In this document: in pieces, positions 1 through 64,000 of the stretch
Layout of the letters: every line of letters begins with the position of its first letter
Numbering within the stretch: the first letter of the stretch is position 1
The notes under the pieces: model-generated
The model's database searches: none
What the model was told of the DNA's origin: nothing
Seen by the model: only the letters and a program-made list of their open reading frames with translations
Source of the DNA: an uncultured Gemmataceae bacterium
Lineage (GTDB): Bacteria > Planctomycetota > Planctomycetia > Gemmatales > Gemmataceae
NCBI GenBank assembly: GCA_963750165.1
Contig: CAVVPN010000011.1
Location: 192,001-256,000 of the forward strand
Direction: 5' to 3'
DNA: 64,000 nt
Translations under genes and position numbers: made by a program

Positions 1-532
1 CCTGGACCGCGGCCGCATGGTCTGCGACCTGAACGGCGTTCATGCCGGCCAGGAGATCGAGCTGTCGCGCGAGCACGTGGTGGTGCCGTTCGCCACGACG
101 CACACGATCCCGTCGCTGGGCTACGTGGTCTTCGAGCGCCGCAACAAGCTGAAGGAGGAGTACCACGGTCTGCGCGGCGACCAGATTCGCGACCTGCGGC
201 TGTCCGGCGTGGAGGTGACGCGCGAGGTGCGGACGCCACTGCTGGCGTACACCGGCGACACCAGCCCCGCCGGCCTGGACGGCTGTCCCGCGGCGTTCGA
301 GGCCAAAATCCTCATCACGGAATTGAGCTTCATCCGGCCGAACCACCGCCGCGAGAAGATCCACAAGTTCGGGCACATGCACCTGGATGATTTCGCCGAA
401 CGCGCGGATCGGTTCAAGAATGAACTCATCATCTGTGGTCACTTCAGCACGCGCTATCACCCAAATGAGGTGCGGCGCATCGAGGAGAAACTACCGCCGC
501 AGTTGCGCTCGCGGATCAAGTTGTGGATTTGA
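1..532 (+). CDS. Metallo-beta-lactamase-fold hydrolase, RNase Z-like (5' truncated by window)
   Basis: Motifs THTIPSLGY, AYTGDT, ILITE, GHMH, GHFSTRY typical of RNase Z/MBL C-terminal half. Confidence 0.75.
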   Translation, partial: LDRGRMVCDLNGVHAGQEIELSREHVVVPFATTHTIPSLGYVVFERRNKLKEEYHGLRGDQIRDLRLSGVEVTREVRTPLLAYTGDTSPAGLDGCPAAFEAKILITELSFIRPNHRREKIHKFGHMHLDDFAERADRFKNELIICGHFSTRYHPNEVRRIEEKLPPQLRSRIKLWI

Positions 533-922
533 GCTGGCGAACGTGGGGCAGGCTTTCCAGCCTGCTCCACGGGAAAAAAGTCGGGCCGGCCCAACCACGA
601 GGACGCTGCCAACCTCGCAGTCGAAACCGGCCCGGACAGCACCATGACCACATGGGTCAAGGGCGCCTTACCCCAAAGGAGACAGTCGAAAAACAACGAC
701 TCGCTAGAAGTCCGAAGACTCCTCTACCCCCCGGTATCGAATCGCGATTTTTGGGACCGTCGAGGCCCCCCTGCCATGTGTTCAACTATACGATGCGCCC
801 TGCGCGAAAATATTGTGAGGAATTATCATCTTTCCAACCTTCTGATCGCAAACCATTGCTACCATTGCACTAGCGACGCTGGAAAACCGCCGCACACCGC
901 GCAAGCGGATGCGGCGGTTTTC

Positions 923-982
923 GTAGCGGAAGTCGCCAGACTTCCGAGCAGCGCCGGACGGAAGTCTGGCGACTTCCGCTAC
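923..982. repeat. REP/REPIN-like inverted repeat
   Basis: Perfect 24-bp arms GTAGCGGAAGTCGCCAGACTTCCG (923-946) and reverse complement (959-982); begins GTAG. Confidence 0.8.
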
Positions 983-1280
983 CCAACCCGAGAACCGCTC
1001 CAGTGCTCCGTGGCAGGTTGCAACGGTCCTGGCAAAATTTACCGCGGGCGCCACCGGCAATTCTTACAAGCGTTCCGCGGCGTGTACGGCGTCCCGGACT
1101 GACCGGCTCTTCGCGAAAGTTGCTCCCAGGCCGCACGTTAGCACCGCGACGTGGCGAAAAGCGCTCGGCGTTTCTGGCTTGGCTCACGTTTTGCTGTAGA
1201 CTTGCGTCAGACATCTCAACGCCGCCGTCCCGGCTGCTCATCGGATGCCAATCTTTCGACGCATCTTCCAGGAGGCTATC

Positions 1281-2450
1281 ATGGCCTTGCGCCGTCTCCA
1301 CGCGCTCGCATTCGCGCTCGTCGCCGTCATCGCTTCGACCGGCGCTTACGTACGGACCCCCAATTTCCTGGTGGACGCCCCGACACCGGAGATCGCTCAG
1401 AAGGTCGGGCAGCTCGCCGAGCAGTACCGCCGCGAAAAGGCCCTCTTGTGGCTCGGCCAAGAGATGCCGACATGGGCGCGGCCGTGCCCGTTGAAGGTAA
1501 CAGTCTGCCCAGAGGGGCCGAGCGGAGCGACATCGTTCATGTTCGGGCCGGGCGGCGTCACCAGCCAGCAGATGGAAATCAAGGGGCCGCTGGAACGGCT
1601 GCTGAACAGCGTGTTGCCGCACGAGATCACGCACACGGTGTTCGCGTACTACTTCCGCCGGCCGGTGCCGCGCTGGGCCGACGAGGGCGGCTCGGTGCTA
1701 TCCGAGGACGACCTGGAGCGCGACCGTCACGACAAACTGGTGCGGAGTATCCTGAACCACCGCGGCCAGTTCCCGCTGCGGACGCTGTTCAGCATCGAGA
1801 AGTACCCGAACGACCACGAGCGCGTGATGTGCCTGTACGCTCAGGGCTTTTCGGTGTCGCACTACCTGGTCCACGTCAGCGACCGCCGGACGTTCCTGGG
1901 GTTCGTGGCCATGGGCATGAACGGCGACTGGGACGGGGCGTGTCGGAAGTATTACGGCCTGCGCGGCGTGGAGGACCTGGAGGCGACGTGGCTGAAGCAC
2001 CTGCGCGACACCAAGGGCATCACGCCGACGCAGCTGGCGCAGATGAAGGCGAACGGCCAGACGCCCGGCACGCTGACCGCGAGCAACGGTCAGGTGGCGG
2101 CGATGCCGGCGACGGTCACGCGGCTGACGGCGCCGCCGGCGCAACCGCTGGCGCCGGTGCCGGTCATCCGCGCCCAGGCGCCGGAGGATGGCCAGCCGGT
2201 GCAGAAGTTCGGCGACCCGCGGCCGGGCCAGCAGCCGTACTTCATGCCGCCGAACCCGCCGTCGTTGCCGGCGCCGTCGCTGAGCCCGGCGCCGAGCACC
2301 TGGCAGGCGGGACAGGCGCAGCCGTATGTGCCGGTGCCGGTGCGGCTCGAGGCGCCGCGCTACGACCAGGGGATGCCGCAGTTCGTGCCGCAGGGCGGCA
2401 ATGGCGTCGCGCCGCAGGCGCCGGTGTCGCCGGTGGGCTTCCCGCAGTGA
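1281..2450 (+). CDS. Exported zincin-like metallopeptidase-domain protein with Pro-rich tail
   Basis: GGAGG before ATG 1281; signal peptide; VLPHEITHTV (HExxH) and PRWADEG. Confidence 0.7.
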   Translation: MALRRLHALAFALVAVIASTGAYVRTPNFLVDAPTPEIAQKVGQLAEQYRREKALLWLGQEMPTWARPCPLKVTVCPEGPSGATSFMFGPGGVTSQQMEIKGPLERLLNSVLPHEITHTVFAYYFRRPVPRWADEGGSVLSEDDLERDRHDKLVRSILNHRGQFPLRTLFSIEKYPNDHERVMCLYAQGFSVSHYLVHVSDRRTFLGFVAMGMNGDWDGACRKYYGLRGVEDLEATWLKHLRDTKGITPTQLAQMKANGQTPGTLTASNGQVAAMPATVTRLTAPPAQPLAPVPVIRAQAPEDGQPVQKFGDPRPGQQPYFMPPNPPSLPAPSLSPAPSTWQAGQAQPYVPVPVRLEAPRYDQGMPQFVPQGGNGVAPQAPVSPVGFPQ

Positions 2451-2728
2451 AGGCGGGCGGGGAATGAAGTTCGGCGACCCGCGGCCGGGCCAGCAGCCGT
2501 ACTTCATGCCGCCGAACCCGCCGTCGTTGCCGGCGCCGTCGCTGAGCCCGGCGCCGAGCACCTGGCAGGCGGGACAGGCGCAGCCGTATGTGCCGGTGCC
2601 GGTGCGGCTCGAGGCGCCGCGCTACGACCAGGGGATGCCGCAGTTCGTGCCGCAGGGCGGCAATGGCGTCGCGCCGCAGGCGCCGGTGTCGCCGGTGGGC
2701 TTCCCGCAGTGAAGGCGGGCGGGGAATG
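2204..2728. repeat. Exact tandem duplication, period 262 bp
   Basis: 2204-2466 repeated at 2466-2728, including the gene stop codon. Confidence 0.9.
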
Positions 2729-3076
2729 CGGGCGCACCCAGGAGTAACATGGCCACATGGCCACACGGTGCGCCTCCCACTCAGGGCGGGTTACCTGTGC
2801 CCTTGAAAGAAGAGCCAAGCCAACGGGATATGTCCCGATTGAAAAAGACGGTGCGTAATCCGGGCTAAGAGTTGCCAACCCGAACCAGTCGGCCGTGCCC
2901 TCCCCCGAACTCCGGCAACGTCTGCTGGAACATTTCAGCCCAGGAGTCTGCGATCTCGGAAATCCGCCGTCCACAGACGCGGGTGAATCCGATTGACACT
3001 TCATCGTGCCCACCCGGCGCCGCACTCCCTAGAATGAGACCAGTGGATCGCCATCACCCTTCGGAGGACCGCCGTC

Positions 3077-4134
3077 ATGGGCGTCGCACTTTCCTCGCTG
3101 ATCGCCTCGGGCACCAAGCTCTGGCTCGACTCCATCGACCCCGAGTTGGTCAAGCGCAACCGGCTCCTCGGCGCCACCGGCGCCACCTCCAACCCGATCA
3201 TCGTCGGCGACCTCATCAAGACTGGTCGCTTCGACAAGGATCTCATCGACCTCATCAACAAGGGCCAGAGCGATCACGACATCGCCTGGAGCCTGACCGA
3301 CCACCTCGTCAAGCAGGCGCAGGAGGTGTTCCTGTCCGTCTGGAAGGACACGCACGGCGACGACGGCTACGTCAGCTTCGAGCTGGACCCGCTGCTGGAA
3401 GACCCAGGCAACGGCCTGTCCGACGAGGAGAAGGCCAAGCGCTACATCGCCCTGGGCAAGCAGTGGAGCGCCGGCCACCTGAACCGCATGATTAAAATCC
3501 CGGCGACGGCCGCCGGTCTGCTGGCCATCGAGGATTTGTGCGCCGCGGGCGTCACGCTCAACGTGACGCTGACCTTCACGCCGCGGCAGTACACCGCCGC
3601 TCGCGACGCCATGTGGCGCGGCGCCCAGCGCCGCACGGACCGGTCGCAGTTCAAGTCGGTCTACAGCATCTTCGTCAGCCGCGTCGATGTCTACACCGAG
3701 CATCATTTGCCGCAGCTGTCGCCGCGGCGCAGGGCCAGGTCGGCATCGTCAACGCCAAGCGCATCTGGCAGATGAACCAGCGCTTCTGGGCCGACAAGCA
3801 TCTGCCGATCAAACAGGAAATCATCTTCGCCAGCACGGGCGTCAAGAAGAAGGACGACCCGCCGTGGAAGTACGTCGAGGCGTTCGCCGGCAGCGACATC
3901 GAGACCAATCCGCCGCTGACCAACGACGAGGTCGATGCGAGCGGCCGCACCATCACCAGCCACATCAACGAACTGCCGCCCGCGGACGTGCTCGCCGAGA
4001 TCGAGCACGCTGTTGATATGAAGCACCTTGAAGACACGCTCATGAGCGAGGGCATCAAGAAGTTCGCGGACCCGCAGAAGGCGCTGCTGAAGTTGATCGC
4101 GGAACAGCGGCAGAAATTGACGAAGGGGAAGTGA
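3077..4134 (+). CDS. tal: Transaldolase (one frameshift near 3725)
   Basis: [49 protein letters not shown] split over ORFs 3077-3775 and 3538-4134. Confidence 0.9.
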
Positions 4135-4225
4135 TCCACAGATGACGCAGCTGGCACAGATGGAAAACAGAATGACCCATTCAATCGTCTTTTTCTTATC
4201 TGTGCCAGCTGTGTCATCTGTGGAT
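4134..4225. repeat. Intergenic palindrome with 9-bp CACAGAT-type subrepeats
   Basis: 28-bp arms ATCCACAGATGACGCAGCTGGCACAGAT with one mismatch. Confidence 0.8.
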
Positions 4226-4254
4226 GAATCAACCCAACACGGGAGGTTCCTGTC

Positions 4255-5025
4255 ATGCGGCAGTTCACTCTCTCCGGCGGCCTGATCGCGGCCCTGCTCC
4301 TCGGCGCCTCAGCGGCCCGCGGCCAGGCGGTCGATCTGCCCCGCGACCCGAAAGCGGTAGTCATCACGCTGGACCACCAGGGCGGCGGCATGAAGCGCGC
4401 CGACCCCGAGCCGGTCCTGGCCATCCACGCCGACGGCAGCGTGGTCGTCGGCAACCCCTTCGCCATCGGCAAGCGCGTCGAGGCGAAAATCCCCGTCGCG
4501 GAAGTGCAGGCGCTGCTGCGCTACATCGTGCAGGAGCAGCACTTCTTCGACTTCGACGAGGCCAAGGCGAAGGCGGCCATCGCGGACGAGGTGAAGAAGA
4601 AGGGCATGGGCATCGGCGTCGGCGGCGCCAGCACGACCGTCATCCGCGTCAAGACCGCCGCGAAGGAGCACGAGGCGAAGTACTACGGCCTGGCCGCCTT
4701 CGCGCAGCATTACAAGGACATCAAGGCGCTGACTCAGCTGGCGGCGGTGGAGCGGCGGCTGCAGCGCGTGATGTACGAGTCGCTGGCCGGCGGCCCAAAC
4801 ACCATCGCCAAACTGCTGGCGGTGGCGAACGAGCGCCTGAAGAAGGACTACCCGGACGCGCGGCCGCTGACCACGGCGGACCTGGAGTTCGCCCGCTGGC
4901 ACGCGGGTGACTTGACCGTCCGCTTTTTCCGACGCGGCGAGCGGCCGGACCTGTTCGTCGCCGCCACCGTGATGCAGCCGGACCCGGGCGCGGCCAAGGC
5001 GACCGTCAAGGCCAAGCTCAAGTGA
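4255..5025 (+). CDS. Exported hypothetical protein (paralog 1)
   Basis: GGAGG RBS, signal peptide, GC-rich third positions; similar to next gene. Confidence 0.75.
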   Translation: MRQFTLSGGLIAALLLGASAARGQAVDLPRDPKAVVITLDHQGGGMKRADPEPVLAIHADGSVVVGNPFAIGKRVEAKIPVAEVQALLRYIVQEQHFFDFDEAKAKAAIADEVKKKGMGIGVGGASTTVIRVKTAAKEHEAKYYGLAAFAQHYKDIKALTQLAAVERRLQRVMYESLAGGPNTIAKLLAVANERLKKDYPDARPLTTADLEFARWHAGDLTVRFFRRGERPDLFVAATVMQPDPGAAKATVKAKLK

Positions 5026-5050
5026 CCGCGTCCCAAACACGGAGGTGATC

Positions 5051-5812
5051 ATGAGGCGCCGGACTCTTCTTGCCGTTGGATTGATCGCCGGGTGGTTTCT
5101 CAGCGCTGCCGTGGTGCGCGGCCAGGCGGTCCAGCTACCCCGCGATCCGAAAACGCCCATCATCATCCTGGACTTCCAGAGCGGCCCCAAGCGCGACGAC
5201 CCGGAGCCGGTGCTGGTCATTCACGCCGACGGTCGCGTGGTCGTCAGCACCGCCTACGGCAGAAGCAAGCGCGTCGAGACGACAATCCCCGTCGCGGAGG
5301 TCCAGGCGCTGCTGCGCTACATCGTCCAGGAACAAGCGTTCTTCGATTTTGACGAGGCGACGACGGCGGCCGTGAAGGAGGCGATGAGGGCGAAAGCCCT
5401 CGGTATCGTCCACAGTGCCACGACGGTCCTCCGCGTTAAAACCGCAACTCGGGAACACGCGGTCAGCTTCTACGCCCTGGCGGCCTCCGCCAAAAAGTAC
5501 CCGGACATTAAATCGCTGTCCCGGCTGGCCGCCGTAGTTCGGCGGCTGTCGCGGGTGAGGTGCGAGTCGCTCGCCGGTGGGTCGGACGCCGTCGCCAAAA
5601 TGCTCGCGCTGGTGAACGAGCATTTGAAACAGCAGTACCCGGATGCCCGTCCCTTGACGCCGGCGGACTTGCACTCCACCCACTGGATGGGGGAGACGAT
5701 GATCGTCCAGTTTCACCGAAACGGCGAGCGGCCCGACCTGTACGTCGCCGGCTCCGTGAAGCAGCGGCCCCAGGGCGAAGCTGAGGTAACCGTCGGCGCC
5801 CAACTCAAGTAA
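5051..5812 (+). CDS. Exported hypothetical protein (paralog 2)
   Basis: Shares [47 protein letters not shown] with paralog 1. Confidence 0.7.
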
Positions 5813-7411
5813 CCCGCGGCCCGGCCGCGCGGACCTCCGGCGCCGCGCGGCCGGTGTACTTCTGAAAATTCCTGACGAACAGCGCCGCCAGCTGCCGCGC
5901 CCGCTTGTCGTAGTCCCCCCCGCTCGCCCACGCCAGCCGCGGTTGCAGCACCTCGTCCGGCACTCCCGGGCAGTGCCGCGGCACCAGCACGCCGAACACC
6001 GGGTCCGGCGCGAACGCCACGTCCCGCAGCGCCCCGCCCAGCACCGCCCGCAGCAGCGCTCGCGTGTGTGCCAGCTTGATCCGGCTGCCCTGGCCGTAGA
6101 CGCCGCCCGTCCAGCCCGTGTTCACCAGCCACACCTGCGCGCCGTACTTCAGCAGCTTTGCCCGCAGCAACTCCGCGTAGCGGGTCGGCTCCAGCGGCAG
6201 GAACGGCGCCGCGAAACAGGTGCTGAACGTCGCCTCCGGTTCCGTGACGCCCTTCTCGGTGCCGGCGATCTTCGCGGTGTAACCGAGCAGGAAATGGTAC
6301 AGCGCCTGCTCCGGCGTCAGCCGGCTGAGCGGCGGCAGCACGCCGAAACTGTCGCACGTCAGGAACAGCACGTTGGCCGGGTGACCGCCGCGGCCGGACT
6401 GCTCGGCGTTGTCGATGAAGTCCACCGGATAGGCGGCGCGCGTGTTCTCGGTGTAGTGCTCGCTGTCGTAGTCGGGGCGGCGCGTGTCGGGGTTGAGCGG
6501 CACGTTCTCCAGCACACAGCCGAAGCGGATCGCGTTCCAGATTTGCGGCTCGCCGCTGCGCGACAGGCGAATGGTCTTGGCGTAACAGCCGCCCTCGAAG
6601 TTGAAGACGCCCGCGTCGGACCAGCCGTGCTCGTCGTCGCCAATCAGTCGCCGCTCCGGGTCCGCCGACAGGGTGGTTTTGCCGGTGCCGGACAGGCCGA
6701 AGAACAGCGCCGTGTCGCCGGCGGCGCCGAGGTTGGCGGCACAGTGCATCGGCAGCACGCCGCGCTGCGGCAGCAGGTAATTCAGCAGCGAAAACACCGA
6801 CTTCTTGATTTCGCCAGCGTAGTGCGTGCCGCCGATCAGCACCATCGGCTGCTCCAGTTCCAGCACGATGAACACGTCACTGTGGGTGCCGTCCTCGGAC
6901 GGCGCGGCGTGCAGGTTGGGGCGCACAGGATCGTGCATTGCGGCGTGAAGGAAGCCAGTTCGGCGGCGCTGGGCCGCAGCAGCAGGCAGCGCGCGAACAG
7001 CGCGTGCCAGGCCAGCTCGGCGACGACGCGCACCGATAAGCGGTAGTCGGGGTCGGCGCCGGCGAAGCCGTCGAAGACGAACAGTTCGCGGTTCTGCAAG
7101 TAGGCGCGCATCAGGTGCGACAGGCGGCCGAACGCGGCCGGCTCTAGGGGGTGGTTGACGTTGCCCCAGTCGATCTGCTCCTGACTCGGCGGCTGCGCGA
7201 CGATGTAGCGGTCGCGCGGCGAACGGCCGGTGATGGCGCCGGTGTTGACGACAAGGGCGCCGTTGTCCGCCAGTTCGCCCTCGCTGCGGCGCAGCGCGTG
7301 CTCCACCAGCGCCGCCGGGGCGAGGTTGCGGTAAATCGTGCCCATGTAACGCAGGCCGTGCGCGCCGAGGTCGAACATGCGAGTCGTCCTTGCTGCGAAT
7401 GATGTGCCCAC
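5805..7411 (-). CDS. pckA: Phosphoenolpyruvate carboxykinase (ATP) (frameshift near 6925)
   Basis: [55 protein letters not shown]. Confidence 0.95.
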
Positions 7412-7443
7412 TTCCCGTCCAGTCCGGCGCTCCGTCCCGGATG

Positions 7444-7523
7444 GTCTGCCGCTTGCAGCTTAGCGCGCTGCATCCCTTCTGATGTCAGATGGGTTGCAGC
7501 GCGCTAAGCCGCAAGCGGCAGAC
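7444..7523. repeat. REPIN-like long inverted repeat
   Basis: GTCTGCCGCTTGCAGCTTAGCGCGCTGCA ... TGCAGCGCGCTAAGCCGCAAGCGGCAGAC. Confidence 0.75.
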
Positions 7524-7619
7524 AACCTGTATAATGCCACCACGAGCCCGGTCATGCAACATCCGTGGCCGGGCGGTCCCGAACCAACCCCGATGAAGTC
7601 CCCTCGACCGGGTGACCGC

Positions 7620-10205
7620 ATGCGCTGGCAATCGACCGAGTTCATCTTGAAGGGCATTTACCTGGGCCTGCTGGTCTTCGTCGGCCTGCAGTTGCAGGCG
7701 ACCGGCTGGTGGCAGGACATTGGCCGCGTGGCGGCGTGTACGTTCGGCGGTTTGGCCCTGTTCCTCAGCGGCGCGGCGGTGCACAAGCTGATCGACGGCT
7801 ACCGCATCCGCGGCCGGCTGGTGCCGTTCCTGCTGTTCCTGGTGCTGGAAAACCCCGCCCTGGTCTACGCCGGCGTGCTGCTCGGCATGGCCGGCGGCGC
7901 TTACTGGATCTGGAACGAGCACCCCACCGAGGACGCGCAGCAACAACTCTTCTGGGCGCTCGCCGGCGGCGCGGTGCTGGGCTACGGCTTCAACTCGCTG
8001 CGGCAGACGCAGACGAAGTTCCGCGTCTGGATGGGCCTGATCATGGCGGTCTGCCTGGTGGTGGCGGCCACCGCGGCGCTGAAAGAAGATCCCACGCTGG
8101 TACCGCCCGAGCACCGCCTGATGGCCGGCACCCTGTTGTTGCTCGGCTTGCCTTTGTTTTACCTGCTGACGCTGTGTGGCTACGCGGAGGAATCCGAGAT
8201 CGAGTTCGCGGCGCTCTGTACCGGCCTGTGCCTGGGCCTGGGACTGATCGCCGACCGGCTGTCGGCGATGGCGGCCGGCAGCCCGACCGCCGGCAGTTCG
8301 CAGAGCATCGCGTTGGGGGCGCCGCTGTTGCTGTACTTCGTCTACACCTGGCGGATCATGCCGGGGCTGCGCGTCTTCAAGTACGTGCTGCGCGGCGTCG
8401 GCTACGCCAACGCGGGCTACTGGCGGCAGGCGCTGGCGGCGCTGAACCGGGCGCTGCAGCTCGACCCACGTAACCAGATGGCTCGCGAGCAGATGTTTAG
8501 CATCCACCGCAACATGGACCTCAACCAGGTGGCCAACGATCCCGAGACATTGGCTCAGGTGAATTTCGAGTTTTGCATCGAGCGCGTCGGCTGGCTGCTG
8601 CTGCACTCGCCGCCGAGCGCCGAGCAGCTGGGCGAGGCGCAGCGGTTGCTCGACCTGGTGTCGAGTCAGCGGCCGGCGCTGCAACCGCGCTGCGACTACT
8701 GGCGAGCGGTGGCGTACCTGCACGAGCGGCGCTACGACGAGGCCGCAGCAAGCCTGGAAGCGGTGTTGACGGCGTCGGGTGGCCCCGCGGAGAACCCGCA
8801 GCGCTGGGTGGTGCTGATGCAGGCGTGGCAGCTGGCGATGCTGCTGCATCCGCGCATGGTCGAGCGCGTCGGCCTGACGATCATCGGCCAACCGGGGCGG
8901 CGCATGGAGGCGATTGCCGCGGTGGAGCGCTACCTGACGCAGACGGGAGCGAAGGCGCAGGCCGACCCGGCGGCGCCAAAGCCGCAGCCGCGGACGCTGC
9001 TACAGAAGCTCACGCAGAAGGTGCAGGAGCAGATCCCGCAGGCGCCCGTGGACGCCGGGGCCTGGAACCTGAAGCGGCTGCTGTACAACGACCTGCAAGG
9101 GGCGGATTACCGCACCGCCTGCGTGGACGGCAAGCCGCCGGAGTTCTTCGATCACGCCTACGCCCGGGAGCTGGGATTGGCCCATCTGCAACAGGACGAC
9201 ACCTGGAAACGCGGCGAGGAGTATCTGCGCATGGCGGCCCACGGTTTGCCGGCGGAGGGGGTGCGCTTGTTCGTGCAGCTGGCCCAGGCGTACGAGAAGG
9301 CGGGCAACATCGACGCGCTGTACGAGAATTACGAGCTGGCCAAGGCGGCGGGCCGGGCCGCGGGGCCGAAGACGCTCAAGACCGAGGACCGCCAGACGTA
9401 TTACGCGGTGGTCAAGGCGCTGGCGGAGGACGCCATCAACCGCGGCGACCTGGACGCGGCCCTGGAGAACTATCACCTCTACACCGAGTACGAGCGCGCC
9501 GGCGTGGAGACGTACCGCAGCCTGGCGAGGTTGTACGAGCAGAAGAAGGACGTCTGGGCCGCCCTGCGCTGCTGCGAGCAGGGCCTGCAGTACGACAAGA
9601 CCGACAAGGACCTGCTGGCGCGCAAGGATAGCTATTACTACTCGGTGACGGTCGAGCAGATGAAGGAGCGCTGGGAGAGCGTCAAGAACTGGTTCGACAT
9701 CCCGTACTGCATTCAGAAGGCGCGGTGGCTGCTGGACCGGCAGGGCGACCTGGACCTGCTGGACTGGGCGAGTCATTTGCTGGACCTGGCGCAGGCGGTG
9801 CAGCCGGAGAGCCTGGCGGTGAAGGTGCTGCGGGCGCGACTGCTGCGGCGGCGCGGTGAGGTCGAGAAGGCGGTGGCGCTGCTGGAAGAGGTGCGCACGG
9901 GCAAGCCGGAAAAGTTCCCGAGCACCGAGGAGGCGGAGGCGTGGTACGGCTGCTGCCGGCAGCTGGGCGAGCTGTATCTGAACGACAATCCGCAGCGGGC
10001 GATTGAGTGTCTGATGGACTTTTTGAAGAGCACGAAGAGCGGGGCGGACACGTACTACAAGCTGGGCGTGGCTCATGAGAACCTGGGCGATCACGTCAAG
10101 GCGGCGAAGTGGTACGAGCAGGTCACGGCTTACGAGAGCCACCCGCTGGCGCCGGATGCGCACGACCGGCTGTACCGCTTGCGGCAGGGGGCGCAACAGA
10201 CATAA
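7620..10205 (+). CDS. Multi-pass membrane protein with TPR-rich C-terminal region
   Basis: Several hydrophobic helices then TPR-like repeats ([23 protein letters not shown]); start uncertain. Confidence 0.8.
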
Positions 10206-10319
10206 AAGGATTCACCACAAAGACACAAAGAACACAAAGAAGACCTTTTGGAATTGGAAAACCGATTTTCCCTGTTGTCTTTCCTTTGTGTTCTTTGTGT
10301 CTTTGTGGTGAATCCTTTT
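10204..10319. repeat. Intergenic palindrome with CACAAAG subrepeats
   Basis: Perfect 36-bp arms AAAAGGATTCACCACAAAGACACAAAGAACACAAAG. Confidence 0.85.
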
Positions 10320-10333
10320 CGATGGAGAATCTC

Positions 10334-11101
10334 ATGCACATTGCGGGCAGCACGATCCTGGTCAGCGGCGGTGGCTCCGGCCTGGGCGCGGCGTGCGTGC
10401 GGCTGCTGGCCGGTGCCGGCGCCAACGTCGCCATCGCGGACCTGAACGCCGACGCCAGCCAGCGCGTGGCCGCCGAACTGGGCGAGCGCGTGCGCTGCTT
10501 CCGTACCGACGTGACCGACGAGGCCGCCGTGCGCGCCGCGGTGCAGGGCACGCTGCAAGCGTTCGGAGCGCTGCACGGCTCGATCCAGTGCGCCGGCATC
10601 GGCCTGGCGGAACGGCTGCTCGGCAAGGACGGGCCGCATTCCGTGGCGTCGTTCGAGAAGGTCATCCGCGTCAACCTGGTCGGCACGTTCCAGGTGGTGC
10701 GCCTGGTCGCCGAGGCGTGCAGCCGCAATCCGCCGAACGCCGCCGGCGAACGCGGCGTGCTCATTAACACCGCATCGGTCGCCGCGTTCGAGGGCCAGAT
10801 CGGCCAGGTCGCGTACTCCGCATCGAAGGGGGCCATCGTGGCGATGACGCTGCCGCTGGCCCGCGAACTGGCGCGGCACGGCGTGCGTGTCGTGACCATC
10901 GCGCCGGGCATCTTCGACACGCCGCTGCTGGCGGGGCTGCGGGAGGCGGCGCGGGCGTCGTTGGGGCAGCAGGTGCCGTTCCCGTCGCGGCTCGGCCGGC
11001 CCGAGGAGTTCGCGGCATTGGCGAAACATATCATCGAGAATGAAATGCTCAACGGTGAGGTGATCCGCCTCGACGGGGCGCTGCGCATGGCACCGAAGTG
11101 A
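10334..11101 (+). CDS. SDR-family 3-hydroxyacyl-CoA dehydrogenase (HSD17B10-like)
   Basis: [43 protein letters not shown]. Confidence 0.9.
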
Positions 11102-11133
11102 TTGCTTTCTGCCGCTCGCCGCTTAACCCGGAG

Positions 11134-11282
11134 GATTCACCACAGAGCACGCAGAGCGCGCGGAGAGAAGACCGAGGAATCGATCCACAGATGGTCACAG
11201 ATAAAAACATTTGAATTGGTCTTTATCTGAGTTCATCTGTGGATCCTCTTTGGTCTTTTCTCCGCGTGCTCCGCGGTGAATC
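11134..11282. repeat. Nested intergenic palindromes
   Basis: Outer GATTCACCACAGAG...GGTGAATC encloses inner GATCCACAGATG...CATCTGTGGATC (11182-11245). Confidence 0.75.
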
Positions 11283-11289
11283 ATCCGCG

Positions 11290-12651
11290 TTACCGGACCT
11301 TTTTCACGACCGCGTGGACCTTCTTGACCAGCACCTCTTCCACGTCGTTGCTGAAGCGCCCCGGCAGGCCGTAGTAAATCAGGTTGAAGTCGGCCTCGTA
11401 GCCGCCCTCGAACAGGATGCGCGCCGACGGCACGTAAGCGAACACATCGTTGGCGTAGGCCGCCACCCACAGGTTGCCGTCACGCAGCTCGCGCTTGAGC
11501 CGCAGGGCGTAATCCACCACGACCTCGCCGCCCAGCGCCACCAGCGTCAGATCCTTGCCCAGCTGCCACGCCTGCACCGGACACGGATAGCTCGTCGGCA
11601 GCGGTTCGCCGCGGTCCATCATGTCCAGGAACCGCCGGGCGTGGCGTTGAATGAACACATTTTTATCCTTGAGCCGCTTCTCGTACTCCGCGCGTGTGGG
11701 CGCCTTCGCCAGCGGCAAATCCACGCGTTCCAGTGCCGCCTTGAGCTTGCCCTGCACGGCGGTGCGCCGCCCGGTCAGCACGCGGCTGACGGCGCCGGCG
11801 ATCTCCAGACCGTGCTGCCGGGCGAAGTCGAGTTTGCCGCGCGGCTCCGGGTTGGCGTCGCCGCCACAGCCGGTGATGAACAACGCCGTCGCCCCCGGAT
11901 GGGCACGCTCCAGGTAGTCCTGCGCGTAGCCTGCCCAGTCGCCGCCAATGCGGTAGTGATCGCCGCCCAGCGTCGTGCAGTGGCAGGCGTAGCCGAAGAC
12001 AATCGCCTTGACCTTGCCCTGGGCGTCATCGATGCGCAGCACCGGCACCTCATGGTCCACGGGGCCGTCCGGGTTGACGCCGAAGTTGACGCCGCCGGGC
12101 CGGAACACGCGGCGGTTCATGGCGAACGTCGCCTTGCCGCGGCCGAACGACAGCCGCACCGGCTCCGTCTTCGCCAGCGCCGCGGTCGCTGCCTCCAGCG
12201 TGCGCTCCACCAGTTTTATCGCGTACTGCTTGACCGCTGCCGCGTCCTTCTCCTTCAATTCAAACATGCCCTTGAGGTTGTAGCCGATCACCGGCCCCGT
12301 GTGCGTGTGGCTGGCCGCCAGCAAAATGTTCTCGCGCGGCAGCTTGTATCGCTTGTGCAGCTGGCCCGCGATCTCCTCGGCCAACTCGCGGTTGAAGCCG
12401 ATGATATCGGCGGTGATGAGCAACAGCGGCGGCTCCCTGTCGTATTGCAGGGCCAGCGCCTTGACGGACAGCGGGTGATCGACGCCCTCGGACGGCTTGT
12501 TGCGATTGCCGTAACCGGCCATCCAGATGGGGGCGTCCGGCGTGATGTCCGCCCGTCCGACGCCGGCGCGGTAGCCGTCCTGGGCGCGGGCGGGCGCCGC
12601 GACGCAGCAGACGGCGAGGGTGAGCAGGACAAGGCGGTGCAAGCTCGGCAT
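11290..12651 (-). CDS. Neutral/alkaline ceramidase-like exported hydrolase
   Basis: Signal peptide; DITP, MAGY, ASHTHTGP, NRR, YACH, GCGGD, AYAND motifs. Confidence 0.8.
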   Translation of the reverse strand: MPSLHRLVLLTLAVCCVAAPARAQDGYRAGVGRADITPDAPIWMAGYGNRNKPSEGVDHPLSVKALALQYDREPPLLLITADIIGFNRELAEEIAGQLHKRYKLPRENILLAASHTHTGPVIGYNLKGMFELKEKDAAAVKQYAIKLVERTLEAATAALAKTEPVRLSFGRGKATFAMNRRVFRPGGVNFGVNPDGPVDHEVPVLRIDDAQGKVKAIVFGYACHCTTLGGDHYRIGGDWAGYAQDYLERAHPGATALFITGCGGDANPEPRGKLDFARQHGLEIAGAVSRVLTGRRTAVQGKLKAALERVDLPLAKAPTRAEYEKRLKDKNVFIQRHARRFLDMMDRGEPLPTSYPCPVQAWQLGKDLTLVALGGEVVVDYALRLKRELRDGNLWVAAYANDVFAYVPSARILFEGGYEADFNLIYYGLPGRFSNDVEEVLVKKVHAVVKKVR

Positions 12652-12756
12652 GGTCGTGGCTCCAACCGGGGTCAGATGTTGTTGAGTCCCCTTGCGGCTA
12701 CTGCATCCGACTTTCCTAAAGACACTATAGTCGATGCGCGTGCTTAGAATAGCGGT

Positions 12757-13470
12757 ATGAGATCCAAAGGTACGGCAGCCGAGTTGGCACGGCGGCGACG
12801 CCGTGCAGTTGCCTTGGTCGAGCAGGGGGAAGCCCCGGCTGTGGTCGCCCGCATCTTGGGCGTGACGCGCTCCTCCTTGTACCGCTGGTGGCGGATGGCG
12901 CGCCAGGGCCAAGCCCTGGCTGCCAAGCCGGTGCCCGGTGCCAAACGCCGTCTGTCGGACGCGCAACTGCGGGAACTGAAAGCGCTCTTCGACCAAGGGG
13001 CTCCCGCGCACGGCTTCCCAAACGAACTATGGACCTCGGCCCGGGTCGCCCAGGTGATCTGCCAGCACTTCGGCGTCACCTATCACCCCGACAACGTCCG
13101 CCGGCTGCTGGGACGCCGGTTGGGTTGGAGCAGTTACAAGCCGCAACGGCGCGACCGGGAGCGCAACGCCAAGGAGGTGGAATGCTGGCAGGCCGATGAG
13201 TTCCCTCGGATTCTGCAGGAAGCCTGGCGTCGATGAGCCCACAGCGCTTTCCTGGACGAATTGGGCTTTCTGCTGATGCCGCTGGTCCGGCGGACCTGGG
13301 CACGACGCGGCCAGCGGGTGTTCCTGCGCTGCTCGTCCAAGCACGACCGGATCTCCGCGATCAGTTGCGTCACCCTCAGCCCGCAGGCGCTGCGCGTCGG
13401 GACGAAATGGCGAGGGGTGCCCAAGATTGCGGCCAAGGGTTCCTCGGCGGAGGTTACAGTCGCGCTATGA
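12757..13470 (+). pseudogene. IS630-family transposase, interrupted and truncated
   Basis: HTH region and WTSARVAQVI..FGVTYHP; in-frame TGA at 13234-13236, then FLDELGF..P..RRTWA; later DDE motifs absent. Confidence 0.8.
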
Positions 13471-13788
13471 GGAGAGGGACACGATAATTCAGTCACCGGT
13501 TCAGCCCTCGCCAGGAAGACAGGCACGCGGAAAGCGGCCCGTCCCGGAGAAGGCGCGCAGGCGGAACGGGCAGTGACCGCCGATCTTATCCGAACTTATC
13601 GGTGTCCAATCTGGACGGCAGTTCACGTGGAAGCCCGGCGACCGCCCTGCTAAAATGGCCTTGATCAGAGGCAAGGTAGGTAACCGAAGCGGCCTGAGTT
13701 ACCAATAACAGTTTAACCATGCCTAATAGAGACTAGAAGAAGATCGACGTAAGTAACAGAATGGAAGCCTGATAGGCTGAAAACAGCC

Positions 13789-15618
13789 TCAACCTACCCG
13801 GTAGTGTAACGGTAGCACAAGAGATTTTGGTTCTCTTTGTCCAGGTTCGAATCCTGGCCGGGTAACTTGATGCCTGGAAATGCCAGTCGATGCAACCCGC
13901 TGCACAGTCAGCGGGTTGTGTTGTTCCTGGGCCACCTCTTCTTTCTCCCCTACGGTGCCGGCAGGTGCCGTGAGATGCTTTTGGTTGCACGGAGTTTGTG
14001 CAACCAGTGTGCAACCAACACCGGCGCCATCTGCCCTGAGATCGTCCTTACCCGGCACCGAATGAAAATCGCTCGCGCGAGTTTCTCCCTCTGCATAGCC
14101 AACCGGCCCAGCCGGCCCGATTTGGGTTTCCCTCAGTGTTTTTCCAGGGTTTTCGTGGGTCGGTCGGATTTTCACCGCTGGCCCAACCGGCCCCTGAACC
14201 GGCCGGTCCGTGCCTGTCGCGGCCAGTCGGACGGGCTCCGCCGCCCCGGAGGCGCTGGCCGGAAGGAGGCTCGGCAGCTTCTCGACGGCCCCGGCCAGGT
14301 CGTGCAGTCGTCGGTGCGAATAACGAGCCGTCAACGTCGGCGTCGAGTGCCCGGCCAGTTCTTGCAGGGTCCGCAGGTCGATGCCGGCGCGGCCGCCCAG
14401 CGTCAGGTAGGAGTGGCGCAGGCTATGGAAGTCGGCGAATAGCGGGCCGTCGGCTCCCTCGACGGCGTAGGGGATGCCGGCCGTTTCCAGGTCGGCCCGC
14501 AGCATCTCCGCCGCCACCGAACGCCAGGCGCCGGGCCAGACGGGCAGGGCCCGGGGACGGCCGGCAAGGTAGCCGCGCAGGGTTGCGGCCACGTCGGCGG
14601 GGAGCGGTTGCACTTTTTGCCGCTTGTTCTTCGCCAGCCGCGCGGGCAGCACGACGGCGGGCACGTCGGCGTCGAGATCGAAATCGTTCGGTGTCAGTCC
14701 GGCCAGAGCGCGGGCACGGAAGCCTGTCCCGCACGCCATCAGGTACAGGGCCGCGCGGTCCGATCCGTTCAGCCCTCGGAATACCCGTTCGCTCGCCCCG
14801 GTGACGGCGAGCAATCTGCGGAGTTCATCCGCCGTCAGTTCGCGGCGGTCGTGTCTGCGGTCAGTCGCGGTGTTGAGCAGTGGCAGCCGGTCAAACGGGT
14901 TGGCGGGCAGGCGCTTGCCGGCAAGCCAGCGGCCGAAAGACCGGAGGGCCTGCGCGTTGTGGTTCGCCGTCTGCGGCGAGGCGCCCCGCGAGGCCCGTTC
15001 CAGCAGGGCAAGCACGGTCGCCCGCGGGTAACGGCGTGCGGGGCCTGCCCCGACGGCGGCCAGGCCGTGCCGGCGGATCGCCTTGGTGATTGACATGCGG
15101 CGAATGCCCAGCATCCGGGCCAGTTCCGCCATCGTGAACAACTCTTGCCCGTGGGGCAGTTCGGGGAGTTCGCGGTCGGCTCGCAGGGAAGTCAGCCACC
15201 CGGCGGCCTTGCCGGCGTCGAGGTCGGCCAACCAGATGGCGCCCGTGGCGTCGAAGAATGACCGGAGATGAGCGACCGTCTTTTGAACGTGCTGGGCACA
15301 GTCGCCCTTGGCCTGCAGCGCCGCGGCGAAATCGTCCAGGTGATCGGCCAGCGGCCGCTTGCGGTGTTCCTCGTAGGGGTCGGCCAGGCCGTGCTGACGC
15401 ATGGCGGCGTCGGTCAGCAGTTTGTTGAGCATTTGCTTGCTGCGGGCCAGGTCCGGGCACAGCGGGACGGCCTTACGCTTGCCGTTGGGCAGCGGCACCA
15501 AGCCGTAATACTTGCGCGATTCCTCGACGCGCTTGACGGCGCCGGGCGTGTCCGGGCTGCAGCGTTGCCCGTCCGGTGTGGCGTAGCGGACGGTATGTTT
15601 CTTGAACGGCGTGGCCAC
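13789..15618 (-). CDS. int: Tyrosine integrase; frame runs through the att core
   Basis: Catalytic set GTGFR, K(AKNK), HSLRH, AGH, TARY; C-terminus antisense to tRNA. Confidence 0.9.
   Translation of the reverse strand: MATPFKKHTVRYATPDGQRCSPDTPGAVKRVEESRKYYGLVPLPNGKRKAVPLCPDLARSKQMLNKLLTDAAMRQHGLADPYEEHRKRPLADHLDDFAAALQAKGDCAQHVQKTVAHLRSFFDATGAIWLADLDAGKAAGWLTSLRADRELPELPHGQELFTMAELARMLGIRRMSITKAIRRHGLAAVGAGPARRYPRATVLALLERASRGASPQTANHNAQALRSFGRWLAGKRLPANPFDRLPLLNTATDRRHDRRELTADELRRLLAVTGASERVFRGLNGSDRAALYLMACGTGFRARALAGLTPNDFDLDADVPAVVLPARLAKNKRQKVQPLPADVAATLRGYLAGRPRALPVWPGAWRSVAAEMLRADLETAGIPYAVEGADGPLFADFHSLRHSYLTLGGRAGIDLRTLQELAGHSTPTLTARYSHRRLHDLAGAVEKLPSLLPASASGAAEPVRLAATGTDRPVQGPVGPAVKIRPTHENPGKTLRETQIGPAGPVGYAEGETRASDFHSVPGKDDLRADGAGVGCTLVAQTPCNQKHLTAPAGTVGEKEEVAQEQHNPLTVQRVASTGISRHQVTRPGFEPGQREPKSLVLPLHYRVG
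13795..13865 (+). tRNA. tRNA-Gln(TTG)
   Basis: Acceptor TACCCGG/CCGGGTA, anticodon arm AGAGA-TTTTGGT-TCTCT, T arm CCAGG-TTCGAAT-CCTGG; CCA not encoded. Confidence 0.95.
13823..13867 (+). repeat. attL core (45 bp)
   Basis: GATTTTGGTTCTCTTTGTCCAGGTTCGAATCCTGGCCGGGTAACT, identical to 33644-33688. Confidence 0.95.
13983..14016. promoter_or_regulatory. Putative integrase arm-type sites, left arm
   Basis: TGTGCAACCAGTGTGCAACC (13997-14016) plus inverted GTGCAACC (13983-13990); 20-mer recurs at 33565-33584. Confidence 0.7.
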
Positions 15619-15754
15619 GGGATGCGCTCCTTTGGTGAGAAGGCCGGGCCGCCGGTCCGCTTCTCACGACGAAGCCGGCGGCACACGGCCAAAGGATTCA
15701 ACTACAACACAAGTATAAACTTCGGGCGAGCCAATCAAAGGCCAGTAGGGGCAG

Positions 15755-16117
15755 TTAATGGCGCCGGCGTTTCGCCGCTCGGGCTCGCGCCAGGTAGTAG
15801 CAGCGCATCGGCCAGCGCTCCCGCTCCCGCAGCCTTCGCCACAGCTGCCGGGCCGCTTCTTCTGCCTGCACCTTCGCCTTGGTCGTCTGGAAGAACGCTT
15901 CGGCAGCGACGCGCATCGCCGCCACGAACGCGGCATCCCGTAGCCAGCGGTAGACCGTCGCCCGATGCACCCCCGCCAAGCGTGCAGCTGGGGCAATGGC
16001 CAGCCGCTGACGGTAGGCGTCGAGGAATCGACGTTGCCGCTCACTCAACGCTGGCGCGGGGTTAACATCGGTTAGCAATGTGTCGCATCTGTCGCACGGC
16101 GGAACGTCGGCAGTCAT
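15755..16117 (-). CDS. HTH protein, resembles terminase small subunit N-terminal HTH
   Basis: LSERQRRFLDAY...AARLAGVHRATVYRWL.DAAF. Confidence 0.6.
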   Translation of the reverse strand: MTADVPPCDRCDTLLTDVNPAPALSERQRRFLDAYRQRLAIAPAARLAGVHRATVYRWLRDAAFVAAMRVAAEAFFQTTKAKVQAEEAARQLWRRLRERERWPMRCYYLARARAAKRRRH

Positions 16118-16245
16118 GTTTCACCCCCCGGTGGTCACCTCTCGGCCTCATCGTCGAATAGTCCAGGCTGACTCTCGCCCTTCCGTTGTGGTTGCCGACG
16201 GGGCAGCGCCTTCACCTCAAGGGCGCGGTCTTCCCTTGCGGCGGT

Positions 16246-16800
16246 CTACCGTCGCTTGCCGATCCTTTTCATAGCCCGTTTCACGGTGGCGAAATCCATC
16301 CCGGTGTCGGAGGCCAGCAGGCGGAACAGCGCGTCGTGCTTGCGGCTCTCCTGGCAGCTGGTGTAGGTCAGGTCGTGGCAGCGCCGGCAGCCGTAGTAGA
16401 CCGAGTGCGCCGCCAGGTACAGCTTGCCGACGCGCCGCCCGCACGGGCGGCCGTTCTTGCTCAGCGGGCAGAGGAACCACCAGCGCAGCCCCCCGAAGCG
16501 CGGCCGGGTCGTGGCCAGGCGGACGGTGTAGTCGAGGGCCTGCCCCGTCCTGGTCACGGTGTAATGGAGGCGCACCCAGGGGTTCGCCAGGTCGAGCGTG
16601 CAAACCTCGTAGCCGATGGACGACGCCGCCTTCGTCGGGCCGATCAGCCAGTTCCAGCCGCCGGATTGGTGGACGCCGGCGGCGAGAATCTTCTCGCGCG
16701 TCCAGCGGTTGGCGTCCAGGGCAAGGCACCCCTCGACGACCGCCTTTTTGCTGGGACGCCACCAGTGGTAATACGAGGCACCGCTTCCGAGTCCGCCCAC
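16246..16800 (-). CDS. Cys-rich (zinc finger) hypothetical protein
   Basis: GGLRWWFLCP...CGRRVGKLY...GCRRCHDLTYTS; GGGAGG RBS before GTG. Confidence 0.7.
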   Translation of the reverse strand: MGGLGSGASYYHWWRPSKKAVVEGCLALDANRWTREKILAAGVHQSGGWNWLIGPTKAASSIGYEVCTLDLANPWVRLHYTVTRTGQALDYTVRLATTRPRFGGLRWWFLCPLSKNGRPCGRRVGKLYLAAHSVYYGCRRCHDLTYTSCQESRKHDALFRLLASDTGMDFATVKRAMKRIGKRR

Positions 16801-17038
16801 GGCTATGCCCTCCCCCGATTATTCCTAAATCATGTACAAAAACTGCCATCCCGTCTGACGGCTTTTTTGGGCTATACTTTTCGCGGCAATGGCTTACGTC
16901 GATTGTGAAGGCGGCGTCTTGGTGCGCCACCACGATCAGTTTTCTTCCGTTTTGATGCCCTTTTGTTGGCGTTTGATGGTCAATCCGCTGCCGATTCGCC
17001 ACCGGCGATGGCGTTTTGTGGGCGCATCCGCCATGCCG

Positions 17039-17455
17039 TTAGGGGGCTTTTGTTCGCAGGCCGCAGCCCGCGCAGGCGATGGTTTTCCGGCTGTCCGACC
17101 AGAAGCACGGGCCGCCACACCGCCGGCAATTCCGGGACGCCCGGGGCCGCCAGCTGGCCCAGTCACACCAGGGCCAGCGGCCGCAACGCCAGAACGGCAC
17201 CCCCCGCGCCGTCTTGCGGACCACCACGCGGGCGCGGCAGCGGGGGCAGTCGCGGCGCCAGTCCACCGACGGGCGATCTACAGCGGGCCGGGCGTGCTTG
17301 ACCCGGCGCAGGGCCTGGCGCAAATCCGGGTCGCTGGCTTGCCAGCGGCAGACCGTCGCCACATGCACTCCGGCCACCTTGGCGGCCTTCCGCAGCGTCA
17401 GCCCGGCCCGGCGCAGCCGCAGAAGTTTCTCAATGATCGGGTCCGCGGCGTTCAT
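17039..17455 (-). CDS. HTH plus zinc-ribbon protein
   Basis: LRKAAKVAGVHVATVCRW; CPRC...FWRCGRWPWC, CRRC, CAGC; start overlaps upstream stop. Confidence 0.65.
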   Translation of the reverse strand: MNAADPIIEKLLRLRRAGLTLRKAAKVAGVHVATVCRWQASDPDLRQALRRVKHARPAVDRPSVDWRRDCPRCRARVVVRKTARGVPFWRCGRWPWCDWASWRPRASRNCRRCGGPCFWSDSRKTIACAGCGLRTKAP

Positions 17456-17787
17456 CGGCCCTCCCCACCGTCCTGGAAAGCGTGTCCGCAGGCCACGCAA
17501 CGCAGGATGAAGTAACTCCCGGTGAGCCTGCCGCAGTCCACGCACAGGCGGTCGAAACACTTCGGGCAGCGCCGGGCCGAGTCCAGCGGCCAGCGGCAGG
17601 CCGGGCAGCGCTCCAGGCAGTCCGGCCCGGTCAACAGGCCGATCAATCCCGCCCGGTGCGCCTGGATCAGTTCAGCCTGCGGGGCGTTCACCAGGAAGGC
17701 CGGCCGCCAGCGCAGCCGGGCGCCGTCCGTATCCAGTTCGACGCCCCGGGAACGGAGGTCCGCCAGCAAGGCGGTTGCTTCGTTCAT
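17452..17787 (-). CDS. Small zinc-finger protein coupled to primase gene
   Basis: LLADLRSRGVEL..DGARLRWR; four CxxC pairs; ATGA overlaps. Confidence 0.65.
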   Translation of the reverse strand: MNEATALLADLRSRGVELDTDGARLRWRPAFLVNAPQAELIQAHRAGLIGLLTGPDCLERCPACRWPLDSARRCPKCFDRLCVDCGRLTGSYFILRCVACGHAFQDGGEGR

Positions 17788-20700
17788 TGCCAGCCCCCCC
17801 ACCCCTCAGATTGCGTCCCAGACAAGATTTCCTCGGCGTTCGTCTCCTCCCCCGGACGAGACCGGCCCTTTCGGCCCACGGGCACGTTTACCTCAAAAAT
17901 GGAAGGGTTGCCGTGGGCCGCTGCGCCGTTCCCGTTACCGTTCCCGGCCCACGGTTTCGGCCCATCCCTGTCGTCGGCCTCGTCCTCCGGGCCGGTTGGG
18001 CCGGTTGTCGGCGCGGGGGGCAAGCCAGCCCACGCGATGTGCAGCACGTCGCGGCGGGCGCCCTGCAGCGTCTTGCGAACCGTCAACTTCTTCCGCGTCG
18101 TGTCCGTCGTGGCCAATAGCTCCTGTTCCTTCAGGCGTCGGCGGAGGGTGTGCGGCGTGATGCTGAAACAGTCGTTCTGGTCGCGGGCGAACTGCTGCAC
18201 GGCCGCGAAACTCGCGTCCGGCTCCAGGTACAATTCTCCGTCCGCCAGCCAGCCGACGCACACCCGCTGCGGCTTGTACCGGGTTTCGGTGCTCTCGCCG
18301 GTGTAATACTTCTCGGGCCGCCAACCCCAGCGCTGCGGCTCGGCGGGTTGGTTGCCGTCCTGGTCGGCGACGTGGGCGTAGCCGCTCGCCACGGCCGCCG
18401 CCAGCAGCCGCAGGAACAGCCCGGCCGGCTCCACGGTGGCGAGTTGGCTTGCCTGGGACGCGCCGGCTTCCGCCAGGGCACCCCATCCCCGTCGCCAGTA
18501 GTCCGCCCGATCCTGCTCCGAAATCGCGCCCACGGCCCGCGCGTAGTCGAGCAAGTAGCGCAGGCCGAGGGCCAGGTCGGCGACGATGCCCGGGGTCCGG
18601 GCGTGTTGCCCCGCGCTCCGGGCCTGGTCCCGCAGCTGCGCCAGTTCGTTCCGCAGCCGTGCGCGCACCGCTTCATACTGCGGCGCCAGCCAGCAGAGGA
18701 AACCGGCCAGGGCCGCGGCGTACAGCCCGGCGGCCGCGTCGCGCTGGCAGGCGCTCAAGGTCGGGTTGGGGTCCGGGGGCAGCGGGCCGAAGTCGCCGGG
18801 GGAGATTTCCAGCACCAGCAGCCGGGCGCGCAGGGACTGGCCGCGGGGCGTATCCTCGCCGGTGGAAAGCGTCAGCCCGCGGGGCGGCTTCGCCGGCCGT
18901 AGCGTGGCGTCGGCCTTCATGCGCTGCCGGCCGGCCCGGTTGCCCTGGCCGCGGAACAGCCGGTCGGCTTCCTTGTGGTAGCGCTGCACGTCGGCAGCTG
19001 ATCCGGTGGGGCAGAAGTCGTCCACGACCAGCAGCGCGTCTTTCGCCGTGAAGGCCAGCCCCTCCAGCGCGTTGCCCGTGGAACTCCAGCTGGCCGGCAG
19101 GTGCCGCGCGTCCATCTCAGGGCCGAAGTGTTGCTGCGCCAGGGCGGCGGCCTCGGACTTGTAACAGCCCGTCGGCCCGGCCAGGTGCAGGGCGAAATCC
19201 GTGGACCCCAGCGCGGCGCGGTAGACCGCGGCCAGCAGCGGGAACGTCAACCGATCCGGGCCGAGCCGCAGCAGCCCCAGGCTGGCCCGAACGGCGCTGG
19301 TGAGTCCGGCCGCCTGTCGCGCCGCGGCGGCACCTAACTCGCCGGTCAGTTGAACGTCACCCGGTTGGAGAAGGGCAAGTGGATGCGGCAGGCGGAAGCC
19401 GGCCAGGGGTTCGGGGAGCGCCACCGGGATGGCGTCGGTCAGCCCGTCCGCGCCGATGGCGCCGCCGGCGTGCAGGTAGAACCAACTCCCGTCGATCTGC
19501 CGCCAGCCGGTGTGCCGGTAGATTGTGCGCCGCGGCACATCGCCGGACAGCAGCTGCAGGGCCGTGCGCAGGTGGTCCTTCGTCCCCATGCCGGCGTAGA
19601 CGACGGCCCGCGTCCCCCAGGCGGGAACGGTCCAGCCCATGCCGGCAAACTCCGCGGCCGGCACCTCAGCCCGCGGCAAGGGCGAGCCGTCGCGCAGCGC
19701 CCCTTGCAAGGCCAGGCTGCGCGCCTGCTCGGCACCGTCGTCGTGAACCACGTCCTCCACGATCCGGGCGGAGAAGTTGCAGAGCGGCACCGGGACCGGG
19801 CCGTCCTTCGTCTGCACGGTGCGGTAGACGCAGCCGTCTTGCTCGAAGTAGGTGGGAGATTCCGCGCCTTCCGCGGGCGCGGCCTGGCGACGGAAGGGCC
19901 GCAATGCTTTGTCCAGGTCGCGGAGGGAAACGCGCTCCCGAATGGACGCGCGAACCGCGGCGAAGCCGGCAGGATCAGCCCCAGCCAGGTCGGCCAGTGC
20001 CTGCATCAACGCCTTGTCGCGGAACAGCGCTTCCGCGCCACCGCCGTCCAGCACGTCCTGCAACCGGGCCAGTTCATCGGGTGGGGCAGGTTCCTCATCC
20101 GCGGTTGCAGCGGCCAGCGTTTCCCGGATCGCCTGCAGCGCGACATCCCCTTGCAGCAGTTCGGGCGCCTTGCCGGCCGCGAGCAGGTCGTCCAGCCCCT
20201 TGCCGTTTGCCCCGTCCCAGCGTTCCAACTCGACGGCAAAGCCGGCGGCGGTCAGGGCATCGGTGCAGGCCAGGAGCGCCCGCGCCACGGTGGGGTTGTC
20301 CCAGGCGTCGGCGTCGAAGGCCAGGCGAACCGTTTTGCAGCCCAACTCCTTCAGCACGGCCAGCGCCGGCCGCCAGTTGGTCGCGCCGGGGACGGAGAGC
20401 GTCGGCACGCCAGTTCGGGCCTGGGTAACATCAGCCTTCAGTTCGCCTTCGGTCAGTCGCGCCAACTCGGCCGCCTCGGGAGTTCCCAAGGGGACGTGAA
20501 TCGGAGAACCCGGCCCTGGGCCGCCATGCCCCGCGGAAGAAACGTAGACGTAGCGGCGGTTCTTTTCGTCCGCGTCGTCTCTGCGCACCTTGAGGGCGAT
20601 GATTCGCCCGGTGCGGTCGCGGCACGGGACGATTAACCCGACCGGGCCGCGCAGCGTCAGGTAGTGGCCCGACGGCCCTTCTTTGACCACGACGCCCGGC

Positions 20701-21143
20701 ACGCGCAACAGCTTGTCCCCGAAGCGCTCGCGCAGCTCCCGGACGACCCGCGGCCGCCCCTGGCGTGACAGTGTGCCGTACCCGGCCTTGTCGATTACCT
20801 CATCCGTCAGGCCCCGCCGTTGCAGCGCTTCACGGTGCGCCTTGCTGAGCGGCAGCCGGGCCAGCAGTGCCGAGTAGACCTCGTGCAACGTGTCGGCGTC
20901 CGCCCGCTTCGCTTCCGGCCCCGGCCGCGGTGTGGGCGCGGCCTCGGGCCGCGGGCCGTCCGCCAGGCGGTGGAGGAAGTAGCGGGCGCCGTTGCTGTCT
21001 TCCTTCGAGCGAAAGCTGCCGTCCTCGACGCGCATGCACTTGCAGACGGCCCCGTCCGCCGTAACGCTGCACCAATCCGCACACCCGCAGACGGGACAAG
21101 GGGCGGCCCGAGAAACCCGGACCCAGTTGCGTTTCGTGTTCAC
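17784..21143 (-). CDS. Primase-helicase replication protein (Zn finger, TOPRIM, DUF927-like, P-loop)
   Basis: CPVCGCADWC; LTEGELKAD and LAFDAD; HTGWRQIDG; GPTGCYKS; LLVVDD. Confidence 0.85.
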   Translation of the reverse strand: MNTKRNWVRVSRAAPCPVCGCADWCSVTADGAVCKCMRVEDGSFRSKEDSNGARYFLHRLADGPRPEAAPTPRPGPEAKRADADTLHEVYSALLARLPLSKAHREALQRRGLTDEVIDKAGYGTLSRQGRPRVVRELRERFGDKLLRVPGVVVKEGPSGHYLTLRGPVGLIVPCRDRTGRIIALKVRRDDADEKNRRYVYVSSAGHGGPGPGSPIHVPLGTPEAAELARLTEGELKADVTQARTGVPTLSVPGATNWRPALAVLKELGCKTVRLAFDADAWDNPTVARALLACTDALTAAGFAVELERWDGANGKGLDDLLAAGKAPELLQGDVALQAIRETLAAATADEEPAPPDELARLQDVLDGGGAEALFRDKALMQALADLAGADPAGFAAVRASIRERVSLRDLDKALRPFRRQAAPAEGAESPTYFEQDGCVYRTVQTKDGPVPVPLCNFSARIVEDVVHDDGAEQARSLALQGALRDGSPLPRAEVPAAEFAGMGWTVPAWGTRAVVYAGMGTKDHLRTALQLLSGDVPRRTIYRHTGWRQIDGSWFYLHAGGAIGADGLTDAIPVALPEPLAGFRLPHPLALLQPGDVQLTGELGAAAARQAAGLTSAVRASLGLLRLGPDRLTFPLLAAVYRAALGSTDFALHLAGPTGCYKSEAAALAQQHFGPEMDARHLPASWSSTGNALEGLAFTAKDALLVVDDFCPTGSAADVQRYHKEADRLFRGQGNRAGRQRMKADATLRPAKPPRGLTLSTGEDTPRGQSLRARLLVLEISPGDFGPLPPDPNPTLSACQRDAAAGLYAAALAGFLCWLAPQYEAVRARLRNELAQLRDQARSAGQHARTPGIVADLALGLRYLLDYARAVGAISEQDRADYWRRGWGALAEAGASQASQLATVEPAGLFLRLLAAAVASGYAHVADQDGNQPAEPQRWGWRPEKYYTGESTETRYKPQRVCVGWLADGELYLEPDASFAAVQQFARDQNDCFSITPHTLRRRLKEQELLATTDTTRKKLTVRKTLQGARRDVLHIAWAGLPPAPTTGPTGPEDEADDRDGPKPWAGNGNGNGAAAHGNPSIFEVNVPVGRKGRSRPGEETNAEEILSGTQSEGWGGWQ

Positions 21144-21308
21144 GTCTGGTAAACTCTCGTGTGGGTATCAAGCCTGTTCGGTGATGCGCCCAGCGATCTT
21201 CGCTGGGCGTGTCCGTTTCGTTGGGGCGGCCGGAAGTCGAACCGGAGAACAGGGGTATCAAGCCCGCTCGGCGACCACGCACCCACCCCACAATGCACTT
21301 TCTCGAAC

Positions 21309-21590
21309 TCAACGTTTGGCGGCCTGTTTTTGCAGAACGGCCCATCGGTCGTGGTCGGGCAAGCCGGCCCGCACCCATTCGCGCACGACTTCGGTCTGAA
21401 ACAGCACGCGCCGGCCCGCGACTACGCGACCGGGGATGTCGCGCGCGGCGTCCATGCGTCGCAACGTTCGGACCCCAAGGCCGGTCAGGGTGGCAAGTTC
21501 GGCAACGTCCACTAACAACTTGTCTGCCAGCGAGAGAACCGGGGCCTTGTCCTCCGACGGCGCGGTAAAGGGAATGATGTCAGTCGGCAT
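21309..21590 (-). CDS. AlpA/excisionase-like HTH protein
   Basis: LLVDVAELATLTGLGVRTLRRM...IPGRVVAGRRVLF...VREWV. Confidence 0.8.
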   Translation of the reverse strand: MPTDIIPFTAPSEDKAPVLSLADKLLVDVAELATLTGLGVRTLRRMDAARDIPGRVVAGRRVLFQTEVVREWVRAGLPDHDRWAVLQKQAAKR

Positions 21591-21765
21591 GGTACACCTC
21601 CCGACGGTGTTCCGAACGATTCGACGAGGTGTTCCGCGCCTGAGCGGTCTGGGCCAGGCGCAGCAGCCGGCGTAGCAGGGCCAGCTCTCGGTAGAGCCGG
21701 CCCATGTAGGTGTGGATGTCCCCGGGCGCGGGCAGGTGGTCCAGGGGGGAAGGGTCGGTATGCAT
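21580..21765 (-). CDS. Small helical hypothetical protein (61 aa)
   Basis: GGAGG RBS, ATG, overlaps AlpA-like start; RELALLRRLLRLA. Confidence 0.55.
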   Translation of the reverse strand: MHTDPSPLDHLPAPGDIHTYMGRLYRELALLRRLLRLAQTAQARNTSSNRSEHRREVYHAD

Positions 21766-21884
21766 GGTGCCTCCAGAACAAGGGGGTCTTGATCTGGAGG
21801 CAGTATGACTGAAGCGCCGCCGACGAACCAACGACGCTATCTGTCGGTTTGATCGTCGGTGAATCGTCGGCGGCTCGTCCGGCG

Positions 21885-23136
21885 CTAGCGGACGTGCAGG
21901 AGGACGTAAACCTCGCCGCGGCGCTTGGCGACCTCGAAGGGTTGGTTGATCTCGGCCAACTTTCGGTTGGTGCGGTCCTTCACCTTGTCCAGCGCCTCTT
22001 CCTGACCGGACTTGCAGCCATAAATCGCGTGATGAATCTCGGGGATAGGCACCTCGGTCCCTCTCCAGAGCAGCCGAAGCAGTTGGTACTGATTCCGCTG
22101 GAAGTGCTCCCCCACCCAGGACGGTAAGGTAGGCTCGGCAGCGGTCGCAGTTGGTGTGCATTTCTCCGGCGCGGTCCGCGCCGAAAGGGCCTTGCGGAAG
22201 TAGGCGAGCACGTCCCGCAGGTCGGCGATGCACCCCGCCCGGTCCATAGACCCGCGGCTCCACCGGGGCATTCGACAATCCGAGGTGGCGCACGATCAGG
22301 TGGGCATGCGTGACCAGCCCCCGCGGTGTCGGCAGATACCTGGGGCTGTGGTCGGAGTTGGGCGGGAGGTCGCCGCGGTCCTCAATTTTGGCCACATCGA
22401 TTGCGTAGTCGAACCACCGTTCGAGGTGGGGCAGCGTCCAGCCCGTCGAGAACACGTCCATCTCCCAGCCGTCGGGGAGCCAGGTCGCATCGTGCTGGCA
22501 GCCCATCAGCAGACAGCCGGAATGGTCCAGGTCGTGCAGGACTTCATCCCCGCAGCCATTTCTCCACACCACGGCCAGATGTTGGTTTCGCTTGACGTAG
22601 CGTATTTCACCGCGCAGTTCGGCATAGCCGTCCAGAGTCGGCGGCTCCAAGGCGACCACAAGCCGGCCCGTGTGCGGGGCGGGCACCTGGGCCGCTTCCT
22701 CCGTCGTCAGGTCCCGCACGATTTCCCAACCGCCAAATCGTTCGCCCCGGACGTGACGCGCTGGCGTGTCACCGCCGCAATCTGGTTTGGCGGTCCCCGT
22801 GGGGGCGTCCGGCCTCCGGTGTCGGGCCAGTTCGCGCAGTTCGTCCAGCTTGCGGCGGGCGCCGGCGGGCGTCCACACCTGATCGGTGGGCAGGTCGCGC
22901 ACCAGGCCGAGATCACGGGCGTGGGCGTATGCCTTGTTCACCTGGATGCTGGGATAGCAACGGGTGTCCTGCTGCGCATCGAGCCGGTCCAAACTGTCGC
23001 GCGCCTTCTCCAGCCAGTCAAGGAACTGCTCAAGGGTGGTAGGTGCCTCGGCCAGAGGTCCGTCTGTTTTTCCGCGGCTTGAATCCTGTTCTTTCATCTC
23101 GGCCTCCGGGGGTCTTCCGTCAACCGAACCAGCCAT
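21885..23136 (-). CDS. Hypothetical protein with C-terminal winged-helix-like domain (frameshift near 22245)
   Basis: Joined from two ORFs; QYQLLRLLW...EIHHAIY...KDRTNRKL...GEVYVL. Confidence 0.45.
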
Positions 23137-23146
23137 TGTTCCGCCG

Positions 23147-24580
23147 TCACCAGTGCCGCCTCTGCGCGCTCCGCCGGCGTCTCTCCCGCCGGTAGCGCCG
23201 GGGCGCACCGCGGCCTAGCGCCGCGAGTTGATCCCACAAGTCCGGAATCTTGGGGAGAAGAAAAACCGAATCGTCGCCTTTGAGTATTCGGGCGAAATTC
23301 CCCGAAGTGTGGGGGACAGGCTGGCGCCCGGCTGCCAAATCAGCGCGAAGGTGGTGCAACCGCAGCCGAATGTTGTTGAGCAATTGTTCAACCGTGGGTG
23401 GGGCCGGATTCGCTTCCTCGTCGGCAGGATCGAGTGGCCGTTCGCCGAACGCCCGATGTGCCTTTTTGTAATCCTCCAGGCTAACTCCCTCTGGTGGCAT
23501 CTCGTGCCGTGTCAACCCATCAGGCCCGGGGTATGGGGTCCAGAGCACGTCCAGGATGAAAGGCAGCCAGAGGACGAACCGGCGAAGTTCATAGTCGAGG
23601 TATGCCTTCTCCAAATTGTCCGCTACGACCGGGATGTTCCCCTGTGCCCCCAGCACCAGCAGGGCGCAAGCGTACTTCATTGCCGCAGGCGCGGGCCGCT
23701 GTGCCGCTGCTTGCAGCCGCCCAATCAACTGAATTCGCTCGATGATCTGGTCGCACTCTCGCAGCGCGGCACCTAGCGCGACGATCCGTTCGGCCCAGAG
23801 CAGGAAACCATCCGGGCCGGGTTTTCGACCTTGCTCGTTTGCTTCGCTGGGGAACGCGGTAACACGCCCAAAGGCTGCCGCCAACCGTGCGCGGTGGCGG
23901 GCATGCTCCTCCAGCTTCTGCCTGCGTTCCTCTGCGTCACGCCTGGCGTCGGCTTGCTGCTTCTGCCTTGCTTCGGCTTCGGTCAACAGGCTGTCGATGA
24001 CCGAGCAAGGGTCAGACGGGGGCGGGGCGGCAGGCTCGCGCCGCCGAACCGGCGAGCGAACCGCTCGCTCGATGTCGCGGTGAATCCGGCTCAGCCATCC
24101 TGACGGCAGGTACAACGTGGCCAGCAGCGGGGCGGACTCTTCAGTGCAGGCTCGTCGCAAGACCATTTCAAGGTCCGCGGCACTGCAACTGGGGTCCGCC
24201 GCGCGGAGGGCAATGTACCTCGCCAGCCCGGCGCGGCGCCACTCGTCGCTGTCCTTGGGGATGTGCGTAGGCGGTTGCCAGTTGCGGAGTGCGTTCCGTG
24301 CCCGACACCCGCAGGCGCGAACGGCGTCCCCCCAGCGTTTCAACCGCCCCGCCCAGATGGTAAAGTGCTCATCCTCAGTGGGCCTGCGCCCCAGTTCGGG
24401 GCAGGCTTCATGAGCGCTCGGGAATCGCTGGAACCAGGCATCCCTCAAAGAGTCCAGCTGTCGGCGCCGGCCCGTGGTGAGGGCTTCGATCCGCTGCTCT
24501 CGCAGCCGACGTTCGCCAAAATTCGGGTCGGTCAGGATGTCAGCGAGAGGGTCGTTCGGGGGCAAGTCGGAATTCACCAT
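23147..24580 (-). CDS. Hypothetical helical protein, possibly continuous with the downstream ORF
   Basis: Long ORF with normal composition; no recognised motif. Confidence 0.5.
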   Translation of the reverse strand: MVNSDLPPNDPLADILTDPNFGERRLREQRIEALTTGRRRQLDSLRDAWFQRFPSAHEACPELGRRPTEDEHFTIWAGRLKRWGDAVRACGCRARNALRNWQPPTHIPKDSDEWRRAGLARYIALRAADPSCSAADLEMVLRRACTEESAPLLATLYLPSGWLSRIHRDIERAVRSPVRRREPAAPPPSDPCSVIDSLLTEAEARQKQQADARRDAEERRQKLEEHARHRARLAAAFGRVTAFPSEANEQGRKPGPDGFLLWAERIVALGAALRECDQIIERIQLIGRLQAAAQRPAPAAMKYACALLVLGAQGNIPVVADNLEKAYLDYELRRFVLWLPFILDVLWTPYPGPDGLTRHEMPPEGVSLEDYKKAHRAFGERPLDPADEEANPAPPTVEQLLNNIRLRLHHLRADLAAGRQPVPHTSGNFARILKGDDSVFLLPKIPDLWDQLAALGRGAPRRYRRERRRRSAQRRHW

Positions 24581-24979
24581 GACGCACTCACTCAGACGGG
24601 TCGGTTGGCGGAGGCGCGCGGTGAGTGCGACGCGCGACATCCGCCAACCGCATTGAGCCGTCCGCCTGGCCGGGTGGATCGGCTACCCGCCTTTTGGGAG
24701 TATACATGCGATCACAAAATCAAGAAAGGTGGCTTTCGAGAAAAGGCGGTCGATCTGGTGGGCCTGCTGCCCCAACGGGGGTTCCGCCCGACGTGGGGGC
24801 GGGCATGCGGCGTCGAGCGGAGCAGCGTCCACGGTTATTGTCATTGACTGGGCGCCGCGAGCCATAGGATCAGTTCGGGCGGATTTCTGTTTCATCACCT
24901 GCGTCAGGCGGGTAGGATAGCGTCAGTAAGGAGGGGGTGACCTCATGGCAGCCCCTGCTGGGCGGCTGAGGAGGGAGGC

Positions 24980-25035
24980 GATTTCCGGAACGGATTTCAA
25001 GGATTTCCGCTGCCATTATTTCGGCGAGGAGGACA
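24980..25035 (-). repeat. Transposon right TIR matching the end at 28040
   Basis: 25010-25035 is the exact reverse complement of TGTCCTCCTCGCCGAAATAATGGCAG; weaker match extends to about 55 bp. Confidence 0.85.
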
Positions 25036-25036
25036 G

Positions 25037-25596
25037 TGTGCCCCCTACGAAATAATGGCCGTAAACTCGGGCGAAATGCGTTCCGGAATTCGCCCGCCCG
25101 GATACCCCAGGTTCGTTCCCCGGCCATCCTACCCGGGAGCCGGCCGGAAGGAAAGCCAAAATCGCTGCCAGCCGTCCAGGACTCCTGAACGGGTGTTCCT
25201 GCTCGCCAACCGACGGGCGCAGCCGAGTCCCGGGGACACCGCCTGCACCCGGCCCCGGCCTGAGCCGGCGCGGCCGCCCACCAGGACAGGCGAAGGGGCA
25301 GACGAGGCACCGACACCTTCACCGTGGGTGCGCTTCGCCGCAGTGGTGACGCCCGGTCCCGATTTTCCCCTGGACACCGCGCGGCGGGTGGGATACACCA
25401 AGAGCGGTTCACTACGGCACCCCCGGCCTTGACGTGGGCCGCCTGGGTGTCAACCGCCCCCCAGTGGGTGCCAGTGCAGATGACGAGTCGTTCAGCCGTC
25501 ACGTCCGCGTCGGGCGTGACGATCTTCGGTTTTGGAGGGTGGAATTCCGGAACACATTTCAGCCCCAAGCGCGGCCATTATTTCGTAGGGGGCACA
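25037..25596. mobile_element. 560-bp non-autonomous element (MITE) with IS481-like TGT...ACA ends
   Basis: Perfect 25-bp TIR TGTGCCCCCTACGAAATAATGGCCG; inner TTCCGGAATTC motif at both ends; no transposase. Confidence 0.85.
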
Positions 25597-26475
25597 GGAG
25601 ACAGCAACCTGTATAGATATGTGAACAATGATGCGACTATTACCGATCCGTCTGGCTTGCAACCTGATATTCAGTTTTTCAGTCGCGACCAAAAAGGAAA
25701 AGCAGTGGTCAATGCGGGTAATGCGGACGAATTAAAACAAGTCTTCTTACCCGGGACTCTGGTGATCGTGGGCGGTGGGTACAATGATCGTGTTGAGGTC
25801 GATGAAAAAGGCAACAAAATCGCCCGCGAAGGGGATTTGGCAACACTGAAAAGAATTTATAACAACCCCAACGGAGTTCAAAATAACAAGCTTGATCCGG
25901 GTACGAAGGGATTTCAAACGCCTCATACTGGCATGCTCTGGCTAAAGCAGGCAAGTAATGTGCAAGATCTCTCGAACATTATCCTTCAAGCGCTGGCGAA
26001 AAACGGCGGAAAGAAATTCACGCGGATTACTGTCATTGGTCATTGTGGGATTGGAAACCCCGAGAAGGTAAAAATTAATGCGCCTGGAGTAATGTTAACT
26101 GATGCGCGTCTCCAATACCAAAATCGCTACCCTGATCACACAAACCCCAACGTAAAGAAACTCTCGGGTCTCATCAATGACAAAGGAAACCTTGATGCAC
26201 TGAGGAATGCGCTCGATAAAGCGCTCGACCCGAAAGGCGTGTTACAATTCGCTGTTTGTGGCTATGAGAAGAAATTCGACACATACTCTAAAAAGGAAGG
26301 TGAATGGTTTAAGGACCTCCAGGGGTTGGCGAACGTGCTTAATCGTGTCGTTGTGCATCCGAATCAACTGATGCATTTGGAACAGAATGGTGTGACTTAC
26401 GAGCCGGGCGAAGATAAAGCGGCGGGGGTCACGAAAGAATCATTTATTTGGCGGATTGCTGAACCCAAAAAATGA
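25597..26475 (+). pseudogene. Orphan Rhs C-terminus with putative toxin domain (5' truncated)
   Basis: NLYRYVNNDATITDPSGL Rhs core-end motif followed by a 271-aa AT-richer extension. Confidence 0.8.
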
Positions 26476-26529
26476 CCTGGGCTTCCGCGCCGGAGTGAGC
26501 AAATAACTTTCCGACACCCTGAGACACAC

Positions 26530-27705
26530 ATGCGTTACATCATTATCAGCATGGCAACCGTGCTTAGCATGAATGCAGGTTTGTGCTGCATTTTTCAAAG
26601 CAATGCCGATTCCGATCAGAAACCACAAAACCAAGTAGATCGACAAAAGGCTCCCCCAAAGGGGCGAGCGGATCAGGAAAAGATCCCGCCGAAAGAACCA
26701 TCAGATATGGTTCTGAAAAAACTTGGGTTTTGGGTGGTTGGGAACCCGGTGACCGCCGTCAGTCATGCGGAAAGCACTGTTGGCGACGCCGCACTCGCAC
26801 ACCTCGCGGCATTCCCCAGGCTCAGGACTTTGTCGCTAGATACCATGTGGAACATCACTAGCAACGGTCTGAAATATCTGGAGAATTGCAACAGATTGCG
26901 AGAGTTGCGCTTAGAACATATGAAGAAAATCGACGACGAGGGCATGAAATACGTTGCCCGATTGACGAAACTTCGAGAATTGAGCCTTTGGGAAACCTCC
27001 GTCGGCGATGAGGGAGTGAAAAGACTGAGCCGCTTGGTGGAACTGGAATCCCTTAATCTTGGCTGGACGAAAGTCACCGACGAGGGCTTGACCCAGTTGG
27101 CCAATTGCATCAAACTAAAAGAAGTGAGTTTGCCCGGAACGGGCATCACAGACCGTTGCATGCCTACCATCAACCGCTGGATAAACTTGGAGTCCCTTTC
27201 CATCTACAAAACCAACATTACGGACGACGGCTTGTTGGAGTTGAAGGATATGAAAAGGATTTATTTCCTTTGGATTCCCTCGTCGGTAGGAGATCGTGGT
27301 TTTCAACATCTTTGCGAATTCTCGTCTTTGCGTATCCTTACAGCGGACGGCACTCGGATCACGAACCAAGGGTTGATACACCTAAGGAAACTGCCGAAAC
27401 TTGAACAGTTGTCCTTAGGCAAAACGCCCATTGATGGAAACGGTTTGAGGCACCTCGCTAATTGTTTGAGACTGCGCAAATTAAACTTGTCCGGGACGAA
27501 GATCACGGATGTTTCTTTGTCGCATTTGAAGCCCCTTACGAGTCTCGAATCCCTCGATCTCAATGACACTAATATTTCTGATGAAGGGTTGGCTCATCTC
27601 GAGCAGTTGCACAATTTGAAAGAACTCTGGTTTCAACATAGGAAGATTTCAGAGAAAACGGTCCAGAAGTTAACAAAAAAGTTGCCGGGGCTGTTGATTC
27701 ACTAG
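26530..27705 (+). CDS. Leucine-rich-repeat protein, candidate immunity partner
   Basis: About 24-aa repeats LxxLxLxxTxITDxGLxxL; hydrophobic N-terminus; directly after Rhs-CT. Confidence 0.85.
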   Translation: MRYIIISMATVLSMNAGLCCIFQSNADSDQKPQNQVDRQKAPPKGRADQEKIPPKEPSDMVLKKLGFWVVGNPVTAVSHAESTVGDAALAHLAAFPRLRTLSLDTMWNITSNGLKYLENCNRLRELRLEHMKKIDDEGMKYVARLTKLRELSLWETSVGDEGVKRLSRLVELESLNLGWTKVTDEGLTQLANCIKLKEVSLPGTGITDRCMPTINRWINLESLSIYKTNITDDGLLELKDMKRIYFLWIPSSVGDRGFQHLCEFSSLRILTADGTRITNQGLIHLRKLPKLEQLSLGKTPIDGNGLRHLANCLRLRKLNLSGTKITDVSLSHLKPLTSLESLDLNDTNISDEGLAHLEQLHNLKELWFQHRKISEKTVQKLTKKLPGLLIH

Positions 27706-27708
27706 TCC

Positions 27709-28039
27709 GTAAGCGCCCGGCCAATCACGTCGAGCCGTGCCAAAAGCAAACGGCGTCCACCCGCGGAACCCTGAGAGCCGCAGGTTGACGCCGTTGTTGG
27801 TTTGCTCTGTCTCTTCTCAGCCTGCCCAGGCTTCCCCGCTAGGTGACTCTCGGCCTCGCCGTAAGAGCCAGCGATCTGGCAGCCAGTCCTGTAATTGCTC
27901 TGCCGTTGGCCCGTCCCCCAGCGCGAACAGCCCCGGCAACGCCTCCCGCAGGTAACCAAACGGGTCGACGCCCAGATGCTTGCACGTCGCCACCAGCGTG
28001 TACAGCACCGCCGCCGTCTGACCCCCGGCCTCACTGCCG
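27709..28039 (-). pseudogene. IS66 remnant: terminal repeat and TnpC C-terminus
   Basis: End GTAAGCG at 27709; GSEAGGQTAAVLYTLVATCKHLGVDPFGYLREAL...WLPDRW. Confidence 0.85.
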
Positions 28040-28095
28040 TGTCCTCCTCGCCGAAATAATGGCAGTCTGATCGCTGGAAATGGGTGCCGGAATTC
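28040..28095 (+). repeat. Transposon left TIR
   Basis: TGTCCTCCTCGCCGAAATAATGGCAG precisely at the IS66 breakpoint. Confidence 0.85.
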
Positions 28096-28137
28096 GGCCC
28101 TCCCCTTCGCGGGTCCCCCCGCACGAAAGGAGGGCGC

Positions 28138-29597
28138 ATGTCCGCCCCGTCCCCCACCCCCGACCCGGCCGCGGTAGTGCCGCGGCCCGCCCCTCAGGCC
28201 CCCGACTCCGGCCCGCCAGTGCCGCCGGCCGACGTTGCCCCGCCCGACGAACCGCCCCGCGAGCGGCCCCGCCTGCAGCAGCCCGCCCGCGGCCGGCGCC
28301 TCGCCCGGCCCCCCGACACCCCCGCCGCGCCCCTGACCGCCGCCCAGCGCCTGCTCGTCCTCGACGCCTGGCGCCGCAGCGGCCTGCCCGCCGGCGACTT
28401 CGCCCCCCTGGTCGGCGTCTCGAAGCATACCCTGTACGCCTGGAAACGCAAGTTCGAGACGGACGGCCCCGCCGGCCTGGACGACAAGGCCCGCGGCGCC
28501 CCCGCCGGCAGCCGCCTGCCCGAGCCCACCCGCCGCGCCATCCTCATGCTCAAGGAGGCCCACCCCGATTGGGGCACCGAGCGCATCGCCGCCCTGCTGC
28601 TCCGCGGCCCCGCCCTGGCCGCCAGCCCCCAGGCCGTCGCCCGCGCCCTGCGCGAGGCCGGCTACGAGCTGGAGGAGGCGCCGACCAGGCCCCACCCCGA
28701 CCACGACCGCCGCTTCGAGCGCGCCGCCCCAACCAGCTGTGGCAGACCGACCTGTTCACCTTCGTCCTGAAGCGCCAGAACCGCCGGGTCTACCTGGTCG
28801 CCTTCCTCGACGACCACAGCCGCTTCCTGGTCGGCTACGGCCTGCACGCCAGCCAGTCCACGCCCCTGGTCCTGGAGGTCTTCCGCGCCGCCGTAGCCGT
28901 CCACGGCGCCCCCGCGGAGGTGCTCACCGACAACGGCAGCCAGTACGTCACCTGGCGCGGCAAGGGCGCCTTCACGAAGGAGCTGGAGAAGCGCGGCGTC
29001 CGCCAGGTGGTGGCCTCGCCGCACCGGCCGCAGACGCTGGGCAAGATCGAGCGCTTCTGGGGCACGCTCTGGCGCGAGTGCCTGGAGGCGGCGGTGTTCG
29101 TGGACCTGGCCGACGCCCGGCAGCGCGTCGGGCTGTTCATCGACCACTACAACTTCCAGCGGCCGCACCAGGGCATCGGCAACCTGGTGCCGGCCGACCG
29201 CTACTTCGGGGCGGCGCCGGAGGTGTTGCGGACGCTGCGGGCGCGGGTGGCGGCCAACGCCCTGGAGCTGGCCCGGCACGGGCTGCCCAGGGCGCCGTTC
29301 TACCTGACGGGGCAGGTGGGGGGCCAGCCGTTCAGCCTGCACGCCGAGGGCGAGCGCGTCATCCTTACGGACGCGGGCGGCGGCCGCCGCGAGGTGGACC
29401 TCGCCGCCCCGCCCGCGCCGGCCCCGGCGGCGCCGGGCGGGCCGCCGGCGGCGCTGCCCGCGCCGGTGTGCCCACAGGGGATCGTGGCGGGGCACCCGGG
29501 GGATGCGGAGGAGCCGCCGGAGCCCGGGGCCTCGCCGCTGGACGGGGGCCTGCGGCGGCTGGACGCGGGGCCGAGCCCGGAAGGGGGTGCGCCATGA
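28138..29597 (+). CDS. IS481-like DDE transposase (frameshift near 28725)
   Basis: Two HTH regions; PNQLWQTD, LDDHSR, TDNGSQY, QTLGKIERF, YNFQRPHQG. Confidence 0.85.
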
Positions 29598-30163
29598 GCC
29601 CCACCCCCTCCCCCCGGCGGCGCGGCCGACCGCCCGCCGGCACGCCCGCGCCGCCCGCGGCGGCACCCGCGCCGGCACCCGCGGCGGACCCGACGCCGTT
29701 CGCGGGAGCCAGCCCGGCGGCCCGGCGACTGGCGGCGACGATCCTGGAGGTGCTGGCCGGCAGTCTGCGGCCCGCGGAGGCCGGCCGGGCGCTGGGGCTG
29801 TCGCTGGCCCGCTACTACCAGCTGGAACTGCGGGCGGTGGCCGGGCTGGTGGCGGCCTGTGAGCCCCGGCGGCGCGGCCACGCCCCGGCCGCCGAGCCCG
29901 CCGACCTGCGCCGCGAGTGTGAGCGGCTGCGCCGGGAGTGCGCCCGGCAGCAGGCCCTGGTCCGCGCCGCCCGGCAGGCGGTCGGCCTGACGCTGCCGGC
30001 GCCGCCCGAGCCGCCCGCCGCCCGCAAGCGGCGCCCCACCGTCCGCGCCCTGAAGATGGCCGCGCTGCTGCAGCCGTTCGGGGACGCCGCCCCCGCCGCC
30101 CCCGCCGAGGCCCCGGCCGAACCGGCGGCCCCGGAGTGCCCGCCCACGCCGGCCCCGCCCTGA
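29594..30163 (+). CDS. Transposon accessory HTH/coiled-coil protein
   Basis: ATGA overlap; ILEVLAG...AGRALGLSLARYYQLE; LRRECERLRRE. Confidence 0.65.
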   Translation: MSPTPSPRRRGRPPAGTPAPPAAAPAPAPAADPTPFAGASPAARRLAATILEVLAGSLRPAEAGRALGLSLARYYQLELRAVAGLVAACEPRRRGHAPAAEPADLRRECERLRRECARQQALVRAARQAVGLTLPAPPEPPAARKRRPTVRALKMAALLQPFGDAAPAAPAEAPAEPAAPECPPTPAPP

Positions 30164-30257
30164 CCGTGCGCCCGGCGGCGTCCCCCGAAGCTAGAGTTGG
30201 CCGGGGCGGGCGGCGGTCGCCTGCCCCGGCATTTGCGTTTTTCTGGAGGGCGGGTCG

Positions 30258-30689
30258 ATGACGCGGGGACGAAGGCCGGAGTGGGACGCGGCGGTGGGGC
30301 GGCTGGAGGGCTCGGCGCTGGCCAAGGCGCGGCTGCTGGCGGTGCTGGACGTGCTGTCAGGAAGGCGGACGGTGGCCCAGGCGGGGCTGCCGCTGGGCCT
30401 GGGCGAGCGGCGGCTGCGGGCGCTGCGCGACCAGGCCCTGGCGGCGGCCCTGGCGGGGCTGGAGCCGCGCCCGGCGGGCCGGCCGGCGCGGGCGCCGGCG
30501 GGGCCGGACGCGCGGGTGGCGGCCCTGGAGGCCGAGGTGCGCGAGCTGCGCATCGGCTTGCGCGCCGCCCAGGTCCGCGAAGAGATCGCCCTGCTGCTGC
30601 CGCGGCTGCGCCGCCGGGGCGGCCGGGCGGCGGGGGCGACGCGGACCCGGCGGGTGCCCGCCGCGAGGAGCGGCGGGTGCAACGGCTGA
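30258..30689 (+). CDS. Transposon accessory HTH/coiled-coil protein
   Basis: GGAGG RBS; VLDVLSGRRTVAQA..LGLGERR; LEAEVRELR. Confidence 0.65.
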   Translation: MTRGRRPEWDAAVGRLEGSALAKARLLAVLDVLSGRRTVAQAGLPLGLGERRLRALRDQALAAALAGLEPRPAGRPARAPAGPDARVAALEAEVRELRIGLRAAQVREEIALLLPRLRRRGGRAAGATRTRRVPAARSGGCNG

Positions 30690-31813
30690 CTGCCCCCGGG
30701 CAACCGCCCGGGGAACCGCGGCGGCGCGGGCCGGCGGGGCAGCGGGCGGCCCGGGAGCGGGAGCGGGCCGTGCGCGCCCGGGCGGTGGCCTTCTGCCGCT
30801 GGGCCGCCCGGCTGGGGCTGACGCGGGCGGAGGCGGCTGCACGCCTGGGGCTGTCCCTGCGGACACTGAGGCGCTGGGAGGCGCGCTGGCGGCGCGACCG
30901 GCTGCGGGCGGCAGCGCAGGGCCGGCCGGCGCAACGCTCCGACCGGGAGTTGCGCAACCGGGCGCTGGCGCTGATTGGGCTGCTGGGCCCGCGGGTGGGG
31001 CTGCCGACGCTGCAGGCGCTGTGCCCCGGGATGGCGCGCCGCGAGGTGGCCGACCTGCTGCGCCGCTACCGCCGGGCGTGGGCGCGGCGGCACCGGCTGC
31101 TGGCCCGGGTGTTGCACTGGCAGCGCCCCGGTACGGTCTGGGCGGTGGACTTCTCGGAGCCGCCGGCGCCGGTGGACGGCCAGTTCGGGCGGCTGCTGGC
31201 GGTGCGCGACCTGGCCAGCGGCTGCCAGCTGCTGTGGCTGCCGGTGGCGGACGAGACGGCTGCAACGGCCGCGGCGGCGCTGGAAGCGTTGTTCCGGGAA
31301 CACGAGGCACCGCTGGCGCTGAAGTCGGATAATGGCTCGGCGTTCGCGTCCGAGGAGTATGAGTCGCTGTTGCGGGCGTGGGAGGTGTGGCCGCTGCCCT
31401 CGCCGCCGCGGCAGCCGCGCTACAACGGCTCTTGTGAGGCCGGCATCGGCTCGATGAAGGCGCGAACGCATCAGCAGGCGGCGCGGGCGGGTCGGCCGGG
31501 GCGGTGGACGTGCGACGACGCCGAGGCGGCCCGGCTGCAGGCCAACGAGACGGCGCGGCCCTGGGGCGTCAACGGGCCGACCCCCGAGGAGGTCTGGCAA
31601 GGACGGCTGCCGGTGCAGGCCGAGAAGCGGGCGGCCTTCGGGGAGTCCGTGCGGCGGCTGGAGCGGGAGGCGCGGGCGGAGTTGGGGCATGGCCCAGACA
31701 CCGTGCTGGACCGCATGACGCAAGCGGCGGTGAACCGGGCGGCGCTGCGGCGGGCGCTGGTGGCGCACGGCCTGCTCCGGTTCACCACGCGGGAGCAGCC
31801 CGGCATGCCGTGA
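30677..31813 (+). CDS. Second DDE (rve-type) transposase
   Basis: HTH AAARLGLSLRTLRRW; WAVDF, KSDNGSAF, YNGSCEAG. Confidence 0.8.
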   Translation: MQRLTAPGQPPGEPRRRGPAGQRAARERERAVRARAVAFCRWAARLGLTRAEAAARLGLSLRTLRRWEARWRRDRLRAAAQGRPAQRSDRELRNRALALIGLLGPRVGLPTLQALCPGMARREVADLLRRYRRAWARRHRLLARVLHWQRPGTVWAVDFSEPPAPVDGQFGRLLAVRDLASGCQLLWLPVADETAATAAAALEALFREHEAPLALKSDNGSAFASEEYESLLRAWEVWPLPSPPRQPRYNGSCEAGIGSMKARTHQQAARAGRPGRWTCDDAEAARLQANETARPWGVNGPTPEEVWQGRLPVQAEKRAAFGESVRRLEREARAELGHGPDTVLDRMTQAAVNRAALRRALVAHGLLRFTTREQPGMP

Positions 31814-31877
31814 GCCGGCGCCCCGGGAAACGGACAGCGGGGCCGGGGGCAAGCGCTGCCCCCGGCCCCGTGCCGTC

Positions 31878-32192
31878 TCAACCCGCCAGGGCGCCGGCGA
31901 CCTCGCCGAACGCCAGGGCGCGGCGGACGCGGTAGGCGGGGATGTCCTGGATGGAGTACCAGAGCCCTTTCCGCGAACGCCGCAGCCAGCGCCGCGGCAC
32001 AGACAGCTCCAGGACCACGACGGATTCAATCCGCCCTCCGTGGCGCCGCACCGTATGAAGTGCGGCCCAGCTACTCTTGTGGGGTGTGTGCAGCCAGACC
32101 ACTTTCAGCCGGCCCTTGCTCTTGGAGCAGAGCAGGCCGCCTTTCAGGATGCTGGGCAAGTTACGGGCGAGCGTCGCATGGCGTAGCCTCAT
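31878..32192 (-). CDS. Small ADP-ribosyltransferase-fold (Tpt1/DarT-like) protein
   Basis: LRHATLARNLPSILKGGL...VVWL...VVLEL...GLWYSIQDIP. Confidence 0.55.
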   Translation of the reverse strand: MRLRHATLARNLPSILKGGLLCSKSKGRLKVVWLHTPHKSSWAALHTVRRHGGRIESVVVLELSVPRRWLRRSRKGLWYSIQDIPAYRVRRALAFGEVAGALAG

Positions 32193-32252
32193 GGGGACCA
32201 CCTTTCGCGCTGGGTGGCAGGGGGTGGGCGTCCCCCTGCCGTGGTCCCGTGG

Positions 32253-32588
32253 TTACACCTTGCCGGCCGCGATCAGCGCCGCCAACCCGTCGGCGTGTTT
32301 GCAGCGCTGCCAGCGGGCGTGGCCCTTGCAGCTGCACGTCCGGCTGTCGGCGTCAATGTTGACGTGGTACACGTCCGGCTCGCCGTCGGTGCCGACCTTC
32401 TCGACCGTGAAGCCGCGGCCGAAGTCGGCCGGGAACTCGGTCAGGAAGTAGTCGGCGGTGTCCTTGCCGACGGTGATGCGCACCACGCCGGGGTTGCCCC
32501 CGAAGGGCGCCAGCGCCAGACGGATGGACCGCGCCGGCTTGCTGCGGGGTTTGCGTTGACGGACGGCCGCGGTTGCGGTAGCGTTCAT
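32253..32588 (-). CDS. SWIM zinc-finger protein
   Basis: YHVNI...TCSCKGHARWQRCKH; AAGGA RBS. Confidence 0.75.
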   Translation of the reverse strand: MNATATAAVRQRKPRSKPARSIRLALAPFGGNPGVVRITVGKDTADYFLTEFPADFGRGFTVEKVGTDGEPDVYHVNIDADSRTCSCKGHARWQRCKHADGLAALIAAGKV

Positions 32589-32771
32589 CTGCGTTCCTTT
32601 CTTCGGAAGGAATGCCACGGACCCGGACGGCGCCAACCGTCGCGGGTCCAACTTGATTTCAGGCCCCGTTTGCCTCTTCTCTGGTTGGCGCGACGGGAAC
32701 CAGTCCCCCGCGCCCGTGTCCCGCCCTCCCTCCCGGTTGCCCGGTTCCGAGCGGCTGCTTGTCAAAGAACC

Positions 32772-32836
32772 TTGTCACCAGTGGCGACGATGTTATAATA
32801 CGCTAGTAAGCGCACCGTGTCAACGCTAATTAGCGT
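32772..32836. promoter_or_regulatory. Overlapping divergent sigma70-type promoters with two operators
   Basis: Minus: TTGACA-17-TATTAT (32823 to 32795); plus: TTGTCA-16-TATAAT (32772-32799); palindromes ACGCTAGTAAGCGC (32800) and ACGCTAATTAGCGT (32823). Confidence 0.75.
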
Positions 32837-32879
32837 ATTTTATGGAATTTCTGGTTGTGCCGAAAGGGAGGTTTTCCCC

Positions 32880-33191
32880 ATGAAACCCGAGTGGTTCGCG
32901 GGCCGGTTACGGGAACTGCGCGAGGCGGCGGGGTTGACTCAACAGCAGTTAGCCGACGCGGCCGGGCTGAAGCTGGCCGGGGTCCGCAACCTGGAGCAAG
33001 GGCGGACGTATCCGGAGTGGCCGTCCGTGCTGGCGCTCTGCCAGGCGCTGGGGGTGGGTTGCGATGCGTTCACCACGGAGCCGGCGCGGCAACCGCCGCC
33101 CGGGCGCGGCAGGCCGCCGAAGGCTACCGCCGAACCAGTTGGACAGCCGGAACCGAAGCGATCGAGGGGGCGGCCGCGTAAGCAGACGTGA
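32880..33191 (+). CDS. XRE-family HTH regulator with AT-hook-like tail
   Basis: RLRELREAAGLTQQQLADAAG...LEQGRTYP; GRGRPPK, RGRPRK. Confidence 0.9.
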   Translation: MKPEWFAGRLRELREAAGLTQQQLADAAGLKLAGVRNLEQGRTYPEWPSVLALCQALGVGCDAFTTEPARQPPPGRGRPPKATAEPVGQPEPKRSRGRPRKQT

Positions 33192-33456
33192 GTGGGCCGA
33201 AACGCTCGCGGAACCCTATCGACGTGGGCCGGTCCAAAGCGAGTGGGCCAGTGCCATCCCTCGCCTCGGCCCACGGGTATCCTCATGCTTTCCGTGCTTC
33301 AATCGACGTGTGGGCCGGTTGGGCCGGTCCCCGAGCGGGGGAGAGAAGGGCACCCGATTGAATTGGGAAGTGCGGCTGACCAGGGCAGAAAACGCGCGGG
33401 CCGGCGCTTCCAATCATCAAGGAAGGCCGGCCCGTGAAGAACGGATCGGTGCGGCA

Positions 33457-33645
33457 TCATTTGCAGCTGTCGGCCAGGGTAATGATGGCGCGGCGGACGT
33501 GTTCGGGCAGGTTCGGCCAGGCGTCGATGAGGCGGGCCAGGTCCGCTGGCAGTTCGGGCCGGTCTGTGCAACCAGTGTGCAACCGTGGCCGTTCAGCATC
33601 CAAAACTTCTTGCTGGCCAACATGTTGTGGAGGGTGCTTATCGGA
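33457..33645 (-). other. Alternative integrase C-terminal segment, in frame with int after excision
   Basis: Manual translation: SDKHPPQHVGQQEVLDAERPRLHTGCTDRPELPADLARLIDAWPNLPEHVRRAIITLADSCK, stop at 33459-33457. Confidence 0.7.
33565..33584. promoter_or_regulatory. Putative integrase arm-type sites, right arm
   Basis: Exact copy of the 20-mer at 13997-14016. Confidence 0.7.
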
Positions 33646-33688
33646 TTTTGGTTCTCTTTGTCCAGGTTCGAATCCTGGCCGGGTAACT
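33644..33688 (+). repeat. attR core (3' part of tRNA-Gln)
   Basis: Identical 45-mer to 13823-13867. Confidence 0.95.
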
Positions 33689-33690
33689 CA

Positions 33691-33723
33691 AAAAGCCGCA
33701 AACTTTAAGGGTTTGCGGCTTTT
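33691..33723. terminator. Intrinsic terminator-like hairpin after attR
   Basis: AAAAGCCGCAAAC-TTTAAGG-GTTTGCGGCTTTT. Confidence 0.75.
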
Positions 33724-33727
33724 ATTT

Positions 33728-34947
33728 CTACCTCAATAATAGATAATCACCCAACAATAAACAATAGATACACCTAATCCTATTCCTCCTCCCCGTCGGC
33801 GTTTTCGCCCCGTGCATCCGGGCGAACACGTCCCGCGTCACCGCCTGTTCGTCCAGCGGCACGTAGTGACGCATCAGCGTGTCCACGTTGCATCCGTAAG
33901 CGATGGACGCCTGCCGCATATCGATGCCCGCCTGCCAGGCCAGGGTGAAGGCCCGCTTGCGGAACCTGTGCGTGGTGAGTGTGGGGCGGTCGGGGTTCGC
34001 CTTGCGGTAGTCGGCGAACAGCGTCTCTACCCAGAAGTAGAGTCGCTGGGGGGAAAATTCCTGGTTCAGCTGGTGCGTCGGCCAGCCCTTGGCGACCAGG
34101 GCGGCGCGCAGCCCGGGCAGGTAGTTCTCCCTCAGCCACGTTCCGCCCTTGAACCAGATCCTTGGGAAGCGGCACTGCCCGCTCTTTGCGTCCCTTGGTT
34201 AAATCCGGCGGGAACACCAGTATGCCGCCCTGGAGTTGGCCCGATTTCAGGCTGCACAAATCCATCAGGCGGCAGCTGGTGTATGCCTTCGTGGCGAGAA
34301 ACATTTTCGTGAATGGCCAGTCGCCGAACCGCTCCCCAACCCACTTGTATAACGCCTCGATCAGTTCGTCGGTGGCGTATCGCACCGGCAGCTTGTCGGT
34401 CTTCGGCGGCGCGACATCCTGCCAGGGGTTGCCCTGGAGAAGCTTCAAATCTTCCACGAGCCACTTCTGCCAGAGGGCCGAAAGGCCGCAGATGAGGCTG
34501 GCCATGTAGTGGGACGACGGGAGTTTGTTGCGCCGGCCCGGCGTGGTCATCATCCAGTCACGCCACTTCGCCGCCATGCCGGGCGTCAGCTCCGGCAGTT
34601 CGGTGTTCGCGTAGAGTTTCCTGACCAGACGGATCAGTTTCAGGTAGTAACCGGTGGTGCTTTCGCGGTTGCCCGAGGCGGCGAGCCTGGCCTTCAGCCG
34701 CCCGATAACTTCCTCCCACGTCGCCTTCTCCTCGATCTGAGCCGCGGGGGCGGAACTCACGCTCGATAATCAACCTGGCCGCCTCAACAGCCTGGGCCAT
34801 GCGCGTCTGATTCGTGTCGCGCCTCAGCCGCCTGCCGTCCTTGGTGCGGAAGAAAACGCAGTAAGTGGCGTCGTTGCCGAACATCTTGACGGTAAAGCCG
34901 ACCAGGGTGCCGTGGCAGAGGTGAGAGTGGGGATAGAGGTGCGGCAT
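33728..34947 (-). pseudogene. Second tyrosine recombinase with two frame breaks
   Basis: YTSCRLMDL, TKGRKER.VPLP, THRFRKR, MRHY across three frames. Confidence 0.8.
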
Positions 34948-35332
34948 CGTAACTGCAGGGAAAGTGTATTATTCTCTTGGCCTGGTTTATTGTGTGCCCG
35001 TGAGCCACCCTGGAACAGGGGTGCGAAATAAAAAAGGCCGCCGTCGTGCCGGGTGGTTTTCACTTCCAGGGCTTCCCGCTCAGGAACTTGTCCAGCGCCG
35101 CGTGGGTGAACAGCAGCTTGCGGCCGCCGGCAAAATCGACAAAGACCCTGTTGACGGCACGGGCCATGCGTGTCAAGATGGTTGATTGGATAGGTGCCGT
35201 CGTGAACCGAATGCGAATCCACGGCGTCTTATCCAGGGGGAACGGTTTCGACATCGATTGAGGACGGCTGGCCGCCGCACATGCCAAAACCCTGCGGGGG
35301 CGGCGTCCTCAGTACCAAAGGAGAGCGATTTC

Positions 35333-35872
35333 TTGCCGCCGGGATTTAACGACCGAAGGGACCAACCACGTCCCGATCATCAGCGCGTCAACGAGCAGAT
35401 CCGCATTAGCCCGGTTCGCCTCATCGGGCTCAACGGGGAGCAGCTGGGGGTTGTGCCCACGCAGCAGGCCCTGGATATGGCGCGGGAGGCCCAGCTCGAC
35501 CTGGTCGAGGTGGCGGCTCAGGAGCGGCCGCCGGTCTGCAAAATCATGGATTTCGGCAAGTTCAAGTTCCTGCAGAAGCAGAAGCAGAAGGACAAGACCA
35601 AGCAGCACCACCAGAAACTGAAGGAAATCCGTCTGCGACCCAAGACCGGCGAGCACGACGTGGACACCAAGATCAACCAGGCGCGCAAGTTCCTGGAGCA
35701 CAAGGATAAAGTGCTGGTGTACGTGCTGTTCAAGGGCCGCGAGTTGCAGCACCAGGAGGAGGGGCGGCGCATCATCAACCAGGTGCTGGAAAAGTTGCAG
35801 GATCTGGCCAAGGTGGAGAAACCGCCGGCGATGGAAGGCAAGCGCATGACCGCGATGGTCGCGCCGAAATAA
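35333..35872 (+). CDS. infC: Translation initiation factor IF-3
   Basis: [32 protein letters not shown]; probable TTG start after AAGGAG. Confidence 0.95.
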
Positions 35873-36045
35873 CGGCCTGACGTTTTTCCCCCTGCCGCGG
35901 TGCTGCGCTTTCACTACAATCACCCCTCTGCAAGATGGAGCGCAGGGGAGTCACCGAACTTCCGGGACCCCTGGTGACGGCCAGGGGCCCCTTTCTTTTT
36001 TCCCACACCGCCGCCGGGGCGACACGGGTAGAAACGGGCCGTATC

Positions 36046-36246
36046 ATGCCGAAGATGAAGACACACAAGGCTTCCAAGAAGCGCTTCCGCGTTTCCGCCA
36101 CCGGCAAGCTCAAGCGCAGCCAGGCCGGCAAGAAGCACCTGAACAGTCACAAGACCGGCAAACGCAAACGCCACCTGCGCGGGAGCGTCGTTGAGACCGG
36201 CAAGCTGGGCAAGAAGTACGTCTTAATTATGGGCGGCAAGAACTGA
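36046..36246 (+). CDS. rpmI: 50S ribosomal protein L35
   Basis: [14 protein letters not shown]...AGKKH. Confidence 0.95.
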
Positions 36247-36313
36247 CCGCCACCGCTTCCATGGGGCCGGCGTTCCAGCCTGCCCCCCGAAGACAGCCAA
36301 GGAGCCAGCCATC

Positions 36314-36688
36314 ATGGTACGCGCGCGCAGCGGCAAGACCCTGACGCGGGGCCGCAAACGCATCCTCAAGCTCACCAAGGGCTTTCGGGCGAGCCGCCAT
36401 AACCTGTACCGCCAGTCGATCGTCACGCTGATCCGCTCGCGGGTGTACGCCTTCCGTGACCGGCGCGTGCGCAAGCGCGACTTCCGCCGCCTGTGGATCG
36501 TGCGCATCAACGCTGCCTGCCGGTCGCGCGGCTTCCGCTACAGCCTGATGATTACCGGGCTGCAGCGCGCCGGCGTCATCCTGAACCGCAAGAGCCTGGC
36601 CGAGATCGCCGTCTACGATCCCGACACGTTTACCAAGATCGTTGACCTGGCGCGCGCCCACCAACCGAAGGCCGCCGCCAGCGCCTAG
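36314..36688 (+). CDS. rplT: 50S ribosomal protein L20
   Basis: YAFRDRRVRKRDFRRLWIVRINAA, LNRKSLAEIA. Confidence 0.97.
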   Translation: MVRARSGKTLTRGRKRILKLTKGFRASRHNLYRQSIVTLIRSRVYAFRDRRVRKRDFRRLWIVRINAACRSRGFRYSLMITGLQRAGVILNRKSLAEIAVYDPDTFTKIVDLARAHQPKAAASA

Positions 36689-36756
36689 CGTTTTCGTTGG
36701 CTCCTTGGTCCAGAGTCCACCAGGGGCCTGTGACCCTGGATCAAGGACCCAACCCC

Positions 36757-37782
36757 ATGTCCGCCGAGTTGACCTCCCTCGAACAACGCGCCACCGCCGA
36801 GTTGAGCGCCTGCGCCGACGAGGCCGCGCTGCGCGCCTGGCACACCAAGTATTTCGGCAAGCAGGGCGAAGTCATCGCCGCGCTCAAGGCGGTGGCCAAC
36901 GTGCCGGCCGCCGAGAAGCGAACCTACGGCCAGGAAGCGAACCGCATCAAGGAAGCGCTCACGCAGGCGTACGAGACGGCCCTGGCCGCCGCCAAGGAAC
37001 GCGCCCTGGAAGCGAGCCTGAAGGCGGCGCCGCTCGACGTGACGCTGCCGGGCCGGTCCATCCCACGCGGCCGTCTGCACCCCGCCACGCGCGTGCTGCG
37101 CGAAATCTGCGCGATCTTCGCGGACCTCGGCTTCCAGGTCTACCGCAGCCGTGAGGTGGAAGACGACCTGACCAACTTCGAGTTGTTGAACATGCCGCCG
37201 CACCACCCGGCGCGCGACATGTGGGACACCTTCCACACGACGACGCCCGGCGTGCTGCTGCGCACACACACGTCGCCGGGACAGATTCACGTCATGAAGG
37301 AATTCTGCCCGGAGCCGATCCGCGTGATCCTGCCGGGCATGTGCTACCGCTACGAGGCGATCACGACGCGCAGCGAGATCATGTTCCAGCAGGTGGAGGG
37401 TCTGGTGATCGGCGAGCGCGTCACGATGGCGGACCTGAAGGGCACGATCACGGCGTTCGCGCGGCGGATGTTCGGCCAGGAACGGCAGGTGCGCATCCGG
37501 TCGAGTTACTTCCCGTTCACGGAGCCGAGCATTGAGGTGGACATCGACTGGCCGAAAGACGACCCGAACGCGGATCGGCTAACGAAGGGCACGGGCTGGC
37601 TGGAGATCATGGGTGCGGGCATGGTGCATCCGACGGTGCTGCGCAACGGCGGCTACGACCCGGAGCGCTACAGTGGTTTCGCGTTCGGCATGGGGCCGCA
37701 GCGCATCACGATGCTGAAGTATGGTATCGACGACATCCGCCTGTTCTGGGGCAACGACCTGCGCTTCCTGGAGCAGTTTTAA
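36757..37782 (+). CDS. pheS: Phenylalanine-tRNA ligase alpha subunit
   Basis: HPARDMWDTF, LRTHTS, YFPFTEPS, GFAFGMG. Confidence 0.97.
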   Translation: MSAELTSLEQRATAELSACADEAALRAWHTKYFGKQGEVIAALKAVANVPAAEKRTYGQEANRIKEALTQAYETALAAAKERALEASLKAAPLDVTLPGRSIPRGRLHPATRVLREICAIFADLGFQVYRSREVEDDLTNFELLNMPPHHPARDMWDTFHTTTPGVLLRTHTSPGQIHVMKEFCPEPIRVILPGMCYRYEAITTRSEIMFQQVEGLVIGERVTMADLKGTITAFARRMFGQERQVRIRSSYFPFTEPSIEVDIDWPKDDPNADRLTKGTGWLEIMGAGMVHPTVLRNGGYDPERYSGFAFGMGPQRITMLKYGIDDIRLFWGNDLRFLEQF

Positions 37783-37783
37783 G

Positions 37784-37878
37784 TTTGATCCACAGATGGC
37801 ACAGATAACACAGATAAAAGACAAAAATACAAATTCAATTGTTTTTATCTGTGTTATCTGTGTCATCTGTGGATCAAA
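37784..37878. repeat. Intergenic palindrome with CACAGAT subrepeats, between pheS and pheT
   Basis: TTTGATCCACAGATGGCACAGATAACACAGATAAAA ... TTTTATCTGTGTTATCTGTGTCATCTGTGGATCAAA. Confidence 0.85.
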
Positions 37879-37906
37879 CTTGGTTTCCTGACGGGTTCAA
37901 CTGACC

Positions 37907-40423
37907 ATGAATGTTTCGTTGCGCTGGTTGCGTGATTATGTCGAGATGACCCTGCCGCCCGCCCAGCTGGCCGAGCGCCTGACACTGGCTGGTCTGGAGG
38001 TCGCCGGCGTGCGCCTGTTTGGCGTGCCCGCGCCGGAGGGGCTGCGCGTCAAGCAGGCGGAGCAGGGTCCCATCTGGGCGCGCGACAAGGTGCTCGTCGG
38101 CGAACTCGTCAGCGTGGACCGCCACCCCGACGCCGACCGCCTGACGGTGCCGACCGTAGCTTACGGCGGCGGCCAGACGATCACGCTGGTTACCGGGGCG
38201 CCGAATATCAAGGTCGGTGACCGCGGCCAGAAAGTGGTGCTCGCCCTGGTCGGGGCGGTGCTGTACGACGGCCACGCCAAGGAAAAAGTGCTCAAGGAAC
38301 TGAAGCCCGGCAAGATTCGCGGCGTGCCCAGCAACGGCATGGTCTGCTCGCTGCTCGAACTGGGCGTCAACGAGGAGCACGGGGGCATCGTCATCCTCGA
38401 CGCCGACGCGCCGGTCGGCACGTCCCTGGCCGACTACCTGGGTGACATCGTGCTGGAGTTGGAGGTGACGCCGAACCTGGCCCGTGCGCTGTCGATGATC
38501 GGCGTCGCCCGTGAGGTCGCGGCGCTGACCGGCAAGACAATCACACTGCCGCCACACAAGATACAGGCCGCCGGCGAGCCAATCGTTGGGCAGGTCAATG
38601 TCACGATTGAGGATCCGAAGCTGTCGGCGCGCTACGCCGCGGCGCTCATCAAGAACGTGAGTATCGGCCCCGCGCCGGGCTGGCTGCAGCGCCGCCTCGA
38701 ATACGTCGGCATGCGGCCCATCAACAACATTGTGGACATCACCAACTATGTGATGCTCGAATGGGGCCAGCCGCTGCACGCCTTCGACTACGACAGGTTG
38801 CGTGAGCGCGCCGGCGGCAAGGCGCCGACCGTCATCGTCCGCCCGGCCCGCGCTGGCGAGGTGCTGGTCACGCTGGACGGGGCCAAACGCGAGTTGACGC
38901 CAGACAACCTGGTCATCGCCGACACCGCCGGGCCGATCGCGCTGGCGGGCGTCATGGGCGGCCAGGAAACCGAGGTCAGCGCCTCGACGAAAAACATCCT
39001 GCTGGAGTCCGCGAACTTCGACTTCCTGAGTATCCGCCGCACCATGAAGGCGGTCAACCTCATCAGCGAGGCGAGCGTGCGTTTCAGCAAGGGCATCCAC
39101 CCCGAACTGGTGCTGCCGACCCTCGAACGCGCCGCGGAGTTGATGCGGCAGCACGCCGGCGGCACACTCTGCCAGGGCGTCGTGGACAACTACCCGGCCC
39201 CGCTGCCGCCGCTGGAGGTCACGCTGCCGCTGGCGGAGGTCGAGCGGCTGCTCGGCACGACCTTCACCGCCGACGAGGCGATGGACACCCTGAAGGCGCT
39301 GCAGTACGACGTGGAGCTGATCGGGCCGGACGTGCTGCGCGCCGTGGTGCCGCCGCACCGACTCGACGTGCAGGCGGGGGCCGCGGACCTGATCGAGGAC
39401 CTGGCCCGCATCCACGGCTACGACCGGCTGCCGGCGACGCTGCTGGCGGATCGGCTGCCGCGACAGCAGACCAATGTGCCGCTGGTCTTCGAGGAGCGCG
39501 TCCGCGACCTGCTGGTGAGCATGGGGCTGCAGGAGGTCATCACCTACGGCCTGACGACGCCGGAGCGCGAGGCGCCGCTGGGCATGGCGGCCGGCGACTA
39601 CGTGACGCTGCTGAACCCGATCAACCCGGAGCGCGCCGCCATGCGCAAGACGGTGCTGGCGGGCGTGCTGGACGTGACCGCGGAGAACCTGAAGCACGAG
39701 GCGGACGTGCGGCTGTTCGAGCTGGGGCCGGTGTACCTGCCGCGCCAGGGCGAACGGCTGCCGGAGGAGCCGCGGCGGCTGGCGCTGGTGCTGACGGGCA
39801 CGCGCCTGGCCGAGTTCTGGACGGACTCCGCCGAGGGCGCCGCGGGCAAACAACCACTGGACTTCTTCGACCTCAAGGGCCTGATCGAGGCGCTGGCGGC
39901 GGACCTGCACTTGCCGGAGGTGCAATATCGACTATCGACGGCAGCGTACCTGCACCCGGCGGCCGCGGCGGAGGTGACGGCGGCGGGCAAGTCGCTGGGC
40001 CACTTCGGCGTGCTGCACCCGAAGGCGGCGCAGGCGTTCGGGCTGGCGAACCGCACGGTGCTGGCGGGCGAGCTGGACGTGGAGGCGCTGCAGGCGGCGC
40101 TGCCGCCGCGGTATGCGTTCCGGCCGGTGCCGCGCTTCCCGGCGGCGCTGCGCGACATTGCGGTGGTGGTGCCGGAGGCGGTGACGGCGGAGCGGCTGGA
40201 GGCGGAGATTCGCGCCGGTGGCGGCGACCTGCTGCGGCAGGTGTGGCTGTTCGACGTGTACCGCGGCGAGAGCATCGCGCCAGGTACCAAGAGCCTGGCG
40301 TACGCGCTGACGTATCAGGCCGACGACCGCACGCTGACCGACAAGGAGATCGACAAGGCGCACCAGAAAGTACAGGCCCGACTGCAGCACGTCCTCCAGG
40401 CGACGGTGCGCGGCAAGGAGTGA
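37907..40423 (+). CDS. pheT: Phenylalanine-tRNA ligase beta subunit
   Basis: HPDADRL, GAPN, INNIVDITNYVMLEWGQPLHAFD, DLIED, LFDVYRG. Confidence 0.97.
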   Translation: MNVSLRWLRDYVEMTLPPAQLAERLTLAGLEVAGVRLFGVPAPEGLRVKQAEQGPIWARDKVLVGELVSVDRHPDADRLTVPTVAYGGGQTITLVTGAPNIKVGDRGQKVVLALVGAVLYDGHAKEKVLKELKPGKIRGVPSNGMVCSLLELGVNEEHGGIVILDADAPVGTSLADYLGDIVLELEVTPNLARALSMIGVAREVAALTGKTITLPPHKIQAAGEPIVGQVNVTIEDPKLSARYAAALIKNVSIGPAPGWLQRRLEYVGMRPINNIVDITNYVMLEWGQPLHAFDYDRLRERAGGKAPTVIVRPARAGEVLVTLDGAKRELTPDNLVIADTAGPIALAGVMGGQETEVSASTKNILLESANFDFLSIRRTMKAVNLISEASVRFSKGIHPELVLPTLERAAELMRQHAGGTLCQGVVDNYPAPLPPLEVTLPLAEVERLLGTTFTADEAMDTLKALQYDVELIGPDVLRAVVPPHRLDVQAGAADLIEDLARIHGYDRLPATLLADRLPRQQTNVPLVFEERVRDLLVSMGLQEVITYGLTTPEREAPLGMAAGDYVTLLNPINPERAAMRKTVLAGVLDVTAENLKHEADVRLFELGPVYLPRQGERLPEEPRRLALVLTGTRLAEFWTDSAEGAAGKQPLDFFDLKGLIEALAADLHLPEVQYRLSTAAYLHPAAAAEVTAAGKSLGHFGVLHPKAAQAFGLANRTVLAGELDVEALQAALPPRYAFRPVPRFPAALRDIAVVVPEAVTAERLEAEIRAGGGDLLRQVWLFDVYRGESIAPGTKSLAYALTYQADDRTLTDKEIDKAHQKVQARLQHVLQATVRGKE

Positions 40424-40543
40424 GCGGCCGCCGCATGCACCCCTTGCCTGTGCCAAATCGCGTTGCTGGTTGGCGTTACCAGCCCGGAGCGCCAGATCGA
40501 GTTCCCCGTCGCTGGCGCTTCGGGCTGGTTTTGCAACGGCTTC

Positions 40544-41756
40544 TTACCACGGGTAGTAGTATCTCCAGTGATACGGGGGGTGATAGTAGACCGGCGGCGG
40601 CGCCTGGATAATGGTCTGCTGCTGCCGCTGCGCCGCGGCGAGCGCCGCATCCGTCGAAGCTTTATTCGCCGCAATGTCTGCCAGGAGCTTTTGGTATTTT
40701 TTATCCTCCTCGCGTTTATCGTCTTCAAACTTGCGCTTCTCCGCCAGGAACTTGTCTTCCAGTTCCCGCCGCACCTTCTCGTCGGTGATCCCGCGCAGGG
40801 CCGCCAGGTGGTTTTCGCGCAGTGCGCTCTTCCTGGGTCGCGAGCCTGGCCATCATGTCGCGAATCTGGGTTTTGTATTCCAACTCCTGTCGCGCCATGC
40901 GCTCCGCCTCGGCCTTCTTGCGCTCGACCTCCGCGTTCGCCAGATCGATTTCTTTTTTCTGGGCCGCGAGGTCTTCCGTTTTGCCGCCGCGAAGGATGGC
41001 GGGGACCAGGAGCAGCAGCAACAGCAGGACGACGGCCCCGATCGCGAGCATGCGCGGGGACACGGTGTACGAGCCAATGGTGATCCCGTGGGCCGGTGCC
41101 GCGGCCGGCGCACCGGGGGCGGCGCCGGCCGCCGTGGGCGTCGTGTATCCGCCCGGAATGCCGGCGGCCGGAACCCGGTTCTCGTTGCTCGCCAGGAGGG
41201 TGCGGTTCAGGTTGGGTTGCTGGGTCGCCGGCGCCGCCGCCGGCACCTGCAACCGCTGGCCGCAGGCGGGACAGGGTTTCTTGGTGCCGGCCTCGTTCGC
41301 CGGGGACTCCAGGGGTTTTTTGCAGTTGGGGCAGTTGTACTTGATCGGCGGCGGTGGCGGCGGCGCCGGCGCCCGTTCATCGGAGGCCATCATCGTCTTG
41401 TTCAGATTCGGCGCCGGCGCCGCTGCCGTGGTCGGCGGCGGCGCGGCGGGCACCTGCAACCGCTGGCCGCAGGCGGGACAGGGTTTCTTGGTGCCGGCCT
41501 CAATGGACGGGGCCTCCAGAGACGCCTGGCAACGCGGGCAATTGTAGTTGATCACCGGTCCCGTGTCGCCGAGCATGGTTTTCTGGAAGCCTGGGTCGGG
41601 CTGGGCCGCTGGTTTGCCGAGGACGTTGGGCTTCGGAGCGGTCCTGCCCGCGAAGAATGGCGATTGGCAATGAGAGCAGACAAGGCGTTTGCCCATGTCC
41701 CCCTCGGGGATTGACATCACGGATTGGCAGGCGGGGCAAGAAACCTGTGCAAACAT
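40544..41756 (-). CDS. Membrane protein with three zinc ribbons and coiled-coil tail (frameshift near 40820)
   Basis: Three CxxC...CxxC units, TM helix, coiled coil; identical 53-bp repeat at 41242-41294 and 41449-41501. Confidence 0.7.
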
Positions 41757-41839
41757 GTTAGGTTACTCCAGGGAGTGTATGCCTTCGGGGATTCCTCAGG
41801 CGACAGGAGCGAAACCAGGCAGTCAATTGCCAGTTGCCG

Positions 41840-42781
41840 TTATGGGGCCTCCACCCATTTGCCGTTTCGGTAGTAACAATTGCGCGGATTGAAATCGGTG
41901 GTGAGCGTCTCCAAACTCAAGGGCAACACAGGACTCACCTGTCGCGCCTGGAGAATGGCGGACCAGTTGGTTTCGCGGACTTTTTTCTTGTCGCCAACCT
42001 TGTCGCTGGCCTGTTGTTCGATCACCCATAACTCGGCCTGAATGACAATGCGCATGGCGTCGTCGGGGAAGGTTTGATGGTCGCCTTTGCCGGCATCGAC
42101 GCACCGCTGCAGGAAGGCTTTTTGGTCCATCATGCCGGGCACCAGGTCGAACATTTTTTCCATGCCCTGGCGCGTGGCATAGTCCTTGGCGAGCCTGGTG
42201 TCCCCCGTCCGATAGTACTTGAGCGCCTTGAGAAAGTCCGGCGCCAGGGCGGCCTGTTCCTTTGACAGCCGCGCCGGCTTCACGGCGTCCCCCTTCAAAG
42301 CATTGACATCGCCCTTCGGATCGAGCAGGACGGCCAGGGCCAGGCATTTGCGGGCTTCCTGCGGGGTGCGCGCCAGGGCGCTCATGCCGCGCAACGCGAC
42401 GGGCCCGAATTGCTGCGGTTTGAGGTGGGCGGCAATGAAGAACAAGCGCCGGGCCGTGTGCCGGGCCTCGGGGTCGTCTTTCTCGATCGCCAGCACTGCG
42501 GCGTAATCACAATACGCCCTGGCGTCGGCTGGCGTGAGTTGCCCAAGGCGCTCCCGGTCGAGTTGATGAATGATCTTGATGTTATCTTTGCTTCGGTTGT
42601 AGGCGGTGCGTTTGGCATCGGTGCCCGGACCATTGGCAATCACCAACGTCTTGCCGTCATCGCTGACGAAGAAGCCGCTGACCCGGACGCCGGGCTTTAA
42701 TTCAATGATGATCGCCCCGGCCGTGGACGGCACGGCCAGGAACCCCACGGTCAACCCAAGGATGAAGGACCGCCACCGCAT
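41840..42781 (-). CDS. Exported hypothetical protein
   Basis: Signal peptide; co-oriented with neighbours. Confidence 0.7.
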   Translation of the reverse strand: MRWRSFILGLTVGFLAVPSTAGAIIIELKPGVRVSGFFVSDDGKTLVIANGPGTDAKRTAYNRSKDNIKIIHQLDRERLGQLTPADARAYCDYAAVLAIEKDDPEARHTARRLFFIAAHLKPQQFGPVALRGMSALARTPQEARKCLALAVLLDPKGDVNALKGDAVKPARLSKEQAALAPDFLKALKYYRTGDTRLAKDYATRQGMEKMFDLVPGMMDQKAFLQRCVDAGKGDHQTFPDDAMRIVIQAELWVIEQQASDKVGDKKKVRETNWSAILQARQVSPVLPLSLETLTTDFNPRNCYYRNGKWVEAP

Positions 42782-42784
42782 CGT

Positions 42785-45700
42785 TCACCTCTTGAGCTTG
42801 TTGGTCAGCGCCCAGATTCTCAGGATGGCCTCTTCGCCCGCGCCAGTTGATCGACCACACCCGAAGACTGAAGATCACGGCGTTCCAGTTCTTCTCGAAC
42901 CGCCGCCATGTCTTTGGCTTGATCCGCGGCCTGCGTCTGAACAGCCAGGGACAGCACCTGGATCCAGATCCGCTGCAGGAGCACCATGTGCTCCAGATCG
43001 TTGTCGGCGAGGAACCTGGCGACCTGCAACTGACGGCCGACCTGGGTCAGGTACGCCCTCTCCCTGGCGGTCAGATTTTGTTTGGCCGCCCTGGCCGCGA
43101 CGTGCTCGATGACCTTCTCCAGCACCCTGGTGGGTCGCGTTTGGTTCAAAAAGTCGGCGTCGTCAATGCCGAACGCCAGGCCCTGTTCGCGGTACAGGTC
43201 GCGCAGGATGTCCGCCGCCTCCGCGCCGGCGGCCAGCCTGGTGCCCGTCAGTTCGAGCGCCCGTTGCAGCAACAGCTTTCGGCACGCCAACCGCCAATCA
43301 TCGTCCCCATAGAATTGCAGCTTTTTCTGGAGCACGCCGCCGGTGACCGCCTCCAGGGTCTCTTTCTTGGTCATGTAGTTTTCGTTATTTTCGTTGCCGG
43401 CGTAGTCGGCCAGGGCCAGCAGCACCGGGCGGCACTTGCCGATGGCTTCCAGCTTGGGGGTTACGGCGTCGAGTTCAGTAGTCTGCCGAATCGTCAACAA
43501 ATAGCGGGCGATTTTCTGTGCGTAGCGCGGCGCCAGATCGCTGGGGGCGCTGTCGGCGAGTCGGTTGAATGCGTCGATTCGCGCCTGGCTTTTCTTGGTG
43601 GGGGCGAGGTTGTCGAGGTCGCGCGGATCGAATTGTACGGTGTTGCTGTCCTTCGCTTTCGGCTCCTCCTGAACGGGTCCCTGAGGGGGCATTTGAATGG
43701 GCATCCCGGGCGGAGCGAAGACTTTGCCGAAGCCGGGCCTGCCGAGGCCGGAGATTTCTTGAATGCGCAGTTGAAAGGGGCCGATCCCCACAACGTTAAA
43801 GGTGGTCGCAATGATCCGATACACACCGTCCGCCGGCACCCGATACACGATGCGCGCGTTGAGGCCGCCGCCACTGTCGTCATCCTGGGCCACGACCTTG
43901 TTGTTGGGATCCAGTAACCGAAGATAATTGTCAAAGCGGCTCAGCATGAAGATGCTGTAGACCTGACCTGCCTTCATGCTGATTGGATACGCTTGATAAA
44001 AGCGGCCGCCGCCCATCGCGTCCCGAGGGCTCCTCGGCGTCAGCGCGCCGATAAAAATCCGGAGCTGTCCGCCCACGACCAGGGTGTTCGCGGCGGGTAT
44101 CACCGGGGCCTTGGCTTTTTTATCGGGCGGCTGCTTCGCTTCGACTACCTTGGGCGGTTCGGGTTGCGTCACCTCCGGAACCTTGACGGTGATCAGATCG
44201 TCAAACCGTTCCAGGCGGGTGTCCTTGTGGAACAGGGTGCAGGCCATCGTGGAGGCGTGGGCCAGGCGCACGGTGTCCTGCAAGAGCGCGGCCTCACTGC
44301 TCGGGCCCGCCTTGACGGACGACAGGGCACTGCCGGTCAGGGTTTGCAGTTGCACAAGCCGCTCCCTGAACGTGATCCTGGCCCGGGTGGTGGCGCGCAA
44401 CAGGCTCTTCTGGAACGCCTCCGCTCGGGCGGCCTGCGTCAACTTGGTGTCGGCCGGTAGTTTCCATTTGGCGGCCAACACCCCTTCCAGCTGCGGTGCC
44501 ACGGCGGGGGTCGCTTGTTTATAGAGTTCGACGATCCGCAAACCGGTGGCCAGGTCGTTGCTTTCCAGGCACGCTTTCAAGATGAGCTCGAACTTCGGCC
44601 ACAGGTCGCCTCTCCTGGCCAGGCCCGCCTCGACCAGGGCGACATCGACCGGGCCGCGAACGGCCGGGGGAAGGTCGGCCGCAAACCGGCGGAGCAGGTC
44701 GTCGCGCAGCGCCAGGGCGCGGTCGATATCCTTCGCCGCGGTTGGCAGTGTGTTCTTGTAGCACCGTTCCGCGAACCACTTCTGCGCCTCCGCCTTGAGC
44801 TGCGCCGGCGGCACCGTGGCGTCGAGGCCGGGAAAGACTTCTGCGAGATCGCCCACCAGGTTTTTGACACGCTTCTCGTGTTTCGCGAGGTTTTTTTGGC
44901 TCAGGGCAGCGAGAAAGACTTGCAGCGCCCAGTAGCCGCGCTCCACGTCTTCTTTCCCCTCCGGCCCGAACGCGGCGTTGCGCGACGGGAACTGGCTCCG
45001 CAACCCCTGCCGCAGCGCCATCAAGCTGTAGTCGCTCGGATCGAAGGCGAAACATTCCGCGAGCAAGTCGCGCAGCGCGTCCTGCATTTTTGGCTGCAGT
45101 TTCGGCACCAGCTTCGGCACCTGCGCCGCAAACTTCTCGTAGGCACTGCTGCGCTTCGCCTCGTCCGTGACGCCAAGGCCGTCGATGACCGCTGCCTCTC
45201 CCGGCACACTGTTGTGGATATCGTTCACCACCGCGGCCAGCCGGGTGCCCGGGACGCTGGCCCACCATGCCTCGTTTTTCGCCGGCTGCTGCGGCGGCTG
45301 CGGCGGCGGCGCTGGCGGCCTGGGGTCCACGACCGGCGGCGGTTCCTCAGCGCCCTTCCCGCCAGCACCCAGCAAGAACGCGACAATGCCGAGCACGAGC
45401 ACGAGCACGAGACCCGCCGCCCCGATCAGCCAACCGAGCGGCAGCGTTCTTGGCGGCGCTGGCGGCGCGGCAGCCGCGGCCGGCCCGGCCACGACCGCCA
45501 GGGTCAAGGGCACGACAAACTGCTGTTTACCGTTCCCCTGAATCGTTACCTCGGCCTGGAGTGTTTCCCCTGGCCGGGGCGGAACCTCAATGAACAACGG
45601 GATCGTGGCCTTGTTGCCCTGCGACTTGCCCGGGCCCGCCTTGATCCACTCCTGGTTGCACCACGCCTGGGCGTAAACCACCCGGGCCTCCCTGGTGCTG

Positions 45701-46704
45701 ATTGTCACGCGCTTGGTGAGGCGCTGCCCGACCTGGCCCTTGCACAGCAGGCGCTCGGTGCTGACCTCCAACTGGGGCGGTTTGGTCAACCCCAGCGCCT
45801 CGAAAAATTGCTGCACGGCGCTCATGCCCGAGGCCTGTGTCCCCTCCACCGGGTAGGTCCAGCCGTTGCTCGCGTACCAGGCTTTCACGGCGCCCTGCTC
45901 GAACAGGACCGCCGCCTCCTGCGGGTTGGCTTTCGCCTTGAGAGCCAGCTCGCGCGGCGACCGGGCGCCGGCCAGCACGTCGTTGGTATCCTTGCCGCTC
46001 GGAAATGGCCGCACCGGGACAGCAGCGCGCACCTGCAAGATGAACTGACCGCCGTTGGTATCGATGATGATTTCGCCGCGCAGCGGCTTCAGCCCAGCGC
46101 GGATTTTGTTGCCGGGCACGCGCACCGACAACGTATAAATGCCCCGGGTCTGAAACATCTTCAGCGACGCCCCGTCGCCGAGCACGAGCCAATCGCAGTC
46201 CGTCATCACCATGCCGCGCAGCACCAACATGCCGCGGTTCGTAATCAACAGCTCAAAGCGGTGGTCGGTCCCCGGCGTCAGCGTGCCCAGGTTTTCCTCG
46301 GCGGACGGCAGGGCCAACTGCGGTGGGCGCAGCACGTTGGGGTCGGCCGGGATTTTCTCCAGCAACTGGCTCAGCCCGACATCGAGGTTGGCTTCCTTGC
46401 CGGCTTGCCGGGCGACGGTCGCCAGGTCGATGCGCCCGATCGCACTGAAAAACGCGGACCAGGTGCCCTCGGCCAGCAGGCTCCGGGCTTCGTCCCAGCG
46501 GGCATCGCACGCCAGGGCCAGTTGATTGAAATTGTCGCAGGCTTGACCGTCGGAAAAGCAGAACGGCATGGGAAAGGGAAATGTGCCGGCTTGCCGCGGC
46601 CCCGCCTCGCCTTCCTGCGTCAGATTCCGACCGTCGAAGTAGCAATAAGTCGCGTTCGCCGGATTGGCTCTCGAACAAGCAGGGCAGAGGGTAGTCATGG
46701 GCAC
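42785..46704 (-). CDS. Large membrane-anchored protein: zinc ribbon, Ig/BACON-like domains, TM, PPC-like domain
   Basis: CPAC...CYFDG; beta-rich repeats; TM; FDNYLRLLD...DDDSGGGLNARI; frameshift near the 3' end. Confidence 0.7.
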
Positions 46705-47077
46705 CTCGAAATCCGATCCTTCACCCGACGCACGCTCGTTGCGCTCGCCGTGGGTGTCGGGCGAGACACGGCAAACAATGAACGGTCCACCGGCCCTGCT
46801 CGTTTGCCCAGCAGTCCTTGCCCTTCACCCACTCACCCGACCCTAACTGTCATTTTCTGTGAAATCGCTGGCAATGCAAGGGAAAAACCGCGCGCGGTGC
46901 GACCCCACGGTTTCGCAGGGACGCCTCCTCAAGCAAATCCAGGACCATCTAGTGATTTGCGGGAATGGATTTGATTCGTTCGGAAATTGCTTTCAACTTC
47001 TCCAGGCGTGGAGTACAACAGAAGGAAAGACAGGCCTACCTCCTGGTGTATATCCGAAGACGCCGGAAGAATGCAAG

Positions 47078-49577
47078 ATGATGACCATCAACCTCCGAAT
47101 CTCCATTGCTTTGTCCCTGACGCTGGTCGCTGTCCCCGGGGTGGTGTCGGGGCAACCGCTGCCGCGCGACGAGGCGGCGGCGCTGGCGTTCTTCGAGAAG
47201 AAAGTCCGGCCGCTGCTGGTCAGCAACTGCTACAACTGTCACTCCGCCAGCACCAACGCCAAGGGCGGCCTGCGCGTCGATGACCGCAACGGCCTGCTCG
47301 AAGGCGGCAGCCGTGGACCGGCGGTGGTGCCCGGCCATCCGGAGAAGAGCTTGCTGCTGCAGGCGGTCGCGCACAAGCACAAGAACCTTAAAATGCCGCC
47401 GAAGAAACAGCTCACGGTCGAGGAGGTCGCCGACCTGACGCGCTGGATCAAGGACGGGGTGGCGTGGCCGAAGGTGCGGCTGCCGGCCGGGCTCGGCAAG
47501 ACCAGGGCGGCATACGATCGGCTGCGCAAGGAGCACTGGGCCTGGCAGCCGTTGCGGGAGACGCAGCCGCCTCCGGTGCAGGACGGCGCCCGGGCGCGGA
47601 CCGACAGCGACCGCTTCCTTCTGGCTGCGCTGGAACAGAAGGGGTTGCAGCCGGTCGCCGACGCGGCGCCGGGGACGCTGCTCCGCCGCCTGTACTTCGA
47701 CCTGACCGGATTACCGCCGACGCCCGAAGCAATCGCGGCGTTTGAGCAAGCCGCCATCGGCAATCGGCGAGCCGCAATCGAGACGGTGGTGGACCGCCTG
47801 CTGGCGGCGCCGCAGTTCGGCGAGCGCTGGGGCCGGCACTGGCTGGACGTGGCCCGCTACGGCGAATCGACCGGCTCGGCCCGGAACCTGCCCTACCCGC
47901 ACGCCTGGCGCTACCGCGATTACGTCATCGACGCCTTCAACCACGACAAACCCTACGACCAGTTCCTCCGTGAGCAGATCGCTGGCGACCTGTTGCCGGC
48001 CGCGTCGCCGCGGCAGCGCGACGAGCAGTTGATCGCCACGGGCTTTCTGGCGCTGGGCGTCAAGGACGTGAACCAGCGTTTCAAGGTCCGCTTCGTCATG
48101 GACAACGTGGACGAACAGATCGACACGGTGTCGCGAGCGGTGCTGGCCCTGACGGTGAGCTGCGCCCGCTGCCACGATCACAAGTTCGACCCGATCCCGA
48201 CACAGGATTATTACGCCCTGGCCGGCATCTTCCGCAGCAGCGACCACTGCTCCGGCCTGCGCAACAAGATGGGCGGCGGCGGCCTGGACTACTACGACCC
48301 GGCGTTGCTGCTGCACCTGAGTTCGATCAAGAAGGCCCCGGACCCGAAGTTGGCCGAGAAGATCGCGGCGGCGAAGGCCAAATTGGACAAGGCGAAGGCG
48401 GAGTTCCAGGCCATCTTCGGCACGCCCAAAGGCAAGGAACTCGCCGCCGACGGCCGGCCGAACCAGCAGATCGCCCGGCAGAAGATGAACCTGGCGCAGA
48501 AGGAACTGGTCGCGCTGACCGACCCGGCGCTGACCGGGGCGGTGGCCCTGGGCGTGCGCGACAGCCAGAGCGTTGGCGACACGGAAATCCGCATCCGCGG
48601 CGAGGCGGAGAAGCTCGGTCCGCTGGTGCCGCGCGGCTTTCTGTCGGCGCTCCCGGTGCCGGACGCCCCGCAGGTGAATCCGCAGCAGAGCGGCCGGCTG
48701 GAACTGGCTCAGTGGTTGACAAGTCCGAAGAACCCACTGACGCCGCGGGTAATGGTCAACCGGGTGTGGAAGCACCTGTTTGGCCAGGGGCTAGTGAGCA
48801 GCGTGGACAACTTCGGCGTGACCGGCACCGCGCCGTCGCACCCGGAGCTGCTCGATCACCTGGCGCGGCGGTTCGTCCAGGAGGGCTGGTCGGTCAAGAA
48901 GCTGGTGCGGACGTTGGTGCTGAGCCGGGCGTATCAGCTCGGTTCGGCGGCGCCGAAGGCCAACCTGGCGGTCGATCCGGCCAACCGGCTGCTATGGCGG
49001 CACAGCCCGCGGCGGCTGGACGCGGAGGAAATCCGCGACGCCATGCTGGCCGTCGCCGGCCGGCTGGACCGGGCGCGGCCGCAGGGTTCGGCCGCACAGG
49101 ATCTGAAGGTCATCGAACTGTCGAATCTCAGTCCGATTGCGAAGCGCATCACCGAGGAGGCGGTCAAGAGCACACACCGCAGCGTGTACCTGCCGCTGGT
49201 GCGCGGCCTGACGCCGCGGTCGCTGGAGGTCTTCGACTTCGCCGAGCAGGGCATGGTGACCGGCAGCCGTGACAGTACCACGGTCGCGACGCAGGCGTTA
49301 TACTTGCTCAACGACCCGTTTGTGCGGCAGCAGTCGCAGGCGCTGGCCGGCCGGCTGTTGCAGCGCTCGGACCTGGGCGACGCTGGCCGCGTGCAGCTGG
49401 CGTATCGGTTGACGCTGGGCCGGGCGGCGACGGCGCAGGAGGCGGAGCGGGTGCAGGGTTACCTGGCGGATTACGAGTCGGCGGCGCGCGGAGGGCGATG
49501 CCAATCCGCGGGCGGCGGCGTGGGCCAGTTTTTGTCAGGCGGTGCTGGCGTCGGCGGAGTTTCGCTATATCAGGTGA
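47078..49577 (+). CDS. Planctomycete cytochrome c / DUF1549 / DUF1553 protein (frameshift near 49495)
   Basis: CYNCH, HWAWQP, GERWGRHWLDVARY, CARCHDHKFDP, NPLTPRVMVNRVW, PSHPELLD. Confidence 0.9.
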
Positions 49578-49583
49578 AGTAAG

Positions 49584-49784
49584 ATGAGCACACCGAAGTT
49601 TCCGCCCGGTTGGGACGAAGCCCGCGTCCAACGGTTGATCGCTCACTACGAGCAGCTGGACAATGACGCCCAGGTGGCAGAGGATGAAGCTGCCCAGGAG
49701 ACGGAAGGGCAAACGGTCATGGTTGTCCCGACCGATCTGGTGCCCCAAATTCGTGAGTTGATTGCACGCAGGACCAGCGCCTGA
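49584..49784 (+). CDS. Small acidic hypothetical protein (66 aa)
   Basis: FPPGWDEARVQRLIAHYE...AEDEAA...VPTDLVPQIRELIA; fills the gap between two genes. Confidence 0.7.
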   Translation: MSTPKFPPGWDEARVQRLIAHYEQLDNDAQVAEDEAAQETEGQTVMVVPTDLVPQIRELIARRTSA

Positions 49785-49795
49785 AGGATGAGTTC

Positions 49796-51178
49796 ATGTT
49801 GCACCCGCAATCCCGTTCGACCGCGCCAGGCACTGAAATCAGCCGCCGCCATCTCCTGAAGACCGCCGGCGCCGGCTTCGGTTACCTGGCCCTGGCCGGC
49901 CTCCTCGGCCACACTGCCCCGCGGGCGTCCGCCGACGGCCCGCTGACGCCGCGCACGCCGCATTTCCGCGCCCGGGCCAGGCGCATCATCTTCCTGTTCA
50001 TGGAAGGCGCGATGTCGCAGATGGACACCTTTGAGTTCAAGCCACGGCTGCAACGGGAGAACGGCCGGGAGGCTCCGGGCGGCGCCACCCTGACCGCGTC
50101 GCGCTTCCGCTTCGCCCGGCACGGCCAGAGTGGCACCTGGGTGTCGGAACTCTTTCCGCACACCGCCCGGCACGTGGACAGGTTCTGCTTCCTTCGCGGC
50201 CTGCACACCGACACGCCGGCCCATCCGCAGGCGGTCATTCAGTTGCACACCGGCACCGCCCTGGCGCAGCTCACGCGGCCATCGATGGGCGCGTGGCTGC
50301 TGTACGGCCTGGGCACCGAGAACCAGGACCTGCCCGGCTACGTCACCATCAACCCGTCGCCCAACTTCGGCGGAGCGGTGAACTACGGCAGCGCGTTCCT
50401 GCCGGCCCACTTCCAGGGCACGCGCATGAACGATGCCGGCGAAATGGCGAACCTGCGGCCGGCGACGGCCCCGGCCCTGCAGCGCCGGCAGCTGGAGTTG
50501 ATCCAGTCCATGAACCGCGATCTGGCGGCGGCGCCGGGCGCTCCGGACCAGGTGGAAGGCGTGATCCAGTCCTACGAGCAGGCGTTCCGGATGCAGGCGC
50601 GGTTGCCGGAGTTGCTGGACCTGTCACGAGAACCGCGCGCGGTCCTCGATGCCTACGGCGTGCGGCCTGGCCCGGCCGGCAGCTTCGCCCGCCAGTGCCT
50701 GATGGCCCGGCGGCTGAGCGAGGCGGGCGTGCGCTTCGTCGAGATCACGCAAACGGGCTGGGACCACCATAGCAACCTGCATCAGGGTCTGATTAACCAG
50801 TCGCGCATGGTCGATCAACCGACCGCGGCGCTGCTGACCGACCTGGAGCGGCGCGGGCTGCTCGACGAGACGCTGGTGCTGTTCGGCAGCGAGTTCGGCC
50901 GCATGCCGACGGCGCAGGGGGCGGACGGTCGCGATCACAACATCACTGGCTATCCGATGTGGCTGGCCGGGGCGGGCGTCAAGCGCGGCTTCACCTACGG
51001 CGGCACCGACGACTACGGCCTGCACGCGGTTGAGGGCCGCATGCACACCACGGACCTGCACGCCACGTTGCTGGCGCTGCTGGGACTGGACCACGAGCAG
51101 TTGACGTACCGTTACGCCGGCCGCGACTTCCGCCTGACGGACGTGGGCGGTCGCGTGGTCCGCGACATCTTCGCCTGA
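49796..51178 (+). CDS. DUF1501 protein with Tat-like signal
   Basis: SRRHLL, IFLFMEG, RPSMGAW, GWDHH, EFGRMP, GRDHN. Confidence 0.9.
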   Translation: MLHPQSRSTAPGTEISRRHLLKTAGAGFGYLALAGLLGHTAPRASADGPLTPRTPHFRARARRIIFLFMEGAMSQMDTFEFKPRLQRENGREAPGGATLTASRFRFARHGQSGTWVSELFPHTARHVDRFCFLRGLHTDTPAHPQAVIQLHTGTALAQLTRPSMGAWLLYGLGTENQDLPGYVTINPSPNFGGAVNYGSAFLPAHFQGTRMNDAGEMANLRPATAPALQRRQLELIQSMNRDLAAAPGAPDQVEGVIQSYEQAFRMQARLPELLDLSREPRAVLDAYGVRPGPAGSFARQCLMARRLSEAGVRFVEITQTGWDHHSNLHQGLINQSRMVDQPTAALLTDLERRGLLDETLVLFGSEFGRMPTAQGADGRDHNITGYPMWLAGAGVKRGFTYGGTDDYGLHAVEGRMHTTDLHATLLALLGLDHEQLTYRYAGRDFRLTDVGGRVVRDIFA

Positions 51179-51216
51179 GTGCGCGGTTACCAACAACGCG
51201 ATACCGTATTACCCGA

Positions 51217-52020
51217 TCACAACGACCGCTCGGTGAGCCCGGCGTCGGGACTCTGCTCGGTCCTGTCCGGCGGCGTTGCTGGCCCGCTCCCGGGGGCACG
51301 GAAGTGCACCTCCGGCAGTTCCAGCACCCCTTTGCGCAGGGCGTGCTCCCAGCGCGTCCGGATGTCGCGCAGGTCCGGATCCTGGTCGTCGAAATGCCGG
51401 TAGCGGCTGAGGTGCAACTCATCCCGGCTATATACCAGCAGGTCAATGGGCGGCCCGACCGTCACGTTCGAGCGCATCGTCGAATCCAGCGAAAGCAGAG
51501 CGTACTTGGCCGCCTCCTCCAGTGAGGTTGAGTTGTACCGCACCCCACGGTCGAGGATCGGCCGGCCGTACTTGCACTCGCCGATTTGCAGGAACGGCGA
51601 GTCCTCCGTCGCGAACAATGGGTTGCCTTGCGGGTACAGCAGGCACAGGTGGTGAACCTCGTCGCGAATCTGTCCGCCCAGGAGCAGGTGCATGTTGAAC
51701 TTGAACTCATCGCGCTCCAGGGCGGCCCGGTCCAGGTCGGAGACGCGGCGGACCTGCTCGCCGGCGGCGCGGGCGGCGTCGTAAAAATTGCCGGCCGCCG
51801 CCAGACCGCGCCCCGCGTCGAAGTCCCGGCGCAGCAGCGTCACCACCGACTGCGTCAGCGACAGGTTGCCGCTCGTCAGCAGGATGAAGGCGCGGGCGCC
51901 GGGCTGCACGAACGTGTACATCTTGCGGCAGATGTTGACCTGATCGTAGCCAGCGTTTGAGCGGCTGTCGGAGGCCATCACCAGTCCCCGCTGCGTCATG
52001 ATGCCCAGGCAGTATGTCAC
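51217..52020 (-). CDS. Proteasome-type Ntn protease (Anbu)
   Basis: MTYCLGI (Thr1), SDSRSNAG, SGNLS, QIGECKYGRPILDR, DSTMRSN.TVGPPID. Confidence 0.9.
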   Translation of the reverse strand: MTYCLGIMTQRGLVMASDSRSNAGYDQVNICRKMYTFVQPGARAFILLTSGNLSLTQSVVTLLRRDFDAGRGLAAAGNFYDAARAAGEQVRRVSDLDRAALERDEFKFNMHLLLGGQIRDEVHHLCLLYPQGNPLFATEDSPFLQIGECKYGRPILDRGVRYNSTSLEEAAKYALLSLDSTMRSNVTVGPPIDLLVYSRDELHLSRYRHFDDQDPDLRDIRTRWEHALRKGVLELPEVHFRAPGSGPATPPDRTEQSPDAGLTERSL

Positions 52021-52100
52021 GGCCCCTCCTCTTCTTCCGGTCCCAGCCAGGGCGTGCCCCTATTCTACCACTTGCGGTGCGCCTGGTTGGCAAAGTCCGC

Positions 52101-52144
52101 TTGACACGGTTCACTACTGCTGGCACAATACCTAAAATTTTAGG
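52101..52144 (+). promoter_or_regulatory. Promoter and palindromic operator for blaI-like operon
   Basis: TTGACA-17-CACAAT with extended TG; perfect palindrome CCTAAAATTTTAGG at 52131-52144. Confidence 0.7.
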
Positions 52145-52173
52145 CTTAAAGTCTTCTGCCAAGGAGGCCGAAG

Positions 52174-52557
52174 GTGACTGACCCATCCACGCCCACGCCC
52201 CGCGAGTTGCAAATCTTGAAAGTGCTCTGGGAGCGCGGGCCGTGCAGCGTGCGCACGGTGTACCAGGAGCTGGCCCAGGCGCAGGAAAAAGACCTGGCGT
52301 ACAACACCGTGCAAACGCTGCTGCGGCTCATGGAAAAGAAGCAGCTCGTCACGCACACCGAGGAAGGACGCACGTTCGTTTACAGCGCGCTGCACAGCCG
52401 CGACGATACCGCCGTGCGCTTCCTCGACCGCGTTTTCGACGGCGCCGCCGACCAGCTGGTGCAGAGCCTGTTGCGCTCCGAGCGCATCCCGCCGGCGGAG
52501 CTGGAGCGGATGCGCGTGCTGATCGAACAGGCCCGCCGTCAATCCCGCGACCGCTGA
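52174..52557 (+). CDS. BlaI/MecI/CopY repressor
   Basis: ELQILKVLW, LAYNTVQTLLRLMEKK, GRTFVY. Confidence 0.92.
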   Translation: MTDPSTPTPRELQILKVLWERGPCSVRTVYQELAQAQEKDLAYNTVQTLLRLMEKKQLVTHTEEGRTFVYSALHSRDDTAVRFLDRVFDGAADQLVQSLLRSERIPPAELERMRVLIEQARRQSRDR

Positions 52558-52572
52558 CCAGGGAGGATCGCC

Positions 52573-55414
52573 ATGAGCATGACCTGGACGACCGCCGCCG
52601 CGTGGCTGGCGCACAGCGCCGCCGGCGGGACGCTATTGTTGCTGCTCGCCTGGGGGCTGGCCCGCCGCACGCGCCAGCCGGTTCGCCGCCAGCGCCTGGC
52701 GGAATGGGGCGTTTGCGCGGCGCTCGTCGTCGCCGTCCTCAGCTGGGCCCCCGCCTGGCTCGTCCTTGACTGGGCCGCCTCCGCGCCGGCCGCCGCGGCC
52801 CCGAAACCAACGCCCAGCGCTGTCGAGCTGCCGCCGCCGGAGCCGGCCCCGTTCGTCCCGGGTGAGGTGGTAGCGGAGGCCCCCGACCTGGAATGGGAGG
52901 TCGCCGCCGAGCCGCCGGTCGCGCCGATGCCCGCGCCGCCGCCGGCCGCCACGCCGGCGCCGCTCCTCGACCCGGCGCTGCTGACCGCCGCAATGCCCTG
53001 GTTGGTCGCCGCCTATACGCTGTTCGCGGCCTGGTTCGGCACGCGCTGGCTGCTCGGCCACTGGGCGCTGGCCCGGCTGCTGCGCACCGCCGAGCCCGCC
53101 CCGGAACACGTCGCGCGGCTGTTCACGGCCATGACGCCGGGGACGCGCCGACCGCGGTTGCTGGTGTCGCGCCGCCTGCGCGTGCCGGTCAGCTGCGGGC
53201 TGTGGCGGCCGACGGTGGTGCTGCCGGCGGCCATGTGCGGCTGCCCGGACGCGCAACGCCTGCGCTGGGTCTTCGCCCATGAGTTGACGCACCTGGAGCG
53301 GCTCGACGCCTGGAGTGCGCTGCTGTTCGGCCTGGCGCAGCCGCTGTTTTTCTTCGTGCCGTGGTTCTGGTGGCTGCGGCGGCAGGTGCGGCTCTGCCAG
53401 GAATACATCGCCGACGCGGCCGCGGTCCAGCCACGCCAGGCCGCCGACTACGCGGAATTTTTACTGAGCCTGGTTGCGGCACCGCCAGTGCCGCGGGCCG
53501 CAACTGGCGTGTCCGGTCAATCGTCCGACCTTTACAGGAGGGTAACCATGTTGTTGCAGGAACCGTTGCGGATGGAGAAGCGCTGCCCGCGGCGCTGGTC
53601 GCTGGGCGCGGCCGGCGGGCTGCTGGCGCTGGCGGTGGTGCTGGCCGGCGTCGGCCTGCGCACCGATGCCGTCCAGGCCGCCGCACCCGAGGACGACATC
53701 ATCATCATTATCAAGAAAGCGCCCGACGCCGCGAAGCCGGCCGTCGAGCCGGTCAAGGTGCGGGCCGTGCTCGTGCCGGATCAGGTCAAGAAGGCGGAGG
53801 ACATCGTCATCCTGCACAATTTCGTGCCGGGCCACGGTGACCGGGCGGTGCTGGAAAAGGCCGGCCCCGGGGCGCGGGTGATCTACCGCCGCGTCGGCCC
53901 CGGCGCGGACATTGTCATCAAGCAGCTGGGCATTCCGCCGATCATCTACGAAAAGAACTTCGATCTGAAGCTCGGCGTCAAGCCGGTCGTGGTCGGCGAC
54001 AAGCGCATCGTGATGCTCTGGAAGCAGGCCGACGCTTCGCAGGACGAACTGCGCAAGCGCGCTGGCGCTGCTCGAAAAGCTGGGCGACAAGGCCGACACG
54101 AAGGAGGTCCGCAAACTCCTCCTCAAGGCCCTGGAGAAACTTGAGTCGGGCCCGAGGCACCTTGAGTGGCATCTGGCCCCTGCAGGCGCCCCGCCGAAGG
54201 GTCTGCTGATTGAGGTGGTGCCGCCCCACGTCCAGCCGCCGGTACAGCTGGGCGAGAAAGTCAAGATCCTCCGGCCCGGTGACAAGTTCGACCCGAAACA
54301 ATTCGCGCCCGGGGACCGTATCAGGATCATTCGGCCGGTTGACCCCGCCATCGGCAAACCCGTTCAGATTGAACCGCATCAGATTGAACTGGAACTGAAG
54401 TTGCCGAAGGGCGCCGAGATCGACGGCAAGTTGATGGAGCAGCTGCACAAGGCACTGGCGGCGCGGGATCGGACGAAGGCCCGGGAAATGATCGACAAGA
54501 TAGTGGCGGTCCAGGCGCAAACGGACGCGCGGCTGGAGGAGTTTAAGAGGGCGATGGCTCAAGCACGCGCCGATCTGGACTTGCTACGGCAGCAGAAGGC
54601 CCGTGCTCTGAGCGAGGAGCAGAAGGCCCGTCAGGAGTGGGTGGAACGGATGGCAAAGAAGGGGCTTATGCCGCAGACTTCCCAGAAGGTATTGGGCCTC
54701 TCGGTGGAGAAGCCGCCGGCGGTGGTGGCCGACCAGCTGAACCTGCCCAGGGGAATGGGCCTGGTCGTAACCGATGTGCTCAAGGGCAGTTCCGCGCAGA
54801 AGGCCGGCTTCCAGGTCAACGACGTGCTGCTGTCGGTCGCCGACCACGCCGTCCCCAGTGAGCCGAAGGCCCTGCAGGATTTGCTCGCCGAGCTGAAGCC
54901 CGGCACGGCCTTCGACGTGACGCTGCTGCGCAAGGGGGCCAAAATGACGCTGCACGGCTTAAAACTTTCGTCGGTGAGCACCCCGGCTGCGTTCAATCCT
55001 CAGAAAGAAGGGCCGCTGCTGCCCAAGGATCCCGTCGCCGTTCCGAAAATGCCGCCGGTGATCGGCCAGAAAGGCATCGTGGCCGACGGCGACAAAAACG
55101 TGCTGACAACTACCTTCCGTGCCGGGGACCGCTTCACGATGCGGCGCCAGGAAGGCTCGCTGGTCATCACGGTGACCGGCAAAATCGCCGGCGGTAAGGC
55201 CCAGGTGGGCGAGGTACACGTCCAGGACGGGGCCGTGGTGGGCAAGTACCGCAGCCTGGCGGAGGTGCCGGTACAGTACCGCGACAAGGCGGCGCACCTG
55301 ATCCAGCTCAGCGCCCGCCCCCCGGCGCGGACGCCGACGCCGTACTACGTGCCCGTCGTGCCGCCCACACCCAAGGTGCCGGACGCGCCCATCATGCCGC
55401 CCGCGATTCGGTGA
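52573..55414 (+). CDS. BlaR1/M56 peptidase sensor with C-terminal PDZ domain (frameshift near 54055)
   Basis: TM helices, FAHELTHL, QEYIAD; LGL...GLVVTDVLKGSSAQKAGFQVNDVLL. Confidence 0.8.
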
Positions 55415-55501
55415 CCGCGACGCAATGGTAATGCGCGCAACGCCGGCCGGCACTCCCGAGGCCGCGCCGGCGTTGTTCGCTTCCCCCTACCCAGGTGCCC
55501 C

Positions 55502-55817
55502 ATGCGCGGCCGCAGACCCAAACCCTTGACCCTGCCCGCAACGGAGCGGGTGGTGCTGGAGTGGATCGCTCATAACCCGGCGCTGCCGGGCTATCAGCGG
55601 GCACGCGCTGCAGCTGGTGCTGGCGCTGACGGACGGGGCGCGGGTCCAGGATCTGGCCCAGCGCTTCGATTGCGTGAGTTCGACGGTGTGGCGGGTGCGG
55701 CGGCGCTACGAGTGCGGCGGCCTGTCGGAATTGCTGGCCGATGGGCGGCGCAAAGACTTGCTGCTGCGAACCTGCACCGGGTATTTCGCGGCGGAAGCCA
55801 GCCCCTGCGCCGGATAA
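55502..55817 (+). pseudogene. IS630-like N-terminal HTH fragment
   Basis: GRRPKPLTL...RARA, then VQDLAQRFDCVSSTVWRVRRRYECGGL in a shifted frame. Confidence 0.55.
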
Positions 55818-56013
55818 CTTTGTTCAGGCATCAGACTTTCGCTAACGCTTCAGGTCGCATCTACGGCAAACACTGATTTATGTGAGAAAATAAATTTGCA
55901 GTTGCAATCCGCGAAACTCCGCGATACCTTCAAACCATCCTTTCAGAAGTTTTTCCCTGTTTCACATGAATTTCCCGTTCCGCCGCAACGAGTTGATTCG
56001 CTGAGGTGATGCC

Positions 56014-56208
56014 ATGCAAAGGGAACAAGAGGATCGGTTCGTAGTGTTCGTCCGTGCCGACCGCGACCCCGAGCGGCCGGAGGTCAACGAACGGCCCTTC
56101 ACGACCTGTACCACTTACGCTGACGCCAAACGGATTCGCCGCGGGCTGCACCTGCTCAACCGTGCCTGCGTCATCCGTTACGAAGGCGAGACCGGCGGCA
56201 GCGATTAG
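56014..56208 (+). CDS. Small hypothetical protein
   Basis: GAGGTG RBS, 64-aa ORF. Confidence 0.6.
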   Translation: MQREQEDRFVVFVRADRDPERPEVNERPFTTCTTYADAKRIRRGLHLLNRACVIRYEGETGGSD

Positions 56209-56324
56209 GCATTGGGCATGAGTGATTCGGGTGGGAGCGCCAGGCGTTTCTCCTGGCGCTCCCGCCTGTCTCTGGATTCCTGACCGGCCACGACGAGCGC
56301 CGAGCTGCAAAACAGCAGGAAGCC

Positions 56325-57701
56325 TCACTTCGCGGACTTTCGGGCGGCCTCGATGCAGTACAGCCAGTCGGTGCCGCGCAACAACAAGCGGTCGCCGTCC
56401 ACCGCGGGCGACGCCCAGAACATGCCGCCATCCACCTTGTTCTGCGCCAGCAACTTGAACTTCTCTCCCGCCTGCACCACGAAGGTCTGGCCATCCTCGT
56501 CGAGTACGTAAATCTTGCCGTCGGCCGCCCACGGTGACGCGGTGATGCCGCGCGCGTCCGGCAGCCGGCCCCTGTACAGTTCCTTGCCCGTTGCGGCGTC
56601 GAAGCACGCCAGCACGCCCTTGTTCGCCACGTACAACCGGCCCTGGTACACCAGCGGCGACGCCATGTACGGCCCCGACCGCGACTTCACCCAGGCGACG
56701 CCTGCGCTCGACGTGGCCCCGCCTCGCGGTGTGATGTCGCCGGACGCCCCCGCCTTCACCGCGTACAGCGTGGCGGTGCCGAACGGCGGCGTGTGGCCGA
56801 AGTAGATGCGTTCGCCGTCCGCGGTCGGCGACGCCTGGAACGACGCCGTGATGCCGTGCAGTTCCCACAGCACCTTGCCCGTCGCCGGGTCGTAGCTGGT
56901 GACGCCGCCGGAGCCACAGGCCACCACCTCGGTGCGCTGCTTTGTCCGCCACACGAACGGCGTGCTCCACGACGATTTCGCCCTGCGGTTCACCCGCCAC
57001 ACTTCGCCGCCGGTCTTCGCGTCCAGCGCGACCAGGAACGACTTCTGTTCGTTATCGCACTGCACGAACAGCCGGCCGTCCGCCAGCGCCGGCGAACTGC
57101 CGGTGCCCAGGGCCATGCCCATCGGGTACGAGCCCAGCTCCTTCTTCCACAGCAGCTGGCCGCCCAGGTCATAGCAGTAGACGCCGACCATGCCGAAGTA
57201 GGCGAAGACGCGCTCGCCGTCCGTTGCCGGCGTCTCGCTGGCGTAGGTGTTGGTCGCGTGGGTGGGAATGCTCGGCTTGCGCTCGGCGGCAACTTTTTTC
57301 CACAGCGGTTTGCCAGTGGCCCGGTCGAGGCAGTGGACTTCCCAGCGGTACACCTCGTTCGGCCCCTTGCCGAAGCCACCTTTGCCGAAGCCGCCCTTGC
57401 CGAAGCCGCCCTTGCCGAAGCCACCTTTGCCGAAGCCGCCGGCGTCGGGCGTTGGCTTCTTCTGCTTGTCGCTGACCGCGGTGGTCACGAAAATCTTGTC
57501 GCCGACGACGATCGGTTGCGACCAGGCGACGCCGGGCACGCGCACCTTCCAGGCGACGTTGCTGGTGTTGTCCCAGGCCATCGGGGGCTTGGCCCTGTCA
57601 GCGAGGCTGTTGCCGGTCGGACCGCGGAACTGCGGCCAGTCCGCCCAGGCGGCGGCGCACGTCAGCAACAGACTCAGGGCGGCGAAGTAGCGTAAGGACA
57701 T
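56325..57701 (-). CDS. PQQ-like/BamB beta-propeller exported protein
   Basis: DWPQFRGP, WSQPIV, ASETPATDG, SSWSTP, WASPA. Confidence 0.9.
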   Translation of the reverse strand: MSLRYFAALSLLLTCAAAWADWPQFRGPTGNSLADRAKPPMAWDNTSNVAWKVRVPGVAWSQPIVVGDKIFVTTAVSDKQKKPTPDAGGFGKGGFGKGGFGKGGFGKGGFGKGPNEVYRWEVHCLDRATGKPLWKKVAAERKPSIPTHATNTYASETPATDGERVFAYFGMVGVYCYDLGGQLLWKKELGSYPMGMALGTGSSPALADGRLFVQCDNEQKSFLVALDAKTGGEVWRVNRRAKSSWSTPFVWRTKQRTEVVACGSGGVTSYDPATGKVLWELHGITASFQASPTADGERIYFGHTPPFGTATLYAVKAGASGDITPRGGATSSAGVAWVKSRSGPYMASPLVYQGRLYVANKGVLACFDAATGKELYRGRLPDARGITASPWAADGKIYVLDEDGQTFVVQAGEKFKLLAQNKVDGGMFWASPAVDGDRLLLRGTDWLYCIEAARKSAK

Positions 57702-57844
57702 GATGAGCTTCCTTCCTGATGCATGAGGGGGCCAATAGGAAAGCGTAGCGGCTGCGCGATGAGAGAATGATGAATAGATGAGAGCCGTTCACGACAGCCT
57801 TCGTTGGTGCCATCTTACCTGCAACCCGCCTCATCCCGCAAGCC

Positions 57845-60800
57845 TCACGACCGCCCCGCCACCACCGGCGTCCCAGCGCCGTTCGCCTCCGGCACCGCCG
57901 CCGTCTGCGGATCGTCCGGCCAGTCCTCGAAGCGCACCGACACGCGCTTGCTGATGCCCGACTCCTGCATGGTGATGCCGTACAGCACGTCCGCGGTCGC
58001 CATTGTCTTCTTCGAGTGCGTGATAATGATGAACTGCGACAGCACCAAAAACTCGCGCAGCACCGCCGAGAAGCGGCCGATGTTGGCCTCGTCCAGCGCC
58101 GCGTCCACCTCGTCGAGCAGGCAGAACGGGCTCGGCCGGCTGCGGAAAATCGCCAGCAGCAGCGCCACCGCCGTCATCGTCTTTTCGCCGCCGGACATGA
58201 GCGAAATGCTCCGCAGTTCCTTGCCCGGCGGCCGCGCGATGATCTCGATGCCGCTCTCCAGGATGTCCGCCTCGTCCTCCAGCACCACATCCGCCAGGCC
58301 GCCGCCGAATAGCTTGCGGAACAACTCCTGGAAGTGCGTGCGGATGGTCGCGAACGTCTCCGTGAACAGCCGCCGGCTGTCGGCGTTGATCTTGTTGATG
58401 ATCTCCTCCAGCGACCGCTTGGCGGCGGCCAGGTCGTCGTACTGCGCCTGCAGCGTGGCCGCCCGCGTCTCCAGTTCGCTCAGTTCCTGGAGCGATTCGA
58501 GGTTGACGCTGCCCAAACGGTTCAGCTTCTTGCGCAACTCCGTGATCTCGTCGTTGGCCGCCGCCGCGTTCAGCGCCAGCACAACGGCGACCGCCTCCGC
58601 CGCGGCGTTCGTCTCCACCGTGGCCGGCGCCACCTCGGGCAGCGCCGCGTCCACCGGCACCGCTTCCGGGATCGCCTCCAGCTTCGCCTGAAACTCCTGA
58701 TACAACTGGGCCAGTTCCAGTTGATAGTCCTCACGCAGCCGATCCGCCAGCGTGCCGAGGCGGTGCCGCAGATCGTTCACTTGCAACTCCAGGGCGTGGA
58801 CCTGCTCCTGCTGCGCCCGCCATTCGCCGCGCAATTGCTGGGCCAGGTTCGCCAGCCGCGTTCGCTCCTGGCGGTGCCCGGCCCGCTGCCGCGTCAGCTC
58901 GCCGACGCGCCGCCCCGCCGCCTCCTTGTCCAGGTAGTGCTGCGCCAGCGCCGCCGACGCCTGCAACATTGCCCGTTGACTGTCCGTCAACCGCGCCCGC
59001 AGCGCGTTCACCTGCTCCTGACCCTGGGCGTGCTCCGCCCGCCGCTGCTGCAAATCCTGCTCGCGCTGCTGGCACTGGCCGCGCAGGGCCGTTAACCGCT
59101 CCTCGGCCTTCGCCAGCGCCACCTTGGCCTGCGTCACTTCCTGCTGCCGCTGGTGTCGCTCCTGCTCGCGCGTGCGCGTCTCGTGGTCGGCCTCTTCGAC
59201 TCGCGTCTGCAGCGCCTGCACCTGGGCCTCCGCAGCCGCCGCCGCGGCGCTGGCCGCCTGGTACAATTGCTCCAGCCGCGCCACCTCGCTTTCGACGCGC
59301 TGGATTTCGTTGTGGTTGTCGGTCACCTCCTCGTGCAGCCCCTGGCGGCGGTCGCGGTGCTGCTCCAGACGGGCACGCAGGTCGGCGGACTGCTCGGCCA
59401 GCACGGTGATCTCCTGCTCCCGCGCGGTCACGTCCACGTCCAGTTCGCCCAACCGCTCGCGCAGTTCGGCCAGGTCGCGCTCCGTCTCCGTCAGCCGGCG
59501 GTCCAGGTCGGCGATCTGCAACCGCAGTTCGCGCAGCTCGCTTTTGCGTGACAGAATGCCCGTCTCGGCGTGGTGCGTGCCGACCGTCAGCGTGCCGTCC
59601 GGCTCCAGCAGTTCGCCCTGCAGCGTCACCAGTCGGTAACCGCTGGTGTGAGCCGCGATGGCGCGGGCGCTGGCCAGGTCGCGGACGATGAGCGTCCGCG
59701 CCAGCAGCTGCGCCGGCAGGTCGCTCAGTTCGGGGTGCTCGCAGTCTGACGACCGCCACCGCCGGCGCCACGACACCGGGGTGCGCCGGCGTCCCTTCCG
59801 CCGACATGGGCAGGCGCACGCGGCCCGGCGGCGACACCGCCGGCAGCCGGTTGGGCTGCCGCTCGGCGGCCGGCTCGTGCAGCGGCAGGAAGCTGACGCG
59901 GCCGGAGAACGGTTGCCCGCGGCGGGCCAGTTCCGCATCGAGTCGGGCCGGATCGCGCACCAGGAAGCGCTGCGACCAGTCGCCCAGCGCCAGATCGATG
60001 AGCGGGGCGTATTCGCGGCGCACCGTCAGGAAGTCCGCGATCATGCCGAGGACGTTGCGCCACGGCCCCGGCCCCGGCTGTTCGATCAGGCGGACCACCT
60101 CACGGACCCCGCTGCCCAGGCCCTCGTGGCTGCGCTCCAGTCCCTCCAGCAGTTCGATGCGGCTCGCCAGGCCGCTGCGCTGTTGCCGCAATTGCGACAT
60201 CGACTCAGCCGTCTCGTCGTGCAACTGCCGCAAGCGCTCGCGCTGCTGTTTTTGCTCCGCCAGCGTCTGCCGCGCGTCGATCAGCTGCCGCTGCAACTCC
60301 GCCTCTGCCTCGGTCAGTTCCTGCAACTCCACGTCGAGCGACGCCAGATTCTCGGCGGCCTGGGCGGTCTTCAGACGTAGCCGCTCGCGTTCGCGGCGGA
60401 GGTTGTCTGTCTGCGCCTTGTGGCCGATGGCGTCGTTGTGCAGGTGGGCGGCGCGGCGCATCTGGTCCAGGTGCTCCGCCTGGTCGGCCTGAATCTGCGT
60501 GTGCAGGTCCGCCAGCCGGGCCACCGTCGCCCGCAGGCCGTCCTCCAGACCGCGCACGCCCTGCCGCTGCCGTTCACCCTCCGTTTCCGCCGCCGTCAAC
60601 TCCTGCCGCACCCGCCCCACGCCCGCCGCCAGCTCCGCGACACGCCCGCGCACTCCCGCCAGCCGCACCCGCGTCTGCGCCAGCTCCGTGTCCAGGTCCG
60701 CCGACTGCTTGCCCTCGTAGCCGACGCGCCACTCCGCCGTCTTGATCCGCTGCCGGGCCTCCACCAGCTCCGTTTCCTGGACGCGCAACTGCTCGTCCAG

Positions 60801-61631
60801 CTCCGCGAGCACCGTCTCCAGCCGCTGCGCCTCCGCCTCCCAGCCTGCCGCCTGACTGGTCCGCGCCTCCAGTTCGGACTTCTGCCGTTCCAGTGTGTCC
60901 GTCTGCGCCGCCAGTTGCCCGGACAGCTGGTGACACTCCTGCAAACCCAGGGCAATGCGCAACTCACGCAGCCGGCCGGTGTACTCCTGGTAGCGCTGTG
61001 CCTTGGCCGCCTGCAATTTCACGCTGCGCAGCTGCTTCTCCACCTCGTCGATGATGTCGCGCAGCCGCTGCACGTTCTGATCGACGCGCTCCAGTTTGCG
61101 CAGCGTCTCGGTCTTGCGGGCCTTGAAGCGGCTGATGCCGGCCGCCTCCTCGAAGATGGTGCGCCGGTCCTTCGTGGACGCCTGCAACAGCACGTCCACG
61201 CGGCCCTGCTCGATGATGCAGTAAGCGTCCGTGCCGGCGCCGCTGCCCAGGAACAGGTCCTTGATGTCCTTGAGCCGGCAGACCTGCTGGTTGATGAGGT
61301 ATTCGCCCTCGCCGCTGCGGTAGACGCGGCGCGTGATCTGCACTTCCTCGGAGTCGGTGGCCAGGACGCGGCGGCGGTTGTCAAAGGTCATGGTGACCTC
61401 CGCCAGGCCCAGGCTGCGCCGCGACGCCGAGCCGTTGAAGATCACGTCCGTCATCTCGCCGCCGCGCAGGCTCTTGGCGCTCTGCTCGCCCAGAATCCAG
61501 CGCACCGCATCGACAATGTTCGACTTACCCGACCCATTTGGTCCCACAATTGCGGTGATGCCGTCGCCGAAGTCGAAGACCGTCCTGTCTGCGAAGCTCT
61601 TGAAGCCCGCCAGTTCGAGTCGCTTGAGCAT
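57845..61631 (-). CDS. smc: Chromosome partition protein Smc (frameshift near 59745)
   Basis: [22 protein letters not shown] hinge, [19 protein letters not shown]. Confidence 0.97.
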
Positions 61632-61768
61632 GGGGCCTCCTCAACGGGTGCGCATGATGTGGGGCCGACAACAGCAATCTACCAGATTTCAGAGCCCGAG
61701 CGCCAGCGCGGGGCAGCGTTGGCCCCGCGCTGGCGCTCGGGCTCCGACCCGGTACTGGCCCCGCGACC

Positions 61769-63733
61769 TCAGTTGCCGGCCGGCCCGCGGCGCGGCGGCG
61801 GCGCCGGCTCCTCCGGGAGGTCCTCGACGACATACGTCCGCTGGCCGCCGCGCTGGAACGGCAGCGGCGTCGCCCCGCTGTCCTCCGGGCTGACGAACGG
61901 CGCCGGCGTCGCCGCCAGGTAGCGCGGCGTCTTGCCCTCGCTGGCCAGCACTTCAACCGGCAGCGCCTGCGGCAGCGCGTCCACGGCCACGGTGCAGCCC
62001 GGCAGGCACCGGGCCAGTTCCACCTGCTTGAGCAGGTCCACCGCCTCGCCGTACTGGCCGCCCAGGTCCGCCATGGTCCGTAGCACATCCTCCAGGCGGA
62101 ACGAGCACTGCTTGGTGAGGGGCGTGCGGTTCGGTCCCAGTTCGTAGCGGCTGATGGTGCAGCGGTCGTCGTTGGCCGCCGCCACCACCGTGAACTCCCC
62201 GACCAGCAACCGCAGCGGCGCCGCCAACCGCGGCTCCTCGCCGAACAGCACGAGTTCCGGCCGGCTGCCGGTGGAGATATGCACCAGCGCCTGCGCCGCC
62301 GTCGGCGCCGCCCGGTGCAGCCAGTACGAGTCGTTCAGCAACTCGCCGCGGACGGCAGCGATATGGTCGAAGCCCCCGTCCATGATCCGCAGCCCCTTGA
62401 AGGCCCCGTAGCGCATCTCCGGGTTCGGGCTGTACAGCAGGCCCTCCAGGCGGACACGGCAGGCGTGCTCGTTCAGGCTCGCCAGGGCCGTCAGACCGTA
62501 GGCCCGCAGCACGTCGTACTGCTCGCTCAGCCGGGCCAGTTCATCGACGCCGCCGGTGTTCTCCAGGTAGGCCAGGGCCTCGGCGGCCGCGAAGCGCACC
62601 AGGGCGTATGGGCTTTTGAGGCCGGGTTCCAGGAACGACACACTATCTCGGCCCAGCGCCTCCAGCCGCAGCGCGGCGCTGATCGTACGCTCGGGATCCA
62701 GCAACATCTGCGCCAGCCGTTGGCGGTACTTCGTCTGCACCTCCATGCTCTCGCGCAACGGAATGAACCGGGCCACGCGGAGGTAGCGCTCCGGGTTGAG
62801 GCGGTAAACATGCGGCACCTGGGCGTAGACGACATCCTTGGTGATGGCCTTGGCGGTCTCGCCGCGGCTGGTCGGACTGGGGCGAAACTTGTCGTTGAGC
62901 TGGCCGGTCACCTCGTCGAGCACCATGAGCCGCTTGTGAAGCAGCACCTCCTCGCGCTTGCGGGCATCGTTGGGGAACATCAGGTTGATGCGTTCGGCGA
63001 CCGAGTTGGCGACGCGGGCGAAGCTCTGGTCCTTCTTGAGCACCAGGGCGAGCGGCCGGTCGATCAGCGACACGCCGCCCTCCCAGACGACGCCGTGTTT
63101 GAGCCGGGAAGTGTCGTCGCCGGCGCCCAGACCGACCAGCACCGGGCCGCGGGCCACGCCCAGGATGTGGCCCGGCAGCAGCATGTCGCTGCCCTGGTAC
63201 TGCGGGCTGATATTGCGCTTGGAGTCGTAGTTGCGCAGGACGGTCTGCTGCAGATAGCCGCCGCGCAGGCTGATGACCTTGCTGCCCTGCGGCAGCGAAA
63301 CCTGCAGGTCGATGGTGTCGCCCTTGCGGGCGCCGGCGGGGATGATGCCGGTGAGCAGCACCACGGCCGTATTGGGCGATTGCAGCAGCTCCTCGACGCC
63401 CTGGACGCGCTGCTTGAGCAACTGCTGCTTGAGCAGGTTGGTATAGCCGTCGCGCGGCGGGCCGCCGCCGGTGCCGTCGAGGTTGACGACCAGGCCGACG
63501 CCGCTGACCTGGATGGGTGTGAGGTTGGCCGGGTCGGTCACGTCGCCGATGGTCTTGATCTGCTTGTAGTCGAAGCGATTTTCGGGCTCCTCGGGGGCCT
63601 GGCCGCGGGGGATGATCGACTGGCAACCGGCCAACCCCAGGAACAGCGCCCCCGCCAGCAGGCCGGCGGCGGCCCCCAGGGGCAACAGGCCGCGGCAGCC
63701 GCGCCGCACCAACCACGCTCTGCGCTGGTTCAT
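61769..63733 (-). CDS. FlgI (P-ring)-like lipoprotein with HEAT-like region
   Basis: LAGC lipobox; VSGVGLVVNLDGTG, ARKGDTID, SLRGGYL; VRFAAAEALAYL. Confidence 0.8.
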   Translation of the reverse strand: MNQRRAWLVRRGCRGLLPLGAAAGLLAGALFLGLAGCQSIIPRGQAPEEPENRFDYKQIKTIGDVTDPANLTPIQVSGVGLVVNLDGTGGGPPRDGYTNLLKQQLLKQRVQGVEELLQSPNTAVVLLTGIIPAGARKGDTIDLQVSLPQGSKVISLRGGYLQQTVLRNYDSKRNISPQYQGSDMLLPGHILGVARGPVLVGLGAGDDTSRLKHGVVWEGGVSLIDRPLALVLKKDQSFARVANSVAERINLMFPNDARKREEVLLHKRLMVLDEVTGQLNDKFRPSPTSRGETAKAITKDVVYAQVPHVYRLNPERYLRVARFIPLRESMEVQTKYRQRLAQMLLDPERTISAALRLEALGRDSVSFLEPGLKSPYALVRFAAAEALAYLENTGGVDELARLSEQYDVLRAYGLTALASLNEHACRVRLEGLLYSPNPEMRYGAFKGLRIMDGGFDHIAAVRGELLNDSYWLHRAAPTAAQALVHISTGSRPELVLFGEEPRLAAPLRLLVGEFTVVAAANDDRCTISRYELGPNRTPLTKQCSFRLEDVLRTMADLGGQYGEAVDLLKQVELARCLPGCTVAVDALPQALPVEVLASEGKTPRYLAATPAPFVSPEDSGATPLPFQRGGQRTYVVEDLPEEPAPPPRRGPAGN

Positions 63734-64000
63734 GGCTTCCTCGCACGTGGGTGCGCACCCACGCCCCGCCACGGCGGAACCGGCGCGCACAGACCGGGTT
63801 CTGGAAATTGGCTTTGAGAGCGGGGTGAATACGGTTTTGCTCAAGCCGTGTCAAGAGCAGACCGACGCGGGGTGTGCCTTGCTGGCCCAGTCGTGTGTTT
63901 CGGGGTTGTGGATAGGGAATCTGCGCTACCCCGAGCGCTGGCAGGGGGGTCTGTGAGATGATACGAGATGCAAGCCCTCCCTGGCACTCCCCTTATTATT

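What the first reader, a model, noticed from the sequence alone, without database searches (positions are those of the whole stretch)
13789..33688. Integrase gene split by its own att site: integration swaps the C-terminus for a tRNA-antisense tail
Seen: int stays open for about 140 codons past the catalytic domain and crosses the 45-bp core. Integrated, it ends ...PKS-LVLPLHYRVG* (609 aa). attL and attR are 19,821 bp apart, a multiple of 3. In the reconstructed circle the frame continues at 33643 into DKHPPQHVGQQEVLDAERPRLHTGCTDRPELPADLARLIDAWPNLPEHVRRAIITLADSCK* (660 aa), ending in an amphipathic helical hairpin. Established: att sites within int occur in myxophage Mx8 and archaeal SSV1/pTN3. 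Inference: both forms keep all catalytic residues, so the appended domain could act as a built-in directionality, stability or oligomerisation switch. From memory (unverified), the DL..LI.AWP.LP...R.AI motif is common in small orphan ORFs near planctomycete tRNA islands, so this may be a widespread, unrecognised split-gene system.
Basis: partly seen in the sequence, partly recalled or inferred. Interest (0 to 1): 0.92.

Follow-up and report, generated by a model that had tools for sequence, protein, structure and literature searches.

The report
Integrase gene spanning its own attP
A 19.8-kb mobile element in a glutamine tRNA gene has its recombination site inside its own integrase gene, so insertion cuts a conserved tail off the enzyme and excision restores it, and many related planctomycete elements share this layout.

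Summary
tRNA-Gln (13795-13866) carries a 19.8-kb element bounded by an exact 45-bp repeat (13823-13867 / 33644-33688). Its tyrosine integrase ORF (15618..13789, 609 aa) stays open for 151 codons past catalytic Tyr433 and crosses the core. In the circle it continues in frame into a 61-aa tail ending in a confidently predicted helical hairpin (660 aa).

This is not a GC artefact. In 17 of 17 related elements with both ends and an integrase in view, circularisation fuses int and tail in frame. These elements use 14 tRNA targets and form 12 integrase clusters. The 50 codons before the core have no stop in the int frame in 17/17, against 6/17 and 3/17 for the other frames.

Unbroken int-core-tail ORFs exist in metagenome contigs, in a tandem array and in 6 of 120 integrase homologues. 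The tail shows coding-type substitution and occurs in 75 of 401 sampled Planctomycetota genomes.

The layout is that of myxophage Mx8 IntP/IntX, but the tail had no tblastn match in the phage collection and the family looks undescribed. What the tail does (directionality, stability, assembly) remains inference.

The parts
13795..13866 (+). tRNA-Gln (anticodon ttg), regenerated at attL; its 3' 44 nt lie in the repeat
   Evidence: ARAGORN
13823..13867 (.). attL copy of the 45-bp core (identical to attR)
   Evidence: the repeat finder family D2
13789..15618 (-). int as encoded by the integrated element: 609 aa, last 10 residues (LVLPLHYRVG) read from the antisense of the tRNA 5' of the core
14992..15141 (-). 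HTH_17 (excisionase-type helix-turn-helix) domain inside Int, residues 160-209
   Evidence: Pfam PF12728, E 1.3e-6, 29 bits against a cutoff of 27
14311..14838 (-). tyrosine recombinase catalytic domain, residues 261-436; catalytic Tyr433 codon at 14320-14322
   Evidence: Pfam PF00589, E 1.8e-12; invariant R432/Y433/H435 in alignment A3
14206..14220 (-). conserved ATGTD motif (residues 467-471) about 35 aa past the catalytic Tyr, shared by distant family members
   Evidence: T468, G469 and T470 nearly invariant in A3; seen in the Ints of L013, L118, L124, L128, L133, L119 and in L057
13868..14205 (-). poorly conserved, stop-free linker of int (P arm of attP); GC3 falls from about 0.85 to about 0.5
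13983..14016 (.). candidate arm-type sites: two direct exact TGTGCAACC plus one inverted copy with one mismatch, inside the int linker
   Evidence: (D13); the same block is conserved in the remnant L007
13888..13922 (+). strong hairpin followed by a T-rich run just 3' of the regenerated tRNA; probably the element-supplied tRNA terminator, lying inside the int reading frame on the other strand
   Evidence: strand folding -31.8 kcal/mol, z -3.76; a hairpin with a different sequence at the same place in L007
13868..33643 (.). body of the integrated element (19,776 bp between the cores)
17784..21143 (-). 1119-aa cargo protein with DUF3854 and DUF927 domains; a replication/primase-helicase role is my reading, not a call result
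   Evidence: Pfam
33565..33584 (.). second pair of exact TGTGCAACC repeats (P' arm), read in a different frame from the P-arm copies (LHTGCT against GCTLVAQT)
33457..33643 (-). detached 3' end of int: 61 codons plus a TGA stop; in the integrated state the frame is closed upstream by a TGA at 33688-33690 and holds only a 48-aa TTG ORF
33466..33546 (-). conserved AWPxLPEH tail domain, predicted helix-turn-helix hairpin (tail residues 33-59)
   Evidence: AF2 with a 116-row alignment, pLDDT 94-98 over this part; conservation; codon-position pattern
33644..33688 (.). attR copy of the core: the displaced original 3' part of the tRNA
33691..33723 (+). original intrinsic terminator of the tRNA gene, now separated from it by the element
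   Evidence: strand folding -20.6 kcal/mol, z -6.29, followed by UUUUAUUU

Best explanation
The window holds an integrative element of 19,776 bp between its cores, inserted in the 3' part of tRNA-Gln. The element's tyrosine integrase gene runs across its own attachment site. In the excised circle one ORF of 660 codons encodes, in order: the N-terminal and HTH_17 domains; the catalytic domain (Tyr433); a conserved ATGTD motif; a variable linker of about 110 aa that also holds the arm-type sites and a tRNA terminator hairpin on the other strand; 15 residues read from the antisense of the tRNA-derived core; a second linker of about 30 aa; and a conserved two-helix tail of about 27 residues (AWPxLPEH...). 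Integration cuts this ORF inside the core. The prophage then encodes a 609-aa Int with every catalytic residue but with 10 tRNA-antisense residues in place of the last 61. The tail is left 19.8 kb away at attR with no ATG or GTG start. These steps are shown by sequence and by comparison across the family. The following is inferred. The two DNA states make two Int isoforms with different activity, as in Mx8 IntP/IntX. The full-length form, which only a circle or a tandem junction can encode, is the one selected for integration. The tail-less prophage form has altered activity, reduced or excision-biased. I put about 0.9 on the split ORF being real and translated as one protein from the circle, and about 0.4 on the tail acting specifically on recombination activity or direction.
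For: Anatomy.

Frame test within elements. Every element with both att copies and an integrase ORF of at least 434 aa (stop to stop) abutting attL fuses in frame with the tail: the window, L012, L013, L018, L032, L051, L118, L124, L128, L133, and L117, L119, L121, L122, L126, L127, L135. That is 17 of 17 against 1/3 expected each. Spacings mod 3 are mixed, so the result does not come from island length. Two int remnants, L072 and L125, are also in frame. The 17 elements use 14 different tRNA anticodons, one of them in sense orientation (L118). Their Ints form 12 clusters at 40% identity or more, and two are not detectably similar to the window Int by blastp.

Stop-codon controls. The 50 codons before the core have no stop in the int frame in 17/17, against 6/17 and 3/17 for the other frames; this includes elements of 44-46% GC. 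From the tRNA end to the tail, the tail frame is open in 27/27 loci, against 5/27 and 1/27. The median open run upstream of the conserved Trp is 70 codons, against 6 and 12, over 103 loci.

Unbroken int-core-tail ORFs: L057, L106, L040; L128, a 613-aa ORF at a tandem junction; L143; and 6 of 120 Int homologues, P0213, P0217, P0230, P0244 and P0145, P0167.

The tail is under protein-level selection: pairwise differences of 0.42, 0.26 and 0.63 at codon positions 1, 2 and 3. It folds as a hairpin with pLDDT 94-98.

Spread: 75 of 401 sampled Planctomycetota genomes. A T-arm-antisense-like peptide occurs in the last 120 aa of 86 of 119 Int homologues, against 8 of 119 in a control stretch.

Precedent: in Mx8 attP lies inside int and integration makes a new 3' end (passages of PMC6070905 and PMC4383910).
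Against: There is no direct evidence of translation or of a circular form for this element; no sequencing run was listed.

GC3 drops to 0.45-0.65 in the extension and tail, so codon usage there is not that of a well-adapted gene. I ascribe this to overlapping DNA-level constraints (arm sites, terminator, core).

The exhaustive search with the tail listed no roughly 600-aa integrase among its 124 hits. Fused forms appeared only when I searched from the integrase side.

An in-frame TTG lies upstream of the tail in 83 of 113 loci, GTG in 46 and ATG in 51. The window has a 48-aa TTG ORF. Some separate expression of the tail therefore cannot be excluded.

In L012 and L135 a 1-nt indel lies in the part of the repeat outside the tRNA. 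They are in frame only if crossover occurs inside the tRNA part.

The outer (tRNA-proximal) copy in the L128 tandem array has no integrase at its end.

Nothing here shows that the two isoforms differ in activity.
Confidence: 0.85

Rival explanations
1. Coincidence in GC-rich DNA. On this view Int really ends soon after the catalytic domain, the long open frame is untranslated att-arm DNA, and the tail is an independent small gene at the other end of the element that merely shares a frame.
For: GC3 falls in the extension. The arm-type repeat is read in two different frames in the two arms, which shows DNA-level rather than protein-level constraint there. TTG or GTG starts exist upstream of many tails. 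The tail search listed only small proteins.
Against: 17 of 17 frame fusions in 12 Int clusters. No stops in the int frame while the other frames are closed, also at 44-46% GC. Unbroken int-core-tail ORFs. The conserved ATGTD motif lies beyond the canonical end of the domain. More than half of the loci lack an in-frame ATG.
Confidence: 0.03
2. 'Suicidal' integrase in the SSV sense. The split ORF is real, but the tail-less prophage Int is inactive. Excision would then need a full-length Int from another copy (a tandem junction, a superinfecting circle), and integration is otherwise a one-way step.
For: The tail is strongly conserved, so full-length Int matters. Tandem arrays that rebuild a full-length ORF exist (L128; two tails on one 7.7-kb contig behind L143). 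Decayed remnants are common (L007, L045, L072, L125). The review PMC8371274 (passages) describes this logic for archaeal elements.
Against: All catalytic residues and the ATGTD motif stay with the prophage form, unlike SSV1. Both halves remain open and in frame in 17 of 17 elements spread over 14 tRNA targets. That argues for frequent passage through the circle, and so for some route to excision.
Confidence: 0.2
3. Stability tag. The tail, or its absence, sets the half-life of Int, as in the integration-dependent immunity of mycobacteriophage BPs, where the virally encoded longer protein carries a C-terminal ssrA-like degradation tag that integration removes.
For: The logic is the same: attP inside a gene, and integration shortens the C-terminus (abstract of PMC4557955). 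A long linker predicted with low confidence ends in a small terminal module.
Against: The extreme C-termini of the 17 tails are not alike and do not look like ssrA tags. The conserved part is a folded hairpin that ends 2 to about 10 residues before the C-end. That is more typical of a binding module than of a degron.
Confidence: 0.15

Closest known systems
Myxophage Mx8 integrase IntP/IntX (tyrosine recombinase)
   Same: attP lies inside the 3' part of int, downstream of the catalytic residues. Integration creates a gene with a new 3' end while the enzyme is not destroyed (passages of PMC6070905; PMC4383910 cites Tojo et al. 1996). That the Mx8 attB lies in a tRNA-Asp gene is my recollection; I did not see it in a paper here.
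   Different: The tail gives no tblastn match in 50,697 phage records, and Int matches only generic tyrosine recombinases there. Here the swapped piece is a conserved, separately folding hairpin shared by at least 12 Int clusters and 14 tRNA targets across a phylum, not a single phage. The original Mx8 papers are not held, so the details of IntX activity come only from the review passage.
SSV1 / pTN3 / pT26-2 'suicidal' integrases of archaea
   Same: The att site lies inside the integrase gene, so integration partitions the gene (PMC8371274 passages).
   Different: In those elements the gene is fragmented so that an intact integrase is lost, and the review calls such enzymes exclusive to archaea. 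Here the cut lies 151 codons after the catalytic Tyr and leaves a complete catalytic protein.
Integration-dependent immunity of mycobacteriophage BPs and relatives
   Same: attP lies inside a coding sequence. The viral and prophage forms differ by a C-terminal piece that changes the protein's behaviour (abstract of PMC4557955).
   Different: The split gene there is the repressor, not int. The piece removed is 33 residues bearing an ssrA-like degradation tag, not a conserved helical hairpin on a long linker.
Serine integrases spanning their attP
   Same: Same topology: the recombinase ORF crosses attP in a tRNA-targeting island and integration replaces a conserved tail by tRNA-antisense residues.
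   Different: The enzyme class is unrelated (serine recombinases) and the tails are unrelated. Those are unchecked AI notes and I did not test them here.

Membership tests
Tyrosine recombinase / phage integrase (Pfam PF00589) | Catalytic domain with the conserved Arg...His-x-x-Arg...Tyr residues | tested here: met
   PF00589 at residues 261-436, 47.8 bits against a cutoff of 27.1. R301, H398-x-x-R401 (H398 nearly invariant, R401 invariant), H424 and R432/Y433 are among the invariant or nearly invariant columns of the 54-row alignment A3.
Mx8-type integrase spanning attP | attP core inside the int ORF, 3' of the catalytic Tyr | tested here: met
   The core at 13823-13867 encodes residues 585-599 of the 609-aa ORF; Tyr433 lies upstream.
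Mx8-type integrase spanning attP | Integration yields a prophage int with a different C-terminus | tested here: met
   ...EPKS+LVLPLHYRVG* when integrated, against ...EPKS+61 aa in the circle. The same holds in 17 of 17 relatives.
Mx8-type integrase spanning attP | Sequence relationship to Mx8 IntP or its C-terminal segment | tested here: not met
   No tblastn match of the tail in the phage collection at E<=1. Int hits there are generic, 25-31% identity over the catalytic domain. Whether Mx8 itself is among those records was not checked.
Mx8-type integrase spanning attP | The two isoforms differ in recombination activity | not testable with these tools
   Needs recombination assays with the 660-aa and 609-aa proteins.
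SSV-type 'suicidal' integrase | Integration partitions the gene so that no intact integrase remains | tested here: not met
   All catalytic residues stay in the 609-aa prophage form.
Integration-dependent immunity (BPs type) | attP inside the repressor gene; the removed piece carries an ssrA-like tag | tested here: not met
   The split gene is int. The 17 tails end in dissimilar sequences such as ...ADSCK...VEATR and ...QEVK.
tRNA-targeting genomic island (Islander definition) | An intact tDNA at one end, a displaced 3' tDNA fragment at the other, and an integrase inside | tested here: met
   PMC4383910 (passages) states this signature and notes that some integrases extend across attP.

The most novel reading that the evidence does not exclude
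The tail is a topology-sensing directionality module. On this reading, on full-length Int (encodable only by a circle) the hairpin holds the enzyme's built-in excisionase-type HTH_17 domain, or the synapse, in an integrative mode. Loss of the tail on integration would convert the same enzyme into the excisive form. A single gene would then provide both directions without a separate recombination directionality factor, each DNA state encoding the enzyme that leaves that state. The design would be shared by a phylum-wide family of tRNA-targeting elements.
Probability: 0.15. Interest if true: 0.9.

Novelty: new variant of a known kind. Interest (0 to 1): 0.68.

Why it matters
This turns a single-phage curiosity (Mx8) into a family that can be studied by comparison. 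Elements in 75 of 401 sampled Planctomycetota genomes keep a conserved C-terminal module on the far side of their own recombination site. The chromosome state therefore decides which integrase isoform can be made, and this makes control of directionality without a separate excisionase directly testable.

There are practical consequences too. Gene callers currently report these integrases with spurious tRNA-antisense ends and report the tails as orphan hypothetical ORFs. Pairing an int with its in-frame tail marks both ends of an island to the base.

A review of archaeal recombinases states that recombinases disrupting their own gene are exclusive to archaea (PMC8371274, passage). This bacterial family cuts its gene in a milder way and bears on that statement.

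Tried and rejected
- **Paralogues of the tail in the window's genome.** Only chance hits; the best (L002) is a histidine-kinase-like ORF.
- **Viral contigs.** One weak, chance-looking locus (L036).
- **False positives dropped before all counts.** L024 is a Methylobacteriaceae ORF with a chance WPNLPEH match. L137 and L140 are HEAT-repeat-like proteins. L130's 468-aa frame is not an integrase.
- **Cross-lineage peptide test.** I asked whether the tRNA-antisense 7-mers of tails and of Int ends are read in the same frame. The result was uninformative: 7, 8 and 5 of 15 loci in the three frames. Different lineages read the same tRNA in different frames, so only within-element tests count.
- **, L117.** It first paired L117 with a weak repeat (87% identity, E 0.006) at a non-integrase ORF out of frame. 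One search found the exact 36-nt repeat at tRNA-Lys instead.
- **Regex-based placing of the catalytic Tyr.** It failed in some Ints, so I replaced it with a uniform window of 50 codons.
- **Complex prediction of Int 1-475 with the tail.** No verdict (score 0.00). This is no evidence either way.
- **The look-up of sequencing runs.** None was listed, so attP junction reads could not be sought and read laying was not used.
- **Protein atlas.** Only unnamed Planctomycetota clusters.
- **Pfam on the tail.** No family.
- **Literature.** Searches found Mx8, SSV and BPs but no description of this planctomycete family or of the AWPxLPEH tail. The library lacks most subscription journals. The original Mx8 paper PMC93897 is not held.
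- **Not evaluable for the frame test.** L120, L123, L129, L130, L131, L132, L134 and L136 had no second att copy within the fetched 2-20 kb.

Full report
**Observation**

ARAGORN finds a single tRNA in the window, tRNA-Gln(ttg), at 13795-13866 on the + strand. The repeat finder gives an exact 45-nt direct repeat at 13823-13867 and 33644-33688, spaced 19821 nt = 3 x 6607. The repeat is the 3' part of the tRNA.

The minus-strand ORF 15618..13789 encodes 609 aa. It has an HTH_17 domain at residues 160-209 and a Phage_integrase domain at 261-436. A 54-row alignment of homologues fixes the catalytic tyrosine as Tyr433. The frame stays open for 151 more codons and then reads 15 residues (VTRPGFEPGQREPKS) from the antisense of the core. 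It ends with LVLPLHYRVG* in the antisense of the rest of the tRNA.

At attR the same frame reads the same 15 residues and then 61 further codons, DKHPP...AWPNLPEHVRRAIITLADSCK* (stop-to-stop 33457..33687). In the integrated state that frame is closed upstream by a TGA at 33688-33690. It contains no ATG or GTG, and the only ORF with a start is a 48-aa TTG ORF.

**Is the open frame only a consequence of 65-70% GC?**

Taken alone the window is ambiguous. GC3 falls from about 0.85 in residues 1-460 to 0.45-0.65 in the extension and tail.

The extension also carries DNA-level elements:
- The exact 9-mer TGTGCAACC occurs four times in the 64-kb window, all in the two att arms (13997, 14008, 33565, 33576). 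An inverted one-mismatch copy lies at 13983. These look like arm-type sites, and they are read in different frames in the two arms (GCTLVAQT against LHTGCT).
- A strong hairpin at 13888-13922 (z -3.8) sits just 3' of the regenerated tRNA and probably serves as its terminator.
- The original terminator, at 33691-33723 (z -6.3), is stranded behind attR.

I therefore turned to comparison with relatives.

**The tail is a real, conserved peptide**

An exhaustive HMMER search of 1.84 billion representative proteins with the 61-aa tail gave 124 hits at E<=1e-3 and 10 at E<=1e-10. Nearly all are 40-190 aa with the match at their C-terminus. The few long hits are multi-copy repeat proteins. I fetched 32 of the 124. 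Many carry, in frame upstream of the tail, peptides that are translations of the antisense of a tRNA T arm (GFEPRQADPES, GFEPGMADLQS, DSNPQPPDRQS, GLEPxTYGLK and others).

Scans with a tail alignment returned:
- 24 loci from genome contigs, 25 of 47 candidate stretches being confirmed;
- 80 loci from metagenomes, 202 of 434 stretches confirmed and the best 80 kept;
- one chance-looking viral locus.

I dropped L024 and L036 as chance matches.

Over 114 distinct tail DNA blocks, mean pairwise difference is 0.42, 0.26 and 0.63 at codon positions 1, 2 and 3, the pattern of a translated sequence. AlphaFold2 with a 116-row alignment predicts two helices (tail residues 33-44 and 47-59) with block-mean pLDDT 94-98. 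The first 30 residues have low confidence.

In a sample of 401 Planctomycetota genomes the tail profile matched in 75. Among the genomes of good quality it matched in 53 of 244.

**The tail frame is open from the tRNA fragment onward**

A strict pattern for an antisense T arm was found upstream of the tail in 27 of 104 loci (window included). In those 27, the stretch from the tRNA 3' end to the tail has no stop in the tail frame in 27/27. The other two frames are open in 5/27 and 1/27.

No such filter is needed to see the effect. Over 103 loci, the median open run upstream of the conserved Trp is 70 codons in the tail frame, against 6 and 12 in the other two. Runs of at least 50 codons occur in 84/100, 15/102 and 9/103 respectively. 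An in-frame ATG exists upstream in only 51 of 113 loci, though TTG occurs in 83 and GTG in 46.

**The decisive test: circularising complete elements**

I looked for a second copy of the tRNA-derived sequence downstream of each tail.

Among the scanned loci with at least 1.5 kb downstream, an exact repeat of 15 nt or more was found in seven. Five have an integrase at the far end (L012, L013, L018, L032, L051), one has an int remnant (L072), and one has no int (L045).

I then fetched 20 regions from the genome survey. In these a second copy was found in 12:
- 11 have an integrase ORF of 437-613 aa: L117, L118, L119, L121, L122, L124, L126, L127, L128, L133, L135.
- One has a 219-aa remnant (L125).
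- The other eight regions showed no second copy within reach.

In every one of the 16 relatives with an integrase, as in the window, two things hold. The only long ORF entering the attL core is the integrase. Its frame is exactly the one needed to continue into the tail after circularisation. That is 17 of 17, against 1/3 expected per element. Both remnants are in frame as well.

The att spacings are 0, 1 or 2 mod 3 in different elements, so the fusion is a property of the two ORFs and not of island length.

The 17 elements use 14 different tRNA anticodons. In L118 the tRNA lies in sense orientation relative to int. The integrases fall into 12 clusters at 40% identity or more. They are 28-39% identical to the window's Int, and two (L018, L117) are not detectably similar to it by blastp.

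Over the 50 codons before the core, the int frame has no stop in 17/17. The other frames are open in 6/17 and 3/17, with 16 and 28 stops in total. This includes elements of 44-46% GC, where chance open frames are short.

Caveats:
- In L012 and L135 a 1-nt indel lies in the part of the repeat outside the tRNA, so they fuse only if strand exchange is within the tRNA part.
- L119 and L121 are close kin.
- The outer, tRNA-proximal unit of the L128 tandem array has no integrase at its end.

**Unbroken forms exist**

Short metagenome contigs carry single ORFs that run from the integrase box II and catalytic Tyr through a tRNA-antisense peptide into the tail. These are L057 (239 aa), L106 (194 aa) and L040.

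In L128 two elements sit in tandem, and the junction gives a 613-aa integrase-core-tail ORF. L143 shows the same arrangement.

I searched 5.8 billion clustered proteins with residues 425-609 of Int. This gave 238 hits, of which 120 were listed. Six of the 120 end in the tail: P0213, P0217, P0230, P0244 and P0145, P0167. Each has a tRNA-antisense peptide before the tail.

Most of the others end in tRNA-antisense peptides. A T-arm-antisense-like peptide occurs in the last 120 aa of 86 of 119, against 8 of 119 in a control stretch. They run a median of 128 aa past the catalytic Tyr. That query itself favours proteins with an extension, so this count is biased.

A motif, LP...ATGTD, lies about 35 aa after the Tyr. 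It is nearly invariant in the close family and is seen in distant members. So at least the start of the extension is conserved as protein.

**What it is**

The element is an integrative element whose cargo includes:
- a 1119-aa DUF3854/DUF927 protein;
- an LRR protein in a low-GC patch;
- two rve-type transposases in a stretch of about 72-86% GC.

Its tyrosine integrase gene spans attP. The circle, or a tandem junction, encodes Int with a long low-complexity tether that ends in a small helical hairpin. The prophage encodes Int without the hairpin and leaves the hairpin's codons unexpressed, or at most weakly expressed, at the other end.

**How it probably works (inference)**

The tail is conserved across the phylum although only a circle can attach it to Int. 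The full-length form must therefore matter for what a circle does, which is to integrate.

The two halves stay open and in frame in diverse lineages, so these elements must pass through the circular state often. This argues that the tail-less form, alone or with help, still allows excision.

I therefore favour an isoform switch of the Mx8 kind (about 0.4). Variants are a 'suicidal' one-way integration rescued by tandem or incoming copies (0.2) and a stability tag as in mycobacteriophage BPs (0.15).

A complex prediction of Int 1-475 with the tail gave no verdict and counts for nothing either way.

**Comparison with what is known**

Mx8: attP lies inside int and integration makes a new 3' end without inactivating the enzyme (review passage, PMC6070905). 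The Islander paper notes that Mx8 and SSV integrases extend across attP (passages, PMC4383910). The layout here is the same. The tail, however, has no tblastn match in 50,697 phage records, so I file this as working like Mx8, not as a relative of its tail.

SSV-type integrases are partitioned so that no intact enzyme remains, and are said to be exclusive to archaea (passages, PMC8371274). Here the catalytic protein stays whole.

BPs splits its repressor gene and removes an ssrA-like tag (abstract, PMC4557955).

Earlier notes of this scan report the same topology for serine integrases in other genomes; I did not test them.

My literature searches found no description of this planctomycete family or of its tail. 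The library lacks most subscription journals, and the original Mx8 papers could not be read.

**Verdict**

This is a new, phylum-wide variant of a known kind of system. The function of the tail is open.

Noticed in passing
window 33728-34769 (minus strand): Directly right of attR and the old tRNA terminator lie two overlapping frames (329-aa and 156-aa stop-to-stop ORFs). Together they read like a frameshifted tyrosine-recombinase-like gene (…HRFRKRAF…MRHY…) pointing at the tRNA. Pfam gives no hit at E<=0.001. It may be the decayed integrase of an older neighbouring island.
   Followed up: partly
L007 (own genome, contig C3:802339-805536), about 1200-1700: This is a remnant of a closely related integrase: 80% identity over residues 403-471, with the N-terminus missing. 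It has the same arm-site block and a hairpin of different sequence at the same place. It still reads in frame into a tRNA-like 3' end that ARAGORN does not call. Rfam gives a sub-threshold group I intron match just upstream (RF00028, 34 bits against a gathering score of 50, E 2.9e-6). This suggests an intron-containing tRNA as the target.
   Followed up: partly
window 28000-32000: This stretch of about 72-86% GC holds two rve-family transposase ORFs (28080-29597 and 30197-31813), so IS elements are inserted in the island. A 48-nt imperfect repeat lies at 25048 and 28052.
   Followed up: no
window 25600-27600: A patch of 46-52% GC inside a region of about 67% GC carries a 391-aa leucine-rich-repeat protein (26530-27705; LRR_4 E 2e-21). 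It looks like foreign cargo within the element.
   Followed up: no
P0007 (223 aa) and P0014 (286 aa): Each protein has four tandem copies of the tail motif (…AWPxLxxxxRRAMLALEPEF…) behind an N-terminal signal/lipobox-like sequence. So the hairpin also exists as a repeat unit outside integrases. The profile also picks up HEAT-repeat-like proteins (L137, L140), which hints at a HEAT-like hairpin.
   Followed up: no
L138 (G221:C40:9500-16500), ORF 2769-4211: A 481-aa ORF has no blastp match to the integrase set. By eye its N-terminal part looks like a primase-polymerase and a HAD-like domain; no domain search was run on it. It ends in a tail-like motif (…LIRAWPELPEDVRARIAE…) after a possible tRNA-antisense peptide (DRFEPP). 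This is either a chance read-through at an attR junction or a second protein class using the same tail.
   Followed up: no
L014, ORF 3920-4309: Here the tail is preceded, in frame, by a sequence that by eye resembles region 2 of an ECF sigma factor instead of a tRNA-antisense peptide. It may be an element inserted into a protein-coding gene. The contig ends at the tail.
   Followed up: no
L118 (G150:C20:245900-265800): In this element int and tail read through the tRNA-Leu core in the sense orientation of the tRNA, and the complete tRNA lies next to the tail, not next to int. The frames still fuse.
   Followed up: yes
L119, L121, L040, L058, L027: In these loci a complete tRNA gene, not just a 3' fragment, lies between the flank (or int) and the tail. 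The tail frame is open through the tRNA antisense in L119, L040 and L058; in L121 it closes within the tRNA and in L027 it is closed between tRNA and tail. So some elements may carry or duplicate a whole tRNA at attP.
   Followed up: partly
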